Source: Alphaproteobacteria bacterium (GTDB lineage Bacteria; Pseudomonadota; Alphaproteobacteria; Micavibrionales; SZUA-601). From it: a stretch of DNA of 64,000 bases. The stretch spans positions 1,454,674-1,518,673 of the forward strand of contig OZ244156.1 in assembly GCA_965216395.1 (NCBI GenBank), read 5' to 3'. The notes beneath the pieces are model-generated. The model was not told where the DNA came from, ran no database searches, and saw nothing but the letters and a program-made list of their open reading frames with translations. A program made the position numbers and the translations under genes. Position 1 is the first letter of the stretch. Each line of letters begins with the position of its first letter. Below are positions 1 to 64,000 of this stretch, piece after piece.

Positions 1-426
1 ACAAGGCAGGTCACCCAGCGCCTTTAGTGTTTCGACCGCTTTGATATGGATATAACCCTGTCCCTTATCATCATCGGCACCGCGGGCATAAATTTTGCCA
101 TCACGGATTTCGGGTTCAAACGGGGGCGATGTCCAAAGATCAAGCGGATCGGCGGGTTGCACATCATAATGACCATAAATCAAAATCGTTTTTTTATGGG
201 GGTCGATTTCGGTTTCGCCATAAACAATTGGATGCCCATCCGTTGCGATAATTTCCGCCGTGACCGCGCCCGCTTTTAACATTGCTTGTTGATAAAATTG
301 GGCCATTGCCATCATATGCGACTGATAGGCGCGATCAGCACTCACCGATGGAATACGCAGCGCGTCAAAAAGTTCCTCTAAAAAACGGCTTTGATTTTCG
401 GTGATATAATTTTTAATGGACGTCAT
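1..426 (-). CDS. M20/M25/M40 family metallopeptidase (dipeptidase), 5' part; runs off window start
   Basis: Manual translation of the minus strand from ATG at 426: MTSIKNYITENQSRFLEELFDALRIPSVSAD...TILIYGHYDVQPADPLDLWTSPPFEPEIRDGKIYARGADDDKGQ. The YGHYDVQP and ARGADDDKG motifs are typical of M20 peptidases. Not in the supplied ORF track because it is truncated. Confidence 0.92.
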   Translation of the reverse strand, partial: MTSIKNYITENQSRFLEELFDALRIPSVSADRAYQSHMMAMAQFYQQAMLKAGAVTAEIIATDGHPIVYGETEIDPHKKTILIYGHYDVQPADPLDLWTSPPFEPEIRDGKIYARGADDDKGQGYIHIKAVETLKALGDLPC

Positions 427-453
427 AAAACGGGCTTCCTTTATTGGGGTTAT

Positions 454-484
454 TATTGACATATAATATGGATAATATTATGTT
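454..484 (+). promoter_or_regulatory. Extended sigma70-type promoter, TATTGACATA (454-463) + TATGTT (479-484)
   Basis: TTGACA at 456-461, 17-bp spacer, TATGTT; upstream of orphan ORF 535. Confidence 0.6.
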
Positions 485-534
485 GCGTTTAAGTATAATA
501 TGAATCGCAAAAATTGATAAAGGGGAAAAGCGTC

Positions 535-1347
535 ATGGCTCAGGTTCGACCCGTGCTTAAAAAAGCCCATAATTACCAATCAGACATGACAATCCCCAGT
601 GAGAAAATTATCCCATTTTATGATACGGTTAAGCTAAACGCCTTAGGTGTTTCAACAAAAATATTTCAAAATCTTGCTGATGATTTTAAACTTAAGAATA
701 TATCTTCCAAAGCGCCACATAGAAACGCGGCGCTATTTGCTGATACTGTGATTAAAATTTCAATTTTTGAAATTCAATATCATAATTTAATTTACACCGC
801 GCAACCGATTATTGAAATAAATGAAGATGGTCAAAACGCACGAATGAGCACCATGGTCTCATTGAATGAAACCATTGAAGCCAATAAAGGTGATCTAAAA
901 CAGTATAAAGCCAAACAAGAAAAAATCGCTGATTTATGTTGCAATGCAATGGCAGATTTTTACCAAGACATGTTGGAAAAAAATTTTAAATTTGAAGCAG
1001 AAAAAACAAAAGCCTTCAATATTTGGTCGATGGGCGTGAATGATAAAAATTTATTCCATTTAACACGTCAAGAGAATTGGGAAGAACAAACAGATACACA
1101 TAAATATTACGAAAAACTCTATAACCAAAACAAAGCGTTTGTGACATCAATTGACAATCCCAAATTGACCCAAGACCTATATGCATCAGGTGAAACCAAT
1201 CAACCGCTAACCACAAAGGCGATATGGGTGCTTAATCATAAATCAACAACCCAGTTGAATGCTACGGGATTAATCTGTGATCTCCCAGGCGAAAGAAATA
1301 TGGCACAGATAGCCGTAAATCAAATCAGTCCTTTTATCATACGTTGA
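535..1347 (+). CDS. Hypothetical protein, possibly a degenerate methionine synthase reactivation (Met_synt_B12) domain
   Basis: ORF of 270 aa from ATG 535 (AAGGGG SD upstream). By eye, IADLCCNAMADFY resembles MetH LADRLAEAFAEYL and ALFADTVIKI resembles RLFKDANDML. Remote, unverified. Confidence 0.45.
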   Translation: MAQVRPVLKKAHNYQSDMTIPSEKIIPFYDTVKLNALGVSTKIFQNLADDFKLKNISSKAPHRNAALFADTVIKISIFEIQYHNLIYTAQPIIEINEDGQNARMSTMVSLNETIEANKGDLKQYKAKQEKIADLCCNAMADFYQDMLEKNFKFEAEKTKAFNIWSMGVNDKNLFHLTRQENWEEQTDTHKYYEKLYNQNKAFVTSIDNPKLTQDLYASGETNQPLTTKAIWVLNHKSTTQLNATGLICDLPGERNMAQIAVNQISPFIIR

Positions 1348-1357
1348 ATAAAACGCA

Positions 1358-1900
1358 TCACGTCAGATACGCCATATACGCAAAAACACCCGTCACCCAC
1401 AAGGCGCTGAGGCCAAAAATTATAATCGAAGCGCGACCATGTAAAATCGCCTTTTCACGAAACATATTCCCACGACTAGCCAAGGCTTCGTTATATTTGT
1501 AATAAGGGGTACGGTATTTTTTACCATCTTCAAACAAAACAGGTTTTTCTTTTTTGACCGCTTCGTTAAAATAGGCCATGTAATAATCTTCTTTGAAAAA
1601 ATCGAAAATAGCACAGCGAAGAGCGGCAAAAAAGCTGAGCAGAAAACCTAAAATACTTACAACCATCAGATCATCAAAAAATCGATTATACACCACATAA
1701 TCGGCAAAAATATCCGTGCCGAGAAAGGTCATTAAAACAATTACGGCCGTCCCGTTCATTAACGCCATTAATCGGATTAAAAAAAACGCATAATTTGCAA
1801 GATTGCCATTATGGCGCCCCACTTCACGGTCTCTCTCAATTTGAAATTCTTGAAGGATTTTATCATATTCGGGATGTCTTTTCAGTTTTGGTTTGGCCAT
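1358..1900 (-). CDS. Hypothetical membrane protein
   Basis: 180-aa ORF with three hydrophobic segments; no family recognised. Confidence 0.6.
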   Translation of the reverse strand: MAKPKLKRHPEYDKILQEFQIERDREVGRHNGNLANYAFFLIRLMALMNGTAVIVLMTFLGTDIFADYVVYNRFFDDLMVVSILGFLLSFFAALRCAIFDFFKEDYYMAYFNEAVKKEKPVLFEDGKKYRTPYYKYNEALASRGNMFREKAILHGRASIIIFGLSALWVTGVFAYMAYLT

Positions 1901-1952
1901 GTTTAATCCATTCTTTCTTTAATAAAATGATCATTTCCAGTATAACCATCAC

Positions 1953-3008
1953 ATGACTATCAATCCAGATCAAATAAAAGGCAACACGATCAAGGCCGCC
2001 ATCAAAGCCAAAGGGAAAGAGATTGGTTTTGATGATCTTCGCGTTGGGCCACCGCTGGATTTATCCGATAAATTGGATACGTGGTTGGCCAAAGGATATC
2101 ATGGCACCATGGATTGGTTGGCGCGCAATCCAGAAATCCGCGCCAGTGCTAAAGCCATGTGGCCAGAGGTGCAATCAATTATTGCCGTAGGCCTCAATTA
2201 CGGGCCTGATCATAATCCCTTGCCCGAAATGGAGGACACATCATCGGGTTATATTTCTGTTTATGCGCGCGGCGATGATTATCATGATGTATTGAAGAAA
2301 AGACTGAAACAATTGGGGCGCTGGTTAGCGCAAACCTATGAATGTGAACTCAAAGTTTTTGTCGATACGGCGCCGGTGATGGAAAAACCCCATGCCCATG
2401 GTGCGGGTTTAGGATGGCAGGGCAAACACACCAATCTGGTTTCACGTAGCCACGGTTCCTATTTATTTTTAGGCATTATTTACACCACGCTTAAACTCCC
2501 CTTTGACGAGGAAGAAACCGATCATTGTGGGTCATGTCGAAAATGTTTGGATATTTGCCCCACCAAGGCTTTTCCCCAACCCTATGTTTTGGATGCACGC
2601 CGATGTATTTCTTATCTGACCATTGAACATAAGGGCTCCATCCCGATGGAATTCCGTAAAGCCATGGGTAATCGGATTTATGGCTGTGATGATTGCTTGG
2701 CCGTGTGTCCATGGAATAAATTTGCCACCCAAGCGACAGAAGCGAAATTCCATCATCGTGAGAATTTAACCGCCCCGCGTTTAAAAACCCTCGCCCAATT
2801 AGATGATACAAATTTTCGGGCGATGTTTAAAAAATCACCCATCAAACGTATTGGTCGGGATCGTTTTGTCCGTAATGTCTTAATCGCGATTGGCAATAGT
2901 CATGACGCCGATCTGATTCCCGTGGCCACACAATTGACACGAGACCCCAATCCAATCATTGCCGAAACCGCGCACTGGGCGGTAGAGGAATTAAAACAGA
3001 TGGCTTAA
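1953..3008 (+). CDS. queG: tRNA epoxyqueuosine(34) reductase
   Basis: YARGDDYH, FVDTAPVMEK, two Fe-S motifs (CGSCRKCLDICPT; RCISYLTIE...IYGCDDCLAVCPWN). Confidence 0.95.
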   Translation: MTINPDQIKGNTIKAAIKAKGKEIGFDDLRVGPPLDLSDKLDTWLAKGYHGTMDWLARNPEIRASAKAMWPEVQSIIAVGLNYGPDHNPLPEMEDTSSGYISVYARGDDYHDVLKKRLKQLGRWLAQTYECELKVFVDTAPVMEKPHAHGAGLGWQGKHTNLVSRSHGSYLFLGIIYTTLKLPFDEEETDHCGSCRKCLDICPTKAFPQPYVLDARRCISYLTIEHKGSIPMEFRKAMGNRIYGCDDCLAVCPWNKFATQATEAKFHHRENLTAPRLKTLAQLDDTNFRAMFKKSPIKRIGRDRFVRNVLIAIGNSHDADLIPVATQLTRDPNPIIAETAHWAVEELKQMA

Positions 3009-3016
3009 ATTTTTAA

Positions 3017-3047
3017 TATTGACATAACATGTGTAATAAGATAGCAT
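3017..3047 (+). promoter_or_regulatory. Extended sigma70-type promoter, TATTGACATA (3017-3026) + TAGCAT (3042-3047)
   Basis: TTGACA at 3019-3024, 17-bp spacer; upstream of orphan ORF 3081. Confidence 0.6.
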
Positions 3048-3080
3048 GGTCGAAGATTAATAAAATTTTGGAAACTAGAA

Positions 3081-3560
3081 GTGGCACAGCAAGAAGAAAA
3101 AAGATTTAATAGTAAAACCCCCCTTTTAATGCTTGAATTCATAGCAGGTACGAGTATTTGTGTTGGTTTTATTGCTGATCAAAGTTTTAAAGTTCTAAGC
3201 GAATCCTATAATGATAGAGAATTCTATAATACGGTAATACAAAAAGCTGAATTAAAGATTTTAGAATCTGAAGCAAGTATCGAAAATACAAAAAACATAA
3301 ACCTTATTAAATATTACAAAGAAAATATTAGTGTTAGCAAAGAGGTTATAAATATTGCTCAGAACAATATTAATCCACTAACCGACACCTACCATAATAC
3401 AGCCATCTTGACTAGCGTAGCTATTGGTATTGCGATATCTGGGATGCTTCTCAAAGAGTTTAGTGAAAATATCCTTGGTGCTACTGATAAACTCAACAAA
3501 GACGTTGTAAATTTCATTACCGCGCCATTTAGGAAAAAATCTAACACACCAAAACCATAG
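3081..3560 (+). CDS. Hypothetical two-TM/coiled-coil protein ending KSNTPKP; probable paralog of 58835-59494
   Basis: 159-aa AT-rich ORF (GTG start), two hydrophobic segments flanking a charged helical region. Confidence 0.65.
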   Translation: MAQQEEKRFNSKTPLLMLEFIAGTSICVGFIADQSFKVLSESYNDREFYNTVIQKAELKILESEASIENTKNINLIKYYKENISVSKEVINIAQNNINPLTDTYHNTAILTSVAIGIAISGMLLKEFSENILGATDKLNKDVVNFITAPFRKKSNTPKP

Positions 3561-3577
3561 TTTTAAAAACTCTCAAT

Positions 3578-4252
3578 TTACTTTTTCCTATTAAATAAGG
3601 GAAAAGCAAGCAATCCGCTTAAAAATCCGCCAATATGTGCCAGCCAGGCGACGCTGATACTGGGGTCATCGACCACACCAATCAAGCCAAAAACGATATT
3701 AATACCGACCCAAATGATGGTGATGGGCATTAATCCGCGCCATCCGGGTTTGAAACGACCCATATTTTGCATGATCCGTAAGATGACACCAAAGAGACCA
3801 CTAATCGCCGCGGAGGCGCCCACCACCGGCACCATAGATTGTGGATAGGCCACAAAATGGGTAACCACGCCCGCCAAGCCACAGATCACAAAAAGACCGA
3901 GCAGTTTTTGACCGCCCATAGAACGCTCCACCGCTGTACCAAAAGCAAGTAACGACATCGTATTAAGTAAAAAATGTGTCCAGCCAATATGTAACCCCAT
4001 ATAGGTAAACATCGTCATGATATTAATCCCCAACAAAGATGGTGTCAGATTGGACAGATCACTTAAACGATGGGGAATAAAACCGACCGCATAGACAAAA
4101 AAGAGATCCTGTTGCGGCGTCAAAACACAAACCCGTATCAAATGAATCAGGGCTAAGATGGCCATTAGAATCCCCGTCACCCGCGGAATATTGAACAATG
4201 GCTCATGCGGGATTGGTTGATTATTTTTATCTTCTCTTTGATTATCCACCAT
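3578..4252 (-). CDS. Rhomboid family intramembrane serine protease
   Basis: H...H...N motif (LHIGWTHFLLN), GASAAISG catalytic Ser, AHIGG catalytic His. Confidence 0.92.
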   Translation of the reverse strand: MVDNQREDKNNQPIPHEPLFNIPRVTGILMAILALIHLIRVCVLTPQQDLFFVYAVGFIPHRLSDLSNLTPSLLGINIMTMFTYMGLHIGWTHFLLNTMSLLAFGTAVERSMGGQKLLGLFVICGLAGVVTHFVAYPQSMVPVVGASAAISGLFGVILRIMQNMGRFKPGWRGLMPITIIWVGINIVFGLIGVVDDPSISVAWLAHIGGFLSGLLAFPLFNRKK

Positions 4253-4257
4253 TTTTT

Positions 4258-4809
4258 TTAGGCTCTTTTTAAAATATCTTTGACCAAATTCATCGTGTCA
4301 AAAGGCGGTGCTTTTTGCATCACTTGCACCGCCGACATCAACCCTTCAAAAATAATAAAAAGTTTATAGGAGAGTGTGTCGGGGTCGGCCACACCCATTT
4401 CTTGGGCGAGTGAATAAAACATCCCCAATTCCCATTTTTTGAATTTTTGACACGATTGAATGATCGCCGTGTCTTTATCGGCAAATTCGCTCACCGCACT
4501 GACCACTAAACATCCGCAAAATTTTGGCTTAGAGAATTTAATATTAATGTAATCAAAAATAGCGATCACTTTATCTTGTGGAGATTTTGGCCGTGCTAAA
4601 ATAACGCGCATATCACGTTTGAACTGATCACGATACTGATCCATCACAGCCACGATCAGATCATTTTTACTAGGAAAATATTTGTACAAAGTGCGTTTAG
4701 ATACTTTGGCATGGGCCAAAATCATATCGATTCCCGTCGCGTAAAAGCCATTTTCACTAAACAACGCGGATGCGGTATCAATAATTTGTTGTTCTTTGGT
4801 TTTTTGCAT
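4258..4809 (-). CDS. TetR/AcrR family transcriptional regulator (NemR/ComR-like)
   Basis: N-terminal HTH (GFYATGIDMILAHAKVSKRTLYKYFPSKNDL) and GCLVV motif. Confidence 0.92.
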   Translation of the reverse strand: MQKTKEQQIIDTASALFSENGFYATGIDMILAHAKVSKRTLYKYFPSKNDLIVAVMDQYRDQFKRDMRVILARPKSPQDKVIAIFDYINIKFSKPKFCGCLVVSAVSEFADKDTAIIQSCQKFKKWELGMFYSLAQEMGVADPDTLSYKLFIIFEGLMSAVQVMQKAPPFDTMNLVKDILKRA

Positions 4810-4902
4810 GATTTTTATGTCAGTTTATTCAGTCTGATTTAAGTATACGCAAATTCTACCCCATGTAAACAGAATTGTGTACAAAAAGAAGCCGCTTATG
4901 CC

Positions 4903-4931
4903 TTGACAATATGTATACCGATCTGTATACT
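4903..4931 (+). promoter_or_regulatory. sigma70 promoter TTGACA-N17-TATACT overlapped by palindromic operator GTATAC-N6-GTATAC (4913-4930)
   Basis: Read directly. A degenerate second copy GTAAAC-N6-GTGTAC lies at 4865-4882, between the divergent TetR and CMD genes. Confidence 0.7.
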
Positions 4932-4968
4932 TTGATTCCAATAAACATTTAACCAAAGGATATTTATC

Positions 4969-5535
4969 ATGCCACGCATTCAACCCCTCACAAATCCAAC
5001 AGGTCAATCGGCCGAGCTGCTTGAAAATTTACGCAAAAATGTTGGTAAAGACCTCAATATTTTCACCACAATGGCGCATTCGCCCGCTGCTTTGAAAAGC
5101 TATATGGATTTTTCTGGGAATTTAAAAAATGGCGCTTTGGACGGACAGACTTTAGAAATTATTGCCTTAACATGTGCTGGTTACAATAAATGTAATTATT
5201 GCGCTTCGGCGCATAGTGTGATGGCGGAAAAAGCTGGATTGAACAAGGACCAAATTAAACATGCTTTGAACGGATCCTGTGATTGTAATGACCAAAGCAA
5301 AGCTGTGGTTAATTTCACAAAATCTCTGCTTAAAAACCATGGACAGGTGAATGATCAAGACGTTCAATCTGTTCAGGATGCTGGTTTTAATCAGCAACAG
5401 ATCATTGAAATGATCGCCGCAACATCATTGAACATTTTTACTAATTATTTTAACGAAGTCGCACAAACAGAGATTGATTTTCCAAAAGTTGAAACTTGTA
5501 ATGACGAAACATGTGGATGTAAAAACGCCGCATAA
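4969..5535 (+). CDS. Carboxymuconolactone decarboxylase/AhpD family peroxidase-related protein
   Basis: EIIALTCAGYNKCNYCASAH (CxxC...H) motif; N-terminal MPRIQPL; C-terminal NYFN...TEIDFP. Confidence 0.88.
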   Translation: MPRIQPLTNPTGQSAELLENLRKNVGKDLNIFTTMAHSPAALKSYMDFSGNLKNGALDGQTLEIIALTCAGYNKCNYCASAHSVMAEKAGLNKDQIKHALNGSCDCNDQSKAVVNFTKSLLKNHGQVNDQDVQSVQDAGFNQQQIIEMIAATSLNIFTNYFNEVAQTEIDFPKVETCNDETCGCKNAA

Positions 5536-5557
5536 TACAGGTTAAAAACTTTAAATT

Positions 5558-5589
5558 AAAAACAGGCGCTATAAAGCGCCTGTTTTTTT
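5558..5589. terminator. Intrinsic (likely bidirectional) terminator
   Basis: AAAAACAGGCGCT-ATAA-AGCGCCTGTTTTTTT. Confidence 0.85.
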
Positions 5590-5616
5590 GCAATTATATC
5601 TGATATACACGCTCTT

Positions 5617-6777
5617 ATGCGTAATATTAAACTGCTTTATATTTTTTCCTTCATGCGGCGGTTTCGTCTCTATGAAGCTTTTGCGATTGTTTATTACGCC
5701 GATATTGCTAATTCGTATACATTGGGGATGTCGGTCTTTGCGATTCACGCGTTTTCAACCGCTTTGTTAGAGGTACCAACAGGTATTCTTTCAGATAAAA
5801 TTGGGCGTAAGAAAACGCTGATTTTATCGACTGTTTTTTATACAATTTCGACCCTGATTTTCGCACTGGCGCAAGATTATATTCATCTTGTTTTTGGGGC
5901 CGTATTTGTTGCTTTGGGATATTCAACCATCAGCGGTACGGATAATGCTTTCATCTTTGAAATCTTGAAAAAAGAAAAAAAGCAACAGATGTATCATCAA
6001 TATAAGGGCACCTATGATGCGCTCAGCAAAGGTGCCCTTTGCTTATCGGCCATGATGGGCGGTGGATTGGTCTTATTTTTACCCATTCGCGCCCTCTATT
6101 TTATAACCTGTGTAACAACCGCTTTATCGGTTATTACGCTTTTTCCCTTAGAAGACATACAGCAAAAAACCGTGTCAAAAAGATCGGTGGGAACCTATCT
6201 GCATTATCTTTCTGCTTTGCGAAAGATCCGCCGCAACATAAAACTCAAAAACCTGACCTTCGCACAAATCATCAGTATGGGTATCGGCAATGCCACATGG
6301 CGTTTTCGTGCCAGTTTTGTTAAAGTTTTTTGGCCCTTATGGGCGATTGGGGTTTTGGAAACCGCATCCCAAATATTTTCGGTGATCGGTTTTCACTGGG
6401 GTCATAAAATTATTGATCGATGGGGTCATAAGAAACCGATTATTGGTCATGAATTAACCAACACATTGGCCATCGCTGCGGCGTTTTTGAGTAACTCCAT
6501 TCTCTCGCCCGCCTTACTGGCGATTGCGAATTTGACCTATCCCTATAAAACCTTGGCGATGGATCATCTGTTTCAAAAATCTTTTGATAATCAAAAACGC
6601 GCCACGATGGGTTCTATCGTCAGTTTTGGGGGCAATCTCCTCTATGCGATTTTTGCCGTGATTATGGGCGGCGTGGCTGATCTTTACGGTGTCCCCACGG
6701 CCATATTGATCGCCGGTTTTACCCAGTTAAGCGCCCTGGTTTTCTATCAACGCGCCTTTAAAGATCATATGGTTTAA
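5617..6777 (+). CDS. MFS transporter
   Basis: About 12 hydrophobic segments; EVPTGILSDKIGRK (MFS motif A) and SGTDNAFIFE. Confidence 0.88.
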   Translation: MRNIKLLYIFSFMRRFRLYEAFAIVYYADIANSYTLGMSVFAIHAFSTALLEVPTGILSDKIGRKKTLILSTVFYTISTLIFALAQDYIHLVFGAVFVALGYSTISGTDNAFIFEILKKEKKQQMYHQYKGTYDALSKGALCLSAMMGGGLVLFLPIRALYFITCVTTALSVITLFPLEDIQQKTVSKRSVGTYLHYLSALRKIRRNIKLKNLTFAQIISMGIGNATWRFRASFVKVFWPLWAIGVLETASQIFSVIGFHWGHKIIDRWGHKKPIIGHELTNTLAIAAAFLSNSILSPALLAIANLTYPYKTLAMDHLFQKSFDNQKRATMGSIVSFGGNLLYAIFAVIMGGVADLYGVPTAILIAGFTQLSALVFYQRAFKDHMV

Positions 6778-8191
6778 AAACTTTTTGACCCATCATTAAA
6801 AACACGAAACCGAATATTGGCCCCGCCAAAGAAGACAAGACGATTAAATCTGTCTGTTCAGAAATATTGGCATAAATCGAAAGGGGCAAGGAAAAGAGCA
6901 TACCACCCCAAATCGAGACCAATAAGGCTTTGGCTTTTATCTGAGGAAATAACACACTGGCGAAGGTGGGTACAAAACCCGTGGCCGCCACCGTGCCATA
7001 GATAAAAAACACCCATAATAATTTCGGTTGTAATAACGAAATACTTAAACCCAATATCGCCACCACCACCATAAATCGGCGTGAGAATGTTAAAATCTGA
7101 TCAGGGGCGGCGTGGTTGTCGAAATAAGATTGATAAAAATCAATCGCGCCAATCGCACTTAAACCACAGAATGCAGAATCCAACGTGGAACACAAACCCG
7201 CAAACGCCATAAGCAGAAATAAATAAAGCGCCCAGCGTGGCAACAAATATTCAATCACGGCCACGCCAACCATTTCTGGATTTGTGCCCAAATCAATCCC
7301 TTGATGGGCAAGTGTGACACCGATAAAACCCAACAGGCTCAGCATAATCGGCACCACCCCAAAAATCAAACCCCCACGCATAAAAACGCGGCGAATATGG
7401 TGTTGTTGAATCGCCAAGGCGCGTTGGTGAAACATTTGATCTGAAAGAGGGCCGGCCAATAAAGAAATCGTAATCGGAATCCCCATTGTATAGGCAATTT
7501 TACTGTTTAATATATCCCCAAATTCACCCGTCACACCGGCCAAACCCGATGTCACAGTTTCGATACCACCACTGGCAAAAATCGCCCAAGGAATCAAAAG
7601 TCCGCCAATCACAATAATCATTAACATTTGTAATATATCGGTCATCACCGATGCGCGTAAACCGCTGACCCAACAATAAGAAAGCGCAATAAAAACCATA
7701 GCGATCATGGTTACGCGCGGGTCAACACCACTGACCATATGCAAGAGCGCCCCCCCGGCCACCGCGTTAATGACAATCGCCCCAGTTTGATAAAGTAAAG
7801 CAATCATCGCAAAAGAAAGATGCAGCCATTGTGCGTTTGGAAAACGGGTGCGGATATAATGGGAAAACGTGTAACCCGCCGGCATCATTGTCCGAAAACG
7901 GATTGCAAAAAACGCAAAGACGAAAAAACATATAATATTGGGTGCAATAAACCAAAACGCACCGGGCAACCCTTTTTGATAAGATTGCAAAGATGCAATA
8001 AAAATCGCCGGCGCCCAAACCCAACTGACCGCAATACTGAAAGCCCCATGCCATGGGCTTAACTTTCGATCTGCGACCAAAAACCTATCCAAATTGGTTG
8101 CTTTTTTACGGGTTAATAACACCACGCCTAATGACGCGACATAAAATATAAGGGTAAGAATAAGGGTTTCATAAAAAGATAAAAATGCCAT
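6758..8191 (-). CDS. Sodium:solute symporter family transporter (DUR3-like urea/polyamine type)
   Basis: FLVADRKL, SIAVSWVWA, GLRASVMTDILQ, STLDSA motifs. Start placed at ATG 8191, which has GGAGG 8 nt upstream. Confidence 0.85.
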   Translation of the reverse strand: MAFLSFYETLILTLIFYVASLGVVLLTRKKATNLDRFLVADRKLSPWHGAFSIAVSWVWAPAIFIASLQSYQKGLPGAFWFIAPNIICFFVFAFFAIRFRTMMPAGYTFSHYIRTRFPNAQWLHLSFAMIALLYQTGAIVINAVAGGALLHMVSGVDPRVTMIAMVFIALSYCWVSGLRASVMTDILQMLMIIVIGGLLIPWAIFASGGIETVTSGLAGVTGEFGDILNSKIAYTMGIPITISLLAGPLSDQMFHQRALAIQQHHIRRVFMRGGLIFGVVPIMLSLLGFIGVTLAHQGIDLGTNPEMVGVAVIEYLLPRWALYLFLLMAFAGLCSTLDSAFCGLSAIGAIDFYQSYFDNHAAPDQILTFSRRFMVVVAILGLSISLLQPKLLWVFFIYGTVAATGFVPTFASVLFPQIKAKALLVSIWGGMLFSLPLSIYANISEQTDLIVLSSLAGPIFGFVFLMMGQKVFKPYDL

Positions 8192-8370
8192 GACGCATGC
8201 CTCCACCATTGTCACAAATGTCTCAAACATTTGTGTGTTGCAAAGCCCGTTATTCACCCATGAATAACGGTTCTTTATTGCGTCACATCATTCTCGATAA
8301 TGATATGCGGTTTCAGCGATGCTTGGCTTTTAAGGCCGGCATGTTCTCAACAACACACGCATCAGCCCCT
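8191..8370 (-). promoter_or_regulatory. Structured 5' leader with uORF MRVLLRTCRP* (8362-8330); candidate attenuator or riboswitch
   Basis: Perfect hairpins at 8213-8235 (9 bp), 8247-8270 (10 bp) and 8287-8304 (6 bp); competing long-range helices 8233-8240/8351-8358 and 8191-8197/8279-8285. Confidence 0.55.
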
Positions 8371-8446
8371 TGTTTTTAGAATATTTCCTATGGAAAAACA
8401 AGTTTTTTTGTATCTTTGGGAACAGTGTTGTACACTCACCCTTGTT

Positions 8447-9250
8447 ATGACTTTGAAACCACACCCTAAAATTAACAGCATGATCATCATCCCTGCGGGT
8501 GATTTTGTCATGGGGTGCGATGATGGTTTGGTTCATGAAAAACCGGCCCATTCGGTTTATCTAGACGAATTTGCGATTGATCAATATCCCGTGACCAATG
8601 CACAATTTAAGGAATTTATCAAAGCCTGTCCGTCTTGGCAGAAAGATGCGGGCGTTCAACGCTATCTCAACACCTATTATCTTTATACATGGCGCAAGGG
8701 TTTAATATACCCTAAGGGAAAGCGTGATCATCCGGCCGTTTACATGAATTGGTACGCCGCGGCTGCGTATTGTAATTGGCGCTCACATCGTGATGGTTAC
8801 ACCCCCTGTTACGACGAAGAGAATGATTTTGCTTGTGATTTTTCGGCTAATGGCTATCGCTTACCGAGTGAGGCTGAATTTGAAAAAGCCGCCCGTGGCG
8901 GTGAGACGGGCACGCTTTATCCATGGGGCCATGATATTGATAAAACCAAGGCCAACTATGACAATATCATCGGCGATACGAGTGAGGTTGGCGCCTATCC
9001 GCCCAACGGGTTTAACCTCTATGATATGGGGGGTAATATTGGCCATTGGTGCCAAGATTGGTTTGATCCCAATTGTTACCAAAACCGTAACCAAAAAAAT
9101 CCATCAGGCCCCAAAAAAGGTACACATCGTGCCTATCGCGGTGGTTCATGGGGCAACCCAAAAGAATACCAACGCGTCGCCTGTCGTTTTTGGATGTTAC
9201 CGGAAAATACCAATCCCGATTTTGGTTTTCGCTGTGTGCGGAAAGTTTAA
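8447..9250 (+). CDS. Formylglycine-generating enzyme (FGE/SUMF1) domain protein
   Basis: IPAGDFVMG, PVTNAQF, HPAVYMNW, RLPSEAEFEKAARGG, NGFNLYDMGGN, RGGSW, GFRC. Promoter TTGTAT-N17-TACACT at 8408-8436. Start 8447 or 8480. Confidence 0.9.
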   Translation: MTLKPHPKINSMIIIPAGDFVMGCDDGLVHEKPAHSVYLDEFAIDQYPVTNAQFKEFIKACPSWQKDAGVQRYLNTYYLYTWRKGLIYPKGKRDHPAVYMNWYAAAAYCNWRSHRDGYTPCYDEENDFACDFSANGYRLPSEAEFEKAARGGETGTLYPWGHDIDKTKANYDNIIGDTSEVGAYPPNGFNLYDMGGNIGHWCQDWFDPNCYQNRNQKNPSGPKKGTHRAYRGGSWGNPKEYQRVACRFWMLPENTNPDFGFRCVRKV

Positions 9251-9346
9251 TTTACGGATGAATATATCAAAATCTTCTCTACGAAAAATTAACCTTATTT
9301 GTGCCAGAATAACGTTTCTTTCAATTCTTTGACAAGGTTTTTGATT

Positions 9347-11146
9347 ATGCCGGTTTATAAAGCCCCTCTTACTGATATTCGTTTTATTTTGGATGATGTT
9401 TTGGACTTTGCCCAAATAAGCAATCTGCCCGGATATGAGGAAGCCACGCCTGATCTGATCAATGCCATTTTAGAAGAGGGTGGCAAGGTCTGTGAAGAAG
9501 TGTTTTTCCCGCTTAATCTTTCGGGTGATCAAGAAGGGTGCACATTTAAAGATGGCGAGGTCACCACACCTAAAGGCTTTAAGGAAGCCTATGATCTCTA
9601 TGCGGAAAGCGGTTGGAACGGACTGTCTTCTGATCCACAATATGGCGGCCAAGGCATGCCACAAACGCTGTCCACCATCATGGCGGAACTGATCTCCAGT
9701 GCCAATCTTTCCTTTGGTATGTATCCAGGATTGACCCAAGGGGCGATGAATGCTTTGAAAATTTATGGCACAGATGAACAAAAACAAACCTATCTGCCGC
9801 CGATGATTGAAGGGCGCTGGTCGGGCACAATGAATCTGACCGAACCCCATTGTGGCACGGATTTAGGCTTGATCCGCACCAAGGCGGAGGATAATAACGA
9901 TGGATCTTACGCCATTACGGGAACGAAAATTTATATCTCGGCGGGTGAACATGATTTATGCGAAAATATCATTCACCTTGTTCTGGCGCGTTTGCCCGAT
10001 GCACCTGAAGGGGTGAAGGGGATTTCTCTCTTCGTCGTACCGAAATTTATGCCCAAAGAAGATGGGTCTATCGGGGAACGTAACACTCTGGCTTGCGGGT
10101 CCATTGAACACAAAATGGGCATCCATGCCAATTCCACCTGTGTCATGAATTATGAAGGGGCGAAAGGCTGGCTGGTCGGTGAACCGCATAAAGGTTTGCG
10201 GGCCATGTTCGTCATGATGAATGAAGCACGCCTCCATGTCGGGATGCAAGGGCTGGGCATCGCCGAAGTCGCTTATCAAAATGCGGTTTCTTACGCCAAG
10301 GAACGTCTCCAAGGCCGCGCCTTATCGGGCCCGAAATATCCCGAAAAAGCCGCTGATCCGATTCTTGTTCATCCCGATATCCGCAAAGGGTTGATGCGGG
10401 CCAAGGCCTTTACCGAAGGGGCACGAATGCTTGCAATTTGGACCGCGATGAAAATTGATATCGAACATAAAACTACCGACCCCCAAGAAAAACAAGAAGC
10501 GGATGATTTTATTGCCCTGATGACGCCCATTATCAAAGCATATTTTACCGATATGGGTTTTGAAGTGGCCAATATTGGCATCCAAACCCATGGCGGTATG
10601 GGTTTTATTGCCGAAACGGGGGTAGAACAATATGCCCGTGATGCGCGTATTACCATGATTTATGAAGGGACAAACGGTATCCAAGCGCTGGATCTCGTCG
10701 GGCGTAAAATGGCACAACATTTTGGCCGCAGCTTAAGACAATTTTTTCATCCCGCGCAGGCATTTATAGAAGAAAACCAAACGAATGAAGATTTGAGTGA
10801 ATTTATTTTTCCCTTTGCCAAGGCTTTTGCCAAATTACAGCAAGCCAGTATTATGGTGGCCACAAATTCATTAAAAAATCGCGATGAAGCCGGCGCGGCT
10901 TCAACCGATTATTTGCGGATGTTTGCGCTGAATGTCATGGCGCTGTGTTGGTTGAAAATGATCAAAGTGGCACAAGAAAAAATCGCAGCAAACGCGGCAA
11001 ATAAAAAATTCTATGAAACCAAAATTAAAACCGGCCGATTTTTCTTTGAAAAAATGTTGCCCGAGGCGAATAGCTGTTTCACATCCCTTTCTTCGGGGAC
11101 TTCGTCGATCATGGCCTTGGATGAAGACGCATTTGATCGCGCTTAA
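9347..11146 (+). CDS. Acyl-CoA dehydrogenase (long, about 600-aa bacterial type)
   Basis: MPVYKAPLTD start, GTMNLTEPHCGTDL, ITGTKIYISAGEH, EHKMGIHANSTC, IYEGTNGIQALDL. Confidence 0.95.
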   Translation: MPVYKAPLTDIRFILDDVLDFAQISNLPGYEEATPDLINAILEEGGKVCEEVFFPLNLSGDQEGCTFKDGEVTTPKGFKEAYDLYAESGWNGLSSDPQYGGQGMPQTLSTIMAELISSANLSFGMYPGLTQGAMNALKIYGTDEQKQTYLPPMIEGRWSGTMNLTEPHCGTDLGLIRTKAEDNNDGSYAITGTKIYISAGEHDLCENIIHLVLARLPDAPEGVKGISLFVVPKFMPKEDGSIGERNTLACGSIEHKMGIHANSTCVMNYEGAKGWLVGEPHKGLRAMFVMMNEARLHVGMQGLGIAEVAYQNAVSYAKERLQGRALSGPKYPEKAADPILVHPDIRKGLMRAKAFTEGARMLAIWTAMKIDIEHKTTDPQEKQEADDFIALMTPIIKAYFTDMGFEVANIGIQTHGGMGFIAETGVEQYARDARITMIYEGTNGIQALDLVGRKMAQHFGRSLRQFFHPAQAFIEENQTNEDLSEFIFPFAKAFAKLQQASIMVATNSLKNRDEAGAASTDYLRMFALNVMALCWLKMIKVAQEKIAANAANKKFYETKIKTGRFFFEKMLPEANSCFTSLSSGTSSIMALDEDAFDRA

Positions 11147-11230
11147 ACATACATAAGCGTGAATTTATAATTGACATAGGAATCATATTTTGACTATATA
11201 ATAGAGGTAAGAAGAAACGCTTACAGACAG

Positions 11231-12049
11231 ATGGACAAAATGGCCGATATCGTGAAAAAGCTTAAAAGTCTCAGTGATGAAGAACACCATTTGATTAAAA
11301 ATGGCCATGGTGAACAATCAGCTGATATTCAGATCATAAAAAACAAGATTAAAGCCGTTAAGAGAAATCATAAAACAAACCAAAGAAGAAAACGCTTAAA
11401 AAAGCGGCGCGAAAAGTCAGAGGATTTTGTCAATCTGGATCAAAACCCAAAAAGAAATATTGATGCATTACAAAGAAAGCATAATGAATTCGATGAATTT
11501 GGCGCGATCATTTTTAAAGTCAACGCTGATGATATTGTTGTTGCCTTTCCTGACTTCAATAAAAAGCTCGTCATTGAAAAATCAAATCAATATAGCTATG
11601 AAGACCTAATCACTGACACGGTTTTTAAATTAGCGGTCAATAAAATCCTTTACAGAAACAGAGTGCAAAAAAACGGCAAAGATTTTATTGAAGAACCCCT
11701 TGAATCGGCAATTCCTGCCTCCAGTTATGATGAAAAATTCCCCAAAATTGATCTCTTCGATTTAGATAATGAATTGGATGATGTTAAACCGCCAATATTT
11801 ACCTTTATTTCAATTAATATTACAGATGTATTTGCGCGCGCCGAAGAAAACACACAACCACTTAAGTATAAAAAAAATATTTGGGATTACACGAATGAAA
11901 CATCTTATCATGATAATCCCAAAGCCTTAAAAATCATCAAGCTTTATGAAGGTCAATGTAATGTTCTGCTCGAAAATATCGTTAAAAAAGAGACTGAGCG
12001 CAAAGCTTTAGAAAAGCACGATATACTCCATTGCAGAGTGGGCGCATAA
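11231..12049 (+). CDS. Hypothetical protein with a HicB-like domain
   Basis: GAIIFKVNADDIVVAFPDF...KDFIEEP resembles the HicB N-terminal domain (YxAIF...GxxxVxFPDL...GEEIPEP); basic N-terminal extension; AATTGACATA at 11169-11178. Confidence 0.5.
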   Translation: MDKMADIVKKLKSLSDEEHHLIKNGHGEQSADIQIIKNKIKAVKRNHKTNQRRKRLKKRREKSEDFVNLDQNPKRNIDALQRKHNEFDEFGAIIFKVNADDIVVAFPDFNKKLVIEKSNQYSYEDLITDTVFKLAVNKILYRNRVQKNGKDFIEEPLESAIPASSYDEKFPKIDLFDLDNELDDVKPPIFTFISINITDVFARAEENTQPLKYKKNIWDYTNETSYHDNPKALKIIKLYEGQCNVLLENIVKKETERKALEKHDILHCRVGA

Positions 12050-12098
12050 GCCAAATATTGGCTTGACTCTCTGTTTCTTTATTGAACATAATACCTTT

Positions 12099-12944
12099 AT
12101 GTATTCTGACAATAAAAAATTCATCATTGATGACGATGGGCGTTATACCACTATGGTTGTTCGTTCTAAAAACCATGTTAAAGGTCTAGAATACTATTAT
12201 TTTGCGGATTTTATTGAAAAATCATTTGAACCTGTTTTAACGTTACCGGCTGATTTTTCTTCGGATAAAAAATTAGAGACCATAAAAGATTATCTTTATG
12301 ACCTCACCCTGTCTCATATGCATCATTTTCATGATTTGCCCAAACCACTTGGTCTTGAAAATACCAAAACCATTTACCGCAACATTGTGGATGATTTGGC
12401 GGATGATATTATCGCCATTACTGTAAAGATTCCCTATCACGAAAAAAAATATTATTATCAACAAGCCGCGCGCGCAATGTCCTTGTCTAAAACAGGGTGT
12501 GCCCATCTGCATCCGGAAATCATCCATGAAGAAAATCGCCGTTTTTGGGTTTTGGCTATTGATACCGATAACCGATCCATATCCGAAGATATTTTAAAAC
12601 CTATCCCCTATGACATGAGTGGCGATGGGTTTGAAATTTATTTTCCTGATCTGGCTAATAATGTCATAGCCGATACATTATTTTGTAGTGAAATCGAGAT
12701 GCATATCCAAACGCCAAAGATTCTTGTTCAGAGCTTGGAAGATTTTTATTTCAAAAACGATTATTTTCCCAAAACATACACAGAAGAAGAAATGCTTATT
12801 AAACTACAAGATGATTATGGATATGATGTGGAAGATCCCTCTGAAACATTTTTCTCTGTCACAGTGCCGTTGGATGATTGTTTAAGAATAATTGAAAAAA
12901 AATACCAAACCCACCAACATATCAATAAATTGAGATATGAATAG
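12099..12944 (+). CDS. Hypothetical protein with two HicB-like domains
   Basis: EYYYFADF...HDLPKP and GDGFEIYFPDL...DYFPKT. Start at ATG 12099, 6 nt after TTGACT-N18-CATAAT. Confidence 0.5.
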   Translation: MYSDNKKFIIDDDGRYTTMVVRSKNHVKGLEYYYFADFIEKSFEPVLTLPADFSSDKKLETIKDYLYDLTLSHMHHFHDLPKPLGLENTKTIYRNIVDDLADDIIAITVKIPYHEKKYYYQQAARAMSLSKTGCAHLHPEIIHEENRRFWVLAIDTDNRSISEDILKPIPYDMSGDGFEIYFPDLANNVIADTLFCSEIEMHIQTPKILVQSLEDFYFKNDYFPKTYTEEEMLIKLQDDYGYDVEDPSETFFSVTVPLDDCLRIIEKKYQTHQHINKLRYE

Positions 12945-13008
12945 AATTGTGGTTATTAAAAACTAATTTTCTTGACAATCTTGTACTAAAATTATCATAC
13001 TCTTACTC

Positions 13009-13968
13009 ATGTATGGAAATTCTAAAGATTACTTAGGCTATCAAACATGGGTTGTATTAAAACCTATGAGCCCGTCTTATAATATCATTTATTTTCCTGA
13101 TTTCCCTGAGGCTGACGGATTCTATATTCAAAAAAAAGCCCTGTCAGAAGATAAGGCCGCGATTATATACGCTAAGTTAGAAAACTATCTTTATCACAGA
13201 ATCAAAGCAAAGGATGAGATACCTATTTCTATGGGCTCGCAAGACTTGAAAACCATTTATGACCCACTTTGTCCTGATGAAAAGGATGATAATCCCGATT
13301 CTGTCGTGGGCAGTTCATTGGTTGAGATTAATATCTGGGATATCTTGAACCGCGTCTATCCATGTGAAGATAAGGGACAAGCTTTGATCTCCTATCCTGA
13401 AAAAAATGTCTTACCCATCAAAATCTTTCAAAAACAGACGGAGAGAATAACAGAAAAAACGGAAAGACCCAAGGCAAGAACAGCTTTTAGCCCTCATTTT
13501 TGGGCGGTGATTTTTGATACCACAGATGACGACTTAACGAATAAAAAAACTTATCAGGTTCATTTCCCCGAACTGAATGATCATAGTAGTGTCCATTACA
13601 CCATCACCTGTCTTATCAGTGATTTAGATGAAGCGGTTGAGGCGCAATATCTGAAACTATTGAAAAATCGGTGCCAATATCATGACTTACCCCAACCATG
13701 GACCAAAGAACAGGTTCAACAATGGGCAACAAAAAACAAACATGATGATCTTTCCTTTATCGTACCTCTGTGTGATCTTGATGAAGATGGCGGTGTTTTT
13801 GAAATGAGTCTTGCTGAAGATCACTTTCATAAAATTCTGCACATTCAAAAAGATTTGGAGAGATTTCAAAACAACGCGCCTAGATCAAACATACTTAAAC
13901 AGCGCTATCCGTCGGATGAACATCAACGCAGATGGCCACCCAAAGATGGTTCAAATTTAAAACCATAA
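13009..13968 (+). CDS. Hypothetical protein with two HicB-like domains
   Basis: YNIIYFPDFPEADG...LENYLYHRIKAKDEIPIS and WAVIFD...YQVHFPELN...HDLPQP. Confidence 0.55.
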   Translation: MYGNSKDYLGYQTWVVLKPMSPSYNIIYFPDFPEADGFYIQKKALSEDKAAIIYAKLENYLYHRIKAKDEIPISMGSQDLKTIYDPLCPDEKDDNPDSVVGSSLVEINIWDILNRVYPCEDKGQALISYPEKNVLPIKIFQKQTERITEKTERPKARTAFSPHFWAVIFDTTDDDLTNKKTYQVHFPELNDHSSVHYTITCLISDLDEAVEAQYLKLLKNRCQYHDLPQPWTKEQVQQWATKNKHDDLSFIVPLCDLDEDGGVFEMSLAEDHFHKILHIQKDLERFQNNAPRSNILKQRYPSDEHQRRWPPKDGSNLKP

Positions 13969-14007
13969 TTTGACATTTTCGTAACCTTTTTCGCCTATAT
14001 TTATTTT

Positions 14008-14313
14008 ATGTCTTTAGAAACCGTTACCAAACAACTGAGCAATCAAGCCAAATTTGCGCCCAAGATTGGCTATAAAATTTTGGTCGATTTTGGCGATGAT
14101 GGCGTGATTTTTATTGATGGTGAAGACCATCCAGCGCAAATTTCTAACACGGATTCAGGCGACGCCGTAACCACGATGAAAACGTCTCTGACTGTTTTTG
14201 AAGGGATTATGAACGGCACCCAAGACCCCACCATGGCCGTCATGATGGGCAAATTAAAAGTGACGGGCAAAATGGGCGTGGCCATGAAACTGGCCAGTAT
14301 TTTAGAAGATTAA
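14008..14313 (+). CDS. SCP2 sterol/lipid-binding domain protein
   Basis: DPTMAVMMGKLKVTGKMGVAMKL C-terminal SCP2 signature, 101 aa. Confidence 0.92.
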   Translation: MSLETVTKQLSNQAKFAPKIGYKILVDFGDDGVIFIDGEDHPAQISNTDSGDAVTTMKTSLTVFEGIMNGTQDPTMAVMMGKLKVTGKMGVAMKLASILED

Positions 14314-14325
14314 AAAAGCTTATTT

Positions 14326-14919
14326 TTAATTTGGTGTTTTTTGAGATTGTCCACCCACAACAATGCGCGGATTTTCAACCGGATGCGTTCTAAGCAATAA
14401 AACAGAAGTTTTACTTTGCGCCATTTGTGTGTAACGGGTTTCTGAAGATTGCACGGGTAAGATACCCATTGATTTTAAATTGGAACAAAAATTTTGATAT
14501 TGCGTTTGACATATCTGACCAACTGTTTGATAGTTTTGAAAATTTGTTTTATCAGAAAGCGTAAAACGATCCTTTAAATCTTTCACAAGTTGGTTATTGT
14601 ACCGAAAATCATCATTCAGTTCTTGATTAAAAGGGGCGCGTCCTGCATAAGCATCATCATAATTTTTAATAGATAATTTGAGAAGTTCATCTCTTTGATT
14701 GATGGCATATTCTTTAATTTTTTCAACACGCCGCCAAGCCTCTAATTCATAATTGGTTTTGGCAATAATATTCCCCTTTTTATCACGCTCAAACGGATAA
14801 TCCAGAATCCGCGTTCCCTCATAATCATCGGGATGCGCAGGGTGGTCTTTCTTATTAAAACCCAACAAAGATTGCACCGATAAAGCAATATTCCGTATGA
14901 TGTTTTTTCTTAAATTCAT
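14326..14919 (-). CDS. Hypothetical protein
   Basis: 197-aa ORF; ATG lies 6 nt after a TATTGACATA-N15-TATGTT promoter. Confidence 0.65.
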   Translation of the reverse strand: MNLRKNIIRNIALSVQSLLGFNKKDHPAHPDDYEGTRILDYPFERDKKGNIIAKTNYELEAWRRVEKIKEYAINQRDELLKLSIKNYDDAYAGRAPFNQELNDDFRYNNQLVKDLKDRFTLSDKTNFQNYQTVGQICQTQYQNFCSNLKSMGILPVQSSETRYTQMAQSKTSVLLLRTHPVENPRIVVGGQSQKTPN

Positions 14920-14925
14920 GCCATG

Positions 14926-14956
14926 AACATATCACAAACTAAACATTATGTCAATA
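14926..14956 (-). promoter_or_regulatory. Extended promoter, TATTGACATA (14956-14947) + TATGTT (14931-14926)
   Basis: Exact 10-mer on the minus strand, 17-bp spacer. Confidence 0.65.
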
Positions 14957-14986
14957 TAAATTGTTACAAAACCCATATGTAATAAT

Positions 14987-15016
14987 TATTGACATATTAT
15001 AAATAATGATTATGTT
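14987..15016 (+). promoter_or_regulatory. Extended promoter, TATTGACATA (14987-14996) + TATGTT (15011-15016)
   Basis: Exact 10-mer, 16-bp spacer; back-to-back with the minus-strand copy. Confidence 0.6.
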
Positions 15017-15024
15017 GAGTGATT

Positions 15025-15922
15025 ATGAGTAACCCAAATATAAATTATCGACCGATTCTCGACCATCCTGATTACCGCATGGGTTTGGAGATGATTCAAG
15101 CCGAGAATTACAAAGATGAGATTTATGTTTATGGTGGGGCGGTTTGTGATTATATCCTCTATCAACAGGGCGTGATCAAGGAATATCAACCGAATGATTT
15201 TGATCTTTTGATCCGCGTGAATGCTGAAGATTTTTCAAAACGGCTTGATCGTTTATATGAAAGTGGTCATTTAAAGCCACTTAAAGAGGGCCAAAAGCCT
15301 TTTCACAATATTGGTAAACATTCAGCTTTTCGAGTTATTTGGCAAAAGGAAGGTCTAAAACCAAAACACATTGATATTAAATGTATTGGGGAAGATAATT
15401 AAAGATTTAGAGAAAAAAGGGTTGTTTAAAAACTTACCCTTCGAACCCGCCTTGGGCAGTGCGGTCATGGAAAAAGTGGTAACCTTAGAAGAAAAGTTAG
15501 GTTTAAAACCACAGCGCGGGACACGTATCTTAAGTGCTTATAATGGAAATAAAGAAACCATCTGCCGTGATACAGTGATCAATAATTTGCAAATTATGAC
15601 AGAATGGCAGAAAGAGACGGAAACGCGCGAAAATAAGCTCAAAAATATGTTCAGAAAACAAAAAGAAAAAGATCAAATTCTGAAAATTGTTGAAGATATA
15701 GATCAAGAACCCGATAACGCTACACTTTTTGAGCTGTATAAAACAAATTGGTGTAATATGAAAGCACAAGATCAGCTCACCTGTTTACTACTTTCAGAGA
15801 CCGTTTATCAAATATTGACCGACTCATCAGATGAAGTAAATTTAGAAAAATTAGTCGTAAAAGAGTATTTTAACGATATCAAAGCACGATCAGATGGCGC
15901 GTCTCTTTTCAACGCACCCTAA
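15025..15922 (+). pseudogene. Class II nucleotidyltransferase (CCA-adding/poly(A) polymerase head)-like gene split by a +1 frameshift near 15390
   Basis: ORF 15019-15402 has YVYGGAVCDYIL...PNDFDLLI. The overlapping ORF 15371-15922 has ETICRDTVINNL (cf. EDxxRRDFTINA). Removing one G from ATTGGGGAAG joins the frames. Confidence 0.55.
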
Positions 15923-16538
15923 CATATTTCTTTAAAGCCGTGGCCATGTCTTTTGGGGGCGTGTTATGCGCAAAAACATCCAATAATTCACCCGATGGCG
16001 CCATTAAATAGGTGAAAGATGAATGATTGATTGTATAATCATCGGGATTGGCATCCGCGGCTTCAAACAGTACTTTTTGCTCATACACGCGATACGCTTT
16101 GGTAGCGACGCTGATTTGTTTTTGCGTGCCACTTAAGCCGATCATTTTGGGATGAAAAAGAGACATATATTCTGCCATTTGATCTGGCGTATCGCGATCA
16201 GGATCAATCGTAATCATCAAGGGTTGAATTTGCGCCACAAGATCAGCGGGCAAACTGTCCAACGCTTCCGTCATAATATTTAAATTTAACGGGCAAATAT
16301 CAGGACAATGGGTAAAGCCAAAAAAGAGCAACAAATATTGCCCTGGCCAAGATTGATGGGTGACCGTTTTGCCATGATGATCAACCAATTCAAACGAGCC
16401 ACCAATGGCCACACCTTCAACTTTTGGATCATTATAAGAACGATCGGCGGGGAGGGGTTTTTCAAATTGCAACAAAGCCAGACTCACGCCCAAACCAATC
16501 CCTAAACTGAGCAAGGCCAAAACGATTAACCGTTTCAT
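15909..16538 (-). CDS. SCO1/SenC family copper chaperone
   Basis: FGFTHCPDICP (CxxxC), TIDPDRDTP, INHSSFTYL; N-terminal membrane anchor. Confidence 0.95.
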   Translation of the reverse strand: MKRLIVLALLSLGIGLGVSLALLQFEKPLPADRSYNDPKVEGVAIGGSFELVDHHGKTVTHQSWPGQYLLLFFGFTHCPDICPLNLNIMTEALDSLPADLVAQIQPLMITIDPDRDTPDQMAEYMSLFHPKMIGLSGTQKQISVATKAYRVYEQKVLFEAADANPDDYTINHSSFTYLMAPSGELLDVFAHNTPPKDMATALKKYVRVR

Positions 16539-16604
16539 CAATATCTTTCCTTTTCTTATCAAAATTCAGATTATATCTTATAGATTTTTATCCTTTTGTG
16601 AATG

Positions 16605-17552
16605 TTAAAACGAAAGTGACCAACCAATTTTCGGGATTATCTTTTGACCCGTATCGGGCGATAGAAAGGCATCGCGCGCCGACCCGCCGCGTTTAACCAC
16701 TTCGATTAATTGGACAACCGATTTGTCGCTATAAACAAAACAACTACTGCCTTTTGATAGCGCTGTTTGACCATCATCAACAGCAAATATCCCATGGGCA
16801 GCTTTGGCGATCAAAGCGCCGTTGTGGTCGTTATGAGAAATATTTACTTGAATGTTTTTATCAAGAGAAAGGGGCGCTTTACACGTCGCCTTAATATTGC
16901 CATAGCCATCAATATAGACAATTTTATTCTCAGGAATATCAGGAATAATAGCTTGCCAATCCTCTATAATTGTCAGCAAAGTATTAAATTGATCCGATAA
17001 GGGCGTGTCATCACCCTTTAATATTTGCGCTACAACCAGCGGGTAAATATAAGCCGAGCGAAACTGCCCCAAAGCATGCAACGCCAAATCTGAATAATCA
17101 CCAGAATTAAGCACAGCAATATCGGCCAAATTATCGGGAATATTAACATGATAAAATTGATCAATGTCTTTTTTAATAAAAGACAGGGAAAAACCACTAT
17201 TCACCGCAAAGACCAATCGCCCGTTTTTTAATTTGACGAAACAAAACCCTTCACCCTCATTGGTTTTTTTCGCCGCTCGGTTTTTTTGCCGTGGTGCGGT
17301 ATTAACAAAAAAGATTTGGTTCTCCAAAGAATTGAGCGGGTTAAGCGCCCGCCGCCCTAAAATATATCCCGTTTCCAATGTGTTAAAAGCACCGACATTC
17401 ACCTTATCATAAGCGATAGTTTTGAGACCTTGTGTTGCCAAACTGCTATAAAGATTATCTTTGACCAAACCATGCGCATCATCATCATTATAATCGGCAA
17501 TTGTGACAATATGGACAGAGGTTTTTTGTGTATTCTTACGTGTAAAATTCAT
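16605..17552 (-). CDS. SAM hydrolase/SAM-dependent halogenase family protein (DUF62)
   Basis: IADY, FVNTAPR...NEGEGF, VNSGFSLSF, QFRSAYIYP, YIDGYGNIK. Confidence 0.8.
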   Translation of the reverse strand: MNFTRKNTQKTSVHIVTIADYNDDDAHGLVKDNLYSSLATQGLKTIAYDKVNVGAFNTLETGYILGRRALNPLNSLENQIFFVNTAPRQKNRAAKKTNEGEGFCFVKLKNGRLVFAVNSGFSLSFIKKDIDQFYHVNIPDNLADIAVLNSGDYSDLALHALGQFRSAYIYPLVVAQILKGDDTPLSDQFNTLLTIIEDWQAIIPDIPENKIVYIDGYGNIKATCKAPLSLDKNIQVNISHNDHNGALIAKAAHGIFAVDDGQTALSKGSSCFVYSDKSVVQLIEVVKRGGSARDAFLSPDTGQKIIPKIGWSLSF

Positions 17553-17795
17553 AATCTGATTTCCTTTTTTGAATATTTTTTGCGTGGATACCTAAAAGTT
17601 TTTGGTAAAAACTTTTGGTTTTTATTTGAAAAAGCGACGAAAGGAAATCAGTTTATAATGTGATTAAGCACAAGAGATGCTTGCGTGCGACCTTTCGTCG
17701 CCCCGCATTATCATGGACATATTGAATAATGTCTGATGATTAAAACTGTTAGATGTCATATTTTATCTTTACGCGAAAAATAGCATTTGTGTCAA
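17553..17795 (-). promoter_or_regulatory. Promoter, uORF (17759-17664, MTSNSFNHQTLFNMSMIMRGDERSHASISCA*) and switchable terminator/anti-SD leader
   Basis: TTGACA at 17795-17790. Perfect inverted repeats 17634-17644/17691-17701 (11 bp, followed by U5) and 17556-17567/17640-17651 (12 bp, covers the AAGGA SD) overlap at 17640-17644. Confidence 0.65.
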
Positions 17796-17902
17796 TTGAT
17801 TTTTTAGAAATAAATTTGATTATAACAACCCAAAACTTAGTTTGAAAATAGAATAAAAATTCTATAGACTGATTAAAAAAACAACTTACTTTCAGAATAA
17901 TT

Positions 17903-18670
17903 ATGAAAAATTTATGGTTCGGTATTATTGGTAACATGGGTCCAGAAGCTGATATTCTTTTTCAGGATATTATCAGAAAAGAAACCATCAAATATGGCGC
18001 TAAAAAGGATCAAGATCATATAAATATGATCGTTATAAAAAATTCTGATATTCCAGATAGGTCTGAAGCAATCAACGAAGGTGGTTTGAGCCCGGTACCA
18101 GAGCTTTTAAAATCAATAAAAATGCTTGAAAAATTTAAAGTAAAATTTGCTGTTATGCCATGTAACACAGCTCACTATTATAAAGACACGTTACAAAAAG
18201 AAACTTCTATCATTCTCATGGATATGATTGAGGCAACAATCAATCACATCAACCAAAAGAAACATAAAACTGTAGTTGGTGTTTTAATGACCAATGGCAG
18301 TTATAATTCAGGTATCTATGAGAAATATCTAAAAAATAATAATGTCAATTACAAACGATTGGACATCATAGAACAAGAAAAATATGTTCACAGCGCAATA
18401 TATGGTGAAAAAACCAACAAAAATTGTGAAACAGGGCAAAATATTAGAGAAAAAGATGGTATTAAATCAGGTATATATAAAAGAAATATTGAACGTTTAT
18501 CAAAAGCCATAGACATATTTAAAGATAAAAATGTTGATACGATCATTTTAGGCTGTACAGAAATTTCAATTGTTGAAAATGATTTAAGCAAAAAACATCC
18601 AGACATCCATTTTATTAACCCAATGAAAATTATTGCCAAAAAAGTAGTATCTTTGCATATGGGTGTCTAG
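17903..18670 (+). CDS. Aspartate/glutamate racemase family protein
   Basis: GIIGNMGPEA, KDQDHI, PDRS, MPCNTAH and LGCTEI two-cysteine motifs; AT-rich. Confidence 0.92.
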   Translation: MKNLWFGIIGNMGPEADILFQDIIRKETIKYGAKKDQDHINMIVIKNSDIPDRSEAINEGGLSPVPELLKSIKMLEKFKVKFAVMPCNTAHYYKDTLQKETSIILMDMIEATINHINQKKHKTVVGVLMTNGSYNSGIYEKYLKNNNVNYKRLDIIEQEKYVHSAIYGEKTNKNCETGQNIREKDGIKSGIYKRNIERLSKAIDIFKDKNVDTIILGCTEISIVENDLSKKHPDIHFINPMKIIAKKVVSLHMGV

Positions 18671-18676
18671 TAAAAT

Positions 18677-19801
18677 TCAAAACCCATAGTGTTTCGCCAT
18701 TTGGATATAGGTTTGGGTAAAGTGTTTGATCTCTTCTTGCGTAGTGTTCCACCCAAAAGAACAACGTAGCGCGCCTTTGGCTTGCTCTTGTGTTGCCCCC
18801 ATGGCCTGCAACACATGCGACGGTTTAATCGATCCCGAAGAACAGGCCGCGCCTGAAGAAACCGCAATCCCCGCCAAGTCCAGCGCCATCAATTGTGTCT
18901 CGGCGCGTATACCTGGTAAACTTAGTTGAATTGTATTGGCCACCCGTGGCACCTTTTGGCCATAAATAATGACCGCGGGTACAGCTTTTTGGATGGCCTG
19001 TTCCGCATCTTCACGCCAGGCTTGCATCGCTTGAAATTGCGGTAAATCCTGTACGGCTAATTCTGCTGCATAACCAAAACCGATCATAGCGGGCGCGTTT
19101 TCCGTGCCCGCGCGGCGCCCGCGTTCCTGCCCACCGCCATGGGTCATTTTAGCAAGCATTTTTTCTTTATCATGGTTATAAATCAGCGCCCCTACACCCA
19201 TCGGCCCGCCTAATTTATGCGCCGAAAGGGACAGATAATCTATACCTAATTCTGTCATATCCAGTGACATCCGGCCGGCTGCCTGTACCGCGTCACTATG
19301 TACCCAACAAGACCCATGCGCTTTCGCCAATGCAACAATTTCTTGAATCGGTTGAATAACCCCTGTTTCGTTATTAACCATCATCACACTGATCAACGTG
19401 GGTTGCGGATCCGTTGCCAAAGCTTTTTGTAACCAATCTAAATCCAAAACCCCATCGGGTGTCACCGGGATTAATTCAATATTTTTGACCTCTTGAGCCA
19501 CGTCATAAATACTGGGATGTTCAATGGCGCTGATTAAAATACGTGTGGCGGATGTACCATAAATCACTGTATTATTGGCTTCGGTTGCGCCGGATGTAAA
19601 GGTCACATTAATGGGCGGCGCGTTCACCATGGCCGCGACCTGTTCCCGCGCGCGTTCCACATCTTTGCGCATAGCGCGCCCAAAACCATGGATGGAAGAT
19701 GGATTACCCGTTTGTGAAAGCGCATGGGTCATCACCGCCCGCACGGATGGTTTGACCGGCGCAGTGGCATTATAATCAAGATAAATCGTTTCTTTTGACA
19801 T
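18677..19801 (-). CDS. iscS: Cysteine desulfurase (IscS/NifS class V aminotransferase)
   Basis: YLDYNATAP, GNPSSIH, FTSGATEANN, HSDAVQA, LSAHKLGGPMGVG, SSGAACSSG. Confidence 0.9.
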   Translation of the reverse strand: MSKETIYLDYNATAPVKPSVRAVMTHALSQTGNPSSIHGFGRAMRKDVERAREQVAAMVNAPPINVTFTSGATEANNTVIYGTSATRILISAIEHPSIYDVAQEVKNIELIPVTPDGVLDLDWLQKALATDPQPTLISVMMVNNETGVIQPIQEIVALAKAHGSCWVHSDAVQAAGRMSLDMTELGIDYLSLSAHKLGGPMGVGALIYNHDKEKMLAKMTHGGGQERGRRAGTENAPAMIGFGYAAELAVQDLPQFQAMQAWREDAEQAIQKAVPAVIIYGQKVPRVANTIQLSLPGIRAETQLMALDLAGIAVSSGAACSSGSIKPSHVLQAMGATQEQAKGALRCSFGWNTTQEEIKHFTQTYIQMAKHYGF

Positions 19802-19852
19802 ATTTATAATAATCGTTACACTGTCTTTTCTAACTTAAAGAGAAACTATAAC

Positions 19853-20464
19853 ATGACAGATAGATTTTTCGAAGAAAACAAATATGATATCGCGCGACAC
19901 ACTATTCGTAAAATTGTGCATGAAAAAATATTGGAAATAATAATCGAAGATGCTGAAGAGAAGTACAAGATTATACCTAATGAAGAAAATAAATTTCTGC
20001 TATGCTTTGTCAAAGATATAGTAAGCAATTATATAGCTATCAATGAAGAATTAAACTCTCCCGAAAGAAAAATGATTGAAGATAAAAATGGTGATTTAGA
20101 TGTGATGTTGTCTCAATTTGGACTTACTACTGATTGCGATAAAAAATCAAATAAAACGGAAGATTTTAATTATGGTTTTTCCAACAATTTTTTTATAGAA
20201 AAATTATATGGTGTAGAAGAATATTATGAAGATAGAAATCAGCCTGAAATTGATAAAAAATATGATTTTTATACTGATAATTTAGTCAAAAAATATGGTG
20301 AAAATGCAATATATATCGATGCCATTATTTGTGCTGAAAACTGTCTCCATAATTCACAAACCATAAATGAAAAAGAAATAACTATTTTAAACCAAGCCAA
20401 AGAAGTTTTAACGGCAGAGTTCGGCCAAGCAGATCCGTCGGATTTTCCTGATTACGTGCTTTAA
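19853..20464 (+). CDS. Hypothetical acidic protein
   Basis: 203-aa AT-rich ORF; TTTTGACATA (19793-19802) + TACACT upstream. Confidence 0.65.
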   Translation: MTDRFFEENKYDIARHTIRKIVHEKILEIIIEDAEEKYKIIPNEENKFLLCFVKDIVSNYIAINEELNSPERKMIEDKNGDLDVMLSQFGLTTDCDKKSNKTEDFNYGFSNNFFIEKLYGVEEYYEDRNQPEIDKKYDFYTDNLVKKYGENAIYIDAIICAENCLHNSQTINEKEITILNQAKEVLTAEFGQADPSDFPDYVL

Positions 20465-21606
20465 TGAATAATGGCTTTTTGAGCAAAATATTTTTTAAGA
20501 AAAACATGCGGATGTTCACCTTTGACACAAATCTGACGCATGGAGTCAAATTCATCGGGCGCCTGAACATATTCCTTTATCGTAATATTTTTTCCATTTT
20601 CAAACAAATTATCCCCATCGCGTAACGCGACGGTTTCAGGCAGAGCTGTCATTAGAATATCAGGATTCGCATGTAAGAAAAAGGGTTCTGCATAGCGTGG
20701 CTTTTTCAGCAAATCATCATCACCATTCGATAAATCAGATATTTTCACAACACGATGAATAGTCGATGGAAAAAAGCCGTTACTTAAGGCTGTTAATGTG
20801 TGACCGGCATGAATAACGATATCATCGGGGGAATAAGGAATTTCAAGATATTGCTCGGCGGGAATTTTTTCCAAATCAGATTTTGGGCCAAACGAAACCG
20901 CGGTCGGTTGACAGACAGCCAATTGTAAACCACGCACTTCTGATAATGGAATAGCGGTTAATAAACCACTATCGCCATGCGCTTTGGCACGATATTTTTT
21001 ATCAGATATTGTTTTTTTATATGATATATGACCAAAATCATCCAGTTCTTGAATTATTTCAGGCGGGTAATAAAGATAGCGTCCAATATGATTACCCTTT
21101 TGGATTTTATCAGTAAACGCCCCCTTGCGAATGCCCAAACCCTCTTCAAAAATGGTCAATAATTGAGTGCATACCTCAACGCCATGATCATAGTTTTTCG
21201 TTACAATATTTTTGAAATACCTAAATTCAGTATTTAACTTCTTCGCTTGATTTTCTGAATAAGAACTAAGGTTTTCAAGCGTACGATCCTCTGAGTTTTT
21301 TAGCGCTTCACGCACGTGACGTCCCAAATGGAAATACCATTTTGTATCGGTTTTCTTCGGGATATGAAATCCCTCATTATCGTTATCTTCTATCGATAAG
21401 CTTTTAAGCGTTTCTAAGTTATTTTTGAAGAATTGCTCCCGCGCTTCTTGAACGTTTGGACGAAATTGAGATATGGGAGAGTTTCGAAGAACAATAAAAC
21501 CATTATCTTTAAACATCGCCAAAACGTTTTGAGTAAATTTCTGACGATCTTTATTTAAATCACCCCAATCGACAACCGAAAATTTATTCATATTCACCGC
21601 CATCAC
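20461..21606 (-). CDS. 2-oxoglutarate/Fe(II) oxygenase, isopenicillin N synthase-like
   Basis: GFIVLRN, YLYYPP, AHGDSGLLT (HxD), STIHRV, RYAEPFF. Confidence 0.88.
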   Translation of the reverse strand: MMAVNMNKFSVVDWGDLNKDRQKFTQNVLAMFKDNGFIVLRNSPISQFRPNVQEAREQFFKNNLETLKSLSIEDNDNEGFHIPKKTDTKWYFHLGRHVREALKNSEDRTLENLSSYSENQAKKLNTEFRYFKNIVTKNYDHGVEVCTQLLTIFEEGLGIRKGAFTDKIQKGNHIGRYLYYPPEIIQELDDFGHISYKKTISDKKYRAKAHGDSGLLTAIPLSEVRGLQLAVCQPTAVSFGPKSDLEKIPAEQYLEIPYSPDDIVIHAGHTLTALSNGFFPSTIHRVVKISDLSNGDDDLLKKPRYAEPFFLHANPDILMTALPETVALRDGDNLFENGKNITIKEYVQAPDEFDSMRQICVKGEHPHVFLKKYFAQKAIIH

Positions 21607-21669
21607 AAATCCTCCTGTTTATTTAACGTAAAAAATAAACAGTTTCTTGTCAATGGGATAAACAAATAT

Positions 21670-22272
21670 TTAAAAGCGATTTTTGATCACAACCTGTTCA
21701 AGCGGGAGCAAATCGGGGCGTGGCTTCGGCTCTTGGGCTTTTTTGCCAATGGCAACGAACATACCAATCACATGGTCATCAGGGAGATTGATCATTTTGG
21801 CCACTTTATCGCCATCAAAACCAATCATCGGACAACTGTCATACCCCATTTCAACCGCGGCCAACATTAAGGTTTGCGCCGCAATCCCGACCGAACGCAT
21901 GGCTTCGTCACGTTGCATCCATTCGCGACCCTTGTAGAAATTTTCAATCGCGGGGAGGAGAAAATCTTTCGCTTGATCTGTGGCGCTGGCCCAATAACGT
22001 TCGGGATCTTTGGCCCATGACTTTACATCTGCACAAAGAATAACAAGCATGGAACAATCACTGACCTGGGATTGATCCCATGCCACGGCGCGCAATTGAT
22101 TTTTTAAATCTTGATCTTCCACGACAACAAAACGCCAATTTTGAATATTAAAGGATGTTGGCGAAAGTTGCGCCAATTCTAACAATTTTTGCTTTTCTGC
22201 CTCTGTCATAACATGTTTGGCGTCAAATGATTTAACGGCGCGACGGTGTTTGATCGCTTGTGCAGTCTGCAT
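21670..22272 (-). CDS. Nitroreductase family protein
   Basis: RRAVKSF, SPTSFNIQNWRFVVV, LMLAAVEMGYDSCPMIGFD. Confidence 0.93.
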   Translation of the reverse strand: MQTAQAIKHRRAVKSFDAKHVMTEAEKQKLLELAQLSPTSFNIQNWRFVVVEDQDLKNQLRAVAWDQSQVSDCSMLVILCADVKSWAKDPERYWASATDQAKDFLLPAIENFYKGREWMQRDEAMRSVGIAAQTLMLAAVEMGYDSCPMIGFDGDKVAKMINLPDDHVIGMFVAIGKKAQEPKPRPDLLPLEQVVIKNRF

Positions 22273-22595
22273 GATTTTATCCTTTGTTCTACTGAATGTA
22301 ACAGGCACAGACTATCACAATTTTAAAGGGCGATGCCAGCCTTATTTGTTAAGAATTTAGATTTCGATATATTCATATAACATACTGATTTATATCCATA
22401 AATCAAAAAAACTCTTGACGAAATGGTTAATAAAAGACTATAAATAAGATGCTTTTGGGCGATAAAGTTATATCATTTTTAATAAGTAAAAAAATCATTT
22501 ATCGTTATTTGCTAAAAGCATCAAAAAATAAAATAACCTCTTTTCTTATGCACCGTTCTGGTGAATTGAAAAGCAAAAAAAAGGATTCATGACAT

Positions 22596-23258
22596 ATGCC
22601 AGAAATTATTTTTAACGGAACTGCCGGTCGTCTTCAAGGTCGTTATAGTCCCAGTAAAATACCCAACGCTCCTCTGGCTTTATTGATGTCTCCCCACCCG
22701 CAACATGGCGGAACATATAACAATAAAATCGTTCATATTCTCCAAGATGCATTTCGCCAAAATGGTTTTGCAACATTGCGTTTTAACTATCGTGGCGTGG
22801 GCCGTAGCCAAGGTTCTTATGATGATGGTGTGGGCGAATTGGCTGATGCGGCATCCGCACTTGATTGGATGCAAGCGATGCATAAAAATCCATCTGCGCT
22901 TTGGGTGGGTGGATTTTCTTTCGGTTCAATGATCGCCATGCAACTTTTAATGCGCCGTCCGGAAATGTCTGGTTTTATTTCGATTGCGCCACAGGCGAAT
23001 TTATATGATTACTCTTTTCTAGCGCCTTGTCCGGTGGGTGGTCTGGTTGTTCATGCCGAAAATGACACAATTGTGACCCAAGAAAGTGTTGATGGTTTGG
23101 TGGAACGGATTCGCGAACAACGCGGCCATGATGCAATTGATTACCGTCTTATCCCTGGGGCTAATCATTTCTTCCATGGATGCGAAGACGCTTTGGCCAA
23201 TGAAATCACAAACTACATCGCCGATACACAAAATTTCCGTCGTATGGCGGCTGAATAA
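22596..23258 (+). CDS. Alpha/beta hydrolase (type usually next to alphaproteobacterial isc genes)
   Basis: MPEIIFNGTAGRLQGRY, PHPQHGGT, RFNYRGVGRSQG, GFSFGS nucleophile elbow, ANHFF. Confidence 0.93.
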   Translation: MPEIIFNGTAGRLQGRYSPSKIPNAPLALLMSPHPQHGGTYNNKIVHILQDAFRQNGFATLRFNYRGVGRSQGSYDDGVGELADAASALDWMQAMHKNPSALWVGGFSFGSMIAMQLLMRRPEMSGFISIAPQANLYDYSFLAPCPVGGLVVHAENDTIVTQESVDGLVERIREQRGHDAIDYRLIPGANHFFHGCEDALANEITNYIADTQNFRRMAAE

Positions 23259-23293
23259 TAACAATCCTTAAAAGAAAAAAGGAGATTATACCC

Positions 23294-23509
23294 ATGGTTC
23301 ATTCAACAGATATAACAACCGATTTCTGTCAATTACCCAGCAATGATTGTGATCATGCCCGTATCGGTAATATTTCTGTACAAAGCCTGAAAAAAACCGC
23401 GCGGCGTTTTAAAATTCGTAATATTCGTGTTCGTAAATCAGATGATGTACTTTATACAAAACCTTTTCGTTCTAATAATAATGTGCCCATGGGTCATCGC
23501 ATCTATTAA
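23294..23509 (+). CDS. Small hypothetical protein
   Basis: 71 aa, AAGGAG SD upstream, intrinsic terminator immediately downstream. Confidence 0.6.
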   Translation: MVHSTDITTDFCQLPSNDCDHARIGNISVQSLKKTARRFKIRNIRVRKSDDVLYTKPFRSNNNVPMGHRIY

Positions 23510-23528
23510 AAGATTAAGATCGTAACGT

Positions 23529-23558
23529 AAAACCGCCTAAATTTAAGGCGGTTTTTTT
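23529..23558 (+). terminator. Intrinsic terminator
   Basis: AAAACCGCCT-AAATTTA-AGGCGGTTTTTTT. Confidence 0.85.
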
Positions 23559-23571
23559 ATGCTTAAAAAAA

Positions 23572-23601
23572 TATTGACATAAAATTATTTTTCTTTATAT
23601 T
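23572..23601 (+). promoter_or_regulatory. Extended promoter, TATTGACATA (23572-23581) + TATATT (23596-23601)
   Basis: Exact 10-mer, 16-bp spacer; upstream of orphan 23631. Confidence 0.55.
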
Positions 23602-23630
23602 TTTATACATAATCATATAGGAGGCAAAAA

Positions 23631-24005
23631 ATGGGTAGTGTAAAATACGGGGGCGGTTTTGCAGATGGTGAAGAGCCAAAAGAAGATAAAAAAGGTCTTT
23701 TGGATTTCGACGTCATTTTCAAAAAGAAACAAATCCTTATATACGGGGCGATTTTACTTGCTGGACTTTTTAGTGGCTTAGCCATTGGCGACGATATGAA
23801 AAAAAATAAGCAAGATATCGAAAATAATCATATCCGTCATGAAAATAGATTGGCCAAAGTGCATCGGGCGGAGGAAGAACGGCTTCAGCAAAAGATAGAA
23901 GACACCACTGTTTATTTTCAAGAACAATTAAAGATCACAAAACAAAGTCTTGAAGATTGTCAGAATAAACCAATTATTCAAGACGTTAAGCCAATCATCA
24001 ATTAA
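23631..24005 (+). CDS. Hypothetical single-TM coiled-coil protein
   Basis: 124 aa, GGAGG SD, one hydrophobic segment followed by a charged helical region. Confidence 0.7.
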   Translation: MGSVKYGGGFADGEEPKEDKKGLLDFDVIFKKKQILIYGAILLAGLFSGLAIGDDMKKNKQDIENNHIRHENRLAKVHRAEEERLQQKIEDTTVYFQEQLKITKQSLEDCQNKPIIQDVKPIIN

Positions 24006-24361
24006 GCAACCAACAGCCCCACCGGTTCACCCCCCAAAATATGGAGATGAAGATGGGGCACTTCTTGACCGCCGTGATTGCCGATATTGCTAATCACGCG
24101 AAAGCCATTTTCATGCAAACCAAGCTTCTTGGTAATTTTTGGAATGACACGAATAAGCGCACAGATTTCTTCATCCGTCGCACGTGTTGCAAAATCATTG
24201 ATATCAACAAACGCCCCTTTTGGGATGATTAAAATATGGGTCTTTTTCTGCGGCGCAATATCCCAAAACGCCAAAACATGATCATCTTCATAAACCATTT
24301 GATTAGCGGGAATATCACCGCGTAAAATCTTGGCAAAAATATTATTATCATCATAGGTCAT
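24002..24361 (-). CDS. Histidine triad (HIT) nucleotide-binding protein
   Basis: NIFAKILRGDIP, HILIIPK, GQEVPHLHLHILGG. Confidence 0.95.
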   Translation of the reverse strand: MTYDDNNIFAKILRGDIPANQMVYEDDHVLAFWDIAPQKKTHILIIPKGAFVDINDFATRATDEEICALIRVIPKITKKLGLHENGFRVISNIGNHGGQEVPHLHLHILGGEPVGLLVA

Positions 24362-24388
24362 AGAGTGACTCTTTCTCTTAAGTTTAAC

Positions 24389-25264
24389 TTATTGATAGGG
24401 TTTGGCCACACGGCGGAAACTATTGGGGTATTTCTCATGGGCGCTAACAATTTCATCCACAACCCCACTATTGACAAGTTCATCTAAGGCCATATTCATC
24501 GTATCCAATAAATCATTTTCGCCCATCGCCACAGAAAAAGAATTGGGATAAACAATGATCGGTTGATCGCTCGTGATATTTTTAATCGTGTTTGGATTAT
24601 GGGCCAAATAGGCATGGCCTTGATAGATCTCAACAAAGGTGACATCCGCTTTGCCATTTTCAACATTCAACAAATTAAACGTATAATCACTTAATGCGGG
24701 CAAAGAAAGCACGGATGCTTTGGGAAATAAATCTTGGGCCAAATGAAACGGCATCGTACCATCAATAGCGGATATTTTTACGTCTGAGTGATTGATTTGG
24801 GCAAGATTATCTTGATTAAATCGTAGATCGTCCTGCCGTGTCCATGCGCCCACAGCGCTATACCATAAGGGTCGTGCAAAACGAACATGATGGGCGCGCG
24901 CACTGACAGGCCAAGCCGCACTGCATAGCGCATCAAATTTTTTTGTTTTGAGATCTTCGGCAAAATCGGCCAAACTGGTTTCAAAAACCCAATCGACCTG
25001 CCAGTTTAATTTACGCGCCATTTTCTCGGTGATTTCATACATAATGCCCGATAATTCCCCTGTGACTGTGTCTTTATGAAAGGCGGGCGGATAATGCGCA
25101 TAACCACATCGCAAAACCCCTGTTTCCATCACCCGTTGATAAGCGGTTGGGTTCTTATGCGTATCTTTTTTCTGTACCTCATTGTGATTGTTAAAAAACA
25201 GAATGACACTTGCGGCGACAAGCGCCGATAATAGGCTTAAAGTAATAACAGATAAAATTTTCAT
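24389..25264 (-). CDS. Amino-acid ABC-type substrate-binding protein (family 3)
   Basis: GVLRCGYAHYPP, GELSGIMYEI, GKADV; N-terminal signal/anchor. Confidence 0.85.
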   Translation of the reverse strand: MKILSVITLSLLSALVAASVILFFNNHNEVQKKDTHKNPTAYQRVMETGVLRCGYAHYPPAFHKDTVTGELSGIMYEITEKMARKLNWQVDWVFETSLADFAEDLKTKKFDALCSAAWPVSARAHHVRFARPLWYSAVGAWTRQDDLRFNQDNLAQINHSDVKISAIDGTMPFHLAQDLFPKASVLSLPALSDYTFNLLNVENGKADVTFVEIYQGHAYLAHNPNTIKNITSDQPIIVYPNSFSVAMGENDLLDTMNMALDELVNSGVVDEIVSAHEKYPNSFRRVAKPYQ

Positions 25265-25851
25265 GGCTTTATATCCTCAAGATTTTTCTTGAGCTTAGCG
25301 TTGAGGGGTTTTTGGAAATAAATACCTTTATACACTTTGCCTTTGACCTTGGCATAAAGAGGATTGACCGCCCATTGCGTATAGCCAACTTTTTTAAAAA
25401 AAGCGATGGCTTGGGTTTGAGTTTCACGGACATCCAAACGGACAACATCGACATTATTTTTCTTAGCAAATTTCTCAGTCTCAGCCATAATTTTTTGACC
25501 CAAACCTTTACCGCGTGCCCATGGCGCAACAAAGGTTGAAATAATTTTAGCGGAAAAAGACTGCGCTTCATTATTGCTGGGCTGTCGAATTAATTGGACC
25601 GCGCCGGCAATCGTACCATCCAAACGCCCGACGAATAAATCCCGATGGGGAACCAAAATAACACCTTTCCAATAGCGCTCCAAAACTTCGCGCGATGGCG
25701 TTTTTATCCAACCAAAACCACCGCCGTTTTTAATGGCGCTTTCCGTCGCGTCACACAAATCATTCATATCCAACGGGCTGATTTCTGTCATATGTTCCGC
25801 TTTGATTTTTATTAATTTTGCGTCTTTGTTTTTAAACATCTTATCTCCCAA
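25261..25851 (-). CDS. GNAT family N-acetyltransferase
   Basis: FVAPWARGKGLG acetyl-CoA motif, LDVRETQ, FKKVGY. Confidence 0.9.
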   Translation of the reverse strand: MGDKMFKNKDAKLIKIKAEHMTEISPLDMNDLCDATESAIKNGGGFGWIKTPSREVLERYWKGVILVPHRDLFVGRLDGTIAGAVQLIRQPSNNEAQSFSAKIISTFVAPWARGKGLGQKIMAETEKFAKKNNVDVVRLDVRETQTQAIAFFKKVGYTQWAVNPLYAKVKGKVYKGIYFQKPLNAKLKKNLEDIKP

Positions 25852-26349
25852 TTATTTTTTAGATCGTTTTAAAATTAAAATATAACGTCCCTGATTTTCA
25901 CTGGGTTTTGAAAGGGCGCGAATAAACGGCGCAATTTCTTTATGTTCGGCCCATAAGGGCAATTCGCGCCGAATAATCCCCGTTCCCTTTTTGGGGTCGC
26001 CCTTACCCGTGATCACAATAATACACTGTTTGCCTGCCAAAGCACAATCTTTGATATAGGTACGAAATAAGGCATGCGCCTGGGCCACGGTTAATCCATG
26101 TAAATCCAATCGACCATCGACGGGCAGTTGCCCTTTATCAATTTGTCGCCATGTTTTACGATCCATTGTTAAATTGGATATCTGTGGTTTTTTCGGCGCT
26201 GATTTTGATAGAGATGTTTTTTTTGGTGAGCGTCTTTTTACCACCGATTTTGCTGGTTTTTCTGTTTGAGACGTTTCTGACAAAACATCATCGCGGTTAA
26301 GCGGCGTTATCGTTTGGGTAATTTGGTCCCATAGGTTATCATCATTCAT
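25852..26349 (-). CDS. Smr/MutS2 domain protein
   Basis: RLDLHGLT...IVITGKG...GIIR. Confidence 0.92.
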   Translation of the reverse strand: MNDDNLWDQITQTITPLNRDDVLSETSQTEKPAKSVVKRRSPKKTSLSKSAPKKPQISNLTMDRKTWRQIDKGQLPVDGRLDLHGLTVAQAHALFRTYIKDCALAGKQCIIVITGKGDPKKGTGIIRRELPLWAEHKEIAPFIRALSKPSENQGRYILILKRSKK

Positions 26350-26416
26350 TGACTAATCTCTTCTTTAGAAACTTAGTTTACTCTATAATGACGATGATCA
26401 AAAAGGGTTTTTAACG

Positions 26417-27112
26417 ATGTTGAAAAAAATATTTCTATCACTGATTTTATTTGGCTGTTTATCAACAAAACCAGTATTCGCGCAAAATGCGCTGGATTTA
26501 GTGTCCATTCCCGTTGAAATTGCCATGATGTACCAAAAGGTACAGGGTCAGATACCCGATTTTGAAAAACTCGCCTTATTGACACCAAATTACCAAAAAG
26601 CGCCCGATTTTGCGAAAACAGAAGTTTTATATAGCCAAGCCAAAACTTTAAAAAATATTTTTCACGATGATGCGCGTATGAACCATATTGTTGTTTTGGA
26701 TGATTTACTTATTGATACATATAATCCCCAAAATTATGAATTCTCATTCCGAGATTTTGATTTTGATAAATACTATCTTTATATATATGGCGATGAAACT
26801 TATATTCTCTTTATTCGCAATATTGATGATTATCAAATATTTAAGGCGAATAATAAATCCCACGGGTTTATCAGTTCTGCTTATATCAAAAATGATTATG
26901 TTGCAGCTGAATTAATTCTTAAACCCGTTCGTGCTGATATTAATCCTTACATCATGGATGATAAAACACCCGCCAATTTAATCTTAGCCGATTTAGAAGA
27001 AATTAAACTGGTGACTTATGAGTCGGGACAGATTCTTTATCACGATATTAGTCAAAAATTGAAAGCCAAAACCCATTTACAAAAAGTGAGTAACGACCTG
27101 TTCAATAATTAA
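26417..27112 (+). CDS. Exported hypothetical protein (DUF4852-like, from recall)
   Basis: Signal peptide ending VFA; MYQKVQGQIPDFE. Family call unverified. Confidence 0.55.
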   Translation: MLKKIFLSLILFGCLSTKPVFAQNALDLVSIPVEIAMMYQKVQGQIPDFEKLALLTPNYQKAPDFAKTEVLYSQAKTLKNIFHDDARMNHIVVLDDLLIDTYNPQNYEFSFRDFDFDKYYLYIYGDETYILFIRNIDDYQIFKANNKSHGFISSAYIKNDYVAAELILKPVRADINPYIMDDKTPANLILADLEEIKLVTYESGQILYHDISQKLKAKTHLQKVSNDLFNN

Positions 27113-27116
27113 AATT

Positions 27117-28319
27117 CTATTCAAATTCTGTGATCTGTTTGGGTAGAAGTAACCAATATTCGCCTTTGCTTTTCATATGGCCGGCTAAAACTTCGGCATC
27201 TTGTCCACTGCCCCAAAACAGATCCCCACGAATAGGGCCGCGGATCGCCCCGCCCGTATCTTGGGCAATCATCAAAGTTTGGATTTGATGCTTTTTGTGT
27301 AAGGGGTGTTCAACATTCACCCACATCGGTGTACTCATGGGAATAAATTTACGATCCACCGCGAGGGAGCGATGCGGCGTCAAAGGCACGCCTTCGGAAC
27401 CCATCGGCTGATGGGATTGCATTTCTTTGAAAAAGATAAAAGAGGGATTCATATTGCGCAAATCTTGTGCTTTTTCTGGATTGGATTTCATCCATTCTTT
27501 GATAGATTGGAGCGAAACCACATCTTTTGCCAATTCCCCGCGTGCAATTAATTCACGACCGATCGCATGATAAGGATGGCCATTTTGACCGTCATATCCC
27601 ACACGCATCACACGACCGTCCGATAATTTTACTTGTCCTGATCCTTGGATATGTAAGAAAAACGCATCAGCTGGATCGCTGACCCAAACCAATTCTAAAC
27701 CTTTTCCTTTTAAATAACCATCATCAATATCCGCCCGCGTAGCATAAGGTTTAAGTCGGTTATCACGCACCGCACCCGCAATTCGACGACCGCGTAAATC
27801 TTCGCGAAAATCACTTAACTCAACCATAACTAAATCATCCGGACGTTTATAGAGCGGTGTTTGATATACTTCATTGGGTGTTTTTGAACCGTAAAGCGTG
27901 GCTTCATAATAGCCAGTGAAAAGGCCTTTGCTGTCTAAGCCCGATTTTGCATGATAAGGTGTAAACCATTTTTCAAAAAATTGTCGCGCGATTACAGGAT
28001 CATTTTTATGTGACGATTGCGCCAATTCAACCGCTTTTTGACACGGTTTTTGCCAATCCCCATATACACCGCCAATGCCGTTATGGCTGAAAACTTGTTC
28101 GGGGTCTTTTTTTAATATCCGATCACAGGATTTAACAAAAGCTTGTAACCCTGCGTGATGATTATCATCCAACCAGCCAGGCATATTTTCAAATTTCGCG
28201 GGATTAAGTTTTAAAACCTCTTCGCCCTCTTTTGTTGTCCCTGTAATGGTGGCACATCCACCAAAAAGAAAAGATAAAAAGATAAAAAATAAGGTCGTTT
28301 TTTTAAATTGGCTACGCAT
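27117..28319 (-). CDS. mltA: Membrane-bound lytic murein transglycosylase A
   Basis: Lipobox GGC, FTGYYE, FFLHIQGSG, NPSFIFF, AQDTGGAIRGPIRGDLFWG. Confidence 0.95.
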   Translation of the reverse strand: MRSQFKKTTLFFIFLSFLFGGCATITGTTKEGEEVLKLNPAKFENMPGWLDDNHHAGLQAFVKSCDRILKKDPEQVFSHNGIGGVYGDWQKPCQKAVELAQSSHKNDPVIARQFFEKWFTPYHAKSGLDSKGLFTGYYEATLYGSKTPNEVYQTPLYKRPDDLVMVELSDFREDLRGRRIAGAVRDNRLKPYATRADIDDGYLKGKGLELVWVSDPADAFFLHIQGSGQVKLSDGRVMRVGYDGQNGHPYHAIGRELIARGELAKDVVSLQSIKEWMKSNPEKAQDLRNMNPSFIFFKEMQSHQPMGSEGVPLTPHRSLAVDRKFIPMSTPMWVNVEHPLHKKHQIQTLMIAQDTGGAIRGPIRGDLFWGSGQDAEVLAGHMKSKGEYWLLLPKQITEFE

Positions 28320-29007
28320 GATCAACTTCTTTCACATCTGATAATAACCATTTTTTACTTTGGTTTTTGATCTCTTTGACAAAGACCCATTGATTTTCAG
28401 TTTCTTCGACCTGTCCTTTACGGTCATCGACATATTCACCATTTTTATCACGATGAGCAATTTTTTCTTTGCCTTTAAAATTAACCGTTAAAAGGGCTTG
28501 TTTGGATGTTAATTCAACATCACTTATCAAAACCGTTTCTAAACGGATTAATTCATGATGATATACTTCAGCCTTTTTCTCTCGTTGATCAATCATTTGT
28601 GCATAGGTTTGGTAAAGTTCTTTTTCAAGCAAATTTTCAAGAGTGGTTTTATCACCACGCGCAAAGGCTTCTAAAATCATTTCAAAAGCGCGTTCAGCGC
28701 CTTGGATAAAGTGATATGGATTAAACTTATTATTTATTTCGTGAAGCGCTAATAATTGATTATGCACCGTTGCATTTTTAACAAGGGTAAAATCGGGTAA
28801 AATACTCGGCCATTCTTCTTCGCCTGTTTGCGGATCAATCAACGCCCCTGACCTTCTGCGTGACGGTGTTTTTTCCGATTTCTTTGTCGATAAAGGTGTG
28901 GATGACTGATCATTTTCATTCACCTGACCTAAACTATTGCGCAATTTAAAAAACAGAAAAATGGCAATCACAGCAAAAATAATAATATCAAGGTAAACTT
29001 GGTTCAT
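28312..29007 (-). CDS. Tim44/TimA family adaptor protein
   Basis: N-terminal IIFAVIAIFLFFKLRNSLG, FIQGAERAFEMI, WVFVK...WLL; conserved location next to mltA and secB. Confidence 0.9.
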   Translation of the reverse strand: MNQVYLDIIIFAVIAIFLFFKLRNSLGQVNENDQSSTPLSTKKSEKTPSRRRSGALIDPQTGEEEWPSILPDFTLVKNATVHNQLLALHEINNKFNPYHFIQGAERAFEMILEAFARGDKTTLENLLEKELYQTYAQMIDQREKKAEVYHHELIRLETVLISDVELTSKQALLTVNFKGKEKIAHRDKNGEYVDDRKGQVEETENQWVFVKEIKNQSKKWLLSDVKEVDHA

Positions 29008-29184
29008 AATGGATCTCTATTCATAGTCAATAATAACGCCTTCACTATAGCTTATCATGTCAACAAATCTAGGGGGAAAAGGAATTACCGCGCTTGATTA
29101 AATTAATTTATACCTTGAAAATAATCATAAAATCGTTAGAGTAAAGCCAATTATAACACTATATAAACAAAGAGATTTAACTTC

Positions 29185-29661
29185 ATGGCTGACAATACTG
29201 CACAAGAAAAAAATTCTGGCGAATTCCCGATTACGGTTAACGCCCAATATATCAAAGATTTATCCTTTGAAAATCCAAATGCGCCGAATAGTTTGGTTAA
29301 TAACGGGAAAGCGCCCGATGTCGATGTTAATATCAATGTTGAGGGGAAAAAGCTTTCTGACACTTCTTACGAAGTGACTTTGAAAATCAATGCTTCCGCC
29401 AAATCAGAGGAACAAACCGCTTTTGTTGTTGAACTTTCCTATGCCTGCATCATGACCCTAAACGGTGTTCCCGAAGATCAAACACAGCCTGTACTTATGA
29501 TTGAAGGGCCGCGCTTACTCTTCCCCTTTGCGCGTCAAATTGTGGCGGATGCAACACGCGATGGTGGTTTCCCGCCCTTACTAATTAATCCGATTGATTT
29601 TGTTGCTATGTATCAACAAAATGCTGGTGCAGCCGCTAATCAAGAAGTGGGCAATGCCTAA
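29185..29661 (+). CDS. secB: Protein-export chaperone SecB
   Basis: QYIKDLSFENP, LLFPFARQIVA, GGFPPLLINPIDF. Confidence 0.97.
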   Translation: MADNTAQEKNSGEFPITVNAQYIKDLSFENPNAPNSLVNNGKAPDVDVNINVEGKKLSDTSYEVTLKINASAKSEEQTAFVVELSYACIMTLNGVPEDQTQPVLMIEGPRLLFPFARQIVADATRDGGFPPLLINPIDFVAMYQQNAGAAANQEVGNA

Positions 29662-29693
29662 TCCATTTTATTAATGAATGATCAAAAAAACTT

Positions 29694-29720
29694 AAAGCGG
29701 GGAAATTCCCCGCTTTTTTT
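29694..29720 (+). terminator. Intrinsic terminator after secB
   Basis: AAAGCGGGG-AAATT-CCCCGCTTTTTTT. Confidence 0.88.
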
Positions 29721-29741
29721 ATAAAATCAACGCTTGTAGAC

Positions 29742-30119
29742 TTATAAACGATTTCGCGATTTTGGAGCTTGAAAACCAAAAATATTGATGATTTTTCGCA
29801 TGCTATTATGTATATCACAACAATTAGTACCAAATTGGTGTTTCGGTTTATCTGTATTACATCCCATAATTTCTTTTTGTTCTTGTAAAAGACTTAATCT
29901 TTCTGGCGCTTCCATTTCTATAGAATTCTGATTTATTTGTGTATGAGGAACCGCGTTCTGCTCTGTTTCTTCACATCTCATCAATACTAATAAAGCAACC
30001 GTCATAGCAATAGGTGTCGCATAAGACATAAATTTATGAAATTTTGACCATGAGCTTAGTAAATAAGCTTTGTTTTCTTCAGGTGTAGCCACAGAATAAG
30101 ACAATGTTTTTTTAGTCAT
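29742..30119 (-). CDS. Hypothetical single-TM protein
   Basis: AT-rich ORF from ATG 30119; ATTTGACATA (30183-30174)-N15-TATCTT promoter upstream. Confidence 0.6.
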   Translation of the reverse strand: MTKKTLSYSVATPEENKAYLLSSWSKFHKFMSYATPIAMTVALLVLMRCEETEQNAVPHTQINQNSIEMEAPERLSLLQEQKEIMGCNTDKPKHQFGTNCCDIHNSMRKIINIFGFQAPKSRNRL

Positions 30120-30261
30120 AACGAATCTCTTTCTTACAAAATCAGTTTGAAAAAGATAACAAAACATTAAACTTATGTCAAATTAAATTTATATATAGAT
30201 AAATGAATTTACACGCTTATCTTTGATAAACGTGTAATAATATCAATAACATCCGTTAAAT

Positions 30262-30945
30262 TTAATGTTTTTTTGAAACCTGCCAAAGCGGTTCATTTAT
30301 TTCAGATAACATCAATTGAAATTTTTTCATTTCATCCTGTGGCAGATCAAAAACCCGCGGCGGATAGTTTTTTAAGGTTGTCATCTGATTGTTTTCTTGA
30401 TGATAGGCTTTTGCATCCAAAGAAAGGCCTTGTTGACGCCCGCCTGAAAGTTCCAGATAAACTTCGGCCAATAATTCCGCATCCAGCAACGCGCCATGAA
30501 GCACACGTTCCGATGCATCCACATTATAGCGACGGCACAGCGCATCCAATGTATTATTTGCCCCTGGGAATTTTTTACGCGCAATGGCCAATGTATCAAT
30601 GGCGCGACTTTTATGGATCGGTTTTACCCCCACACGTTTTAATTCCGCATTGATAAAACGCATATCAAAATCGGCATTATGCGCCACCAAATCGGCATCG
30701 TCGACAAATTCTAAAAAATCTGTAAATATTTGGGAGAAAACCGGTTCATCGGCCAAACGTTCATTGGAAATACCATGCACGGCAAACGCGCCTTCGGAAA
30801 CGGGGCGATCTTCGGGGTTAATATATTGGTGATAGGTTTTGCCCGTTGGAATATAATTGATCACTTCCAAGGCGCCAATTTCAATCACACGGTCTTCATT
30901 AAAATCAAGACCAGTACTTTCGGTATCGAAAACAATTTGCCGCAT
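30262..30945 (-). CDS. dnaQ: DNA polymerase III epsilon subunit
   Basis: FDTESTG (Exo I), AHNADFD (Exo II), HGALLDAELL (Exo III). Confidence 0.97.
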   Translation of the reverse strand: MRQIVFDTESTGLDFNEDRVIEIGALEVINYIPTGKTYHQYINPEDRPVSEGAFAVHGISNERLADEPVFSQIFTDFLEFVDDADLVAHNADFDMRFINAELKRVGVKPIHKSRAIDTLAIARKKFPGANNTLDALCRRYNVDASERVLHGALLDAELLAEVYLELSGGRQQGLSLDAKAYHQENNQMTTLKNYPPRVFDLPQDEMKKFQLMLSEINEPLWQVSKKH

Positions 30946-30966
30946 TAATCAAGATGTTTTGTAGAT

Positions 30967-31593
30967 TTATTCGTCATCTTCACTGCCAGGGGCGGGATCT
31001 TCATTGACCGGCATTCCCTCAACGATTAAAGCTTCATCGGTTAAGGACACCATCCCATCTTTTTCAACATGAATATTCGCTTTAAAGAGAGAATCTTTAA
31101 AAATCATATAGGATGAATAGCTCATTTTCCCCGATTCATCGTCGGTTTCAAAATGATCGACCGTTGTGATCATCTCATCAATGGCCTTTTTTGCGTCGGC
31201 TGGTGGTTCTTCCGCCCAATCAATTTCATCCGCATTTTCAACAATCATAAAACGTCCATGACGTCCGCGCACATGATCAAAGAAAAATTTCGCATAAAGC
31301 GGGGCAATTTCTTCATTCAAATAAATCGGGGCTTTTTCATTGACGGTATAGATGGGTTGATTGGTCCAATTAAGTTCGAAAACATCGCCCTCTTTATAAA
31401 TGATAAGTTTTTCAATATCCGATTCTGTATCCGTTACTTTCAGCAAATCATATTCCGCATAAAAGGGTAGATCATGTTTTTCAATTGTGGTCACATTCGG
31501 ATCCATTGTCACATCATCCAAATGTTGATTAATATCCGCCAACATGCGTAATATGTTTTCTGAATCTACAGGGTGCCAATCGATATGATACAT
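30967..31593 (-). CDS. Acidic hypothetical protein
   Basis: 208-aa ORF with core-like codon composition and an AAGGA SD; no family recognised. Confidence 0.75.
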   Translation of the reverse strand: MYHIDWHPVDSENILRMLADINQHLDDVTMDPNVTTIEKHDLPFYAEYDLLKVTDTESDIEKLIIYKEGDVFELNWTNQPIYTVNEKAPIYLNEEIAPLYAKFFFDHVRGRHGRFMIVENADEIDWAEEPPADAKKAIDEMITTVDHFETDDESGKMSYSSYMIFKDSLFKANIHVEKDGMVSLTDEALIVEGMPVNEDPAPGSEDDE

Positions 31594-31599
31594 TTTTTA

Positions 31600-31956
31600 T
31601 CCTTATTATTATTTTAAATTTATCTGGTTGAGCCATTAACTCTAACATAAAAAAACATAAAAATGATAATTTTTTTTTAACATGGATAATCTGTGGATAA
31701 GTTGAGATTTTTTTCAAGTTTGATTTTATCTGTGTATTATTTTCTATGAAAGAGATATATTATCCACCCTTTCAAAACCTGTTTATATAAGCGCAAAACA
31801 TATGAATCATTTTGATTCAAATAGAGTTTTTTTCTCACAAATCATATTGTTTAAAACTTATCCACATAATTCACAGTACAACTACTACAAAAACCTTTTA
31901 TATAATATATATTATTATATATGGGGTTTTATTTTTTTGTGTGCTAACAATAAAAA
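31600..31956. other. Probable chromosomal replication origin (oriC)
   Basis: DnaA boxes TGTGGATAA (31692-31700), TTATCCACA (31858-31866), TTATCCACC (31760-31768) and near matches (31682-31690, 31830-31838, 31867-31875). Paired GANTC sites at 31803-31807 and 31814-31818. AT-only tract near 31890-31922. Position upstream of hemE, as in other alphaproteobacteria. Confidence 0.85.
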
Positions 31957-32976
31957 ATGTCTTGTTTTTTAAAAGTTCTTTCCGGAAAAGTAAGTAAGAG
32001 AAAACCCGTATGGCTCATGCGCCAAGCAGGGCGTTACTTACCTGAATATCGGGCTATTCGTAAAGATGTCCCTGATTTTCTTTCTTTGGTTTATAATCCG
32101 GATTTAGCCAGTGAGGTCACGTTACAACCCATGCGTCGCTTTGATTTGGATGCGGCGATTCTGTTTTCTGATATCTTGGTCATTCCCGATGCATTGGGAC
32201 AATATGTTCGTTTTGTAAAAGGCGAAGGCCCACGATTAAGTCCCATAAACTATCCGCAAGAGGTGATGCAATTGACCTTTGATGGTGAAAAACTCCTCCC
32301 GATCATGGAAACGATTCAAAAAACCCGTGCCGCTTTAAAAGAAGATAAGGCGCTGATTGGTTTTGCAGGTAGTCCGTGGACCGTGGCCTGTTACATGGTG
32401 GATGGGCGTGGGAAAACCAATTTCCCAAAAGCGCGCGCGATGGCGCAAGACAATCCAGAACTATTTCAAAAGATTATGGATAAAGTGGTGGATGCCACCG
32501 TGCGTTATTTATTCATGCAAGTCGAAGCCGGCGTGAATGCATTACAATTATTTGACAGCTGGGCGGGTTTGCTGGATACATCACAATTTGATCAATGGGT
32601 TATTCAGCCGACCCAAAAAATTGTTCATAAGATTCGTGAACAATATCCACAAATTCCAATCATTGGGTTTGCTCGTGACTCACAAAATTATTTGTTAACA
32701 TATGCAGAAAAAACAGGCGTGAATGCGTTGGGTCTCTCCCAAGAATTACCGCTGGATTGGATTCAAAACACCTTGCCAAAACATATTCCTATTCAAGGCA
32801 ATTTAGACCCCAATCTTTTAATTCAAGGGGGGGAGGGTATGAAAAAAGCGGTGCGTGATATTTGTCATGCTTTTCAAGATCGACCGCATATTTTCAATCT
32901 TGGTCATGGGATTAATAAAGAAACCCCGTATGATCATGTCACGGAATTGATTGCAACCATTCGTGAATGTCAATAG
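31957..32976 (+). CDS. hemE: Uroporphyrinogen decarboxylase
   Basis: PVWLMRQAGRYLPEY, AILFSDIL, LIGFAGSPWT, QGNLDP, FNLGHGI. Confidence 0.97.
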   Translation: MSCFLKVLSGKVSKRKPVWLMRQAGRYLPEYRAIRKDVPDFLSLVYNPDLASEVTLQPMRRFDLDAAILFSDILVIPDALGQYVRFVKGEGPRLSPINYPQEVMQLTFDGEKLLPIMETIQKTRAALKEDKALIGFAGSPWTVACYMVDGRGKTNFPKARAMAQDNPELFQKIMDKVVDATVRYLFMQVEAGVNALQLFDSWAGLLDTSQFDQWVIQPTQKIVHKIREQYPQIPIIGFARDSQNYLLTYAEKTGVNALGLSQELPLDWIQNTLPKHIPIQGNLDPNLLIQGGEGMKKAVRDICHAFQDRPHIFNLGHGINKETPYDHVTELIATIRECQ

Positions 32977-33023
32977 AATAACTCCCGAATCTTGAAAACC
33001 CAAATTTTTAAAGAAAGCGTATT

Positions 33024-34187
33024 ATGGCTGCGAAAAAAAAAGTGACCCCAAAAACGACGGTCACATCTAAAAAAATTGCTGTGGTTCTATTTAACCTTGG
33101 TGGACCGACGGGTCCGAAAACGATTAAACCATTTTTATTTAATTTCTTTAGTGATCCCAATATCATTCCTTTGCCAAAACCATTGCGTTGGTGTTTGGCG
33201 AAATTGATTTCCCATTTACGTTCTCGTGGTGAGGCCGGCGAAGCGTATGGTGAAATGGGCGGGGGGTCGCCGTTATTAGAAAATACCATCGCCCAACAAC
33301 GCGCCTTGGAAGAGGCTCTGGTTAAAATAACCCCAGATAAGACAGAAATTCGCACCTATACATGTATGCGTTATTGGCATCCCATGGCACCGAGTATCGC
33401 GCCACAGGTGCAGGCTTTTAACCCAGATCAAATTATGTTGGTGTCGCTTTATCCCCAATTTTCAACGACAACTTTTTGGTCATCTTTGGCGCAATGGTTT
33501 ACGGTGACAAAAAAAATTGGCCTTGATAAGCCCACGACAACTTTTTGTTGTTATCCCCAATTGGATGGTTTTATCAAAGCATCGGTTGAACATATTCGCG
33601 CCCAATATCAAGCCTGTAAAAAAGCCACGGGTAAAGCGCCCCGAATTTTATTCTCCGCCCATAGTTTACCGGAAAAAATTGTCAAAAATGGTGATCCTTA
33701 TGCGTGGCAGTGTGAGCAAACCATCAAAGCGATTGTCAAAAAAATGCCCTATAAAAAGCTGGACTATGTGGTGTGTTATCAATCGAAAGTGGGCCCGCAA
33801 AAATGGCTCGGTCCCCAGACAGAGGATGAGATTGAACGCGCCGGTCACGAAGGCGTGCCTGTGATTGTTTATCCGCATGCTTTTGTTTCTGAACATGTTG
33901 AAACCATCGTTGAATTAGGGGTGGAATATGCAGAAGTTGCCCATGAAGCCGGTGTGCCGTGGTATGGTGTGGTGAAAACGGTGGGGACCCATCCCGCCTT
34001 TATCAATGATTTGGCGAAATTGATTAAAAAACGCCTCGGTTCAAATAAAAAGATTGTCAATGGCACCGCTTCGGGCAAGCGTAATTGCCCCATGCCTTAT
34101 GATAAATGTTGTCAACGCCGTTATGATGAATTATTGAAAAATCCGCCATGTTGTGGTGGAAAATGCGGTTGCAAGGATGTGGGATAA
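33024..34187 (+). CDS. hemH: Ferrochelatase with a Cys-rich C-terminal extension
   Basis: LFNLGGP, MRYWHP, LYPQFSTTT, FSAHSLP, YQSKVGP, FVSEHVETIVEL. Confidence 0.96.
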   Translation: MAAKKKVTPKTTVTSKKIAVVLFNLGGPTGPKTIKPFLFNFFSDPNIIPLPKPLRWCLAKLISHLRSRGEAGEAYGEMGGGSPLLENTIAQQRALEEALVKITPDKTEIRTYTCMRYWHPMAPSIAPQVQAFNPDQIMLVSLYPQFSTTTFWSSLAQWFTVTKKIGLDKPTTTFCCYPQLDGFIKASVEHIRAQYQACKKATGKAPRILFSAHSLPEKIVKNGDPYAWQCEQTIKAIVKKMPYKKLDYVVCYQSKVGPQKWLGPQTEDEIERAGHEGVPVIVYPHAFVSEHVETIVELGVEYAEVAHEAGVPWYGVVKTVGTHPAFINDLAKLIKKRLGSNKKIVNGTASGKRNCPMPYDKCCQRRYDELLKNPPCCGGKCGCKDVG

Positions 34188-34192
34188 TAAAA

Positions 34193-34223
34193 TATTGACA
34201 TAATTTAATATTCGTCTTATTTA
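34193..34223 (+). promoter_or_regulatory. Extended promoter element TATTGACATA (34193-34202)
   Basis: Exact 10-mer just after the hemH stop; weak -10 (TATTTA) at 17 bp; GNAT ATG at 34231. Confidence 0.5.
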
Positions 34224-34230
34224 TAAAGTT

Positions 34231-34671
34231 ATGAATATCGAATTTAAACCTATTCCTGATCAAGAAATTGCAGAAGCTTTGCAATTGCTAGAAGTTTTTT
34301 CACAAAATGGTGAAAATATAACCATGGATCAAAGAATAGAAGCTTATCAAAAAGCAAAAAAATATAACAGCTATCAACTTTATGGTGGTTATGAAGAAAA
34401 TAAGTTACAAGCGGTTGTTGGGATTCGTCCCGTTCATAATCCAAGTGATTGTCGCTTAATTTTTGAGGCCAATAATCTTGTCGTTGTCGAAGATCAACAA
34501 AAACAAGGCATTGGTAGTTTTATGTTTGAAAAAATCGGCGAACATGTTAAAGACCAGGGCGGTTTCGCATTTAAATTTTTTGTTGCGAATTCTAATTTAG
34601 AACTCGTTGATTTTTATGAAAAACGTGGTGCTGGGCAAGCGGCGTGTCAAATGATGTATCTTAAGGTTTAA
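34231..34671 (+). CDS. GNAT family N-acetyltransferase
   Basis: LVVVEDQQKQGIGSFM motif A, FYEKRG. Confidence 0.85.
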   Translation: MNIEFKPIPDQEIAEALQLLEVFSQNGENITMDQRIEAYQKAKKYNSYQLYGGYEENKLQAVVGIRPVHNPSDCRLIFEANNLVVVEDQQKQGIGSFMFEKIGEHVKDQGGFAFKFFVANSNLELVDFYEKRGAGQAACQMMYLKV

Positions 34672-34677
34672 ACCAAA

Positions 34678-35124
34678 ATGCAAAATTTTCTTCTTGAATA
34701 TTATTTGGTGATTAAATCACTCCATATCATTGCCTTTACGGCGTGGATGGCCGGGCTTTTTTATTTGCCGCGTCTCTTTGTCTATCATACCCAAGTCGCG
34801 CCTTTATCCGAAGCATCAGAAAAATTCAAAATTATGGAACACAAGTTGCTGAAAATTATTATGAATCCGGCGATGATCATCACTTGGATTTTGGGATTGA
34901 TGATGCTTTACGTTATGCCGGAATATTTTTCCCAAGGTTGGATGCATGTTAAGTTTTTATGTGTGATTCTTTTAAGTGGTTTTCAAGGTTTTTTATCCGT
35001 TACGCGCAAAAAATTTGCCCTTGATAAAAATCAACGCTCTGAGCGTTTTTACCGCATTATAAATGAGATTCCGACCATTTTTCTGATCCTGATTGTCTTT
35101 ATGGTTATCTTAAAACCATTTTAA
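34678..35124 (+). CDS. hemJ: Protoporphyrinogen IX oxidase HemJ
   Basis: KSLHIIAFTAWMAGLFYLPRLFVYH, NPAMI, RIINEIPT, VILKPF. Confidence 0.96.
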   Translation: MQNFLLEYYLVIKSLHIIAFTAWMAGLFYLPRLFVYHTQVAPLSEASEKFKIMEHKLLKIIMNPAMIITWILGLMMLYVMPEYFSQGWMHVKFLCVILLSGFQGFLSVTRKKFALDKNQRSERFYRIINEIPTIFLILIVFMVILKPF

Positions 35125-35178
35125 ATTCAACTGTTTAATACTTGCGTGTGCGTGATTCTTGCTGTATATAATATCATT

Positions 35179-36369
35179 ATGGGAAGAGTAAGACGGAAGA
35201 AAAAACATATTGCCTATGCGCTTGATCCGCGTGAGACCCGTTGCCCTGAACAAGCTTATAACCTGATTTATAATGAAGAAACGGGCATCTTTCGTCTGGA
35301 ATATTATGTGATTAATACCAAGGAGAGCATCGAAAATTCTGAAGTTTTTAAGGCGTTATCTGAAAAATATCAATCACATTCATGTGATCTTATTAACGTC
35401 GTAAAAGACATAAGAATAGGAAATAGAAATAGTTTAGAAGAAGAAATTATTAAGGGCATTAATACATATCAGCAAAACTATCGTTTCAATAAAAACAAAG
35501 GTTTAAAAGAAAAAAATTCGAAGACTTTAAAACTCATCGCGGATTTTGATAAGCAAGGTCAGCTTTTATTTGCCGATTGCGCCCTTTCATCCAAGGTTCA
35601 TATTTTTAGAGTGGATCACGAAAGTGTCACAGAAAAGTTTTTCAATGTGGTTTTTCCAGTTCATAAAAACACGGATATTTTAAATCTAAATGTTCAATTT
35701 TGTGATATTTTTAATAAAGATAATAAAGAGGTTAAAAGTCTTTCCCAAGTGATCACCTATGCGGCCTCATTAGCAACGGCGGAAATCGCCTTTGAACATG
35801 ATATTCCCTTTATGTATCGTCAGTATAACCCAGAAACCGAAAGTGAATCAGGGAGCATCCATGACGTGACCACCAATCCAGAACTGGTTGAAACGCCTAA
35901 TCTTCAAGCGCATATGGATACACCAATGCGTAAATTTCGCGCCGCGATAAATCATGTCCAATTGGTACGTTATGCGTCGCATGAAGAATTACTCTCTTTG
36001 GATTTTGTCCAATGTGCTGCGGATCACTCCAATGAACGGCAGCATCGTATTTTGAATAGATTCAAGACATTTAATACAGTTTATGAATTTTCGGGTGTCA
36101 AAACACGACAAGAAGAAAATCTACAAGATATGAATATGTTGGGTGTTTTAGAACTTTATAAAGCCAAAACAGAGGGTAATTCGACCATAGAACAAAACTT
36201 TGTCAAAAATATGGATTTAAAATTTCAAGAAAATCCCATTTATCATACCGCAATAGCACAAGATTATTTCTTGAATAATCAATTAGAAATCACGCAACAA
36301 CTGAAAAAATCCGCGCCAAATTTAGTAAACGCGCTGAAAAATTCAGGCATCAAACTACAAATGGCATAA
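35179..36369 (+). CDS. Degenerate RNB (RNase II/R catalytic) domain-like protein
   Basis: ALDPRETRCPEQA (cf. TIDPxxAxDxDDA), FRLEYYVIN, IPFMYRQY, AHMDTPMRKFRAAINHVQL (cf. YTHFTSPIRRYxDLxxHRxL). Confidence 0.6.
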   Translation: MGRVRRKKKHIAYALDPRETRCPEQAYNLIYNEETGIFRLEYYVINTKESIENSEVFKALSEKYQSHSCDLINVVKDIRIGNRNSLEEEIIKGINTYQQNYRFNKNKGLKEKNSKTLKLIADFDKQGQLLFADCALSSKVHIFRVDHESVTEKFFNVVFPVHKNTDILNLNVQFCDIFNKDNKEVKSLSQVITYAASLATAEIAFEHDIPFMYRQYNPETESESGSIHDVTTNPELVETPNLQAHMDTPMRKFRAAINHVQLVRYASHEELLSLDFVQCAADHSNERQHRILNRFKTFNTVYEFSGVKTRQEENLQDMNMLGVLELYKAKTEGNSTIEQNFVKNMDLKFQENPIYHTAIAQDYFLNNQLEITQQLKKSAPNLVNALKNSGIKLQMA

Positions 36370-36422
36370 AAAATTCAGATTCTTTTTGAAATATCTTTCA
36401 GAATCCTTTATTATACATAATT

Positions 36423-37862
36423 ATGAAATATAAAAATGAATCTGTTATTTATGCCTTAGACCCTAAGAAGACAATCTGCGCTGAGCAGGCGTTCAAAATG
36501 CGTGTGAAAAAGCTGAAAAATGGCAAGAAGCAGTTTAATCTCCACTATTACACTATCAATCCGATCGAAGAAATTGAACAGGATGATGAACAAAACCTAG
36601 GATCGGTTATTGCTTTATTGCAAAGAAAAAGAGGTCATGGCGCCTATGCGAAGGCGATTGAAAAATACGAAGAATCCTATCAGTTTAAGCGCAATCGTGG
36701 ATTGAAAACGATTAATTCTAAAGCGCTGAAAATAACGGGTATATTTAATGAAAACGGCACTTTGATTAATACGGATATCGCCCTCGTGCAAAATTTTAGG
36801 GTTGAAAATATCACCAATGAATCGGTAACAGAGTATTTTTACAAACGCAAACTTCCCTCTCATTTAAAAAATCCGATGTTACTGGGTATGCGTGACTTTG
36901 TTAACGCTTTGGGGCGCAATGTTAAAAACAGCAGTCAATTAACGCAAGTTATCGGTGATGTCATGGCTTTGGTGGTTGGGGCGATTGCGGTGGAAAATCA
37001 GCTCCCCATGCTCTATCGCGAAAAAACAAAGAGAGGTGTTAATCGAACGACAGACCCCGAAGATATCAACCCAGAACAGGTCGAAGTGCGCATTGATGCA
37101 CCCCTAAGAAGTTTTGAAAAAGGGTTTAACTTTGTGCAATTTTACCGCTTTTTAACAGGGGGAGAGCTTCTTTCCACCCTTGTTGTTGAACGTGCCATGT
37201 TGGGTCTTGAAAAAATAAAAGACATCGCTAAAAAAATTAAATTATATAGACGCAGTATTCCCAAACCGATTCCACCTAACCGCGCCAATCACACATTTAA
37301 AAAAATTGGTGTGAACGCCTTTGTGGTCAACCAAATGGATATTTTTGAATTAATAGATGTTCATGCTCAGGCTGCTTTGTCACAAAAACAACTTGTTCAG
37401 CCTTTTTTCGATGCTTTAGAGAAAAAAAGACATGATCAATTTCTTGAAAAAATAAAAGATCAACCGACACAGTTTGAAGGATTATTTCAACGGGTCGCCT
37501 ATTTGGAAAAGGTCAAAGCTGTGGATCATGGTTTTCCACAAGAAAATTACCAAAAATTGTTTGAGACCCAACAAGAAATGATGAAAACTATGCGCGAAAA
37601 GAAAACGTCTGTTAATTATTTTATTGATGGTATTAAAGATGAAAAAATCAATAGCACTGCACTCAAAGGTATCATGGATAAAATGGATTCCAAACATATG
37701 AAGATCTCGGAAACGGTATTATTGCATACCGCGATTGAAGAGAATAAAAAATTATTTAGTAATAAACTCAAAAAGTTAGAGATATTAAATAAATTTCAGG
37801 ATGTTTTGGAAGTCTATAAAGATCAACATCTGGAACGACTTTATCCCGGTCTTAATGCATAA
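36423..37862 (+). CDS. Degenerate RNB domain-like protein, paralog of 35179-36369
   Basis: YALDPKKTICAEQAF, FNLHYYTIN, NSKALKITGIFNENG, LPMLYRE, RIDAPLRSF; helical C-terminal extension. Confidence 0.6.
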   Translation: MKYKNESVIYALDPKKTICAEQAFKMRVKKLKNGKKQFNLHYYTINPIEEIEQDDEQNLGSVIALLQRKRGHGAYAKAIEKYEESYQFKRNRGLKTINSKALKITGIFNENGTLINTDIALVQNFRVENITNESVTEYFYKRKLPSHLKNPMLLGMRDFVNALGRNVKNSSQLTQVIGDVMALVVGAIAVENQLPMLYREKTKRGVNRTTDPEDINPEQVEVRIDAPLRSFEKGFNFVQFYRFLTGGELLSTLVVERAMLGLEKIKDIAKKIKLYRRSIPKPIPPNRANHTFKKIGVNAFVVNQMDIFELIDVHAQAALSQKQLVQPFFDALEKKRHDQFLEKIKDQPTQFEGLFQRVAYLEKVKAVDHGFPQENYQKLFETQQEMMKTMREKKTSVNYFIDGIKDEKINSTALKGIMDKMDSKHMKISETVLLHTAIEENKKLFSNKLKKLEILNKFQDVLEVYKDQHLERLYPGLNA

Positions 37863-38041
37863 TATTTTCCCTTTGACTCTTGATAAAATATGGTCTATTA
37901 ACGTAAATGTAATAATAGTGTGATAGAATATAAACAATCACAACTGTTTTTCCTCTGTAAAAATTTTTCAAAGCAGTAAACCTTTAAAAAATCATCCTGA
38001 TTTTTATATTTTTTATCAATTTATATATGTGAAAATACCCC

Positions 38042-39319
38042 ATGACAAAACCCATGCACCTCAATGAACTCAAAGCTAAAAAACCGGCCGAACTCCTCAA
38101 ATTTGCTGAGGAAATTGGCGTTGAAAATGCCGCCGGTATGCGCAAACAGGAAATGCTTTTTTCCATCTTAAAAATCTTGGCTGAAGATGAACAAACCATT
38201 ATTGGTGAGGGCGTTTTAGAAGTGCTCAATGATGGTTTTGGTTTCTTACGTTCATCCGATCAAAATTACTTACCAGGGCCGGATGATATTTATATCAGCC
38301 CCAAGCAAATTCGCCAATTTTATTTGCGCACAGGGGACACGGTTGAAGGTGAAATTCGCGGGCCGAAAGATCATGAGAAATATTTTGCTTTGACGAAGGT
38401 TAAAACTATTAATTATGAAGAGGCGGACAAACTGAAACATCGGATTAATTTTGATAACCTCACCCCGCTTTATCCGACCGAAAAATTAAAATTAGAGGTG
38501 GAGAATGATCCCACTCAGAAAAAACCGGATTTAACACCACGCATTATTGAGATTGTGTCCCCGATTGGTAAGGGACAGCGTGCCTTGGTTACCGCGCCAC
38601 CACGCGCGGGTAAAACTGTGATGTTACAAACCATTGCCCATTCTGTGGCGGCTAATCACCCCGAAGCGTATTTGATTGTTCTGCTGATTGATGAGCGCCC
38701 CGAAGAAGTCACGGATATGAAACGCTCCGTCAAGGGCGAAGTGGTCTCATCCACTTTTGATGAACCGGCCACACGCCATGTTCAAGTGGCGGAAATGGTG
38801 ATCGAAAAAGCCAAACGTTTAGTTGAAATGAAACGTGATGTGATTATTTTGCTTGATTCCATTACCCGTTTAGCGCGCGCCTATAACACGGTTGTACCCA
38901 GTTCGGGTAAGGTTCTGACCGGTGGTGTTGATGCCAATGCTTTGCAACGCCCGAAACGTTTCTTTGGCGCGGCGCGTAATATCGAAGAAGGCGGATCGCT
39001 GACCATCGTGGCCACGGCGCTGATTGAAACAGGTAGCCGTATGGATGAGGTTATTTTTGAAGAATTTAAAGGTACGGGGAATTCGGAAATTGTTCTTGAT
39101 CGCAAACTTTCTGATAAACGTGTCTTCCCGGCCATTGATATTCAAAAATCGGGTACACGTAAGGAAGATGAATTGGTTGATAAAGGCACGCTTTCTAAAA
39201 TGTGGGTCTTACGTCGTATTCTTAACCCAATGGGGACAGTTGATGCGGCAGAATTCTTGATTGAAAAACTCCGTGTATCGAAAAATAACGATGACTTCTT
39301 CCAATCTATGAATCAGTAA
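38042..39319 (+). CDS. rho: Transcription termination factor Rho
   Basis: [60 protein letters not shown]. Confidence 0.99.
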
Positions 39320-39324
39320 GGTTT

Positions 39325-39984
39325 TTATGCTTTATATGCTCGGACCATAAATCCAAGAGCGTCAATACCTTTTTGAAGATTAGTTTCCTTATTTGAAAAT
39401 ATATCGTTATTGGAACCAAAAAGATCATCATAAGTATTGATATCCATACCATATGTATTTTCAGGCTCCTCTCCTTTGCTTTCAATTTCATATATAATTG
39501 AATCATTTATATCGCATACTAAGTTTTGTTCAAAAAGATCACTGATCTCTACTTCTATATCGGCATCTTTTTCTATAAGAGTGTTTTCTTTTATTGCTAA
39601 ATTAGCATTCTTTATAAAGCTAAGTTGTTTTTCCAAATATTTTTCACCGAAGACACTAACAAGATGATTTAAAATATGAAAACAAAACTCTTCTACCTTT
39701 TCTTTATCAGCCTTTGGTAAATGAATATGAGAAAAATCTTTTGCTGTTTTTGTAAACTTTAAACGATTATAAATATAGGCTATGGATTCTAGAAATTCGG
39801 GGTCATCCTTTACATTCTTGTCATTCGCAAGAAATTCAATCTTCTCGTCACACATAACTATAAGTTTCGAGACATCTCTTACAAAGGATTTGGCTTTATC
39901 TAAAGCGGATAGTTTTGAATCTCTGTTATAAGATTTTTCATTAGAAAGCTGTTCTATTTCTTCTAAGCTTTTTTTTCCAGTCAT
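39325..39984 (-). CDS. Hypothetical protein
   Basis: 219-aa AT-rich ORF convergent on rho. Confidence 0.65.
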   Translation of the reverse strand: MTGKKSLEEIEQLSNEKSYNRDSKLSALDKAKSFVRDVSKLIVMCDEKIEFLANDKNVKDDPEFLESIAYIYNRLKFTKTAKDFSHIHLPKADKEKVEEFCFHILNHLVSVFGEKYLEKQLSFIKNANLAIKENTLIEKDADIEVEISDLFEQNLVCDINDSIIYEIESKGEEPENTYGMDINTYDDLFGSNNDIFSNKETNLQKGIDALGFMVRAYKA

Positions 39985-40089
39985 ACAATCGCATCCTTTT
40001 TTATTTTCCTTAATAACAGATTCAAATATGTTTGAAAAGAAAAATTTAAGGGGTTTGCAAATTTATGCTGAAGCGATAAAAATGAAGTC

Positions 40090-41418
40090 ATGGAAAAGAA
40101 GACAATTATTGCGCTGGCTTCGGGTCGTGGTGCGGCGGGTGTCGCGGTTTTACGGCTTTCAGGGCCACAAAGCGCTCACGTTTTAACGCAATTAACGGGG
40201 ATGAATAATTTTACGCCGCGCATGGCGATGCTTTATGAGTTTAAACACCCTAATACAGAAGTTTTATTGGACAAGGCTTTGGCGATTTATTTTCAAGGAC
40301 CCAATAGTTTTACCGGCGAAGATATTGTTGAATTGCATATCCACGGCGGACGCGCCATAATTGATTCGGTGATGGATGCGTGTTTATCCTGTGACGGGGT
40401 GCGTTTGGCTGAACCAGGGGAATATTCGAAACGTGCCTTTCTCAATGGGCGTATGGATTTGACAGAGGCCGAGGCCATTGCCGATCTGGTCGCGGCGGAA
40501 ACCACCTTACAAGCACAACAAGCTTTGTCCCAAATGCGGGGCGATTTACGTGATCTTTATCACGCTTGGGCGGAACGGATGACACATTCTTTGGCATATA
40601 TTGAGGCAGATATTGATTTTTCCGATGAAGAAATCCCCGAATCGCTTTCGCAAAAAATGCAACCCGTTTTAAAAGAGATTCACCAAGAAATCTCAGATCA
40701 TCTCAATGATAATAATCAAGGGGAGCGTTTGCGCGATGGGGTCGCCGTGGCGGTAATTGGTGCGCCCAATGCCGGAAAATCCAGCTTTATTAATTATATG
40801 GCCAAACGTGATGTGGCTATTGTCACCGATATTGCGGGAACCACCCGCGATATTTTAGAGGTTCATATGAATATTGCCGGTTATCCTGTCACCTTAATCG
40901 ATACGGCTGGCTTGCGCGACGACAGCGCAGACCCAATCGAGCAAGAAGGGATTGAACGCGCCCGTCAAAAAGCTCTTGAAGCGGATATCAAAATCATTCT
41001 TTTACCCAAAGATCAGACCCCCGATCCAAACTTGATTGAAATGATTGATGATAAAACCATTCTTTTGCTCAGTAAGGATGATTTAAGTGGGGAAGTCGCA
41101 TTTAAATTTGATGCTATGATTCCTATTTCAACAAAAACGGAATCAGGCTTTGATGTCTTTTTCTCTCATTTAGAAGAGAAATTGAAAAATATTTTTGATG
41201 TTTCACGTGAAACAATTCATTTGACCCGCAAACGTCACCGTGTCGCACTCGAAAACACTATTGAACACGTCAATCGCGCTTTACTAGCGGATAAAACCCC
41301 TGAATTAATTGCCGAAGATGTCCGTTTGGCGGTGCGTTCTTTAGGTCGTATCACAGGGCGGGTGGATGTTGAAGATTTATTGGATATAATCTTTCGTGAT
41401 TTTTGCATCGGGAAATGA
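40090..41418 (+). CDS. mnmE: tRNA modification GTPase MnmE
   Basis: GPNSFTGED, GAPNAGKSS, IAGTTRD, DTAGLR, FRDFCIGK. Confidence 0.98.
   Translation: MEKKTIIALASGRGAAGVAVLRLSGPQSAHVLTQLTGMNNFTPRMAMLYEFKHPNTEVLLDKALAIYFQGPNSFTGEDIVELHIHGGRAIIDSVMDACLSCDGVRLAEPGEYSKRAFLNGRMDLTEAEAIADLVAAETTLQAQQALSQMRGDLRDLYHAWAERMTHSLAYIEADIDFSDEEIPESLSQKMQPVLKEIHQEISDHLNDNNQGERLRDGVAVAVIGAPNAGKSSFINYMAKRDVAIVTDIAGTTRDILEVHMNIAGYPVTLIDTAGLRDDSADPIEQEGIERARQKALEADIKIILLPKDQTPDPNLIEMIDDKTILLLSKDDLSGEVAFKFDAMIPISTKTESGFDVFFSHLEEKLKNIFDVSRETIHLTRKRHRVALENTIEHVNRALLADKTPELIAEDVRLAVRSLGRITGRVDVEDLLDIIFRDFCIGK
41199..41214. other. parS site (perfect palindrome) inside mnmE
   Basis: TGTTTCACGTGAAACA, the consensus parS. 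Confidence 0.9.
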
Positions 41419-41453
41419 TTGACGAATAATCACCCATACTTATAGTATAAATT

Positions 41454-41687
41454 ATGTATAAAAAAGACGCTTGTATAAAACTAGAACATTTATTAGAAAA
41501 CAGCTTTGGTATTGTGACACTTAATCAGCTCTTAATCGAAAGTTTCCAAGAAACAGGGTATCTGATCTTTAAGCGTTATGAAGAAACAGTTCCTTTGACG
41601 GTTCTTTCCGAAAGTGTCCATAATCAAAAAGAGATCACAGAAAATATTGCTATTCATCAAAAAATGATCCCCATCTTTGGATTTTAG
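41454..41687 (+). CDS. Small hypothetical protein between mnmE and mnmG
   Basis: 77 aa; TTGACG-N18-TAGTAT directly upstream. Confidence 0.5.
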   Translation: MYKKDACIKLEHLLENSFGIVTLNQLLIESFQETGYLIFKRYEETVPLTVLSESVHNQKEITENIAIHQKMIPIFGF

Positions 41688-41753
41688 ATTTATTGACAAA
41701 AAGACCTTCCATCAGGTAGATATAAGGCTTGATTGATAAAGGAATCGCTTTAA

Positions 41754-43655
41754 ATGACTTTAAAACAAAATCATTATGATGTGATCGTTGTTGGTGGGGG
41801 CCATGCAGGAACCGAAGCCGCGGCCGCAGCGGCGCGTATGGGGGCAAAAACAGCGTTAATCACGCATGATATAGAAAAAATTGGTGTCATGTCATGCAAT
41901 CCGGCCATTGGTGGCTTGGGTAAGGGGCATTTGGTGCGTGAAATTGATGCGCTGGATGGGGTTATGGGGCGTGCGATTGATCGCGCAGGGATTCAATACC
42001 GAATGCTTAACGCGTCTAAAGGCCCGGCAGTGCGTGGCCCACGCGCGCAGGCAGACCGGGTGCTTTATCGCAATGCGGTTCAAGATATTTTACACGCCTA
42101 TGATGATTATTTAACGCTTTTAAATGGCGCGGTGGATGATTTAATTATCGAGAATGATACCGTTAAAGGCATCGTAACAGCCACAGGTGAAGTTATCCAC
42201 GCCAAATCTGTTGTTTTAACAACCGGCACCTTTTTACGCGGGATTTTACATCGCGGTGAAACCCAAGAAGCAGGGGGCCGTGTGGGTGAAAAACCGGCAA
42301 TTAAAATGGCAGAAACGATTGAAAAAATGGGTTTTCCTATGGGTCGATTAAAAACAGGGACACCACCACGTTTAGACGGGAAGACGATTGCTTGGGATCA
42401 GTGCCAAGAACAACCCGGTGATAACCCACCCCAACCATTTTCTTTTCTTAATAAAGACATATCTGTGCCACAGATCAGTTGTTACATCACATTCACCAAT
42501 AACGATACACACCAAATCATTCGCGATAATATTCACCGTTCGCCCATGTATTCGGGACAGATCGGTTCGGTGGGACCGCGATATTGCCCATCGATTGAGG
42601 ATAAAATTACCCGTTTTGCCGATAAAGATCGTCATCAAATTTTCCTTGAACCCGAAGGGCTTAATGACGACACGGTTTATCCCAATGGTATTTCAACATC
42701 ATTGCCCGTTGATGTCCAAGAAGCTCTTTTAAAAACGATACCGGGTTTAGAAAAGACCGTGATTTTAGAGCCTGGCTATGCGGTTGAATATGATTATGTT
42801 GATCCGCGTGCATTAAAAAACACGCTTGAAACTAAGAAAATTGCACATTTCTTTCTTGCTGGCCAGATTAATGGCACCACAGGTTACGAGGAAGCCGGCG
42901 CCCAAGGCTTAATCGCGGGTATTAATGCTGCTTTACAGGCATTAAATGACAATGTTTCACGTGAAACATTCACGATTGACCGGTCAGAGGGATATATGGG
43001 CGTTTTAGTCGATGATCTGATCACGCGTGGCGCGCCAGAGCCGTACCGTATGTTCACATCAAGGGCGGAATATCGTCTAATCCTGCGTGCCGATAATGCG
43101 GATCAACGTTTAACGCCCCACGGGATTGATATTGGATGCGTGGGTGAAGAACGGGCGCAGATTTTCAAGGCAAAAATGACGAATTTGAACCAAGCGCGCC
43201 AACGTGCAAAAGATTTAAACGAAACCCCAACAGTTTTAGCCAAAAAAGGTTTAAAAATTAATCAAGATGGCGTGCGCCGCACTATTCATGATTTGCTCCG
43301 TTATCCTGACATCACTTTAGCGGATATTATTCGCTTATGGCCAGAGATGGGTGCATTTAACGATGAAATTTTAGAACAAATTGAAATTGATGCGCAATAT
43401 TCTGGTTATATTGAGCGTCAAACAGCCGATATTATTGCGTTTCGCAAGGATGAGGCGTTAAAAATCCCACATGATTTGGATTATAGTCAAATCGGCTCAC
43501 TATCGAATGAGGTTAAGGCAAAGTTAGAAATGGCGCGCCCGGAAACTTTAGGCGCTGCGGCCCGTATTCCAGGTGTGACACCAGCAGCTGTGACATCCTT
43601 ATTGCGCTATGTGCGCCGAGATGGCACAGTGCCTAAAGAAAATCGTGTTTCATAA
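41754..43655 (+). CDS. mnmG: tRNA uridine-5-carboxymethylaminomethyl synthesis enzyme MnmG (GidA)
   Basis: [55 protein letters not shown]. Confidence 0.99.
42953..42968. other. parS site (perfect palindrome) inside mnmG
   Basis: TGTTTCACGTGAAACA. Confidence 0.9.
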
Positions 43656-43656
43656 G

Positions 43657-44265
43657 ATGTATGTTGTCCCTGAGATCTTAGAAAAAGATGTTTCACGTGA
43701 AACATTGGCGCAATTACAAGAGTATCATCAATTATTGCTGAAATGGCAGAAAAAGATTAATCTTATCAGTCCAAATACAGTATCAAATGCGTGGGAGAGG
43801 CATTTTGTCGATTCAATGCAAATTGCACAATATATTGAAAATAAAGATATTCAATTGGTCGATTTAGGCAGCGGCGCAGGTTTCCCCGGCCTGGTTTTAG
43901 CAATTATGGGGATAAAAGATGTTATTTTGGTTGAATCAGATCGCCGAAAAGTCATTTTTATGAAAGAAGTGGTTCGCCAGCTTCGTTTAAAAAATGTGAC
44001 AATTTACAATGACCGGATTGAAAATATTATTGATATCAAGGCGGATATGATTACCGCACGTGCTTTGGCATCTCTTAAACAATTGCTTGAATGGGTGAAA
44101 CCATTTTTAAAACCTAAGACACGGCTTATTTTTCCCAAAGGTCGCCATTTTGAGGATGAATTGGCAGAGCTTAACCTATCCAAAGAGGTCGATTTGCAGA
44201 TATTTGATAGTTTGACCGATCCCGAAGCAAAAATTATCTCGCTTGGTGGATTGTTCTTGAAATAA
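43657..44265 (+). CDS. rsmG: 16S rRNA (guanine527-N7) methyltransferase
   Basis: KWQKKINLIS, RHFVDS, DLGSGAGFPG, TARALA; start placed at ATG 43657. Confidence 0.96.
   Translation: MYVVPEILEKDVSRETLAQLQEYHQLLLKWQKKINLISPNTVSNAWERHFVDSMQIAQYIENKDIQLVDLGSGAGFPGLVLAIMGIKDVILVESDRRKVIFMKEVVRQLRLKNVTIYNDRIENIIDIKADMITARALASLKQLLEWVKPFLKPKTRLIFPKGRHFEDELAELNLSKEVDLQIFDSLTDPEAKIISLGGLFLK
43689..43704. other. parS site (perfect palindrome) inside rsmG
   Basis: TGTTTCACGTGAAACA. Confidence 0.9.
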
Positions 44266-44366
44266 GGATATTTAATTTGCTAAGCTGATCATGCTAAAGT
44301 TATATAATATACATTGTTTACTTATTATTTTTACTTCAATTTTAATTTACAAACGGGAGAAAACGT

Positions 44367-45230
44367 ATGAAACAGAGCCATGCTAAAAAATCTCAAGCCA
44401 CGTCTTTTTCTCGTTATGTTCCAAAGAGGCAAAAAAAAGACCGGAACTTTTCTGGGCGGATTTTTGTGACAGCGAATCAAAAAGGCGGGGTTGGTAAAAC
44501 CACAACCACCGTTAATTTAGCAACGGCGTTGGCGGCTGTGGGTAAGAAAGTTTTGGTGATTGATCTGGATCCGCAAGGCAACGCATCAACGGGTCTGGGC
44601 GTTGATCGCGGTGACCGTGATAATGGCACATATGAGTTGCTTTTTAACACAGCTGATTTATCCGATATCGCCCGTGAAACAAAGGTTCCAGGGCTTTATG
44701 TAGCGCCCTCATCGATTCATCTTTCGGGCGCAGAGGTTGAATTAGTAACGCAACAAAGACGAGAATATCGCCTTTATGATGCGATGGCGCGGGCGGAAGA
44801 ATTAAGTTATGACTATGTTTTGATCGATTGTCCACCATCACTTAATTTATTGACTTTGAATGCGCTGGTAGCCGCGGATGCAGTGGTGGTGCCCTTGCAG
44901 TGTGAATTTTACGCGCTGGAAGGTTTAAGCCAATTGGTGCGCACGATTGAGCGTATTAAAAAGATTTATAATCCACGTTTGGATATTCACGGTGTGTTAT
45001 TGACGATGTTTGATAAACGCAATAATTTATCCAATTCTGTGGCTAATGATGTGCGCGAATACTTTGGAGACAAAGTATATGATACGGTTATACCGCGTAA
45101 TGTCCGTATATCAGAAGCGCCAGGCTTTGGCTTACCTGCCATTGTTTATGATATGCAATGCAATGGTTCACAAGCCTATATTCATTTAGCGCGCGAAGTG
45201 CTTCATCGCGAAAGAAAGGTTGTATCATGA
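44367..45230 (+). CDS. parA: Chromosome partitioning ATPase ParA/Soj
   Basis: ANQKGGVGKTT, DLDPQGNASTG, IDCPPSL, IPRNVRISEAP. Confidence 0.97.
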   Translation: MKQSHAKKSQATSFSRYVPKRQKKDRNFSGRIFVTANQKGGVGKTTTTVNLATALAAVGKKVLVIDLDPQGNASTGLGVDRGDRDNGTYELLFNTADLSDIARETKVPGLYVAPSSIHLSGAEVELVTQQRREYRLYDAMARAEELSYDYVLIDCPPSLNLLTLNALVAADAVVVPLQCEFYALEGLSQLVRTIERIKKIYNPRLDIHGVLLTMFDKRNNLSNSVANDVREYFGDKVYDTVIPRNVRISEAPGFGLPAIVYDMQCNGSQAYIHLAREVLHRERKVVS

Positions 45231-46150
45231 TGCAAGAAAAACCAAAAAGCCGTTTAGGACGCGGTTTAGATGCTTTATTCGCAGAAGAGGAGGTTTATAC
45301 CCCCTCAGCCGTGGAAGGTAATTTTTCCAATAATCAACAAGAAAATAATCCAGCCAATGGATTAACCTTAATGCCGATTGAATTTATTCGCCCCGGTGCT
45401 TTTCAACCCCGACATTATTTTAATGAAGACGCGCTCAATGATTTGGCGCAATCCATTAAAGAACATGGTGTTTTACAACCCTTATTAATTCGTCCGATTA
45501 CAGATGAAGTAGATCAATTTGAAATTATTGCTGGGGAGCGTCGTTGGCGCGCCGCACAAAAAGCACAATTGCACGAAGTCCCCGTGATTATCCAAGAATT
45601 TAGTGACACGGCCGCGCTTGAAATTGGTTTGATTGAAAACTTACAACGGGAAGATTTAAACGCGATTGAAGAAGCATTGGGTTATCGCCGTTTGATTGAT
45701 CAATTTGAATATACGCAAGAAAAGCTGGCGGATAAAATTGGCAAAAGCCGTAGCTATGTGACCAACAGCTTGCGATTGCTAAAATTACCTGAAGATGTAC
45801 AAAAATTTGTAGAAGACCAAAAAATTTCGGTCGGTCATGCGCGCGCGCTAGTAGGGTCAAACGATCCGTCTGGACTATCACATCGCGTGATTAAAGAAGG
45901 CCTCTCTGTGCGCGATTTAGAGAGATTTTTGTCAAAATCATCATCGGATGATCAAAAAACACCCTCCAAAACTATTAAAAAACCATCATCAGGGAAAAAG
46001 CCAGTTGAAATTACGCGTTTAGAAGATGAAATGACGAATATCCTTGGGCTTAAGGTCACCATTGATGGCGCGGGACAAAAAGGTCAGGTTACGTTGCATT
46101 ATACCGATCTGGATCAGATGGATATGTTGTTAAGAAAACTGAGTCAGTAA
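45227..46150 (+). CDS. parB: Chromosome partitioning protein ParB
   Basis: LGRGLDALF, QPRHYF, IIAGERRWRAA, IENLQREDLN, GKSRSYVTNSLRLL. Confidence 0.97.
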   Translation: MMQEKPKSRLGRGLDALFAEEEVYTPSAVEGNFSNNQQENNPANGLTLMPIEFIRPGAFQPRHYFNEDALNDLAQSIKEHGVLQPLLIRPITDEVDQFEIIAGERRWRAAQKAQLHEVPVIIQEFSDTAALEIGLIENLQREDLNAIEEALGYRRLIDQFEYTQEKLADKIGKSRSYVTNSLRLLKLPEDVQKFVEDQKISVGHARALVGSNDPSGLSHRVIKEGLSVRDLERFLSKSSSDDQKTPSKTIKKPSSGKKPVEITRLEDEMTNILGLKVTIDGAGQKGQVTLHYTDLDQMDMLLRKLSQ

Positions 46151-46166
46151 ATGGGATTTAAATAAA

Positions 46167-46544
46167 ATGAAATTAGGCACTAAATCGCTTAGTATGAGAA
46201 AAACTCCTTATACAGAAAAACAGTATAGAAAAATTGCTCAACAGGCTTCTCTTCAAAGTGCCAAAATTAAGGCTAGGTTTGAGAGTTTGAAACCAAATCA
46301 TAATGACTTGAAAAAAGTTTATAATGATTATGATGGCCTGCCTAGTGTACTCAAATCAAAAAACAACGGTCATAAAAACCGGCGTCGGTTTCGCAAGCAA
46401 GCCCTTATTGCCTTAGGGATTATCGGTGTGGTGAGTGTGATTGCCTTTAAGGATAATATCGCAGATATTTTGGTATCTGAAAATTGTGAAAAACCTAAAC
46501 CTGTTCAAATGGATTTGGTCAAAGGCTGTCGGCCTTTTGAATAA
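46167..46544 (+). CDS. Hypothetical single-TM basic protein
   Basis: 125-aa ORF, one hydrophobic segment. Confidence 0.55.
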   Translation: MKLGTKSLSMRKTPYTEKQYRKIAQQASLQSAKIKARFESLKPNHNDLKKVYNDYDGLPSVLKSKNNGHKNRRRFRKQALIALGIIGVVSVIAFKDNIADILVSENCEKPKPVQMDLVKGCRPFE

Positions 46545-46553
46545 AATTTTCTT

Positions 46554-47042
46554 TTAGGATGCCAATTTTGGCGAATAAAAAAAGATCTTCTCCGAATCTT
46601 TGGCAATAATTGGGTTAAGGCATTCTTTATTATCGTCCAAAAAGACTTTTGTTTTCGTTTCAGCTGCAATTTCTTCAGTTTGAGAAGCGTTATTTTCAGA
46701 AAATATATCTTGTTTTGTATCAAGCGTATTATTGAACATTGCACCGCAATAGAGCAAAATCCCACAATTGAGACCGATATTTTTTGCCTTACTTTCTTCA
46801 AATCCGCAATATTTCGAGAGAAGGTCATTAAAAGTAATAAAAGTTGCTACACCCAAAAATGTGGATTTAAGGGTATTATAAAATGTCGGCATAACGGCTT
46901 TATCAAGATTTTCAACAGCCATATCCATCGTTTCAGCCGGGAGGGATAAATATCCCAAAGCGCATAGAGGGGCAACGGCAAAAGCAGTGCCTATACGCCA
47001 TTTTTGTTTTTTAGAAAATAAAGGTTCTTTTTTCTCTTCCAT
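46554..47042 (-). CDS. Hypothetical membrane protein
   Basis: 162 aa, three hydrophobic segments; 1 nt downstream of the 47044-47565 stop. Confidence 0.6.
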   Translation of the reverse strand: MEEKKEPLFSKKQKWRIGTAFAVAPLCALGYLSLPAETMDMAVENLDKAVMPTFYNTLKSTFLGVATFITFNDLLSKYCGFEESKAKNIGLNCGILLYCGAMFNNTLDTKQDIFSENNASQTEEIAAETKTKVFLDDNKECLNPIIAKDSEKIFFYSPKLAS

Positions 47043-47043
47043 G

Positions 47044-47565
47044 TTATATCGTTAAACCTGTGGGTTGGGTTTTATTAAAAACAAAATCTGTATCAGAATA
47101 AGCTTCTTGTACTGGGTTAAATAGAGCACTATTTTCATTAAGCGCGTGACGCTGTGGCACAGTTTGCCATTGCTTTTTTGCCTCTTCTTTTTCTTTAAGG
47201 TATTTGTTAAGGCCAATGCCAAAACAAATTGCTGTGGCTGTTATCGCTGTAGCGACATAGGCATGATGTCTGCAATTGCGCTGTTGCCTTTCTTTGGAAA
47301 TATCATGATTTTTAAAAAAGTAATGACCTTCTTTTATAGTGCGTATAAACTTGCCAAGCCCAAAACTAGCACCACCTGAAATAATACCCGTACCGATCGC
47401 ATCGGCAACGGGCATATAATTGATCTGATCAGCCAATTCGGGATCATAATCATAAGATAAAACCGCTGGCGCAACAGTTGAGAGAAGGAATAACCCAAAC
47501 GTCCAGGTTGCCTTGCGACTGGGTAAGTAACGATAGCTTAACACATTGTTTTGTCTATGAGACAT
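47044..47565 (-). CDS. Hypothetical membrane protein
   Basis: 173 aa, three hydrophobic segments; ATTTGACATA at 47629-47620. Confidence 0.6.
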   Translation of the reverse strand: MSHRQNNVLSYRYLPSRKATWTFGLFLLSTVAPAVLSYDYDPELADQINYMPVADAIGTGIISGGASFGLGKFIRTIKEGHYFFKNHDISKERQQRNCRHHAYVATAITATAICFGIGLNKYLKEKEEAKKQWQTVPQRHALNENSALFNPVQEAYSDTDFVFNKTQPTGLTI

Positions 47566-47656
47566 TTTTAAAAAACCTTGATCATAATTCGTATAATATT
47601 TTTATGTTTAATATTATACTATGTCAAATGTTTTTGTGATTTTATGGTCGTTTTAA

Positions 47657-48667
47657 TTAACGCGATAGACTGGATAAAACCCGATGTGTTAAGGCTAAAT
47701 CCGGGATCCCCGTTTTTTTACATTGCACTTCTAAACGTAAGAGTGCCTGAATCGCCCGATCAATTTTCGGTAAGGGCCATTGTCTTAAACGGCGTGTGAA
47801 ATCTGGTTTTGCTTTGAAAAAGAGAGGTGGTCGGAGGGTTTTAAGCGCCTGTTCTAATGGGGTATTTTGGGCCATAGCGGTTTGCACCTGACGCAGGCGA
47901 TAAAGCTGGTTTTGGCCAATACGCGCCAGAGCGACGGGTGAAACCCCTTCGCCCCATAAAATTTGTAACGCTTCATCTAATTGTGCATATTGGCCATCCA
48001 AAGCCGCTTGAATCGCGCTGTCAATGGATGATTGTGAAACATCATGGGCACAAGCGCGCGCATCATCCAAGGTAACGCGGGTGTCTGAACCCTTATAATT
48101 GATAATTTTTTCAATCATACGATCCACTAATGCGCGATTACCTGAAAGTTGATGTGCTAAAAATGGCGCGACATCGCGATCGGCTTGTAAATTAAATTGT
48201 TGCATTTGGTGTTGAATATACTGGCTTAGGGACCTTTCATCATCTTCATAACAGGGGATAATCGCTAAATTTTTCGCCGTTTCGGCATATTTGCGCAAAG
48301 AGGAACGCGGGGTAAGAGGACCCGCTTGAATCACAATAAAATTATCACAATTTTCTAACCCTTCGAAAGCGGTTTTGAGCGGATTCGTGATTTTATCACT
48401 GGCCGATTGAAGGCGAATAAGACGACGCCCGCCCATTAAAGACTGGCTTAATAACTCATCCGCGATGCGGGTGGGGTTTTGGGATAATTCACCTGCTTCG
48501 ATCGTCACACTGTTAAAAGGATCGGATAAATCAGCAACCACGGTTTTGGCCAAAATTTGGGCATATTGACTGATCTGTGGGGCGTTGGGCCCATAGATCA
48601 CCGCGCCAAAAATATGGGGTGGCGGGTTTTTGAGAAAAAGATTTTGATCACGTGGCGCAATTTTCAT
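47657..48667 (-). CDS. holA: DNA polymerase III delta subunit
   Basis: MKIAPRD..., IYGPN, SLMGGRRLIRL, SSLRKYAE, IPCYEDD; next to lptE and leuS. Confidence 0.93.
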   Translation of the reverse strand: MKIAPRDQNLFLKNPPPHIFGAVIYGPNAPQISQYAQILAKTVVADLSDPFNSVTIEAGELSQNPTRIADELLSQSLMGGRRLIRLQSASDKITNPLKTAFEGLENCDNFIVIQAGPLTPRSSLRKYAETAKNLAIIPCYEDDERSLSQYIQHQMQQFNLQADRDVAPFLAHQLSGNRALVDRMIEKIINYKGSDTRVTLDDARACAHDVSQSSIDSAIQAALDGQYAQLDEALQILWGEGVSPVALARIGQNQLYRLRQVQTAMAQNTPLEQALKTLRPPLFFKAKPDFTRRLRQWPLPKIDRAIQALLRLEVQCKKTGIPDLALTHRVLSSLSR

Positions 48668-48709
48668 GATAATAAGTTTAGCCTGGCGGAATTATGAAAG
48701 ACAAGATCC

Positions 48710-49195
48710 TTAATAGGATTGGGACAAATAAATCGCCAAACGGTTTTGAATTTTATCCGCCAAATCACGTACGCCACGTTCGCGTGCCTCTGCCGCAGTG
48801 ACGGTGGTGGTAAACTGACTGGCTAAGATATTGTAACTATTGACTGAGCGGAGATTCTCTTTGAAAATAATCTGACCTGTCGTCCGATTTTTTAAAGTAT
48901 AGCCAGCGCGTTGAATTAATTGCGCCCGTGTGGTGGTGTCATCTTCGCGAATGTCCAAATCACGCACAGAATCTTGTAATGTAATGGCTAAAACATAGCG
49001 CGGATTTTTGGGATAGCCATCGATATAAAACCGATCGATTAATTCATTGCGTAGAGCCACGCCATCACGATCTTGAATGGGATCAATCCAGATATCGTTT
49101 AACACAGACGCAGCGGTGCTTTTCTGCCCATAAAGCGGTTGGAAGCCACAGGCCGAGATCATAAAAAAGGCGATGAGAAGAATAATTTTTTTCAT
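48710..49195 (-). CDS. lptE: LPS assembly lipoprotein LptE
   Basis: Lipobox SACGFQPLYG; conserved leuS-lptE-holA context. Confidence 0.9.
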   Translation of the reverse strand: MKKIILLIAFFMISACGFQPLYGQKSTAASVLNDIWIDPIQDRDGVALRNELIDRFYIDGYPKNPRYVLAITLQDSVRDLDIREDDTTTRAQLIQRAGYTLKNRTTGQIIFKENLRSVNSYNILASQFTTTVTAAEARERGVRDLADKIQNRLAIYLSQSY

Positions 49196-49241
49196 ATCTT
49201 CGTTTCTAGCACAAAAAAACCACCCAAGCGACGATTAATAT

Positions 49242-49251
49242 TATTGACATA
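49242..49251 (+). promoter_or_regulatory. Extended promoter element TATTGACATA
   Basis: Exact 10-mer upstream of orphan 49299. Confidence 0.55.
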
Positions 49252-49298
49252 ATATATGAGCTATCTTAAGTATCAGAGTCATAAAATAAATAGACAAA

Positions 49299-49841
49299 AT
49301 GACCGATAAAACAGAAAACAAGAAAACAAATCGTTTCAGATCCTCTATTGATCGTGTACTGACCGCGCTTTCATACCCGTATTTTAGAGAGAATAAAGAT
49401 GATACGGCTGTTGAAGAAGAACGCTCGACCTCCCTTATGCAGCATGTTGAAGGGGATGGTTTTGCTGATTTATCCTATGAGGATTATCCAGTTTTGATAA
49501 GGGATTATGTTGAGTTGTTTTTTGATATGAGTGAAGAAGAAAAATTAAAAAATCGTTATGATTATAACTCCAAAACATACAACTGTTACGACGCTTTAAT
49601 TGAAAAATTGGATCATGATCTTGCACAAACGGAAGATCCCATTAAAAAAGAGTTTATGGAGGCGTGTCGTTCTGATTGGTTTCAAGATAAATTAGAATTG
49701 CCTGCCAAATTATACGCTATCAATTACGAAGCATGTAATCGATTGATAAATAGTCTTGAGACAGATATCAAAAACCTTAATGTAGTTCTTGATGCGTTGG
49801 ATTATCTATCTGATGTGATAAAAAATTCACCAAAACCTTAG
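49299..49841 (+). CDS. Hypothetical helical protein ending IKNSPKP
   Basis: 180-aa AT-rich ORF. Confidence 0.65.
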   Translation: MTDKTENKKTNRFRSSIDRVLTALSYPYFRENKDDTAVEEERSTSLMQHVEGDGFADLSYEDYPVLIRDYVELFFDMSEEEKLKNRYDYNSKTYNCYDALIEKLDHDLAQTEDPIKKEFMEACRSDWFQDKLELPAKLYAINYEACNRLINSLETDIKNLNVVLDALDYLSDVIKNSPKP

Positions 49842-49864
49842 AACTTGCTTTAGTTGAGATGGAT

Positions 49865-50227
49865 TTAAAGTACTGTCTTTATTATATGATCTGTAGAGTA
49901 TCGTTTTTGAGGGAATGGTCCTATAACAGAGGTATATAAATTATCAAAAAATTGACAAAGCGCCTTCAGTTCATGTATCGGAGTAATGAGATCCGTCACA
50001 TCTTCGGTATCAATACCTTGAAATGATACTTCAGCACCCCAGTTAAGAATCATGCCCTTAAAGATTTGAGTATTTGTATTAAAGCTTTCAAAAGCGGCGC
50101 TTTTTTCGTGAATAAGAAGAAAACCTTTTCTAAATTGCAAAATATTTTCAATCTCAGATGTATAAGAAAGGTCTGGAGAGGTTAATTCTTTAACAGCGCA
50201 TGTAAAACAATCTAATTCAAATTCCAT
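49865..50227 (-). CDS. Hypothetical protein
   Basis: 120 aa; TTGACA (50262-50257)-N17-TATATT, ATG 6 nt downstream. Confidence 0.6.
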   Translation of the reverse strand: MEFELDCFTCAVKELTSPDLSYTSEIENILQFRKGFLLIHEKSAAFESFNTNTQIFKGMILNWGAEVSFQGIDTEDVTDLITPIHELKALCQFFDNLYTSVIGPFPQKRYSTDHIIKTVL

Positions 50228-50278
50228 AATTCAAATATAAGAAATCTAGACATATTTGTCAATTATTATGTTAAAAAA

Positions 50279-50288
50279 TATTGACATA
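50279..50288 (+). promoter_or_regulatory. Extended promoter element TATTGACATA
   Basis: Exact 10-mer upstream of the lipoprotein trio. Confidence 0.55.
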
Positions 50289-50348
50289 AGGTGAATTTAT
50301 GATTAAAAACAGGAAACGATCATAGAAATAACCAGAGAAATAAGGCAT

Positions 50349-50852
50349 ATGAAAAACAATATTCTTAATCTTTTTACCAAAACGGCCGCGGTCATAATGG
50401 GGGCGTTTGTTATGAATGCGTGTATGACTAATAACAAAAAGAAAACCCAAGATTTAGATATTATAAATATAGAAACCATTAAGGTAAATAAATCAGATAT
50501 TTGGTATTTTGATGCCGTTGGTTACGTAGAAAACGAGTTATATGTCGATTCTCCAATACTTGATCAACTAGAGAAAGAAGACCCCGAAACACGCAATGAT
50601 AGTCTCATTAATCAGCTAATCAGAAATAATATAAAATATGATTTTGCTTATCTGAGATTAAATTTTGAAAAAAACATCGCAAGTATCAGAACCTTCTCAA
50701 ATGATAAATCAGGCGAATTAAAAAAGAATCCTGATCTTAACATTAATTTTGAGATAAAAGATTTATCCGAACAATTTAAAGCGAATGGTCTTGAAACAGC
50801 ACAATTGGCTTATTACACAAGAAAAAAACAAAGAAAAGAAATGGGTTTATAG
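50349..50852 (+). CDS. Putative lipoprotein
   Basis: Basic N-terminus, hydrophobic core, MNA-C lipobox-like site. Confidence 0.7.
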   Translation: MKNNILNLFTKTAAVIMGAFVMNACMTNNKKKTQDLDIINIETIKVNKSDIWYFDAVGYVENELYVDSPILDQLEKEDPETRNDSLINQLIRNNIKYDFAYLRLNFEKNIASIRTFSNDKSGELKKNPDLNINFEIKDLSEQFKANGLETAQLAYYTRKKQRKEMGL

Positions 50853-50886
50853 TTAGAAAGCTGACAAACTAACTGGAGAAAACATA

Positions 50887-51351
50887 ATGAATACACATAT
50901 GAAACAACTCTCAAAATTTTTAATTGCTCTGATGACGTTACAGGCGGTATCCAGCTGTGGCAGTTTACCAAAAGAAGAAACATTCTCTTTTGATAACGTG
51001 GCACCTGATGTGCAATGGCACTTTATTGATAATAAAACCGTGATGAAACGCATGGATATGGATGATCCGTTGATACAGATGTATCAAACTGAAACAACAT
51101 ATAGTAAAGGGGCCAAAACCTATGAATTTGACGAAAACCGCGTGCGTATTCAACTTTGGAATAATAAGAAAAAAGAGGGGTATCAACGCGATTATTACGT
51201 GAATTTTTCTGAAATAGCAGAAATGGCTCAAAGTCAAAATAAAAAAGACATTTTAGAAGATATAAAAGATGCGGAAATTAGACTTTCTTATTATAATTCT
51301 GCGGGGGACGGTGGTTGCAAAACCAAAGACTGTCAAGGAATAGGATTCTAA
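50887..51351 (+). CDS. Putative lipoprotein, probable paralog of 50349-50852
   Basis: VSS-C lipobox-like site, GGAG SD; shared W-x-F, D-x-P, [YF]...N, NF and L-x-YY pattern. Confidence 0.7.
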   Translation: MNTHMKQLSKFLIALMTLQAVSSCGSLPKEETFSFDNVAPDVQWHFIDNKTVMKRMDMDDPLIQMYQTETTYSKGAKTYEFDENRVRIQLWNNKKKEGYQRDYYVNFSEIAEMAQSQNKKDILEDIKDAEIRLSYYNSAGDGGCKTKDCQGIGF

Positions 51352-51527
51352 TGACTGTAAGATTAAATCAATTTAAAAAAATAGCCTTAATTGTCGCGGC
51401 GCCCTTCATCTTTTCCGCCTGTCATCCATGCAAAAAATTGGATATAAACGGTTTTGATGATAATCAAAAAAGTGTTTTTCTTAAGCCAAATCAGGCGCAG
51501 AAAAATGTCTATGAATTGAAAATTTAA
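51351..51527 (+). CDS. Small putative lipoprotein
   Basis: 58 aa; ATG overlaps the upstream TAA; FSA-C lipobox-like site. Confidence 0.55.
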   Translation: MTVRLNQFKKIALIVAAPFIFSACHPCKKLDINGFDDNQKSVFLKPNQAQKNVYELKI

Positions 51528-51530
51528 GCC

Positions 51531-54098
51531 TTAATTGGCCACAACATTAACAATTTTACCTGGTACAACAATGACTTTGCGGATGTTTTTATCCGCAAGA
51601 TTGGCCTTGATTTTATCATCATTGAGGGCGATTTTTTCGGTTAATTCTTTATCCGCATCGGCGGGAAGTGTGATTGTGGCGCGCACCTTGCCATTCACCT
51701 GCACGGCAATGGTAATTTCATCCTTTTTCAACAGGGTGGGATCCGCCTTGGGCCATGGATGCGTCACCACAAGCGTATCATACCCCAATAAAGACCAGAG
51801 TTCTTCGCCCAGATGCGGGGTCATGGGCGCAATCATTTGTACCAAAGTTTCCAAAGCTTCGCGCAAGGCCCAGTAATCCCCCTCTGTTTGGGGGGTAAAA
51901 GCACTGATCGTATTGCCGAGTTCGCGCAAACGCGCCACGGACGCGTTGAAATGAAACGCTTCCAAAGAACGCGTAAATTCAGCTATCGCATAATGGGTCG
52001 CTTGGCGTAGTTTGAGGGCATTATCGGATATTTCAGGCGCAGATGTGCTAATATCGGGCAAATGATCAAGGTTTTGGGTGACTTGACGCCAGACTTTATT
52101 GACAAAACGCCAAGCGCCATCAATCCCCGCGGCCGTCCATTCCAAATCCTTATCTGGGGGACTATCGGAGAGGACAAAAAACCGCGCCGCATCCGCCCCA
52201 TAGCCTTCAACGATTTCTGCTGGATCAACGACATTCTTTTTTGACTTTGACATTTTAATAATGGCACCAGCCTTAATGGGTGTCCCATCAGATTGTTTGA
52301 CCCATTGATCTTTTTCCTGCAAAACATCTGTCGGGAACATGTATTGATTATTTTGATCTTGGAAAACGCGATGCGTGATCATCCCTTGGGTAAAGAGACG
52401 CTTAAACGGCACCGATGCGTCCAAATAACCACAATCGCGCAAAGCACGTGTGAAAAATCGCGCATAAAGCAAGTGCAAGACTGCATGTTCAATCCCGCCA
52501 ATATATTGATCCACGGGGAGCCATTTCTCCGCCATCGCTTTATCAAAGGGAATATCGGTATTTTTCGGATCACAAAACCGCAGGAAATACCACGAACTAT
52601 CCATAAATGTGCCCAATGTATCGGTTTCGCGTGTCGCCGCCCCGCCACATTTGGGACATGTTACATGTTTCCATGTTGGATGATGATCAAGAGGGTTACC
52701 ACGCGTTTCAAAATCGACATCATAAGGCAGGGTCACGGGCAATTGGTCTTCGGGCACGGGCACCGCACCACAATCATCACAATGAATCATCGGGATCGGA
52801 CAACCCCAATACCGCTGTCGTGAGATGCCCCAATCACGCAGGCGATATTGTGTTGTGCCAAAGCCGGAGCCGAGCGCTTCAACCTTTTTAATCACGGCTG
52901 CTTTGGCATGATCGACAGACATACCATCAATAAAATCAGAATTACCAAGCACACCATCGCCAGTATAAGCCTCATTATCAAGTGTGAAGGTCTTCGCATC
53001 CTCCCCATTTGGAATAACGACGGGTAAAATCGGCAAATCATATTTTGTGGCAAAGTCAAAATCGCGTTGATCATGCGCGGGTACACCGAAAATTGCGCCG
53101 GTGCCGTAATCCATAAGGATGAAATTTGCAAGATAGATTGGAAATTCACGCCCGGGGAGTAAGGGATGTGTTGCCTTAAAGCCTGTATCAAAGCCTTCTT
53201 TGTCAGCTTTTTCCAACGCAGCCTCCGATGTGCCCATGGCGCGGCATTTTTTAACAAACGCATCAAAGCTCGGTTTGTCACCGGCAAGCTTTTGCGCCAA
53301 GGGATGATCAACCGATAACCCCAAGAAAGACGCCCCAAAAAGCGTATCGGGGCGGGTGGTAAAAACCTCCACTACGTCATCATGGCCAATAATATCCCAT
53401 TTAAATTGTAAACCAGAGGATTTGCCAATCCAATTGCGTTGCATCAATTTGACGCGTTCGGGCCATTCATCCAAATCATCCAGCGCGGTTAAAAGTTCAT
53501 CCGCATAATCGGTGATTTTTAAAAACCACTGATTGAGGACCCGTTTTTCCACCTCTGCCCCCGAACGCCAACCTTTGCCGTCGACCACTTCTTCATTGGC
53601 AAGAACGCAATTTTCAACCGGATCCCAATTCACCGAAGCTTCTTTTTGATAGGCAATATCGTTTTGAACAAAATCAAGGAAGATCTTTTGTTGTTGGTGA
53701 TAATAATCTTCGTCACAAGTGGCAAATTCCCGCGTCCAATCAAAAGAAAGCCCCAGTGTCTTAAATTGTTCGCGCATGGCGGCAATATTGGAATAGGTCC
53801 AATCTTTGGGATGGGCATCATTATCAAAGGCGGCATTTTCCGCCGGCAAGCCAAACGCATCCCACCCCATCGGGTGCATCACATCATACCCTTGCGCTAA
53901 TTTATAGCGACAAATCACATCGCCGATCGTGTAATTGCGCACATGGCCCATATGCAAACGGCCAGAGGGATAAGGAAACATTTCCAAAACATAATATTTG
54001 TCACGCCCGTCATTTTTGACAGAAAAGGTTTGAGCGGTTTCCCAAGCTTTTTGCCATTTTTCTTCTGTGAGGCGGGCATTGTAACGTTGTTCTGTCAT
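51531..54098 (-). CDS. leuS: Leucine--tRNA ligase
   Basis: [13 protein letters not shown] (HIGH), [26 protein letters not shown]. Confidence 0.99.
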
Positions 54099-54140
54099 AT
54101 CTGTGACCTTATTATATATATGTATCTGGGCGCGTTATGT

Positions 54141-54665
54141 TTACCGTCCCGTTTGGGCCACGCGCAATTGGCGTGCACGGGTGAGGATGGTGTCTTCTAA
54201 TTGACGGGTTGTCCCCGGCGCCACAGGGGCATCGCGCCAAAGACCCGCATTATCCTTCACCTGACGGAAGGCCGAAACCCGCACACCATCGGCGCGTAAA
54301 TTCGTGTCCAAAATAATAATATTCAATTTTAAACGCTCATTCTTGGACGGGTCGGGTTCATACCAATCGGTCAAGATGGTGCCTCCAAAGGGATCGGCAC
54401 TGCTGATCGGCATAAAAGAGACCGTATCGAGCGAGGCGCGCCATAAATACGCATTGACCCCAATTCCAGAGCCACCGCCTTGTTTTTTATCCTTATTACC
54501 AAAGATATTGATACCGCTTTCACCGAACACACTGTCGCGCTGATTATTATAAACCAGATCATCATCCCCTTCTTGACGGGTGGGATATTCAGCCACAGGA
54601 TCCATTTTTGAACATCCTGTCACAATAAAAAGGGCACATATAGCGATAAAAAGACGTTGGAGCAT
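54141..54665 (-). CDS. DUF3576-type lipoprotein
   Basis: TGC lipobox; VNAYLWRASLDTVSFMPISSADPFGGTILTDWY; upstream of leuS. Confidence 0.88.
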   Translation of the reverse strand: MLQRLFIAICALFIVTGCSKMDPVAEYPTRQEGDDDLVYNNQRDSVFGESGINIFGNKDKKQGGGSGIGVNAYLWRASLDTVSFMPISSADPFGGTILTDWYEPDPSKNERLKLNIIILDTNLRADGVRVSAFRQVKDNAGLWRDAPVAPGTTRQLEDTILTRARQLRVAQTGR

Positions 54666-54961
54666 TTATTTTTCCTAATGATTAATAGTTGAGAGAGTAT
54701 TTTTAGCCTATTTTGAGCAAAATTCAATCGCAAATTCTTAAAACACCCTTAAAAAATTGGCTCAAAACCGCAAAAAATTAACCAATTGGTAATAAACCTG
54801 TTGCGCAGATGACACAGTTATCAGTTTTTAATGATAAAATGATGGGTTTTATGTTGACGGTGCATACATGAGGGCGTTACGAATAGAACCTGATCTTACC
54901 GGTGCGATCCGGATGGGTCGTACTTAAATCTATCCAAAAACATTTCTTGGAGGAAATGCAA

Positions 54962-56047
54962 ATGAAAAAATTACTATTAATGACAACTGCTGTTGCTGGT
55001 TTGGCATTTATGCCTGCTGCGGCTCAAGCTGAAATTGATCTTGACCTTGGTGGCTATTTCAAAGGTTACGTTGGTGCAACTGATCAAGACACAACTGGTG
55101 TTGATGATTTCGGTTGGAAGCGTGAATCTGAACTTCACATCAACGGTGAAACAACATTGGACAATGGTCTAACTGTTGGTGCACGTTTCGAAATCCAAAC
55201 AGAAGCAGACGCTGGTGCTAATGACACTGAAGAGTCATACATCTATTTCTCTGGTAACCTTGGTCGTGTAAACCTTGGTGCTGAAGACGGTGCTGCGTAT
55301 CTTCTACAGATTGCTGCGCCATCTGCAGACTCAAACATTGACGGCATTGATCCAGACATCTCTTTCGTTAACATCAATGGTGCTGTTGTAACACCAACAC
55401 GTTACGAATTGGCTCCAACTGCTGATGCGGACAAAATCACATATTTGACACCAAAATTCTCTGGTTTCCAGGCGGGTGTTTCTTATGCAACTGACGCGAC
55501 ACAAGACGTTGTTGGTTCTGGTCTAACAGGTCAAAATGCTGACCCAGCTCTTGCTGGTGCTGGTACTTTGGGCGACATCGTTGAAGTTGCTGCACGTTAC
55601 GACGCAGAAGTTGAAGGCGTAGGCGTTCACTTAGGTGCGGGTTATGTAACTGCTGACCAAGCAAATGCTTCTGCAGACTCATCTGACTATGACGGTTGGA
55701 ATCTTGGTGCGAAGTTTGACATCGGTGCATTCGGTGTTGGTGCTTCTTACTCAGAGCAAGAAAACTTCACTGGTAACGGCGAAGAGTCTGAAGTTCTTGT
55801 TGTTGGTGCTGACTATGTAACAGGCCCATACAAGTTCGGTGTTTCTTACTTCAACTCTGAAACTGACCAAACTGGTGTTCTTGGAACTGACGAAATTGAT
55901 CGTTACTCTGTTGGTGCTGGATACACATTCGGCCCTGGTATGAGCTTCCGTGGTTCTGTTCACGTGTATGACATCGAAGACGGTGACACACCTGCGAACG
56001 ACAACGATGCGACAACATTCGTATTGGGTACAGACATCCAGTTCTAA
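54962..56047 (+). CDS. Outer-membrane porin (alphaproteobacterial type)
   Basis: Signal peptide ending AQA, TLDNGLTVGARFE, ITYLTPKFSGFQAGVSY, terminal Phe. Confidence 0.93.
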   Translation: MKKLLLMTTAVAGLAFMPAAAQAEIDLDLGGYFKGYVGATDQDTTGVDDFGWKRESELHINGETTLDNGLTVGARFEIQTEADAGANDTEESYIYFSGNLGRVNLGAEDGAAYLLQIAAPSADSNIDGIDPDISFVNINGAVVTPTRYELAPTADADKITYLTPKFSGFQAGVSYATDATQDVVGSGLTGQNADPALAGAGTLGDIVEVAARYDAEVEGVGVHLGAGYVTADQANASADSSDYDGWNLGAKFDIGAFGVGASYSEQENFTGNGEESEVLVVGADYVTGPYKFGVSYFNSETDQTGVLGTDEIDRYSVGAGYTFGPGMSFRGSVHVYDIEDGDTPANDNDATTFVLGTDIQF

Positions 56048-56070
56048 TTTCATAGAACTTAAGAATTTAG

Positions 56071-56097
56071 AAAAAGGACACTTCGGTGTCCTTTTTT
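56071..56097. terminator. Intrinsic terminator with cUUCGg loop after the porin
   Basis: AAAAAGGACAC-TTCG-GTGTCCTTTTTT. Confidence 0.92.
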
Positions 56098-56295
56098 ATT
56101 GCGCGTTTTTTAATGTATAAAGTTTTTAAAGACCCTATTCTTGTGTGTATAGCTTGGTTTTATTGACTAATGGGTCAACAGTTTGAAATATTTAAAGATT
56201 TTTCAAGACGAATCGCTTATCCTTTTTTTGTTTGGTATTTTGTTTTTTAAACAGCAAGCCTTGTAACCGTATCAGGAACAGCCTATATTCTGTGA

Positions 56296-57378
<1,083 letters not shown>

Positions 57379-57400
57379 ATAAAGGATATGAACACCCCCC

Positions 57401-58273
57401 ATGCAAGAACCGTTTCGTCATAATAAAACCGCGCAGACCAATGTATTTTCATACTATTGGCCACGTCGCTTATTTAGCGAAAGAATGACGATGGGTTTAT
57501 ACTTATTTTTTGCCGTTTTTTTAATGATCATGTCGCATTTTAATCAAGGTTTTGCCAAAACCAGTCGTATGGTCGTTTATGATACGGTTTCACCAGCGAT
57601 GAAATTGGTCTCTAAACCGTTCCAAACCGTGGGGCAAGGAATTTATCATCTTACAGGTCTATCTAATTTAGTGACGGAAAATAATCGTTTGCGCGAAGAA
57701 AATGACCGTTTAAAAAAATGGTATGATCAGGCTTTAACATTGCAAGCGGAAAATAAAAGTCTCAAATCCTTTGTTAATTTAACAGATTTACCCCGTTATA
57801 ATTATGTGACAGCGCGGGTTGTCGCCGATACGGGGAGTGTCTTTGCCCAATCCGCAATGATTGATGCTGGAACGCGCCACGGTGTGCAAGAAGGTTTTGT
57901 GGCGCTTCATAGTGATGGATTAATTGGTCGTGTCGTGGAAACGGGGCGTTGGTCTTCGCGGGTTTTATTGGTTACTGATGTCAATTCGCGCATTCCTGTC
58001 GTCGTGGAAGAATCACGGCATCGCGCTGTTGTTGCCGGGCGCAATGGGCGTGATATTCAACTCCTTTATTTATCTGAAGAGGCCAGTGTTTCGGTGGGTC
58101 AACGTTTGGTTACCTCTGGTCATGGGGGTGTGTTTGCACCGGGTATTCCCGTGGGTGTGATTACGCATGTTGATGGCGGTGATATACGGGTGAAACCGAT
58201 TGTTGATTTGGACCGGATTGAACATATGCAATTGGTCGATTTTGGTCGTACCGTTGTTTTGAACATGCAGTAA
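57401..58273 (+). CDS. mreC: Rod shape-determining protein MreC
   Basis: TM plus coiled coil, GLIGRV, TSGHGGVFAPGIPVG. Confidence 0.95.
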   Translation: MQEPFRHNKTAQTNVFSYYWPRRLFSERMTMGLYLFFAVFLMIMSHFNQGFAKTSRMVVYDTVSPAMKLVSKPFQTVGQGIYHLTGLSNLVTENNRLREENDRLKKWYDQALTLQAENKSLKSFVNLTDLPRYNYVTARVVADTGSVFAQSAMIDAGTRHGVQEGFVALHSDGLIGRVVETGRWSSRVLLVTDVNSRIPVVVEESRHRAVVAGRNGRDIQLLYLSEEASVSVGQRLVTSGHGGVFAPGIPVGVITHVDGGDIRVKPIVDLDRIEHMQLVDFGRTVVLNMQ

Positions 58274-58285
58274 TATTTTTAAATT

Positions 58286-58816
58286 ATGACGCTTTATCAT
58301 CATAAACCAAGTTTGCGCGATATTCTTTGGGGATTGGTTCCCTTTATGGTGATGCTTGGCTTTATTTTTCTTTCAATGGTGATTAAACAACTGCCGATGC
58401 GTATGATTTATGCGCCTTTACCAATTATCCCGCTGTTTTATTGGGCCGTGTTTCGATCCAATGCGCTTTCTCTGGGGGCGGTTTTTATCATTGGTCTGAT
58501 CCTTGATTTTCTATCCGGTGTGCCGATTGGTGCACATGCTTTTATTTATGTTTTAGTCTTTTTTATGAGCAAAAACCAACGTCGCTTTTTAACCGGCCAA
58601 GGTTTTCTTATGATGTGGGTCTATTTTTTATGTATTTGTTTGGGTCATCAAATTTTATTATGGCTGGGTTACTTAATGTTTCATCCCGTTATTGATGAAT
58701 TATGGCTGCATCTTATGATCAGTGGCGCGGTCACGGCCGCTTTATTGCCGATCTTTTTCCCACTTTTAACGCGGATTAATATCCGCCTTGATCGCGCTGA
58801 GGCAGAAACATTTTAA
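58286..58816 (+). CDS. mreD: Rod shape-determining protein MreD
   Basis: Hydrophobic; FYWAVFR, GLILDFLSGVPIG; follows mreC. Confidence 0.88.
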   Translation: MTLYHHKPSLRDILWGLVPFMVMLGFIFLSMVIKQLPMRMIYAPLPIIPLFYWAVFRSNALSLGAVFIIGLILDFLSGVPIGAHAFIYVLVFFMSKNQRRFLTGQGFLMMWVYFLCICLGHQILLWLGYLMFHPVIDELWLHLMISGAVTAALLPIFFPLLTRINIRLDRAEAETF

Positions 58817-58834
58817 TGACAGGTAATTAGAAGC

Positions 58835-59494
58835 TTAAGCTTTTGGGCCGTTGTTTTTATTAGAGATACCAAGGAGCTGTTTTGTTTTATCGGCACAAAT
58901 TTCTGGAAAATTCTCATGAAAGTTATTGTATCTTTGGTTATCTCTAAGAAGGACTATCATAAATGGTAAAATAAGTGCACCAAAGAGCCCCATAGTTTTT
59001 TCGTATCCTTTATTTGGTTCGCTATTAGGGTCATATTCTTTTTCTTTGATTTCCACTATTTCTTCTTCATGATATTTTATCATATTTTTGTGATGTTCAA
59101 TTGTATTTTCGTATAGGTCTTTTTTTGTGACAGGCTTTAAACCTCGGTCAGGGTCCTTAAGTGTGACTTTTTCACCATTATAGTAAAAATCAATATGTTT
59201 ATTCTTTTTATCCGCATGCACGATTTCTAAAGTATCAGTCGGATTGACATAGCGTTTATTATTAAGTCTATCTTCAAGATATCCTATATTCCACTCAGAT
59301 TCTGCAATTTCCCAGCGTATATCTTTGATTTCATTTTTTTTACCCGTTTCAAAATCCGCTGTTACATAGGCTCTGGAGCCATATTTACCAAGCGCAAAGC
59401 CAGTAATTGCAATAAGGCTAAAATATGTTACGCGATAAAAATTTCCCAAGGCTGTACGTTTTTTCTGTTCTTCTTCTTTCGGCTTTTCTTCCAT
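58835..59494 (-). CDS. Hypothetical two-TM/coiled-coil protein ending NNGPKA, antisense between mreD and mrdA
   Basis: AT-rich ORF; start placed at ATG 59494 because ATG 59533 lies within the -10 element. Confidence 0.65.
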   Translation of the reverse strand: MEEKPKEEEQKKRTALGNFYRVTYFSLIAITGFALGKYGSRAYVTADFETGKKNEIKDIRWEIAESEWNIGYLEDRLNNKRYVNPTDTLEIVHADKKNKHIDFYYNGEKVTLKDPDRGLKPVTKKDLYENTIEHHKNMIKYHEEEIVEIKEKEYDPNSEPNKGYEKTMGLFGALILPFMIVLLRDNQRYNNFHENFPEICADKTKQLLGISNKNNGPKA

Positions 59495-59528
59495 GATGTC
59501 TGACCTTATTGTTTTATAATAAAAATAA

Positions 59529-59559
59529 AACATACCACCAATAAATAGTTATGTCAATA
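59529..59559 (-). promoter_or_regulatory. Extended promoter, TATTGACATA (59559-59550) + TATGTT (59534-59529)
   Basis: Exact 10-mer, 17-bp spacer. Confidence 0.65.
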
Positions 59560-59605
59560 AATTTAATGGGTTTAAAATTTTTGTGTTTCGCGATACAACC
59601 GATAT

Positions 59606-61423
59606 ATGGATGAACAACAAAAAACCTTTAAAACATTTTCACGACGGATGCTTATTGTGATGGGGATTAAATGCGTCCTTTTTTCTGGGTTGGTGGCGCG
59701 GTTGTTCTATTTACAAGTTTTCAGACGTGATCAATATACAATTCTGGCCGAAGATAATCGGATCAATATCAAATTAATTGCCCCCGAACGCGGCCAAATC
59801 TTTGATCGTTTTAACGTGCCTTTGGCCAGTAATAAACAAAATTTTCAGCTTCTCATCATTCCCGAACAAATTAAGGATGGGGAACAAACTCTCAAGAGTT
59901 TGGCGCGGATTATTGCGCTGTCTAAGGAGGATCGCGATAAAATTATGAAACGCATGCGTCGGCGATCAAAATTTTTGCCCATAACCGTGGCGACAACCCT
60001 TTCATGGGAACAGGTCACAGAGATTGAGGTTAATCTGCCCCATTTACCGGGTGTGATCGTGGAAGAAGGCAAGCGCCGCTATTACCCGCTCAATGAGGCG
60101 ACCGCGCATATGATTGGTTATGTGGGTAAGGTCAGTGATAAAGAACTGACTGGAGAGCCCATTTTAACCTTACCTGGTTTTCAAATCGGTAAAACGGGAA
60201 TTGAAAAATATTACGAAAAAATCCTGCAAGGTTTTGTTGGCCGTACCAGTGAAGAGGTCAATGCCGCGGGGCGGCGCGTGCGGGAGTTGTCACGTCAGAA
60301 AAGTGAATTGGGTAAGGATATTCAATTGACCATTGATGCGGAGTTACAAATTTTTACTCAGAACCGATTACAAAAAGAACGCAGCGCCAGCGCCATTATT
60401 ATGGATGTGCATAATGGTGAAGTTTATGCGATGACATCATCACCCGCCTTTGATCCCAATATTTTTACGCAATCTTTACCCCAAGATTTATGGGATGATC
60501 TGATTAACGATCCGGCCAAACCCCTGACCAATAAAGTGATCAGTGGTCAATATCCGCCAGGCAGTACGTTTAAAATGATTACGATATTAGCGGCCTTAGA
60601 AGCGGGTGTTACGCCGAATTTTAAAACCTTTTGCCCTGGTCACTTGGATTTAGGCAATCATCGTTTTCATTGTTGGAAACCCAGTGGCCATGGTTGGTGT
60701 GGGTATACAAAATCATTGGAACAATCCTGTGATGTGTTTTTTTATGAAATTGCACAAGAAGTGGGGATTGAAAAAATTGCTGAAATGGCGCGACGTTTGG
60801 GTTTAGGCCGTGAATTGGGGATGGATATCCCTGGTGAAAAACCGGGTCTTATCCCTGATAAACAGTGGAAACGTCGCCGATATAATAAAGATTGGCAAGT
60901 TGGTGAAACGGTGATTGCCAGTATTGGTCAAGGTTATATCCAAACCACGCCCGTACAATTGGTCACGATGATGGCGCGTTTGGTTAATGGCGGATATGAT
61001 GTGGCGCCTTATTTGGTTCGATCGATTGATTCCGTGATGAAAAAACAACCCAAATTTAAAAGTTTAAATTTTAATCCATCCCATATTGATCTGATTAAAA
61101 AAGGTATGGTTGATGCGGTCAATAAACCCAAAGGCACCGCATTTCAAGCACGTATCAAAGAAAAAGGTTTTAAAATGGCGGGTAAAACAGGCACCGCACA
61201 GGTAAGACGGATTTCTATGGAAGAAAGACGTCGTGGTGTTAAAATGGAAGATTTACCATGGAAATTTCAACATCATGCCTTATTTGTCGGCTATGCACCT
61301 TATGATCATCCACGCTTTGCCACGGCTGTAGTTGTTGAACATGGTGGCAGTGGTTCTTCTGCGGCGGCGCCGATTGCGCGTGATCTTTTGATTAAGACGC
61401 AAGAACGTTTATTGAATATATAA
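59606..61423 (+). CDS. mrdA: Penicillin-binding protein 2
   Basis: PERGQIFDR, PPGSTFK (SxxK), SCD (SxN-like position), KTGTAQ, VEHGGSGS. Confidence 0.97.
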   Translation: MDEQQKTFKTFSRRMLIVMGIKCVLFSGLVARLFYLQVFRRDQYTILAEDNRINIKLIAPERGQIFDRFNVPLASNKQNFQLLIIPEQIKDGEQTLKSLARIIALSKEDRDKIMKRMRRRSKFLPITVATTLSWEQVTEIEVNLPHLPGVIVEEGKRRYYPLNEATAHMIGYVGKVSDKELTGEPILTLPGFQIGKTGIEKYYEKILQGFVGRTSEEVNAAGRRVRELSRQKSELGKDIQLTIDAELQIFTQNRLQKERSASAIIMDVHNGEVYAMTSSPAFDPNIFTQSLPQDLWDDLINDPAKPLTNKVISGQYPPGSTFKMITILAALEAGVTPNFKTFCPGHLDLGNHRFHCWKPSGHGWCGYTKSLEQSCDVFFYEIAQEVGIEKIAEMARRLGLGRELGMDIPGEKPGLIPDKQWKRRRYNKDWQVGETVIASIGQGYIQTTPVQLVTMMARLVNGGYDVAPYLVRSIDSVMKKQPKFKSLNFNPSHIDLIKKGMVDAVNKPKGTAFQARIKEKGFKMAGKTGTAQVRRISMEERRRGVKMEDLPWKFQHHALFVGYAPYDHPRFATAVVVEHGGSGSSAAAPIARDLLIKTQERLLNI

Positions 61424-61436
61424 ATTAAACATCATA

Positions 61437-62189
61437 TCAGTAGCGATAAACAACCCGCGCCACGGTTAAAACATCAACCGATTTCGCCCCACTGTCCAGC
61501 AACGCTTTGGCGCATTCATTGACCGTTGATCCGGTGGTATAGACATCATCAATTAAAACAATATTTTTACCACGAATATGATGAAGATTTTTGTCCCGTA
61601 TATAAAAAGCTTGGCGGACATTTTTGCGTCGCGCTTTTTTATCCCCTGATTGGGAGGGGGTATGACGCGCACGCTTAAGCAGACCGTCTTTGGTGGGTAA
61701 GTTGCTTTTTTTGGAAAGATGGCGTGCAATCACAGCGGCTTGATTAAATTTCCGCTTTAATCGTCGAAAGGGGTGGAGTGGCACGGGAATCAGCATGTCC
61801 CCTTTTTGTAAGATTTCACCGCCGATCGTGTTGAGCCAAGTGGCGAGTAAGGGCGCAATTTCTATACGATCGCCATATTTTAACCCTAAAATAAGTGCCT
61901 TTGATTCATCATTATAAACCACGGCGGAGCGACAAGTTTGATAGAGCGGGTGATCATAAACACAGCCCGTGCATAAAAGCTTCCCTTCCGTCTTATGGGG
62001 AAAAGGCAGGCCGCAACATTCACAAAAAGGTTCTTCGATAAAATGAATCTGGGCCCAATATCGGGGCGCAATCATTCCTTGTTGATCCACAATATCCCCC
62101 GAAATTAAGCAATGCGGCGGAAGCAGGAAATTCAAAACCCCCTGACTTATATGTTTAAAACGGGTAATCCATGATATACGACGAAACAT
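61437..62189 (-). CDS. comF: ComF family protein (zinc ribbon + phosphoribosyltransferase)
   Basis: CxxC pairs, PVPLH, KFNQA, VLIDDVYTTGST. Confidence 0.92.
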   Translation of the reverse strand: MFRRISWITRFKHISQGVLNFLLPPHCLISGDIVDQQGMIAPRYWAQIHFIEEPFCECCGLPFPHKTEGKLLCTGCVYDHPLYQTCRSAVVYNDESKALILGLKYGDRIEIAPLLATWLNTIGGEILQKGDMLIPVPLHPFRRLKRKFNQAAVIARHLSKKSNLPTKDGLLKRARHTPSQSGDKKARRKNVRQAFYIRDKNLHHIRGKNIVLIDDVYTTGSTVNECAKALLDSGAKSVDVLTVARVVYRY

Positions 62190-62275
62190 GGGTCATATAA
62201 TATTATTTTATACTGGCGATGAACAGGTTAAATACGTTATAAAAAATGCATAATATGTGCATAAAGGGAGGAATA

Positions 62276-62722
62276 ATGCCTCATAAAATTGAAACCTTGA
62301 TCAAAGATCTGATTAAAACGGATTCCTATCGTAAACAATCCGATTTGGTCAAAGCCTTAAAAGAAAAAGGGATTGAGACCAAACAATCCACTGTGTCACG
62401 TGCGCTTAATCGTTTAGGCGCGGTCAAACGTGTTGGCGCCGATGGACAGGTTGCCTATCGCATATTTAACCCCATAGTCAGCGGGACGGGTCATTATAAT
62501 AGCGGATTGGTGCATTATATCACCGCCAATGAAGTCTCGATTATTATACAAACGCGTACGGGGTCGGCCAGTCATGTTGCCCAATATATTGATGAACAAA
62601 ATATGGATGAAATTATCGGGACTTTGGCGGGCGATAATTGTATCTTAATCCTTCCCAAAACCGTTCATGACATCAAAGATTTAGAAAAGAAGTTGCGGTC
62701 ATTTTTGCATGTTCAATCGTAA
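62276..62722 (+). CDS. argR: Arginine repressor family regulator
   Basis: KQSDLVKALKEKGIETKQSTVSRAL winged helix; IQTRTGSA and IIGTLAGDNCILI C-terminal domain. Confidence 0.85.
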   Translation: MPHKIETLIKDLIKTDSYRKQSDLVKALKEKGIETKQSTVSRALNRLGAVKRVGADGQVAYRIFNPIVSGTGHYNSGLVHYITANEVSIIIQTRTGSASHVAQYIDEQNMDEIIGTLAGDNCILILPKTVHDIKDLEKKLRSFLHVQS

Positions 62723-62745
62723 AACCGAATGAGGATAAATAATCC

Positions 62746-64000
62746 ATGAGTGATCACGAAAAACCCCAAGATGAAAGCAATAGCCGTGTCAAACGGTTTG
62801 GGCGTTATGCCCGTGTGGGAACATCCATGGGGGGATTGGCGGCTAAATTAGCCGGTGAAAAATTTTTAGGTTTAAAAATCAACCGCGATGATCACGCCCA
62901 TGCTTTGCGCGGCGCCTTGGGGAATTTGCGTGGTCCCTTATTAAAAGTGGCGCAGTTATTGGCCACAATCCCCGAAGCTTTGCCTAAAGAATATGTTGAA
63001 GAATTACGTCATTTACAATCCAATGCACCGCCGATGGGCTGGCCCTTTGTGAAACGGCGCATGAAAACGGAATTGGGCCCCAATTGGCAAGATAAATTTG
63101 CCCGTTTTGATCGCGGTGCAACCGCGGCCGCATCTTTGGGACAGGTGCATCAAGCCACATCCCATACGGGGCAAGTTTTGGCGTGCAAACTGCAATATCC
63201 GGATATGGCGTCCACGGTGGAGGCGGATTTAAATCAATTACGCGTGGTGCTTAACCTGTTTGAAAAATATGATAAAGCGGTTTCGACCAAATATATCATC
63301 CAAGAGATTGAGGCACGTTTGCGCGAAGAATTGGATTATAAATTGGAGGCGCGTTATACGGCCGCTTATGCAGATATGTTGGCTGATGAAGACGCTGTGA
63401 CTGTACCGGCGGTAATCACAGATTTATCAACCGATCGGTTAATCACAACAACATGGGTGGCCGGCAAACCCGTTCTTGATTTTAAGCAAGCGCCGATTGA
63501 ACAACGCAACAAAATCGCCATGGCTTTATTCCGTGCATGGTATGTGCCGCTTTATCATTATGGGTTTATTCATGGCGACCCGCATTTAGGTAATTATACA
63601 ATCCGTGACGATTGTGGAATTAACCTGCTGGATTTTGGCTGTGTTCGAATTTTCCCGCCTCACTTTATCAAGGCGGTTTTGGATCTTTATCGCGCCTTAC
63701 AAAACGATGATCGTGATTTGGCGATGCATGCGTTTGAAACCTGGGGTTTTGAAAACCTTACGAAAGAGGTTGCGGATATCTTATTAATTTGGGCTGGGTT
63801 TCTTTATGACCCGATACTGGATAATAAAAAACGGGTGATTGGCCAAACCAACGGCCAAGTTTACGGCCGTGATACGGCCGAAACCGTCCATAAAAAATTG
63901 CGCAACGCGGGCGGTGTGACTGTGCCACGCGAATTTGTTTTTATGGATCGCGCGGCTTTGGGCTTAGGTTCGGTCTTTATTCATCTACAAGCGGAAATTA
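62746..64000 (+). CDS. ABC1/UbiB family atypical kinase, truncated by window end
   Basis: Manual translation: LRGPLLKVAQ, AAASLGQVH, CKLQYP, EELDY, HGDPHLGN, LDFGC. Confidence 0.92.
   Translation, partial: MSDHEKPQDESNSRVKRFGRYARVGTSMGGLAAKLAGEKFLGLKINRDDHAHALRGALGNLRGPLLKVAQLLATIPEALPKEYVEELRHLQSNAPPMGWPFVKRRMKTELGPNWQDKFARFDRGATAAASLGQVHQATSHTGQVLACKLQYPDMASTVEADLNQLRVVLNLFEKYDKAVSTKYIIQEIEARLREELDYKLEARYTAAYADMLADEDAVTVPAVITDLSTDRLITTTWVAGKPVLDFKQAPIEQRNKIAMALFRAWYVPLYHYGFIHGDPHLGNYTIRDDCGINLLDFGCVRIFPPHFIKAVLDLYRALQNDDRDLAMHAFETWGFENLTKEVADILLIWAGFLYDPILDNKKRVIGQTNGQVYGRDTAETVHKKLRNAGGVTVPREFVFMDRAALGLGSVFIHLQAEI

Follow-up and report, generated by a model that had tools for sequence, protein, structure and literature searches.

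The 8-mer TTGACATA is the functional core of a promoter box that lies upstream of 81 genes in this 1.65-Mb alphaproteobacterial genome. The extended box defines a separate class of promoters, specific to orphan or accessory genes, that is unlike the promoters of conserved genes and does not follow from AT-rich composition, as an earlier note on this DNA had proposed for one region. We judge the chances about even that TTGACATA serves as an extended -35 element in promoters for new genes that form a lineage-specific, self-sufficient class and are read by the housekeeping sigma factor RpoD. The promoter signal is conserved across the whole order, whereas the genes it drives are not.

The window, that is, the whole 64-kb stretch of DNA analysed, contains nine copies of the 10-mer TATTGACATA where 0.16 are expected, and at least nine were obtained in none of 100 shuffles. 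All nine copies listed in the earlier note were recovered with their positions and strands, and its four near copies (11169+, 19793+, 30174- and 47620-) are real and have the 8-mer TTGACATA in common. Two copies of TTGACATA inside genes (14506+ and 59244+) were absent from that list, and a near copy, TATTGACAAA, at 41691, which precedes a conserved mnmG-like gene, had been overlooked. Every intergenic copy in the window faces an ORF that begins 35-79 nt away, counted from the first T of TTGACA, and the differing -35 flanks reported for conserved genes at 4902, 9329, 22414, 37871 and 54854 were found as described.

Genome-wide, TATTGACATA occurs 40 times against 2 for the reversed control; 37 of the 40 copies are in upstream regions, and nearly all copies face a start codon 35-80 nt away. 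The 10-mer is enriched more than 25-fold. Gene calls came from a crude, purpose-made ORF caller. In non-divergent upstream regions the 8-mer TTGACATA is found 52 times in forward and 4 times in reverse orientation with 2.6 expected (about 20-fold enrichment and a 13:1 bias toward the gene), while the corresponding counts for TTGACA are 90, 18 and 22. The longer 12-mer TATTGACATAAT occurs 18 times against 0.08 expected, and the fullest form of the box is aaaTATTGACATAAT. All 24 one-mismatch variants of TTGACATA remain near expectation, which makes the box all-or-none. Immediately 3' of TTGACA, T outnumbers A 2.7-fold, and at the next position A outnumbers T 4.5-fold, although the backgrounds of A and T are equal. 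Flank matches of TTGACA promoters are over-dispersed (chi-square 53.8) and therefore indicate two promoter classes; promoters with three to four matching flank bases precede genes of about 34% GC, and those with two or fewer precede genes of normal GC (38.5-39%). Inside genes the box is depleted 2-6-fold, with 7 sense copies of TTGACATA against 26-42 expected and 19 antisense copies against 38-56. TA is there the most depleted of the 16 3' extensions of TTGACA (ratio 0.48), and cTTGACA is likewise avoided.

The architecture downstream of the box was examined at 82 sites, all of which carry an exact TTGACA by class definition. The spacer measures 17 bp at 49 sites and 16 or 18 bp at the other 33, and a TAnnnT -10 element is present at 36 of the 82, compared with 6-20 at shifted control positions. 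When the best of the three spacers is taken, the -10 has T at its position 1 in 73/82 sites and A at its position 2 in 75/82. About a third of sites have TG at -15/-14 (G at -14 in 30/82), A occupies the predicted +1 in 40/82, and an A-rich stretch lies directly upstream of the box. The promoters of this class have no GC-rich discriminator; those of the genome's tRNA and rRNA genes are of the CTTGAC/CTTGCA type, with a GC-rich discriminator at the rRNA promoter. Distances from box to start codon group at 35-36 nt and, for the most part, at 52-79 nt. The shorter group comprises eight genes, only one of which has a Shine-Dalgarno match; they begin exactly at the predicted transcription start site (TSS) and are therefore predicted to be leaderless. 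No dyad or direct-repeat symmetry was found in the box, no second repeat or half-site is conserved 10-11 bp up- or downstream of it, and beyond the box no similarity was seen among spacers, leaders or upstream flanks.

At the left end of the window, the promoter at 454..484 (+) combines TATTGACATA with a 17-bp spacer and the -10 TATGTT (predicted TSS about 491) and precedes a 270-aa ORFan (535..1347, +), whose product has no Pfam domain, no match in 30 relatives and, among 5.8 billion proteins, matches only itself. The same 10-mer at 3017..3047 (+; 17-bp spacer, -10 TAGCAT) stands before a 159-aa orphan (3081..3560, +) that ends in ...SNTPKP, and the variant AATTGACATA at 11169..11200 (+; 18-bp spacer, -10 TATATA) before a 269-aa low-GC gene (11240..12049, +; 34%) that heads three tandem genes. 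Two promoters with TATTGACATA are arranged back to back. The one on the reverse strand (14926..14956, -; 17-bp spacer, TGa-TATGTT) has its predicted TSS at 14919, the A of the ATG of a 197-aa orphan (14326..14919, -) predicted to be leaderless; its partner (14987..15016, +; 16-bp spacer, TATGTT) has a predicted TSS at about 15023 and an ATG at 15025, so that its 125-aa ORF (15025..15402, +) is also predicted to be leaderless. This ORF probably continues via a frameshift into 15467-15922, a segment with no homologue in relatives. Farther on, the variant TTTTGACATA (19793..19822, +; 16-bp spacer, -10 TACACT) precedes a 203-aa orphan of 29% GC (19853..20464, +) with no match in 30 relatives.

The promoter at 23572..23601 (+; TATTGACATA, 16-bp spacer, -10 TATATT) follows directly after a terminator-like hairpin and precedes a 124-aa orphan with one hydrophobic segment (23631..24005, +); the syntenic spot of a same-genus genome holds a different 44-aa ORF behind gTTGACATAaa. 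The variant ATTTGACATA occurs twice on the reverse strand, at 30153..30183 (17-bp spacer, -10 TATCTT) before a 125-aa low-GC gene (29742..30119, -; 32%) for which the syntenic contig from the same-genus genome has no match, and at 47599..47629 (17-bp spacer, -10 TAAAAA) before a 173-aa gene (47044..47565, -). The 12-mer TATTGACATAAT is present at 34193..34223 (+; 17-bp spacer, -10 TATTTA), with a predicted TSS at 34230 and, from an ATG at 34231, a 146-aa GNAT acetyltransferase gene (34231..34671, +) predicted to be leaderless; gene and promoter together make up 490 nt inserted precisely where the same-genus genome has a spacer of 53 nt. It is also present at 49242..49271 (+), where the weak -10 could be either TTAAGT or TAAGTA, before a 180-aa orphan (49299..49841, +) ending in ...KNSPKP. 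The remaining copies of TATTGACATA lie at 50279..50309 (+; 17-bp spacer, -10 TAAAAA), before a 167-aa orphan of 30% GC with a hydrophobic N-terminus (50349..50852, +), and at 59529..59559 (-; 17-bp spacer, -10 TATGTT), before a 219-aa orphan (58835..59494, -) that ends in ...NNGPKA and is inserted at the site of a 110-nt spacer in the same-genus genome. The -10 elements named in the earlier note are thus borne out, with TATGTT 15 nt past the 10-mer at 454, 14947 and 59550 and 14 nt past it at 14987, TAGCAT at 3017, TATATT at 23572 and TATCTT at 30174.

The genes behind the box are short and of low GC (33.8% vs 39% for the genome, p = 6e-13), and their products are hydrophilic, rich in K, N and E, and less often membrane proteins (14% vs 32%). 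Pfam domains were found in 3 of 38 motif genes compared with 17 of 20 length-matched controls (Fisher p = 5e-9), and in 30 relatives homologues were found for 0/9 motif genes of the window compared with 5/9 control genes. The 81 proteins are mutually unrelated, save for one paralogous pair. Boxes precede 27 of 54 low-GC genes near the origin, 17 of 39 at 0.8-1.0 Mb and 16 of 164 elsewhere; other low-GC islands are almost without boxes, and the clearly mobile and defence islands have none. At 23631, 34231, 58835 and genome gene 1166293, a single ORF with its own promoter is placed between genes that are adjacent in the same-genus genome, and the neighbours of such modules are housekeeping genes, e.g., rho, mnmE, mnmG and parAB. 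No integrase, repeats or target duplications were seen at the insertion points examined, and a crude detector placed terminator-like hairpins after 13 of the 81 motif genes (16%) compared with 11% of the others. The earlier note had set a co-regulated programme against unrelated horizontal acquisitions, a contrast that proved too sharp: the shared expression signal stands, but the genes are mutually unrelated and are species-specific small insertions.

Box enrichment extends to most of the order's genomes, one of them a relative with 50% GC in the 40 kb sampled; reversed-sequence controls are near zero. Few of 70 other families of the class show it, and other small genomes of the class do not. 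A genome of another family (G010) has the same promoter architecture, and 14 of its 15 motif-driven ORFs lack a homologue in 24 relatives; in this family, conservation does not extend to position +9, which follows the 8-mer. A leaderless gene driven by the motif in G010 exists in multiple copies in another genome and has an IS-like appearance.

The genome encodes RpoD and two ECF sigma factors only. RpoD has 661 aa, and its regions 2-4 align to the solved RpoD 7ye1_F (E = 7e-143); in this alignment region 4.2 is identical to that of 7ye1_F, the closest solved RpoD, and differs at four positions from the next-best, 7xya_F. The option in the earlier note that a special sigma factor reads the flank is not supported by this repertoire, the sigma70-type -10 and the canonical region 4.2. 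On the RpoD reading, RpoD alone would suffice at these promoters. Its region 4.2 would bind the perfect TTGACA; further recognition would come from the A directly upstream and the TA(A) step directly downstream, through RNA polymerase contacts or DNA shape; and a degenerate TAnnnT -10, often preceded by TG, would be read 17±1 bp farther on, with transcription expected to start about 35 nt past the first T of the hexamer. With about 14-15 bits in the box itself, no activator would be needed to specify the promoter; the box would therefore give compact modules, mostly of one gene each, a self-contained signal for expression. Each module would consist of the promoter, a leader of 20-40 nt or none, and the ORF, and the modules would be young or fast-evolving orphans lodged between conserved genes as small insertions, chiefly near the replication origin. 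We infer a common expression behaviour for the orphan genes, distinct from that of core genes; their promoters combine a perfect -35 with a weak -10 and, in contrast to stable-RNA promoters, have no GC-rich discriminator. The only sequencing runs containing this genome (X1-X4) are DNA metagenomes. A purely RpoD-based reading does not easily explain why the box is all-or-none when -35 elements are usually degenerate, why enrichment is missing from other small genomes of the class although region 4.2 of this RpoD equals that of 7ye1_F, or why this cell has CTTGAC or CTTGCA at its tRNA and rRNA promoters instead.

A composite site, at which TTGACA is read by RpoD and the flanks of TATTGACATAAT by a DNA-binding protein particular to this lineage, whether activator, repressor or anti-silencer, is a tentative alternative of some weight. 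The all-or-none motif with its strong base-specific flank preferences, the two promoter classes indicated by the over-dispersion, the near absence of boxes from other low-GC islands and the restriction of the enrichment to the order rather than the class all speak for such a regulator. It is opposed by the lack of a dyad, direct repeat or second half-site, by a conserved core that is exactly the sigma70 -35 hexamer at canonical distance from the -10, and by the lack of conservation at +9 in G010's family; no factor emerged as a candidate, and a MucR/Ros regulator is absent from the genome. If such a site were real, the roughly 80 orphans would form a true regulon, and one possibility is a programme for host interaction or for secretion substrates, in an order where a DotB-like type IVB ATPase is universal (31/31 genomes). 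The genome encodes DotB-like (E = 1e-115) and DotD-like (E = 3e-30) proteins, both under the NCBIfam equivalog cut-offs, and the hydrophilic, K/N/E-rich character of the motif proteins would suit this role; however, the dotB- and dotD-like genes themselves have no box. No general C-terminal motif was found among the motif proteins, and N-x-P-K-[PA] ends only three proteins genome-wide, all of them motif-driven and in the window.

Common descent without selection, from one mobile promoter-plus-gene cassette or from moron-like insertions out of the phage and plasmid pool of the order, appears improbable. The precise small insertions between conserved neighbours and the IS-like multicopy gene are what it would lead one to expect, but similarity stops at the box, the proteins behind it are unrelated apart from the single pair, no integrase, repeats or target duplications mark the insertion points examined, hairpins are scarcely more frequent than after other genes, and the mobile and defence islands are box-free. 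Recognition by one of the two ECF sigmas is still less probable: such factors typically have sharp, high-information promoter motifs, yet the -35 here is TTGACA within TTGACATA without an AAC-type element, the -10 is of the TAnnnT/TGn type rather than CGT-like, and neither ECF gene is preceded by the box. An artefact of chance or of AT-rich intergenic DNA can practically be dismissed. Intergenic DNA is indeed 68% A+T, and generic sigma70-like matches barely exceed the shuffled expectation (74 vs 60 in 20 kb); the window, genome, 12-mer and upstream-region counts nevertheless refute this explanation, as do the orientation bias and the enrichment in the relative with 50% GC in its sampled 40 kb.

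Several known systems are similar. The canonical sigma70 promoter is TTGACA-N17-TATAAT, to which a TGn extended -10 and an A/T-rich UP element may be added; the promoters of the orphan class share its hexamer, 16-18-bp spacer (mode 17), TAnnnT, upstream TG and A-rich stretch, and the lambda PL promoter also reads TTGACATAAAT. The orphan class differs in an invariant -35 that has additional TA(A) 3' of the hexamer and A 5' of it, in the lack of enriched one-mismatch variants and in its confinement to orphan genes of one order of the class. The alphaproteobacterial housekeeping consensus described for Sinorhizobium meliloti, CTTGAC-N17-CTATAT, is resembled by the tRNA and rRNA promoters of this genome, whereas the orphan class has A instead of C before TTGACA and TA after it. 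In Legionella pneumophila and Coxiella burnetii, Dot/Icm effector genes carry the PmrA box, tandem cTTAATatT repeats upstream of the -10 that are bound by a response regulator and take the place of the -35. Here too one cis element precedes many unrelated, lineage-specific hydrophilic proteins in a genome with DotB- and DotD-like genes of the type IVB kind, but the single box is itself the -35 without a repeat, and the proteins would be candidate effectors. Phage morons are units of promoter, ORF and terminator inserted between conserved genes. Like them and like short AT-rich ORFans, the present modules are short, self-contained, precisely inserted and without homologues; unlike them, they are chromosomal, lie between housekeeping genes, mostly have no detectable terminator and have one sharp promoter in common across an order.

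The box could be used, like the PmrA box, for listing candidate genes. Shared by about 80 unrelated, species-specific genes, it provides a testable handle on how new genes are switched on.

The exact 10-mer TATTGACATA, which the earlier note had described as part of an extended promoter shared by the orphan genes and without counterpart at core genes, was recovered by exact matching at all nine reported positions of the window, each on the reported strand, compared with 0.16 copies expected, and none of 100 dinucleotide-preserving shuffles got to nine. The four near copies were likewise confirmed, namely AATTGACATA at 11169, TTTTGACATA at 19793 and ATTTGACATA on the reverse strand at 30174 and 47620, and each of them holds the 8-mer TTGACATA, hereafter the box. 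The quoted -10 hexamers and the differently flanked -35 elements of conserved genes are also present in the sequence. The central claim of that note therefore holds, and the shared orphan promoter extends to about 80 genes and to the whole order Micavibrionales. The window covers bases 1,454,674-1,518,673 of a single contig of 1.65 Mb and 38.9% GC, with the replication origin near window position 31,300 according to GC skew, and the only sequencing runs in which the locus occurs are DNA metagenomes, whose contigs exceed 100 kb. Genome-wide, the 10-mer occurs 40 times compared with 2 copies of the reversed, non-complemented control, and 37 of the 40 copies are intergenic, immediately upstream of a gene and aimed at that gene.

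Genes were called with a home-made script based on open reading frames and codon usage (1,660 genes, 90.6% coding), and every upstream TTGACA was tabulated. Among the 151 upstream hexamers about 80 form the box (82 sites, 81 genes), and its discriminating feature is the 3' extension TA. The two bases ahead of it are most often TA (37), followed by AA (9), TG (8), CA (8) and AT (7), and the logo consists of an a/t-rich stretch, T at -2, A at -1 (56/82), TTGACATA and A at +9 (57/82). In 548 non-divergent upstream regions the box was found 52 times forward and 4 times in reverse, with 2.6 expected, and all 24 of its single-mismatch variants were near expectation in the same regions; the box is all-or-none. 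Its fullest form, the 12-mer TATTGACATAAT, has 18 copies compared with 0.08 expected and tolerates changes at the four outer positions only. TTGACA sites with zero to four flank matches number 13, 27, 35, 39 and 37, against 3.5, 22.9, 53.3, 52.6 and 18.7 expected under independence, a strong over-dispersion, as would arise if two promoter classes were mixed. A near copy, TATTGACAAA (41691-41700), lies 63 nt ahead of a conserved mnmG-like gene (41754-43655), and this core gene has the 5' flank of the box and lacks the TA extension. At genome position 701841-701858, an overlapping tandem duplication, TATTGACATATTGACATA, precedes a 94-aa orphan, and a similar 100-aa orphan nearby (gene start at 700,664) also bears the box. 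A generic sigma70 consensus scan was rejected as a discriminator, as it did not separate the sites from background (74 vs 60). DnaA, CtrA, Fur, pho/PmrA and LexA-type boxes did not fit by eye, a second half-site in particular being absent, no RNA family was matched by Rfam in the window, and literature searches for TATTGACATA and TTGACATA returned incidental occurrences only, and candidate papers did not deal with -35 flanks.

The architecture behind the box is that of a promoter. The spacer from TTGACA to the -10 is 17 bp at 49 of the 82 sites and 16 or 18 bp at the remainder, a degenerate -10 (TAnnnT) is found at 36 sites compared with 6-20 at shifted control positions, and both TG at -15/-14 (G in 30/82) and A at the predicted +1 (40/82) are enriched. 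Distances to the start codon, counted from the first T of TTGACA, are bimodal. Eight genes lie at 35-36 nt, which would place the ATG exactly on the predicted transcription start, and the main cluster lies at 52-79 nt, corresponding to leaders of about 20-40 nt. A Shine-Dalgarno match precedes only one of these eight genes vs 60% in the main cluster, and this leaderless subclass independently supports the predicted start site. Two boxes stand back to back at 14926-15016 (14947 on the reverse and 14987 on the forward strand, 30 nt apart) between a divergent gene pair, both members of which are apparently leaderless; the predicted start at 14919 is the A of one ATG, and that of the other side is at about 15023, with its ATG at 15025. 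Leading-strand bias is absent (39 of 81 box-driven genes), and terminators as part of the module were unsupported with a crude detector.

Coding sequence avoids the box. Within genes, TTGACATA was seen 7 times on the sense strand (26-42 expected) and 19 times on the antisense strand (38-56 expected), and TA is the most depleted of the 16 dinucleotide extensions of intragenic TTGACA (ratio 0.48). This suggests that TTGACATA, rather than TTGACA alone, is recognised by the machinery of the cell, and points to a potent signal. A C directly ahead of intragenic TTGACA is also depleted about two-fold in the coding regions of the genome (ratios 0.45-0.70), and both the core and the orphan styles of -35 seem to be avoided there. 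The window holds only two copies of the box inside genes, at 14506 (+) and 59244 (+), which are antisense within the box-driven orphans 14326-14919 and 58835-59494, respectively.

The genes behind the box are short, AT-rich and largely without recognisable relatives. Those behind the exact 10-mer have a median length of about 170 aa (248 in the genome) and a mean GC content of 33.8% compared with 39.0% (p = 6e-13), and GC content follows the flank, as TTGACA with three to four flank matches precedes genes of 34% GC and with zero to two matches genes of a normal 38.5-39%. Orphan status was assessed through relatives for nine window genes and 15 genes of one relative, and through Pfam for 38 of the 81 genes. 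Only 3 of these 38 carry a Pfam domain above threshold (GNAT, M29 peptidase and PcfJ) vs 17 of 20 length-matched boxless genes with their own upstream region (Fisher p = 5e-9). A concatenate of nine window motif proteins was matched for all nine in its own genome and for none in 30 relatives, the same-genus genome included; in a control concatenate of nine other window genes, five are conserved across the whole order, and among the four without matches three are orphan-like, two of these being in fact motif-driven. A search of 5.8 billion proteins found no relative of the 270-aa protein encoded at 535-1347. By BLASTP, the 81 proteins show no relationship to one another except for one paralogous pair, which rules out paralogy as the cause of the promoter likeness, and they are rich in K, N and E and less often membrane proteins (14% vs 32%). 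A C-terminal N-x-P-K-[PA] ends only three proteins genome-wide, all of them box-driven and in the window (3081-3560, 49299-49841 and 58835-59494), and a fourth box-driven, M29-like protein (gene start at genome position 819,597) ends in FPKP; a class-wide C-terminal signal was rejected as a general feature, since the motif occurs in three proteins only.

The box cannot be predicted from low GC alone. Of the low-GC genes that have an upstream region to themselves, it precedes 27 of 54 in the region around the origin (1.40-1.65 Mb) and 17 of 39 at 0.8-1.0 Mb, compared with 16 of 164 in the rest of the genome; no box lies in the low-GC bins at 1.05-1.15 Mb, and two lie in the bin at 1.30 Mb.

Most of 30 relatives from the order are enriched in the 10-mer relative to its reversed control (for example 34/0, 24/3, 22/1, 23/6, 20/2 and 18/1), with only 6 copies vs 1 in the smaller, higher-GC genome of the same genus. 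Within the order, copy numbers differ between genomes, from about 0 in G018 and G029 to 34-40 in G010 and G000. Among 70 genomes that represent other families in the class, many of them small, the 10-mer mostly has 0-6 copies, similar to the control, with few clear exceptions (18 vs 3 and 11 vs 3). These counts argue for an order-specific signal and against one that sigma70 promoters, or small genomes, have in general. Twenty sites from G010, a genome of another family, have the same layout of box, spacer of about 17 bp and TAnnnT, with the ATG at 37-39 or 49-64 nt, counted from the first base of the 10-mer. Of 15 downstream reading frames, 14 are without homologue among 24 relatives, and the remaining one has multiple copies in another genome. 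One leaderless, box-driven gene of G010, L007 (G010:C4:20441-21058), is present about 16 times in genome G027 and once in G011, and is possibly the transposase of an IS-like element carrying this promoter. In a 40-kb sample at 50% GC from a same-family genome, two TTGACATA sites lie in the syntenic origin region, 48 and 61 nt ahead of reading frames.

Synteny with the same-genus genome, compared over four of its roughly 50 contigs (about 180 kb), shows motif genes to be small, precise insertions flanked by conserved genes. The promoter and GNAT gene at 34188-34677 correspond to a 53-nt spacer at the same spot, gene 58835-59494 corresponds to a spacer of 110 nt, and the gene at genome position 1,166,293 lies within a 2-kb insert. 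Opposite the box at 23572, a different reading frame of 44 aa lies behind gTTGACATAaa in the relative; the promoter is kept at this spot and the protein is unrecognisable. A 219-aa orphan of 30% GC at 39325-39984 (-) faces a 53-nt spacer between two conserved genes and has no TTGACATA; thus, not every orphan near the origin uses the box. Two low-GC genes (396 and 454 aa) at 35179-37862, flanked by a conserved gene of 148 aa and by another conserved gene at 38042, are absent from the relative, which has a 282-nt spacer there, and could be co-transcribed from the box at 34193.

The simplest reader of the box is RpoD. A Sigma70_r2 search found only three sigma genes in the whole genome, encoding RpoD (661 aa) and two small proteins assigned to ECF sigmas by NCBIfam. 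Regions 2-4 of RpoD align best with the solved RpoD 7ye1_F, and region 4.2, the helix-turn-helix that reads the -35, is identical to it and differs at four positions from the next-best solved RpoD, 7xya_F. The -35/-10 pattern of box promoters is not of ECF type, and the special sigma factor for orphans proposed earlier is thus unlikely. No RpoH-like match to Sigma70_r2 was found in the genome, which is unusual for an alphaproteobacterium that has flagellar genes. The genome also lacks MucR/Ros, by which alphaproteobacteria silence AT-rich DNA, and this rules out MucR-type silencing. We consider the chances about even that the box marks a lineage-specific, high-information RpoD promoter class that suffices by itself as a signal for the expression of genes that are new or evolve fast. 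Its main rival, which can be entertained tentatively, is that a partner protein reads the flanks; the all-or-none box, its enrichment in this order although the reading head of RpoD is canonical, and its regional, class-specific distribution speak for such a partner, but the box shows no repeat or dyad and coincides exactly with the -35 hexamer, and no candidate factor was found. Common descent from a mobile promoter cassette is unlikely, because the box alone is shared.

A more specific proposal, that the box is the cis-acting mark of a dedicated regulon common to the order, in which a putative factor together with RpoD at the -35 activates a fast-evolving host-interaction or secreted repertoire, seems rather improbable to us. 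An effector programme is a possible candidate reading, given that DotB-like and DotD-like genes are present in the genome. A DotB-like type IVB secretion ATPase, an unassigned 291-aa protein and a DotD-like lipoprotein are encoded in a row at genome position 1160224-1162750, and a DotB-like gene (E ~1e-115) is found in all 31 genomes of the order. If the regulon reading were true, the box could predict this repertoire genome by genome, a possible use resembling that of the PmrA box, with which Legionella and Coxiella effectors have been predicted.

If the box is instead an RpoD promoter class, its members, seen as combining a perfect -35 with a weak -10 and no GC-rich discriminator, should act alike under global polymerase-level control, and we infer that they would behave differently from stable-RNA promoters. 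The latter differ within the same genome, as the rRNA and most tRNA promoters have CTTGAC, CTTGCA or CTTGAA, in none of them TTGACATA, and a GC-rich discriminator is present at the rRNA promoter.

In every bacterial genome a large and unexplained fraction of the genes are orphans, and how such genes come to be expressed is a general question. In this genome, a single high-information promoter box serves about 5% of the genes, and it is conserved across the order while the genes behind it turn over. We contend that this system models, in concrete and testable form, a promoter into which new genes can plug, and that it is a clean one for asking whether RNA polymerase itself or a partner reads the -35 flank bases. 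The box also provides a simple sequence rule for listing which accessory genes, possibly host-directed, an uncultured lineage has.

Follow-up and report, generated by a model that had tools for sequence, protein, structure and literature searches.

The type IVB (Dot/Icm) secretion systems of Legionella and Coxiella read a signal in the last ~20 residues of their effectors, with no acidic residues at the very end and an over-representation of K, P, S, T and N. These effectors are hydrophilic proteins without a Sec signal, their repertoires are largely species-specific and devoid of known domains, and some of them are membrane proteins whose C-terminus lies in the cytoplasm (PMC12981334, PMC3915618, PMC11338181). 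Type IVB and IVA signals alike show depletion of acidic residues at the last positions, positive C-terminal charge and an excess of K, P, S, T, N and 'TP' (PMC12981334, PMC3915618, PMC3814349). An alphaproteobacterial precedent is provided by the VirB/VirD4 type IVA substrates of Agrobacterium, Bartonella and the Anaplasmataceae, which carry a net positive, non-acidic C-terminal tail (PMC3814349, PMC12981334). In Legionella and Coxiella a PmrA/CpxR-type cis element placed before many unrelated orphans has been used for effector prediction (PMC3814349, PMC12239595). Here we compare with these systems a set of orphan genes from a Micavibrio-like alphaproteobacterium.

The window (the whole stretch of 64,000 nucleotides that was analysed) contains three orphan ORFs whose products end in Pro-Lys tails. 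The first (3081-3560, + strand, 159 aa) possesses two strong hydrophobic segments at approximately residues 13-33 and 107-127 and ends in K-S-N-T-P-K-P (3537-3557), followed by a TAG stop. A search of 5.8 billion proteins and 60 related genomes returned no homolog. The second (49299-49841, + strand, 180 aa) is soluble and ends in K-N-S-P-K-P (49821-49838) before a TAG stop; its sole structure model is all-helical and of low confidence (pLDDT 54), and no homolog was found among 1.84 billion representative proteins. The third (58835-59494, − strand, 219 aa), with a strong hydrophobic segment near the C-terminus and a weak one near the N-terminus, ends in K-N-N-G-P-K-A (58838-58858) and a TAA stop. 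It is a single-gene insert, as the flanking core genes lie 52 nt apart in a same-genus genome. The preliminary description had reported these tails together with an exact TATTGACATA promoter close upstream of each ORF, and both observations were reproduced. The promoter of the first orphan (3017-3047, + strand; TATTGACATA at 3017-3026) comprises TTGACA, a 17-nt spacer and TAGCAT, and the core at 49242-49251 (+ strand) lies 47 nt 5' of the ATG of the second. That of the third (59529-59559, − strand; TATTGACATA at 59559-59550) has TTGACA, a 17-nt spacer and TATGTT, the latter preceded by TG. The start previously chosen for this protein (ATG 59494) is correct, because the ATG of the longer ORF (59533) falls within the -10 region of TTGACA-17-TATGTT (59557-59529).

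The two ORFs at 3081-3560 and 58835-59494 had been presented as paralogs with a TM-coiled coil-TM architecture. This architecture holds for the former, whereas in the latter the C-proximal segment alone is strong and the first hydrophobic segment reaches a 19-residue hydropathy maximum of 1.02. The two proteins display three short collinear matches and a comparable layout, in which a charged helical region sits between two hydrophobic segments and a short basic tail follows; the same-genus genome holds three two-TM orphans in tandem whose tails are similar. However, pairwise alignment was not significant: the best BLASTP E value was 0.47, and the Smith-Waterman score of 45 (shuffles 34.5 +/- 5.7) was reached by 5% of shuffles (p ~0.05). 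A long-gap alignment scored 92.5 against 67.6 +/- 10 for region-preserving shuffles (p ~0.017), with parameters picked after the fact. That the pair are diverged paralogs whose tails are common by descent is therefore rather unlikely. Descent is also unneeded to account for the tail, since the unrelated soluble orphan at 49299 and an aminopeptidase bear the same end.

TATTGACATA, a near-consensus sigma-70 promoter whose -35 element is extended, has exact copies at nine sites in the window where 0.16 are expected. Genome-wide, none of the 38 ORFs behind an exact copy (0/38) is conserved in the same-genus genome, compared with 1214/1679 other ORFs (28% of others absent). The majority of this promoter class are short, hydrophilic proteins without a Pfam domain or signal peptide. 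A hydrophobic N-terminus was found in 8% of the class versus 26% of core genes, and a GRAVY below -0.5 in 66% versus 18%; no eukaryotic-like domains were seen. Besides the three tailed ORFs, the window holds a 277-aa member without a Pfam match (454-1347, + strand; motif 454, ORF 514-1347, end SPFIIR), one of 197 aa (14326-14956, − strand; motif 14947, ORF 14326-14919, end SQKTPN) and one of 124 aa (23572-24005, + strand; motif 23572, ORF 23631-24005, end VKPIIN). A GNAT acetyltransferase of 146 aa (34193-34671, + strand; motif 34193, ORF 34231-34671, end MYLKV) is likewise inserted as a single gene when compared with the same-genus genome. The remaining members are a 167-aa protein with a lipoprotein-like N-terminus (50279-50852, + strand; motif 50279, ORF 50349-50852, end KEMGL) and a 127-aa protein (14987-15402, + strand; motif 14987, ORF 15019-15402) whose acidic end, IGEDN, is an exception.

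Among 1,717 ORFs of the 1.65-Mb genome, a crude greedy call and not a curated annotation, N.PK[PA]$ was matched solely by the three tailed ORFs (expected 0.04; Poisson P 1e-5), the motif and several of the regular expressions being defined post hoc from the data. Relaxing the pattern to PK[PA]$ recovered four genes, each with the promoter (4/38 in the class versus 0/1679; Fisher 2e-7), the fourth encoding an M29-type aminopeptidase. Similarly, [STG]PK.?$ was found in 5/38 class ORFs versus 1/1679 others (2e-8), and [PLFY]K[^KRDE]$ in 9/38 versus 35/1679 (24% versus 2%; 2e-7). N-x-P-K-[PA], earlier put forward as the signal itself, is one variant of this looser pattern. Likewise, the PK or KP noted near the ends of other orphans does not stand as a motif, but does as a statistical trend: Pro occurs within the last five residues in 37% of the class and 14% of other genes. 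The last six residues are 3.9% acidic in the class versus 11.6% in other genes, and the net charge of the last 12 is +1.2 versus -0.4. The sharp [PLFY]-K-x end is confined to only about a quarter of the class, and some members are acidic-ended.

It might be argued that the tails arose by chance and that the statistics reflect composition, crude ORF calls and post hoc patterns. The motif is indeed derived from the data, a large number of regular expressions was run, a similar tendency exists among accessory genes at large, the supposed paralogs lack significant similarity, and in the same-genus genome, likewise equipped with this secretion system, the species-specific ORFs show as a whole no tripeptide excess. 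Against this, in addition to the three exact matches where 0.04 are expected, simple features that were not tuned to the motif (Asp/Glu in the last six residues, net charge and any Pro in the last five) replicate outside the window at p = 1e-4 to 4e-6, and also in three other genomes. For the 29 promoter genes outside the window, Asp/Glu amounted to 3.4% versus 11.7% (1e-4) and net charge to +1.38 versus -0.25 (4e-6); PK.?$ gave p = 0.003. A comparison of tail with interior in the same class proteins removes gene-level composition: Pro accounts for 8.9% of the last five residues and ~3% farther in, and Asp/Glu for 3.9% of the last six versus 15-17% at -13 to -60. The last six codons have the same GC content as the remainder of the gene, and the signature persists against low-GC small ORFs. 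Versus 465 other accessory ORFs, PK.?$ was found in 16% of the class and 1.5% of controls (p = 1.5e-4), and 71% versus 47% had no Asp/Glu in the last eight residues. A hydrophobic residue at -3/-4 was only weakly enriched (71% versus 62% in accessory genes), which counts against a Dot/Icm-type signal. The signature also graded with the promoter: from exact to one-mismatch to other TTGACA promoters, the accessory share was 100%, 75% and 43%, Asp/Glu in the last six residues 3.9%, 5.5% and 11.8%, and net charge +1.2, +0.5 and -0.5.

Three genomes belonging to other families of the order contributed 75 ORFs preceded by the same motif; Pro was present in the last five residues in 41% of them and PK.?$ in 8%, with a net charge of +0.88. 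A first comparison with these relatives drew its background from the present genome only; against 143 neighbouring ORFs of the relatives' own genomes the differences gave p = 0.003, 0.02 and 0.011. A same-genus orphan ends in ENSPKP. Tail enrichment among orphans is thus found genome-wide in a definable class, outside the window and in related genomes, and the absence of a real signal is very improbable. These results indicate that the three tails are part of a C-terminal signature, specific to the lineage, of a promoter-defined, species-specific class of ~38 genes.

Promoter and tail could also travel together in one mobile or fast-evolving cassette pool, the tail being an inherited or convergent leftover without present function. 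The 38 genes are all species-specific and cluster at 800-905 kb and 1449-1515 kb, and several sit alone between core genes that are direct neighbours in the same-genus genome. Two neighbouring members have 19 identical nt upstream of the motif, and another belongs with the PcfJ-like proteins known from conjugative plasmids. However, all-against-all BLASTP within the class gave no families, the proteins being mutually unrelated; no DNA similarity was found past the stop codons, and CCAAAACC is no special DNA word. A leftover would not stay within the last five residues in proteins that are unrelated and come from different families of the order, nor would an aminopeptidase family with 35-40% identity conserve it. 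We regard this explanation as distinctly unlikely. The class does resemble the taxonomically restricted families of orphan small proteins in flexible genomic islets, being species-specific, AT-rich and short, with own promoters and single inserts between core genes; we know of no position-specific C-terminal signature or secretion-system tie in such families, unlike the class here.

In the Micavibrio-like lineage the M29-type aminopeptidases end in KPKP, KPKA, KPKGP, GPKL or DPKL, and the tail is conserved across homologs with only 35-40% identity, making it a family-wide trait; a paralog in the same genome without the promoter has no tail. The ending is thus under selection in the lineage, which does not by itself identify what reads it. 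The aminopeptidase resembles a housekeeping-type enzyme, which counts against an effector role.

The positional signature and the aminopeptidase conservation, which indicate selection and not a reader, also fit a functional tail read by something other than a type IVB system, such as a tag for protein stability or degradation, a contact with a membrane or nucleic acid, or other export, for example TolC-dependent type I. The genome has three TolC-family genes. C-terminal Pro slows termination and triggers SsrA tagging in E. coli, and TAG stops are enriched in the class (32% versus 18%). On the other hand, the known C-terminal degrons that ClpXP and Tsp recognize are non-polar, of the -LAA type, and the type I signals of proteases are acidic then hydrophobic, both unlike a basic Pro-Lys end; among class members neither RTX repeats nor linkage to a type I operon was seen. 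For Micavibrio aeruginosavorus, which has an aminopeptidase ending in ...DPKL, type I and II systems and no type IV were reported (PMC3189940). This 2011 statement is no proof of a lineage without type IVB, since many MAGs carrying the Micavibrio label contain relatives of DotM, and marine Micavibrionales have been noted to possess type IVB systems (PMC9418006). Overall, a different reader appears unlikely.

Type IV secretion genes, which the exported-effector proposal had called for, are present. The genome encodes DotB, DotC, DotD, DotH, DotI, DotG, DotL, DotM and IcmT, and DotN was recognized with E 3e-21 to PDB 5X42; the substrate-coupling complex DotL-DotM-DotN is thereby included. DotM was found in 55/61 genomes of the order. 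The IcmS/IcmW/LvgA adaptors were not identified. VirD4-like genes are DotL and one other, on a mobilizable island, and a search for a VirB4-type ATPase (PF03135) was negative, so the system is not VirB-type.

The machine is therefore of the same type as in Legionella and Coxiella, and the class tails, with few terminal acidic residues and net positive charge on hydrophilic proteins without signal peptide, match published type IV signals. In contrast to Dot/Icm effectors the class has no E-block (EExxE 0%); to our knowledge, a discrete Pro-Lys or Leu-Lys end has not been described for Dot/Icm effector signals. Known VirB/VirD4 signals are Arg-rich, not Pro-Lys. Like the PmrA/CpxR effector regulons, the class has a common element before many unrelated orphans, but here it is the extended -35, near-consensus sigma-70 element (TATTGACATAA) and no tandem response-regulator box, and may simply be a very strong constitutive promoter. 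The host lineage also differs, as cultured Micavibrio-like members prey on bacteria and do not live in eukaryotic cells.

Of the exported-effector proposal, the enriched tail, the type IV machine and the signal-like profile stand, while paralogy and N-x-P-K-[PA] as the signal do not. We tentatively favour, as a serious possibility, that the class represents co-regulated, fast-turnover type IVB substrates with a lineage-specific C-terminal signal. Class proteins would then be effectors of the Dot/Icm system, and the coupling complex would meet their unstructured basic Pro/Lys tail in the cytoplasm; in the case of the two membrane proteins, the tail would be presented after inner-membrane insertion, in line with what has been proposed for transmembrane effectors of Legionella. 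Sharing one strong promoter would lead to co-expression of the set, which would turn over fast between species in the manner of Legionella effector repertoires. The tailed orphans are thus plausible candidates for Dot/Icm-injected proteins.

The genome is a single contig (C1; 1.65 Mb, 39% GC), of which the window covers 1454674-1518673. The window is alphaproteobacterial, its rho sharing 77% identity with genes from Alphaproteobacteria MAGs. Three orphan ORFs, 3081-3560(+), 58835-59494(-) and 49299-49841(+), had been singled out in the preliminary description for their C-terminal tails and a shared promoter. As claimed, their translations end in KSNTPKP, KNNGPKA and KNSPKP, respectively, and an exact TATTGACATA lies upstream of all three. 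This word occurs at 9 sites in the window against 0.16 expected, and its sites read as the promoters TTGACA-17-TAGCAT and TTGACA-17-TATGTT; the position of the latter places the start of the minus-strand gene at ATG 59494, not 59533. At 14947-14996 two exact TATTGACATA sites stand back to back, 40 nt apart, and drive the divergent orphans 14326-14919(-) and 15019-15402(+). When 1,717 non-overlapping ORFs, obtained from the whole genome by crude greedy calling, were searched for the ending N.PK[PA]$ ($, C-terminus), just the three window genes were retrieved (0.04 expected). No homologue of any of them was detected in 60 related genomes, the same genus included, nor of 3081-3560 among 5.8 billion proteins or of 49299-49841 among 1.84 billion representatives. 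A structure model of 49299-49841 was all-helical (pLDDT 54) and too poor for a fold search.

The two ORFs 3081-3560 and 58835-59494 had also been described as dispersed paralogs, a claim that was not supported. Their similarity is insignificant (BLASTP E 0.47), with a Smith-Waterman score of 45 compared with 34.5 +/- 5.7 in shuffles, 5% of which reach 45 (p ~0.05). A permissive long-gap alignment gave p ~0.017 against region-preserving shuffles, with settings picked post hoc, after the proposed motifs had been seen. Because the focal orphans are without homologues, profile methods are inapplicable to the pair. The 3081-3560 product has two strong hydrophobic segments, that of 58835-59494 one strong and one weak. 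The original observation is thus partly confirmed: tails, promoters and enrichment are real, and paralogy is unsupported.

Genome-wide, exact TATTGACATA is found 40 times, whereas the reversed word occurs about twice, and 38 of the 40 sites lie 16-89 nt (median 53) upstream of an ORF start. We refer to these 38 ORFs as the promoter class and compared them with the remaining 1,679. All four ORFs ending in PK[PA]$ belong to the class (Fisher 2e-7), and two further members end in TPK. The expectation that the tail would be enriched genome-wide among orphans was borne out, since PK[PA]$ is confined to the promoter class and the enrichment holds outside the window and in relatives. Lys occupies position -2 in 32% of the class and 12% of the others, Leu occupies -3 in 26% and 11.5%, the tripeptide [PLFY]K[^KRDE]$ terminates 24% and 2%, and at least one Pro stands among the last five residues of 37% and 14%. 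Within the class proteins Pro makes up 8.9% of the last five residues versus 1-6% further in, and Asp/Glu make up 3.9% of the last six versus 15-17% at -13 to -60; the comparison value for the last six is 11.6% (p = 8e-5). Over the last 12 residues the mean net charge amounts to +1.21, compared with -0.37 in core genes (p = 9e-7), and the C-terminal 25 residues carry a net charge of at least +2 in 50% of the class versus 29% of the core genes (p = 0.01). The sharp [PLFY]-K-x type of ending is limited to about a quarter of the class. Its members are hydrophilic (GRAVY below -0.5 in 66%, versus 18% of core genes), and a hydrophobic N-terminus is found in 8% versus 26%. A Pfam domain was absent in ~80% of the 26 members scanned, and no eukaryotic-like domains were seen among those scanned.

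We consider it very unlikely that this signature is an artefact. The class is AT-rich (33.8% GC), and AT-richness of gene ends was rejected as a cause because the last six codons do not differ in GC content from the gene body; low-GC small ORFs lacked the signature. A general effect of disorder or orphan composition was likewise discarded, as the enrichment is restricted to the last 5-6 residues and survives both the low-GC small-ORF control and a control with the 465 other accessory ORFs. Promoter genes outside the window (n=29) reproduced the depletion of Asp/Glu in the last six residues (3.4% versus 11.7%, p = 1e-4), the positive tail charge (+1.38 versus -0.25, p = 4e-6), and the excess of PK.?$ (p = 0.003) and of the generalised tripeptide (p = 0.002). 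A DNA repeat at the 3' ends can be dismissed, since the focal genes share no similarity past their stop codons. The sequence CCAAAACC has 22 sites in the window (for example 3549 and 49830), fivefold over the dinucleotide expectation; its frequency is exactly what its 7-mers predict, and it turns up in every frame and on either strand, which shows that it is no DNA element. No terminator hairpins overlap the stop at the three loci, and other residues with GC-rich codons are not enriched. Lys at -2 favours translation termination, and TAG stops account for 32% of the class versus 18% elsewhere; with Pro at the end and TAG in excess over TAA, however, the class does not look selected for efficient termination. 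A peroxisomal PTS1 or PDZ-ligand reading of the ...LKL/FKL ends seems unlikely, as position -3 is large or hydrophobic, or Pro, and not small.

The same-genus genome was fetched whole (1.336 Mb) and every ORF was classified by tblastn. Not one of the 38 promoter-class ORFs had a match there, compared with 1214 of the 1679 others (72%); the promoter word is itself a marker of species-specific genes. The accessory share falls from 100% for exact promoters to 75% with one mismatch and 43% for other TTGACA promoters. Over the same three categories Asp/Glu in the last six residues rise from 3.9% to 5.5% and 11.8%, and tail charge runs from +1.2 through +0.5 to -0.5. Several class genes are single-gene inserts between core genes (window 58816-59606, 34187-34678 and 23509-24002). 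In the same-genus genome the flanking core genes are 52 nt apart at the first two sites and separated by a 260-nt gene-free gap at the third, and the site corresponding to 3008-3578 is instead taken up by three other genes, one of them a histidine-kinase-like and two of them response-regulator-like ORFs. An overlapping double motif, TATTGACATATTGACATA, is present at C1:701841-701858. Directly before the motif, the neighbouring class genes at C1:870789 and C1:871604 have the same stretch of 19 nt (cgcggtttcaattgattga), as though a promoter module had undergone duplication. Tail and promoter might in principle merely hitch-hike together in a cassette gene pool, which we regard as improbable. Relative to the remaining 465 species-specific ORFs, promoter-class ORFs are enriched in PK.?$ (16% versus 1.5%, p = 1.5e-4), in [PLFY]K[^KRDE]$ (24% versus 3.9%, p = 5e-5) and in tails whose last 8 residues contain no acidic residue (71% versus 47%, p = 0.0035).

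The promoter word recurs in three genomes from other families of the order, at 34, 24 and 23 sites. DNA downstream of 79 sites was taken, and the first ORF after each gave 75 complete ORFs, with 4.7% Asp/Glu in their last six residues (p = 8.5e-7). We then compared them with 143 neighbouring ORFs from the same loci. The promoter-linked set again showed more Pro in the last five residues (41% versus 22%, p = 0.003), more PK.? endings (8% versus 1.4%, p = 0.02), a higher net charge over the last 12 residues (+0.88 versus +0.18, p = 0.011) and more Lys at -2 (23% versus 7.7%). A weak point is the same-genus genome, where the word has six sites only and the tripeptide is not in excess among the 203 species-specific ORFs. 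That genome does carry, at G001 C12:35062-36065(-), a tandem trio of species-specific, Gly-rich proteins of 77-114 aa with two TM segments, whose short basic tails end in ENSPKP, RDYNP and SNTHP; TTCTTGACATAA lies upstream of one of the genes.

The fourth PK[PA] protein of the genome, C1:819597-821084(+), is an M29-type aminopeptidase of 495 aa (Pfam 3e-28) and a full-length member of a family of about 490 aa from Micavibrio-like bacteria, with 283 homologues. A fusion with an N-terminal extension was excluded, as the whole 495 aa correspond to the conserved family. Homologues 35-40% identical end a few residues past a conserved RPxYW[KQ], with tails such as NYFDKPKP, NHFDKPKA, DYYNKPKGP, GPKL, DPKL and GPKV, and 70 of 120 have Pro in the last five residues. 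An in-genome paralog without the promoter (1280528-1282036) aligns up to RPDYWK and then continues into a different 19-residue end that lacks the tail. Because the tail is maintained across diverged homologues and absent from the paralog, P-K-[P/A/L/V]-COOH is a maintained feature of the lineage, whatever its reader. The alignments indicate that a Pro/Lys ending is under selection in this lineage independently of the orphans.

Nearly all that is understood of type IVB (Dot/Icm) secretion comes from Legionella and Coxiella, in which the signal for export is diffuse and each effector has to be identified individually. Here the machine extends through a whole order in an uncultured, Micavibrio-like lineage. 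Type IV secretion genes, for which the preliminary description had proposed a search, are present in the form of a Dot/Icm type IVB system with its coupling complex. The genes are chromosomal and split over three loci, adjoining an R64-type type IVb pilus operon. DotD (1e-29), DotC/TraI (1e-74), a DotB-like ATPase and IcmT (5e-28) lie at C1:1159950-1162779(-); DotI/IcmL (5e-58), DotH/IcmK (2e-69), DotG and DotN/IcmJ (3e-21 to PDB 5X42) at C1:126528-137072(-); and DotL (813 aa) and DotM (9e-50) at C1:1641904-1646096(-). The gene order of the 126-137 kb locus appears to match the Legionella order icmL-K-E-G-C-D-J-B. VirB4 (PF03135) has no match in the genome, a misleading negative because the type IVB ATPase is not matched by that model, and the VirD4-like matches are DotL and one gene on a mobilizable island. 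The protein in the DotO position (1021 aa, with a Walker-A motif) has no Pfam, NCBIfam or PDB match, and DotA, IcmS and IcmW were not identified in the genome. Of 61 genomes of the order, 55 have DotM, and the DotO-position protein shares 87% identity with its counterpart in the same-genus genome, so the system is core and vertically inherited. DotM relatives occur in 361 genome stretches, many titled 'uncultured Micavibrio sp.' or 'Bdellovibrionales'; the same-genus genome is among them, which makes the lineage Micavibrio-like. A type IVB system has been listed in passing for seven marine Micavibrionales (Needham et al. 2022, PMC9418006); no study of substrates of the Micavibrionales system was found in the searchable literature. 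Micavibrio aeruginosavorus was reported to have no type IV system (PMC3189940), yet DotM is carried by MAGs that bear the Micavibrio label.

Described type IV signals have last positions poor in acidic residues and enriched in K, P, S, T, N and 'TP' (PMC3915618), a hydrophobic residue near -3 with small polar residues (PMC12981334), and positive C-terminal charge, global hydrophilicity and a common upstream motif (PMC3814349). By sequence criteria the promoter class appears to fit these descriptions. Like Dot/Icm substrates it is depleted in acidic residues at the extreme C-terminus. A hydrophobic residue at -3/-4 is found in 71% of the class, compared with 62% of accessory (p = 0.3) and 53% of core proteins (p = 0.03), and position -3 in the three focal tails is Pro. 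Unlike E-block Dot/Icm effectors, no class member has EExxE in its last 30 residues and ExxE is found in 8%, compared with 11% of core genes; Asp/Glu are mildly raised at -13 to -60. The E-block is not present in all Legionella effectors (PMC12981334). For the two membrane orphans there is a precedent in Legionella, where membrane effectors travel in two steps through the inner membrane and keep their C-terminal signal in the cytoplasm (PMC11602083, PMC12981334). The net positive tails also resemble those of VirB/VirD4 (type IVA) substrates; unlike type IVA hosts, the genome is without a PF03135 match. That the tail is read by something other than the type IVB system is an unlikely alternative. 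Export by a type I route is conceivable, given three TolC-family genes in the genome; the class tails are basic, in contrast to the acidic-then-hydrophobic end of type I substrates, and no RTX/GG-type repeat domains were found in the 26 members scanned.

The best reading, which we hold tentatively at somewhat less than an even chance, is that the promoter class is a co-expressed, fast-turnover set of candidate substrates of the type IVB system, marked at the C-terminus by a tag particular to this lineage. The proposal of an exported effector repertoire is supported in part. The missing E-block, the failure to find IcmS/IcmW and eukaryotic-like domains, and the restriction of the sharp ending to ~1/4 of the class do not fit a substrate role, and an aminopeptidase would be an odd substrate for type IVB secretion. 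A more far-reaching and doubtful version is that an order-wide Dot/Icm-type machine of Micavibrio-like alphaproteobacteria injects a fast-changing arsenal of small orphans into prey bacteria or protist hosts. The tag would be a non-acidic basic tail ending in Pro/Leu-Lys-x, it would be read by DotL-DotM-DotN without an E-block or IcmSW, and the substrate genes would all be transcribed from the single extended promoter TATTGACATAA.

If true, a type IVB signal would for the first time be defined by a discrete sequence motif, and the set would be the first type IVB effectors from outside the Legionella-like gammaproteobacteria, perhaps also the first of a type IVB system aimed at bacteria. The promoter word and the positional tail, two independent marks that are easy to score, coincide on the same species-specific genes and yield a short list of candidate substrates, and a sharply defined peptide such as NTPKP-COOH is testable for binding to DotL, DotM or DotN. 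Should the reader differ, a still unexplained, selected C-terminal tag common to unrelated proteins would stand. The tail set may offer a way to ask what role Dot/Icm plays in relatives of bacterial predators.

Follow-up and report, generated by a model that had tools for sequence, protein, structure and literature searches.

Downstream gene and its product

The window analysed here is a stretch of 64,000 nucleotides from an Alphaproteobacteria bacterium (GCA_965216395.1, OZ244156.1:1454674-1518673), and all positions are counted from its first letter. A gene on the minus strand (16605–17552) encodes a 315-aa protein, which was assigned by profile and predicted structure as a divergent protein of the DUF62 fold (SAM hydrolase / halide adenosyltransferase family). 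The AUG start codon of the gene is located at 17552–17550, and two mutually exclusive helices are present at the locus, one of which sequesters the Shine-Dalgarno (SD) sequence together with this start codon. All features of the 5' leader described below lie on the minus strand as well.

The 315-aa protein itself showed no match in Pfam, including PF01887/PF20257, even at E values up to 10, and no match in NCBIfam. Relatives at 33–38% identity carry PF01887/PF20257, and one of them is named as a SAM-dependent chlorinase/fluorinase. A profile composed of 26 family members matched PDB entries 2f4n and 22uy, that is MJ1651 (DUF62) and an (R)-SAM hydrolase, with an E value of 4e-5. The AF2 model of the protein had a pLDDT of 85.6 and a pTM of 0.87, and the top 31 Foldseek matches of this model against PDB were all members of the family (2zbv, SalL, MJ1651, PH0463, the fluorinase, other chlorinases and DUF62 hydrolases), with E values from 5e-15 to 1e-9 and TM-scores of 0.55–0.78. 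Judged from the profile and the modelled structure, the gene product belongs to the DUF62 SAM-hydrolase family at the fold level, which agrees with the family named in an earlier sequence-only reading of the locus.

The protein has the same two-domain fold as the DUF62 SAM hydroxide adenosyltransferases and the SalL/FlA halogenases; the sequence match to them is at profile level, with the QFRSRD-like and DGYGN-K motifs in common. It differs from them in an insertion of about 25–30 residues between the two domains. We assume that its FVNTAPR motif may correspond to the canonical VDPGVG-type motif.

Enzymes of the DUF62 family make methionine and adenosine from SAM, and a role in removing the inactive (R)-epimer of this compound has been suggested for the DUF62 SAM hydrolases (bioRxiv 10.1101/2025.08.29.672840; PMC12120602).

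Organization of the 5' leader

Arm A of the leader (GCGACGAAAGG, 17701–17691) has two alternative partners. The near one is A' (GUCGC, 17687–17691), with which arm A forms the local hairpin GCGAC-GAAAG-GUCGC (17701–17687; 5 bp, loop GAAAG) in the MFE structures. The far one is arm B (CCTTTCGTCGC, 17644–17634), to which arm A is complementary in 11 of 11 positions with 46 nt between the arms; when G-U pairs are counted as well, this helix reaches 14 bp. The interior of the A:B hairpin (17645–17690) includes the predicted hairpin P2 (AAGCA/UGCUU, 17682–17678 / 17670–17666) and a block with the sequence AUCnCUUGUnnUUAA. A U5 run (TTTTT, 17629–17633) follows immediately 3' of arm B. At its 3' tail, the 16S rRNA encoded in the genome reads CCUCCUUUCU, and the CCUUUC at the start of arm B is identical to part of this tail, so arm B can be regarded as an anti-SD; arm A contains GAAAGG, the complement of CCUUUC, and is therefore an SD mimic.

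Arms B and C overlap in a single anti-SD strand (CUGAUUUCCUUUCGUCGC, 17634–17656), in which arm C occupies 17656–17640 and arm B 17644–17634. The part of arm C at 17651–17640 pairs in 12 of 12 positions with the SD region (AAAGGAAAUCAG, 17567–17556), in which the true SD of the gene is AAAGGA. Following one A-A mismatch, four more pairs extend this helix to 17551, so that the first two bases of the AUG are covered. The inverted-repeat search scored the whole helix (17551–17567 with 17640–17656) as 17 nt with 94% complementarity, and its duplex energy was −19.5 kcal/mol. A third perfect hairpin, hairpin 3 (CCAAAAGUUUUU-ACC-AAAAACUUUUAGG, 17591–17618), is located between arm B and the SD, and hairpin P0 (AUCAU-ca-GACAU / AUGUC-c-AUGAU, 17712–17743) appears upstream of arm A in the MFE structures. 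The elements on which the sequence-only reading was built, namely a TTGACA hexamer (17795–17790), a 31-codon upstream ORF (uORF), arms A, B and C, the U-run and the local hairpin, were all found at the minus-strand coordinates given there, and the perfect 12-nt complementarity of arm C to the SD, with four pairs beyond it, was confirmed. CsrA-type GGA sites were considered and rejected, as arm A, judged by eye from the sequence, has AGGU/AGGG instead of GGA.

The folding of the leader was more stable than that of shuffled sequences, both for the 236-nt leader (z = −5.49) and for its 116-nt SD part (z = −5.32); in neither case was any of 200 shuffles as stable. The arm sequences are unique to this locus in the 1.65 Mb genome. 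There are 167 perfect inverted repeats of at least 11 nt with a spacer of at most 100 nt in the genome, versus about 72 in block shuffles, and the present locus is the sole pair among the 167 which shares an arm and is mutually exclusive. The two-helix arrangement exceeds chance, and the earlier statement that two such exclusive perfect repeats are unlikely to arise by chance is borne out.

Strings resembling the anti-SD and the SD are inherently complementary. The overlap of A:B and C:SD might be incidental, as both helices contain SD/anti-SD-like strings, and the leader might hold no switch: A:B would be a conserved and stable hairpin at the 5' end, serving to stabilise the mRNA, as a processing site, or as a weak terminator or insulator of the divergent intergenic region, and C:SD would set a constitutively low translation. 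That the locus holds the only exclusive repeat pair in the genome speaks against this explanation, and further evidence on it is given with the comparison and the folding below.

Promoter candidates and the upstream ORF

Three promoter-like sites were found upstream of or within the leader. The best one, TTTTCA-18-TGnTATAAT (17848–17819), is of the extended −10 type with the TG present and matches 10 of 12 consensus positions; by this consensus match, the candidate transcription start site (TSS) is near 17812, which would give a leader of about 260 nt including the uORF. The sequence-only reading had derived a TSS near the uORF ATG at 17759 from the TTGACA hexamer. This hexamer is present, but in the corresponding site (TTGACA-18-TAAAGA, 17766–17795) the −10 element (17771–17766) is just TAAAGA, matching 3 of 6 positions and without the final T, the promoter scan does not list the site 17795–17766, and the two other sites are better promoter-like sequences. 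With a TSS near 17759, at the AUG, the uORF would be leaderless. The third site, CAGACA-17-GATAAT (17735–17707), matches 9 of 12 consensus positions, and its candidate TSS near 17700 is the first base of arm A, so that the uORF would be outside the mRNA. The four sequencing runs in which the sequence is contained are DNA assemblies with long contigs.

The uORF (MTSNSFNHQTLFNMSMIMRGDERSHASISCA, 17759–17664) contains Met at codons 14, 16 and 18. It spans arm A, A' and hairpin P2, and its UAA stop codon (17666–17664) overlaps the 3' end of P2. Upstream of its AUG, the sole complement to the 16S tail is AAAG, and there is no real SD. The three Met codons lie within five codons, and the last one ends 5 nt before arm A. 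In the six frames of the genome, clusters with at least three ATG per five in-frame codons occur 377 times, and short ORFs account for 95 of these cases. Two of the three uORF Met codons are complements of CAU within the 3' arm of P0, and the Met-codon string overlaps the −10-like GATAAT. The Met cluster is statistically ordinary. We also considered the leader as the remnant 3' end of an upstream gene with its terminator; this was rejected because no similarity to the C-termini of PhoH or cysteine desulfurase was found and because a stop codon closes the frame immediately before the uORF AUG.

These features had been taken in the sequence-only reading as a Met-codon leader-peptide attenuator, in which a ribosome on the MSMIM codons would select between an A:B terminator and the C:SD helix, coupled to the methionine supply. 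Several observations would suit it: the uORF exists and runs through arm A, its three Met codons in five stand just before that arm, the U5 run follows arm B, and the family of the gene produces methionine along with adenosine. The logic of this scheme does not hold in the leader, since the A:B terminator and the C:SD helix are both OFF and no ON state is left. A ribosome stalled at codons 14–18 either covers arm A, which is again OFF, or leaves A:A' and A:B both possible; with A' situated 3' of A, stalling upstream would give A:B no advantage over A:A'. In addition, no SD precedes the uORF, two of the candidate promoters (out of three) would render it leaderless or leave it outside the mRNA, and Met clusters are common in the genome, this one being explained by the P0 palindrome. 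Moreover, the terminator scan calls no terminator on the leader's strand, and A:B, which closes an interior of 46 nt, is not built like a standard intrinsic terminator. Together with the comparison below, this makes methionine-dependent attenuation through the uORF very unlikely.

Comparison with the leader of the nearest relative

The nearest relative of the gene product (P0002) is 52% identical to it and is the only protein above 46% identity among 5.8 billion proteins. Its locus, L027, is a 1681-bp assembly contig (Logan, run SRR26831642), which begins at the column aligned to 17706, so the comparison covers the leader from that column onwards. A SCO1 gene is located downstream in both loci (58–67% identity), and by this synteny we considered the L027 gene an ortholog. 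Coding nucleotide identity between the two loci is 0.61–0.62 and falls to 0.38–0.46 at third positions, indicating a deep divergence.

Measured against this divergence, the leader core is well kept, and 42 of its 62 aligned columns are identical. Arms A and B together are identical at 20 of 22 positions, and arm B at all 11; arm A of L027 is GCGGCGAAGGG, and both of its changes yield G-U pairs with arm B. The A:B helix is kept with 12 of 12 pairs, with two A-U pairs changed to G-U and one flanking G-U changed to U-A. A:A' is kept with 5 of 5 pairs, through one compensatory change from A-U to G-C and two changes from G-C to G-U. The anti-SD tracks the SD variant, being UUCC:GGAA in the window and CUCC:GGAG in L027, where the anti-SD helix consists of CUCCUUU:AAAGGAG and four more pairs (−10.2 kcal/mol) as compared with the 12+4 bp of the window. 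Hairpin 3 likewise has a counterpart at this place in L027, in which the base (AAAAG/CUUUU) is unchanged and the top (UUGGC/GCCAA) is different.

Covariation upstream of homologs had been proposed as a check on the helices. Three helices are indeed kept in L027 with compensatory or wobble changes, but this covariation rests on two sequences and for that reason carries no statistical weight, about half of the shuffles reaching the observed values in the controls for A:B and A:A'. The similarity of the whole leader is only modestly above background, an equally high score being reached by 5 of 500 low-GC windows of the own genome and by 15 of 500 Markov shuffles. We also considered, and rejected, that the conserved block might hold a promoter: there is no conserved −35/−10 pair, and a 13-nt deletion in L027 removes the sole TATAAA.

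The two leaders differ in the segments between the helices. The interior of A:B is 46 nt in the window and 30 nt in L027; the block AUCnCUUGUnnUUAA is common to both, and the predicted inner hairpins differ. The UUUUUCA sequence is kept in L027, but an insertion of 27 nt, with a small hairpin of its own, separates it from arm B, so that arm B there has no directly adjoining U-run. The frame homologous to the uORF reads RCGEGL-stop in L027 and ends 3 codons past arm A, and the substitutions between the two leaders fall 9/4/3 on uORF codon positions 1/2/3, which indicates that the uORF peptide is not under selection. Over the part of the uORF that L027 covers, the conservation expected in the sequence-only reading was therefore not found, neither peptide nor frame being kept. 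Its view of A:B as a terminator fails in the same comparison, where the U-run is no longer adjacent to the helix, and in the window by the scan and the long interior mentioned above. Both differences count against the Met-codon attenuator.

A transcription attenuator without a Met sensor was weighed separately. In this case a helix before UUUUUCA (A:B in the window, the small inserted hairpin in L027) would terminate transcription and some factor would prevent it. The U5 run directly 3' of a helix of −18 kcal/mol would fit, and UUUUUCA is conserved, preceded in L027 by a 6-bp hairpin (UAAGCG/CGCUUA). However, the stems before the U-tract are not homologous between the two leaders, the window stem closes a 46-nt interior and is called by no terminator scan, the L027 hairpin is weak, and no antiterminator pairing was found. 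It would also leave the conserved anti-SD:SD helix unexplained, and we regard attenuation of this kind as highly improbable.

Search for known families and further copies

A scan of the leader against Rfam 15 at E values up to 10 gave noise alone (MicA, CbSR9, mir-29); as expected in the sequence-only reading, no family was matched. No SAM-II element above cut-off was found anywhere in the genome, and a search for tRNA and tmRNA gave none.

Further copies were searched with the exact stem pattern GCGRCGAARGG-N25-55-CCTTTCGTCGC. It gave 32 matches in genome contigs, near a rough chance estimate, and 51 in metagenome contigs; all of these matches were unrelated, mostly high-GC hairpins, and none adjoins a homolog of the gene. 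A covariance model (R1) run on 320 genomes of the order found the own genome as the sole match, the other hits being AT-rich noise, and when 10 genomes of the family were searched with the leader by BLAST, noise alone was returned. In a same-genus genome without the gene, a PhoH-like gene occupies the site. Orthologs at about 43% identity, in high-GC genomes, have short leaders or none and no similar motif. From these sequence comparisons, the leader appears as a lineage-restricted candidate cis-regulatory RNA occurring at two loci.

Proposed model of translational control

We consider that the region from about 17707 to 17550 may be a conserved structured 5' leader that switches the translation of the DUF62-like gene by means of three parts, a reading to which we give about an even chance of being right. 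In the classic layout of such switches, these parts would be the SD mimic (GAAAGG in arm A), the anti-SD strand (arms C and B) and the true SD with the AUG. In the ON state, arm A would pair with arm B over 11–14 bp; this helix would take up the anti-SD and leave the SD accessible. In the OFF state, arm A would fold on A' and the anti-SD strand would pair with the SD through two bases of the AUG (12+4 bp), by which 30S binding would be blocked. During transcription, A:A' would form first and give way to A:B after arm B has been transcribed. Emergence of the SD would then let arm C, by its unpaired 5' portion, nucleate on the SD and displace arm A. Folding of the growing transcript predicts the same succession, with A:A', then A:B, then C:SD plus A:A'. 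The analysis shows the complementarities, how rare they are in this genome, their conservation with covariation in one relative, and the predicted energies; that translation is regulated, the direction of this regulation and the existence of a sensor are what we infer from these structures.

The full leader is predicted at −57.7 kcal/mol in the SD-sequestered form and at −51.7 kcal/mol with A:B forced, a gap of 6 kcal/mol, and the predicted equilibrium probability of C:SD in the window leader is 0.98 at 37°C. The L027 leader is predicted to be bistable at the same temperature (A:B 0.55, anti-SD:SD 0.39). With the window leader OFF at equilibrium and that of L027 roughly balanced, some factor would be needed to hold the ON state. 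This might be a ligand or a protein on the A:B hairpin, which we judge likelier than ribosome traffic on the uORF; the conserved sequence of the interior, with inner hairpins that are not conserved, would be in keeping with a site where a ligand or a protein binds. An RNA thermometer was tried as an explanation and rejected as unlikely: in the window leader, C:SD remains over 95% at temperatures up to 50°C, and L027 shows the opposite trend with temperature.

The predicted equilibrium also bears on the explanation without a switch. The window leader is 98% SD-sequestered at all temperatures up to 50°C, as a constitutively low translation would have it; with one of the candidate promoters, the mRNA would begin at the base of arm A, which is the arrangement of 5'-terminal stabiliser hairpins, and the covariation from two sequences is not significant. 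On the other side, both loci retain the overlap between arm B and the anti-SD, and L027 is predicted to be bistable. A:A' is kept with a compensatory change, and this counts against a leader without a switch, since the local hairpin would serve no purpose if the A:B helix never opened. We hold a leader without a switch, in which C:SD merely keeps translation constitutively low, to be unlikely.

A specific form of the translational switch would be a metabolite-binding riboswitch of a new class, in which the A:B hairpin is the aptamer and a ligand stabilises A:B and turns translation on. The ligand may be SAM itself or a compound related to it, for instance the (R)-sulfonium epimer, SAH, adenosine or methionine. 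A conserved closing helix around a sequence-conserved interior (AUCnCUUGUnnUUAA) with non-conserved inner hairpins would agree with an aptamer, the logic of the expression platform is that of translational riboswitches, and the genome has no SAM-II element above cut-off; since no known family matches, such a riboswitch would be of a new class. Against this, an aptamer cannot be defined from two sequences, the interior is 46 nt long in one leader and 30 nt in the other, and no other copy exists in the genome or in the 320 genomes of the order, while riboswitch classes normally recur. We consider a riboswitch in this strict sense unlikely.

Relation to known regulatory systems

In the SD platforms of translational riboswitches (SAM-II/SAM-V, SAM/SAH and the thiM TPP riboswitch), an anti-SD strand likewise chooses between an upstream partner and the SD. 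The present leader resembles them further in its long-range closing helix next to the anti-SD and in its location in the 5' leader of a SAM-metabolism gene of an alphaproteobacterium-like genome. It differs from them in having no Rfam match, only two instances and no defined aptamer or ligand. SAM-II, SAM-V and SAM/SAH are moreover compact pseudoknots which include the SD, whereas here the SD is located about 80–115 nt downstream.

Translation attenuation of the ermC/cat type is similar in that the SD is held by an upstream complement, a leader ORF overlaps the segment capturing the anti-SD, and control is translational. In ermC, the stalled ribosome masks segment 1 and segment 2 is freed to pair with segment 3. 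In the present leader, by contrast, arm A, the capturing segment, lies inside the uORF and its partner A' downstream, so a ribosome stalled upstream cannot free arm A, and an SD for the uORF is missing.

The trp, his, leu, thr, ilv and pheA attenuators share with the leader a short ORF with clustered codons before overlapping helices, and a helix followed by a U-run. The differences are an interior of 46 nt in the candidate terminator, an adjacency of the U-run which is not conserved, a gene that is not a biosynthetic operon, and codons that are statistically ordinary. No Met-codon attenuator of such a type was found in the literature searched.

The possibility that A:B is the aptamer of an undescribed riboswitch class sensing a SAM-related metabolite, or that the uORF is the first methionine-sensing translation-attenuation leader, is one we rate, both cases taken together, as rather improbable. 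In its presumed operation the element is like the SD platform of a translational riboswitch and in part like ermC-type attenuation. It fits best among the structured 5' leaders that form alternative anti-SD pairings, as a new one restricted to its lineage.

Known from two loci, this leader may be a lineage-specific curiosity. It is also a small element with clear exclusive helices and is suited to simple reporter constructs. How DUF62 SAM hydrolases are regulated, and what physiological role they have, is a matter of current work (bioRxiv 10.1101/2025.08.29.672840; PMC12120602). If a DUF62 gene does have a dedicated switch before it, this would mean that the cell has a way of sensing some signal connected with the quality or supply of SAM, and the switch would offer a handle on identifying that signal; if a ligand were found, it would establish a new riboswitch class tied to SAM hydrolysis.

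Divergent SAM-hydrolase-fold clade

The DUF62-like protein (window 16605-17552, minus strand) and its relatives P0002-P0018 formed a clade missed by Pfam models. Its members have in common the invariant motifs DYxD-D-A, FVNTAPR, AVNSG, QFRS and DGYGN-K, together with an inter-domain insertion of about 25-30 residues. Most of them, from Hyphomicrobiales, Micavibrio and Geminicoccaceae MAGs, are also longer at the C-terminus by about 25 residues, an extension absent from the window protein and P0002.

Leader hairpin and shared arms

Read on the plus strand, window 17591-17627 comprises hairpin 3, the leader hairpin lying between arm B and the SD of the DUF62-like gene, followed by TTTTTATTT; the hairpin and this tract look like an AU-rich intrinsic terminator. 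There is no plus-strand gene upstream of the site, and an RNA ended there would run antisense to the beginning of the DUF62-like gene. Unlike this plus-strand tract, the U-rich tract of L027, the contig bearing a related leader, is on the gene strand.

A near-perfect palindrome of 66-70 nt, GCGACGAAAGGATCGCT...AGCGATCCTTTCGTCGC, recurs across many high-GC metagenome contigs (JGI contigs L062-L066, L070, L081, L085-L088, L091 and L111), and may belong to a soil bacterium as one of its repeated palindromic elements. The 11-nt arms that it has in common with the DUF62-like leader (17701-17691 and 17644-17634, minus strand) are shared by chance; the two are otherwise unrelated.

Genomic context

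For an Asp/Glu racemase-family gene (17903-18670, plus strand), the top NCBIfam match is cysteate racemase CuyB, under the cut-off. Convergent with the cysteine desulfurase gene, it has a GC content of 28-31%, whereas the neighbouring genes have 40-53%; it looks horizontally acquired. A 203-aa ORF (19853-20464, plus strand), flanked by the cysteine desulfurase gene and a gene of 381 aa, is located in an island of 26-31% GC. In a same-genus genome, a PhoH-like gene replaces the racemase and DUF62-like genes between the cysteine desulfurase gene and SCO1, the downstream neighbour of the DUF62-like gene; therefore, this interval is a variable spot.
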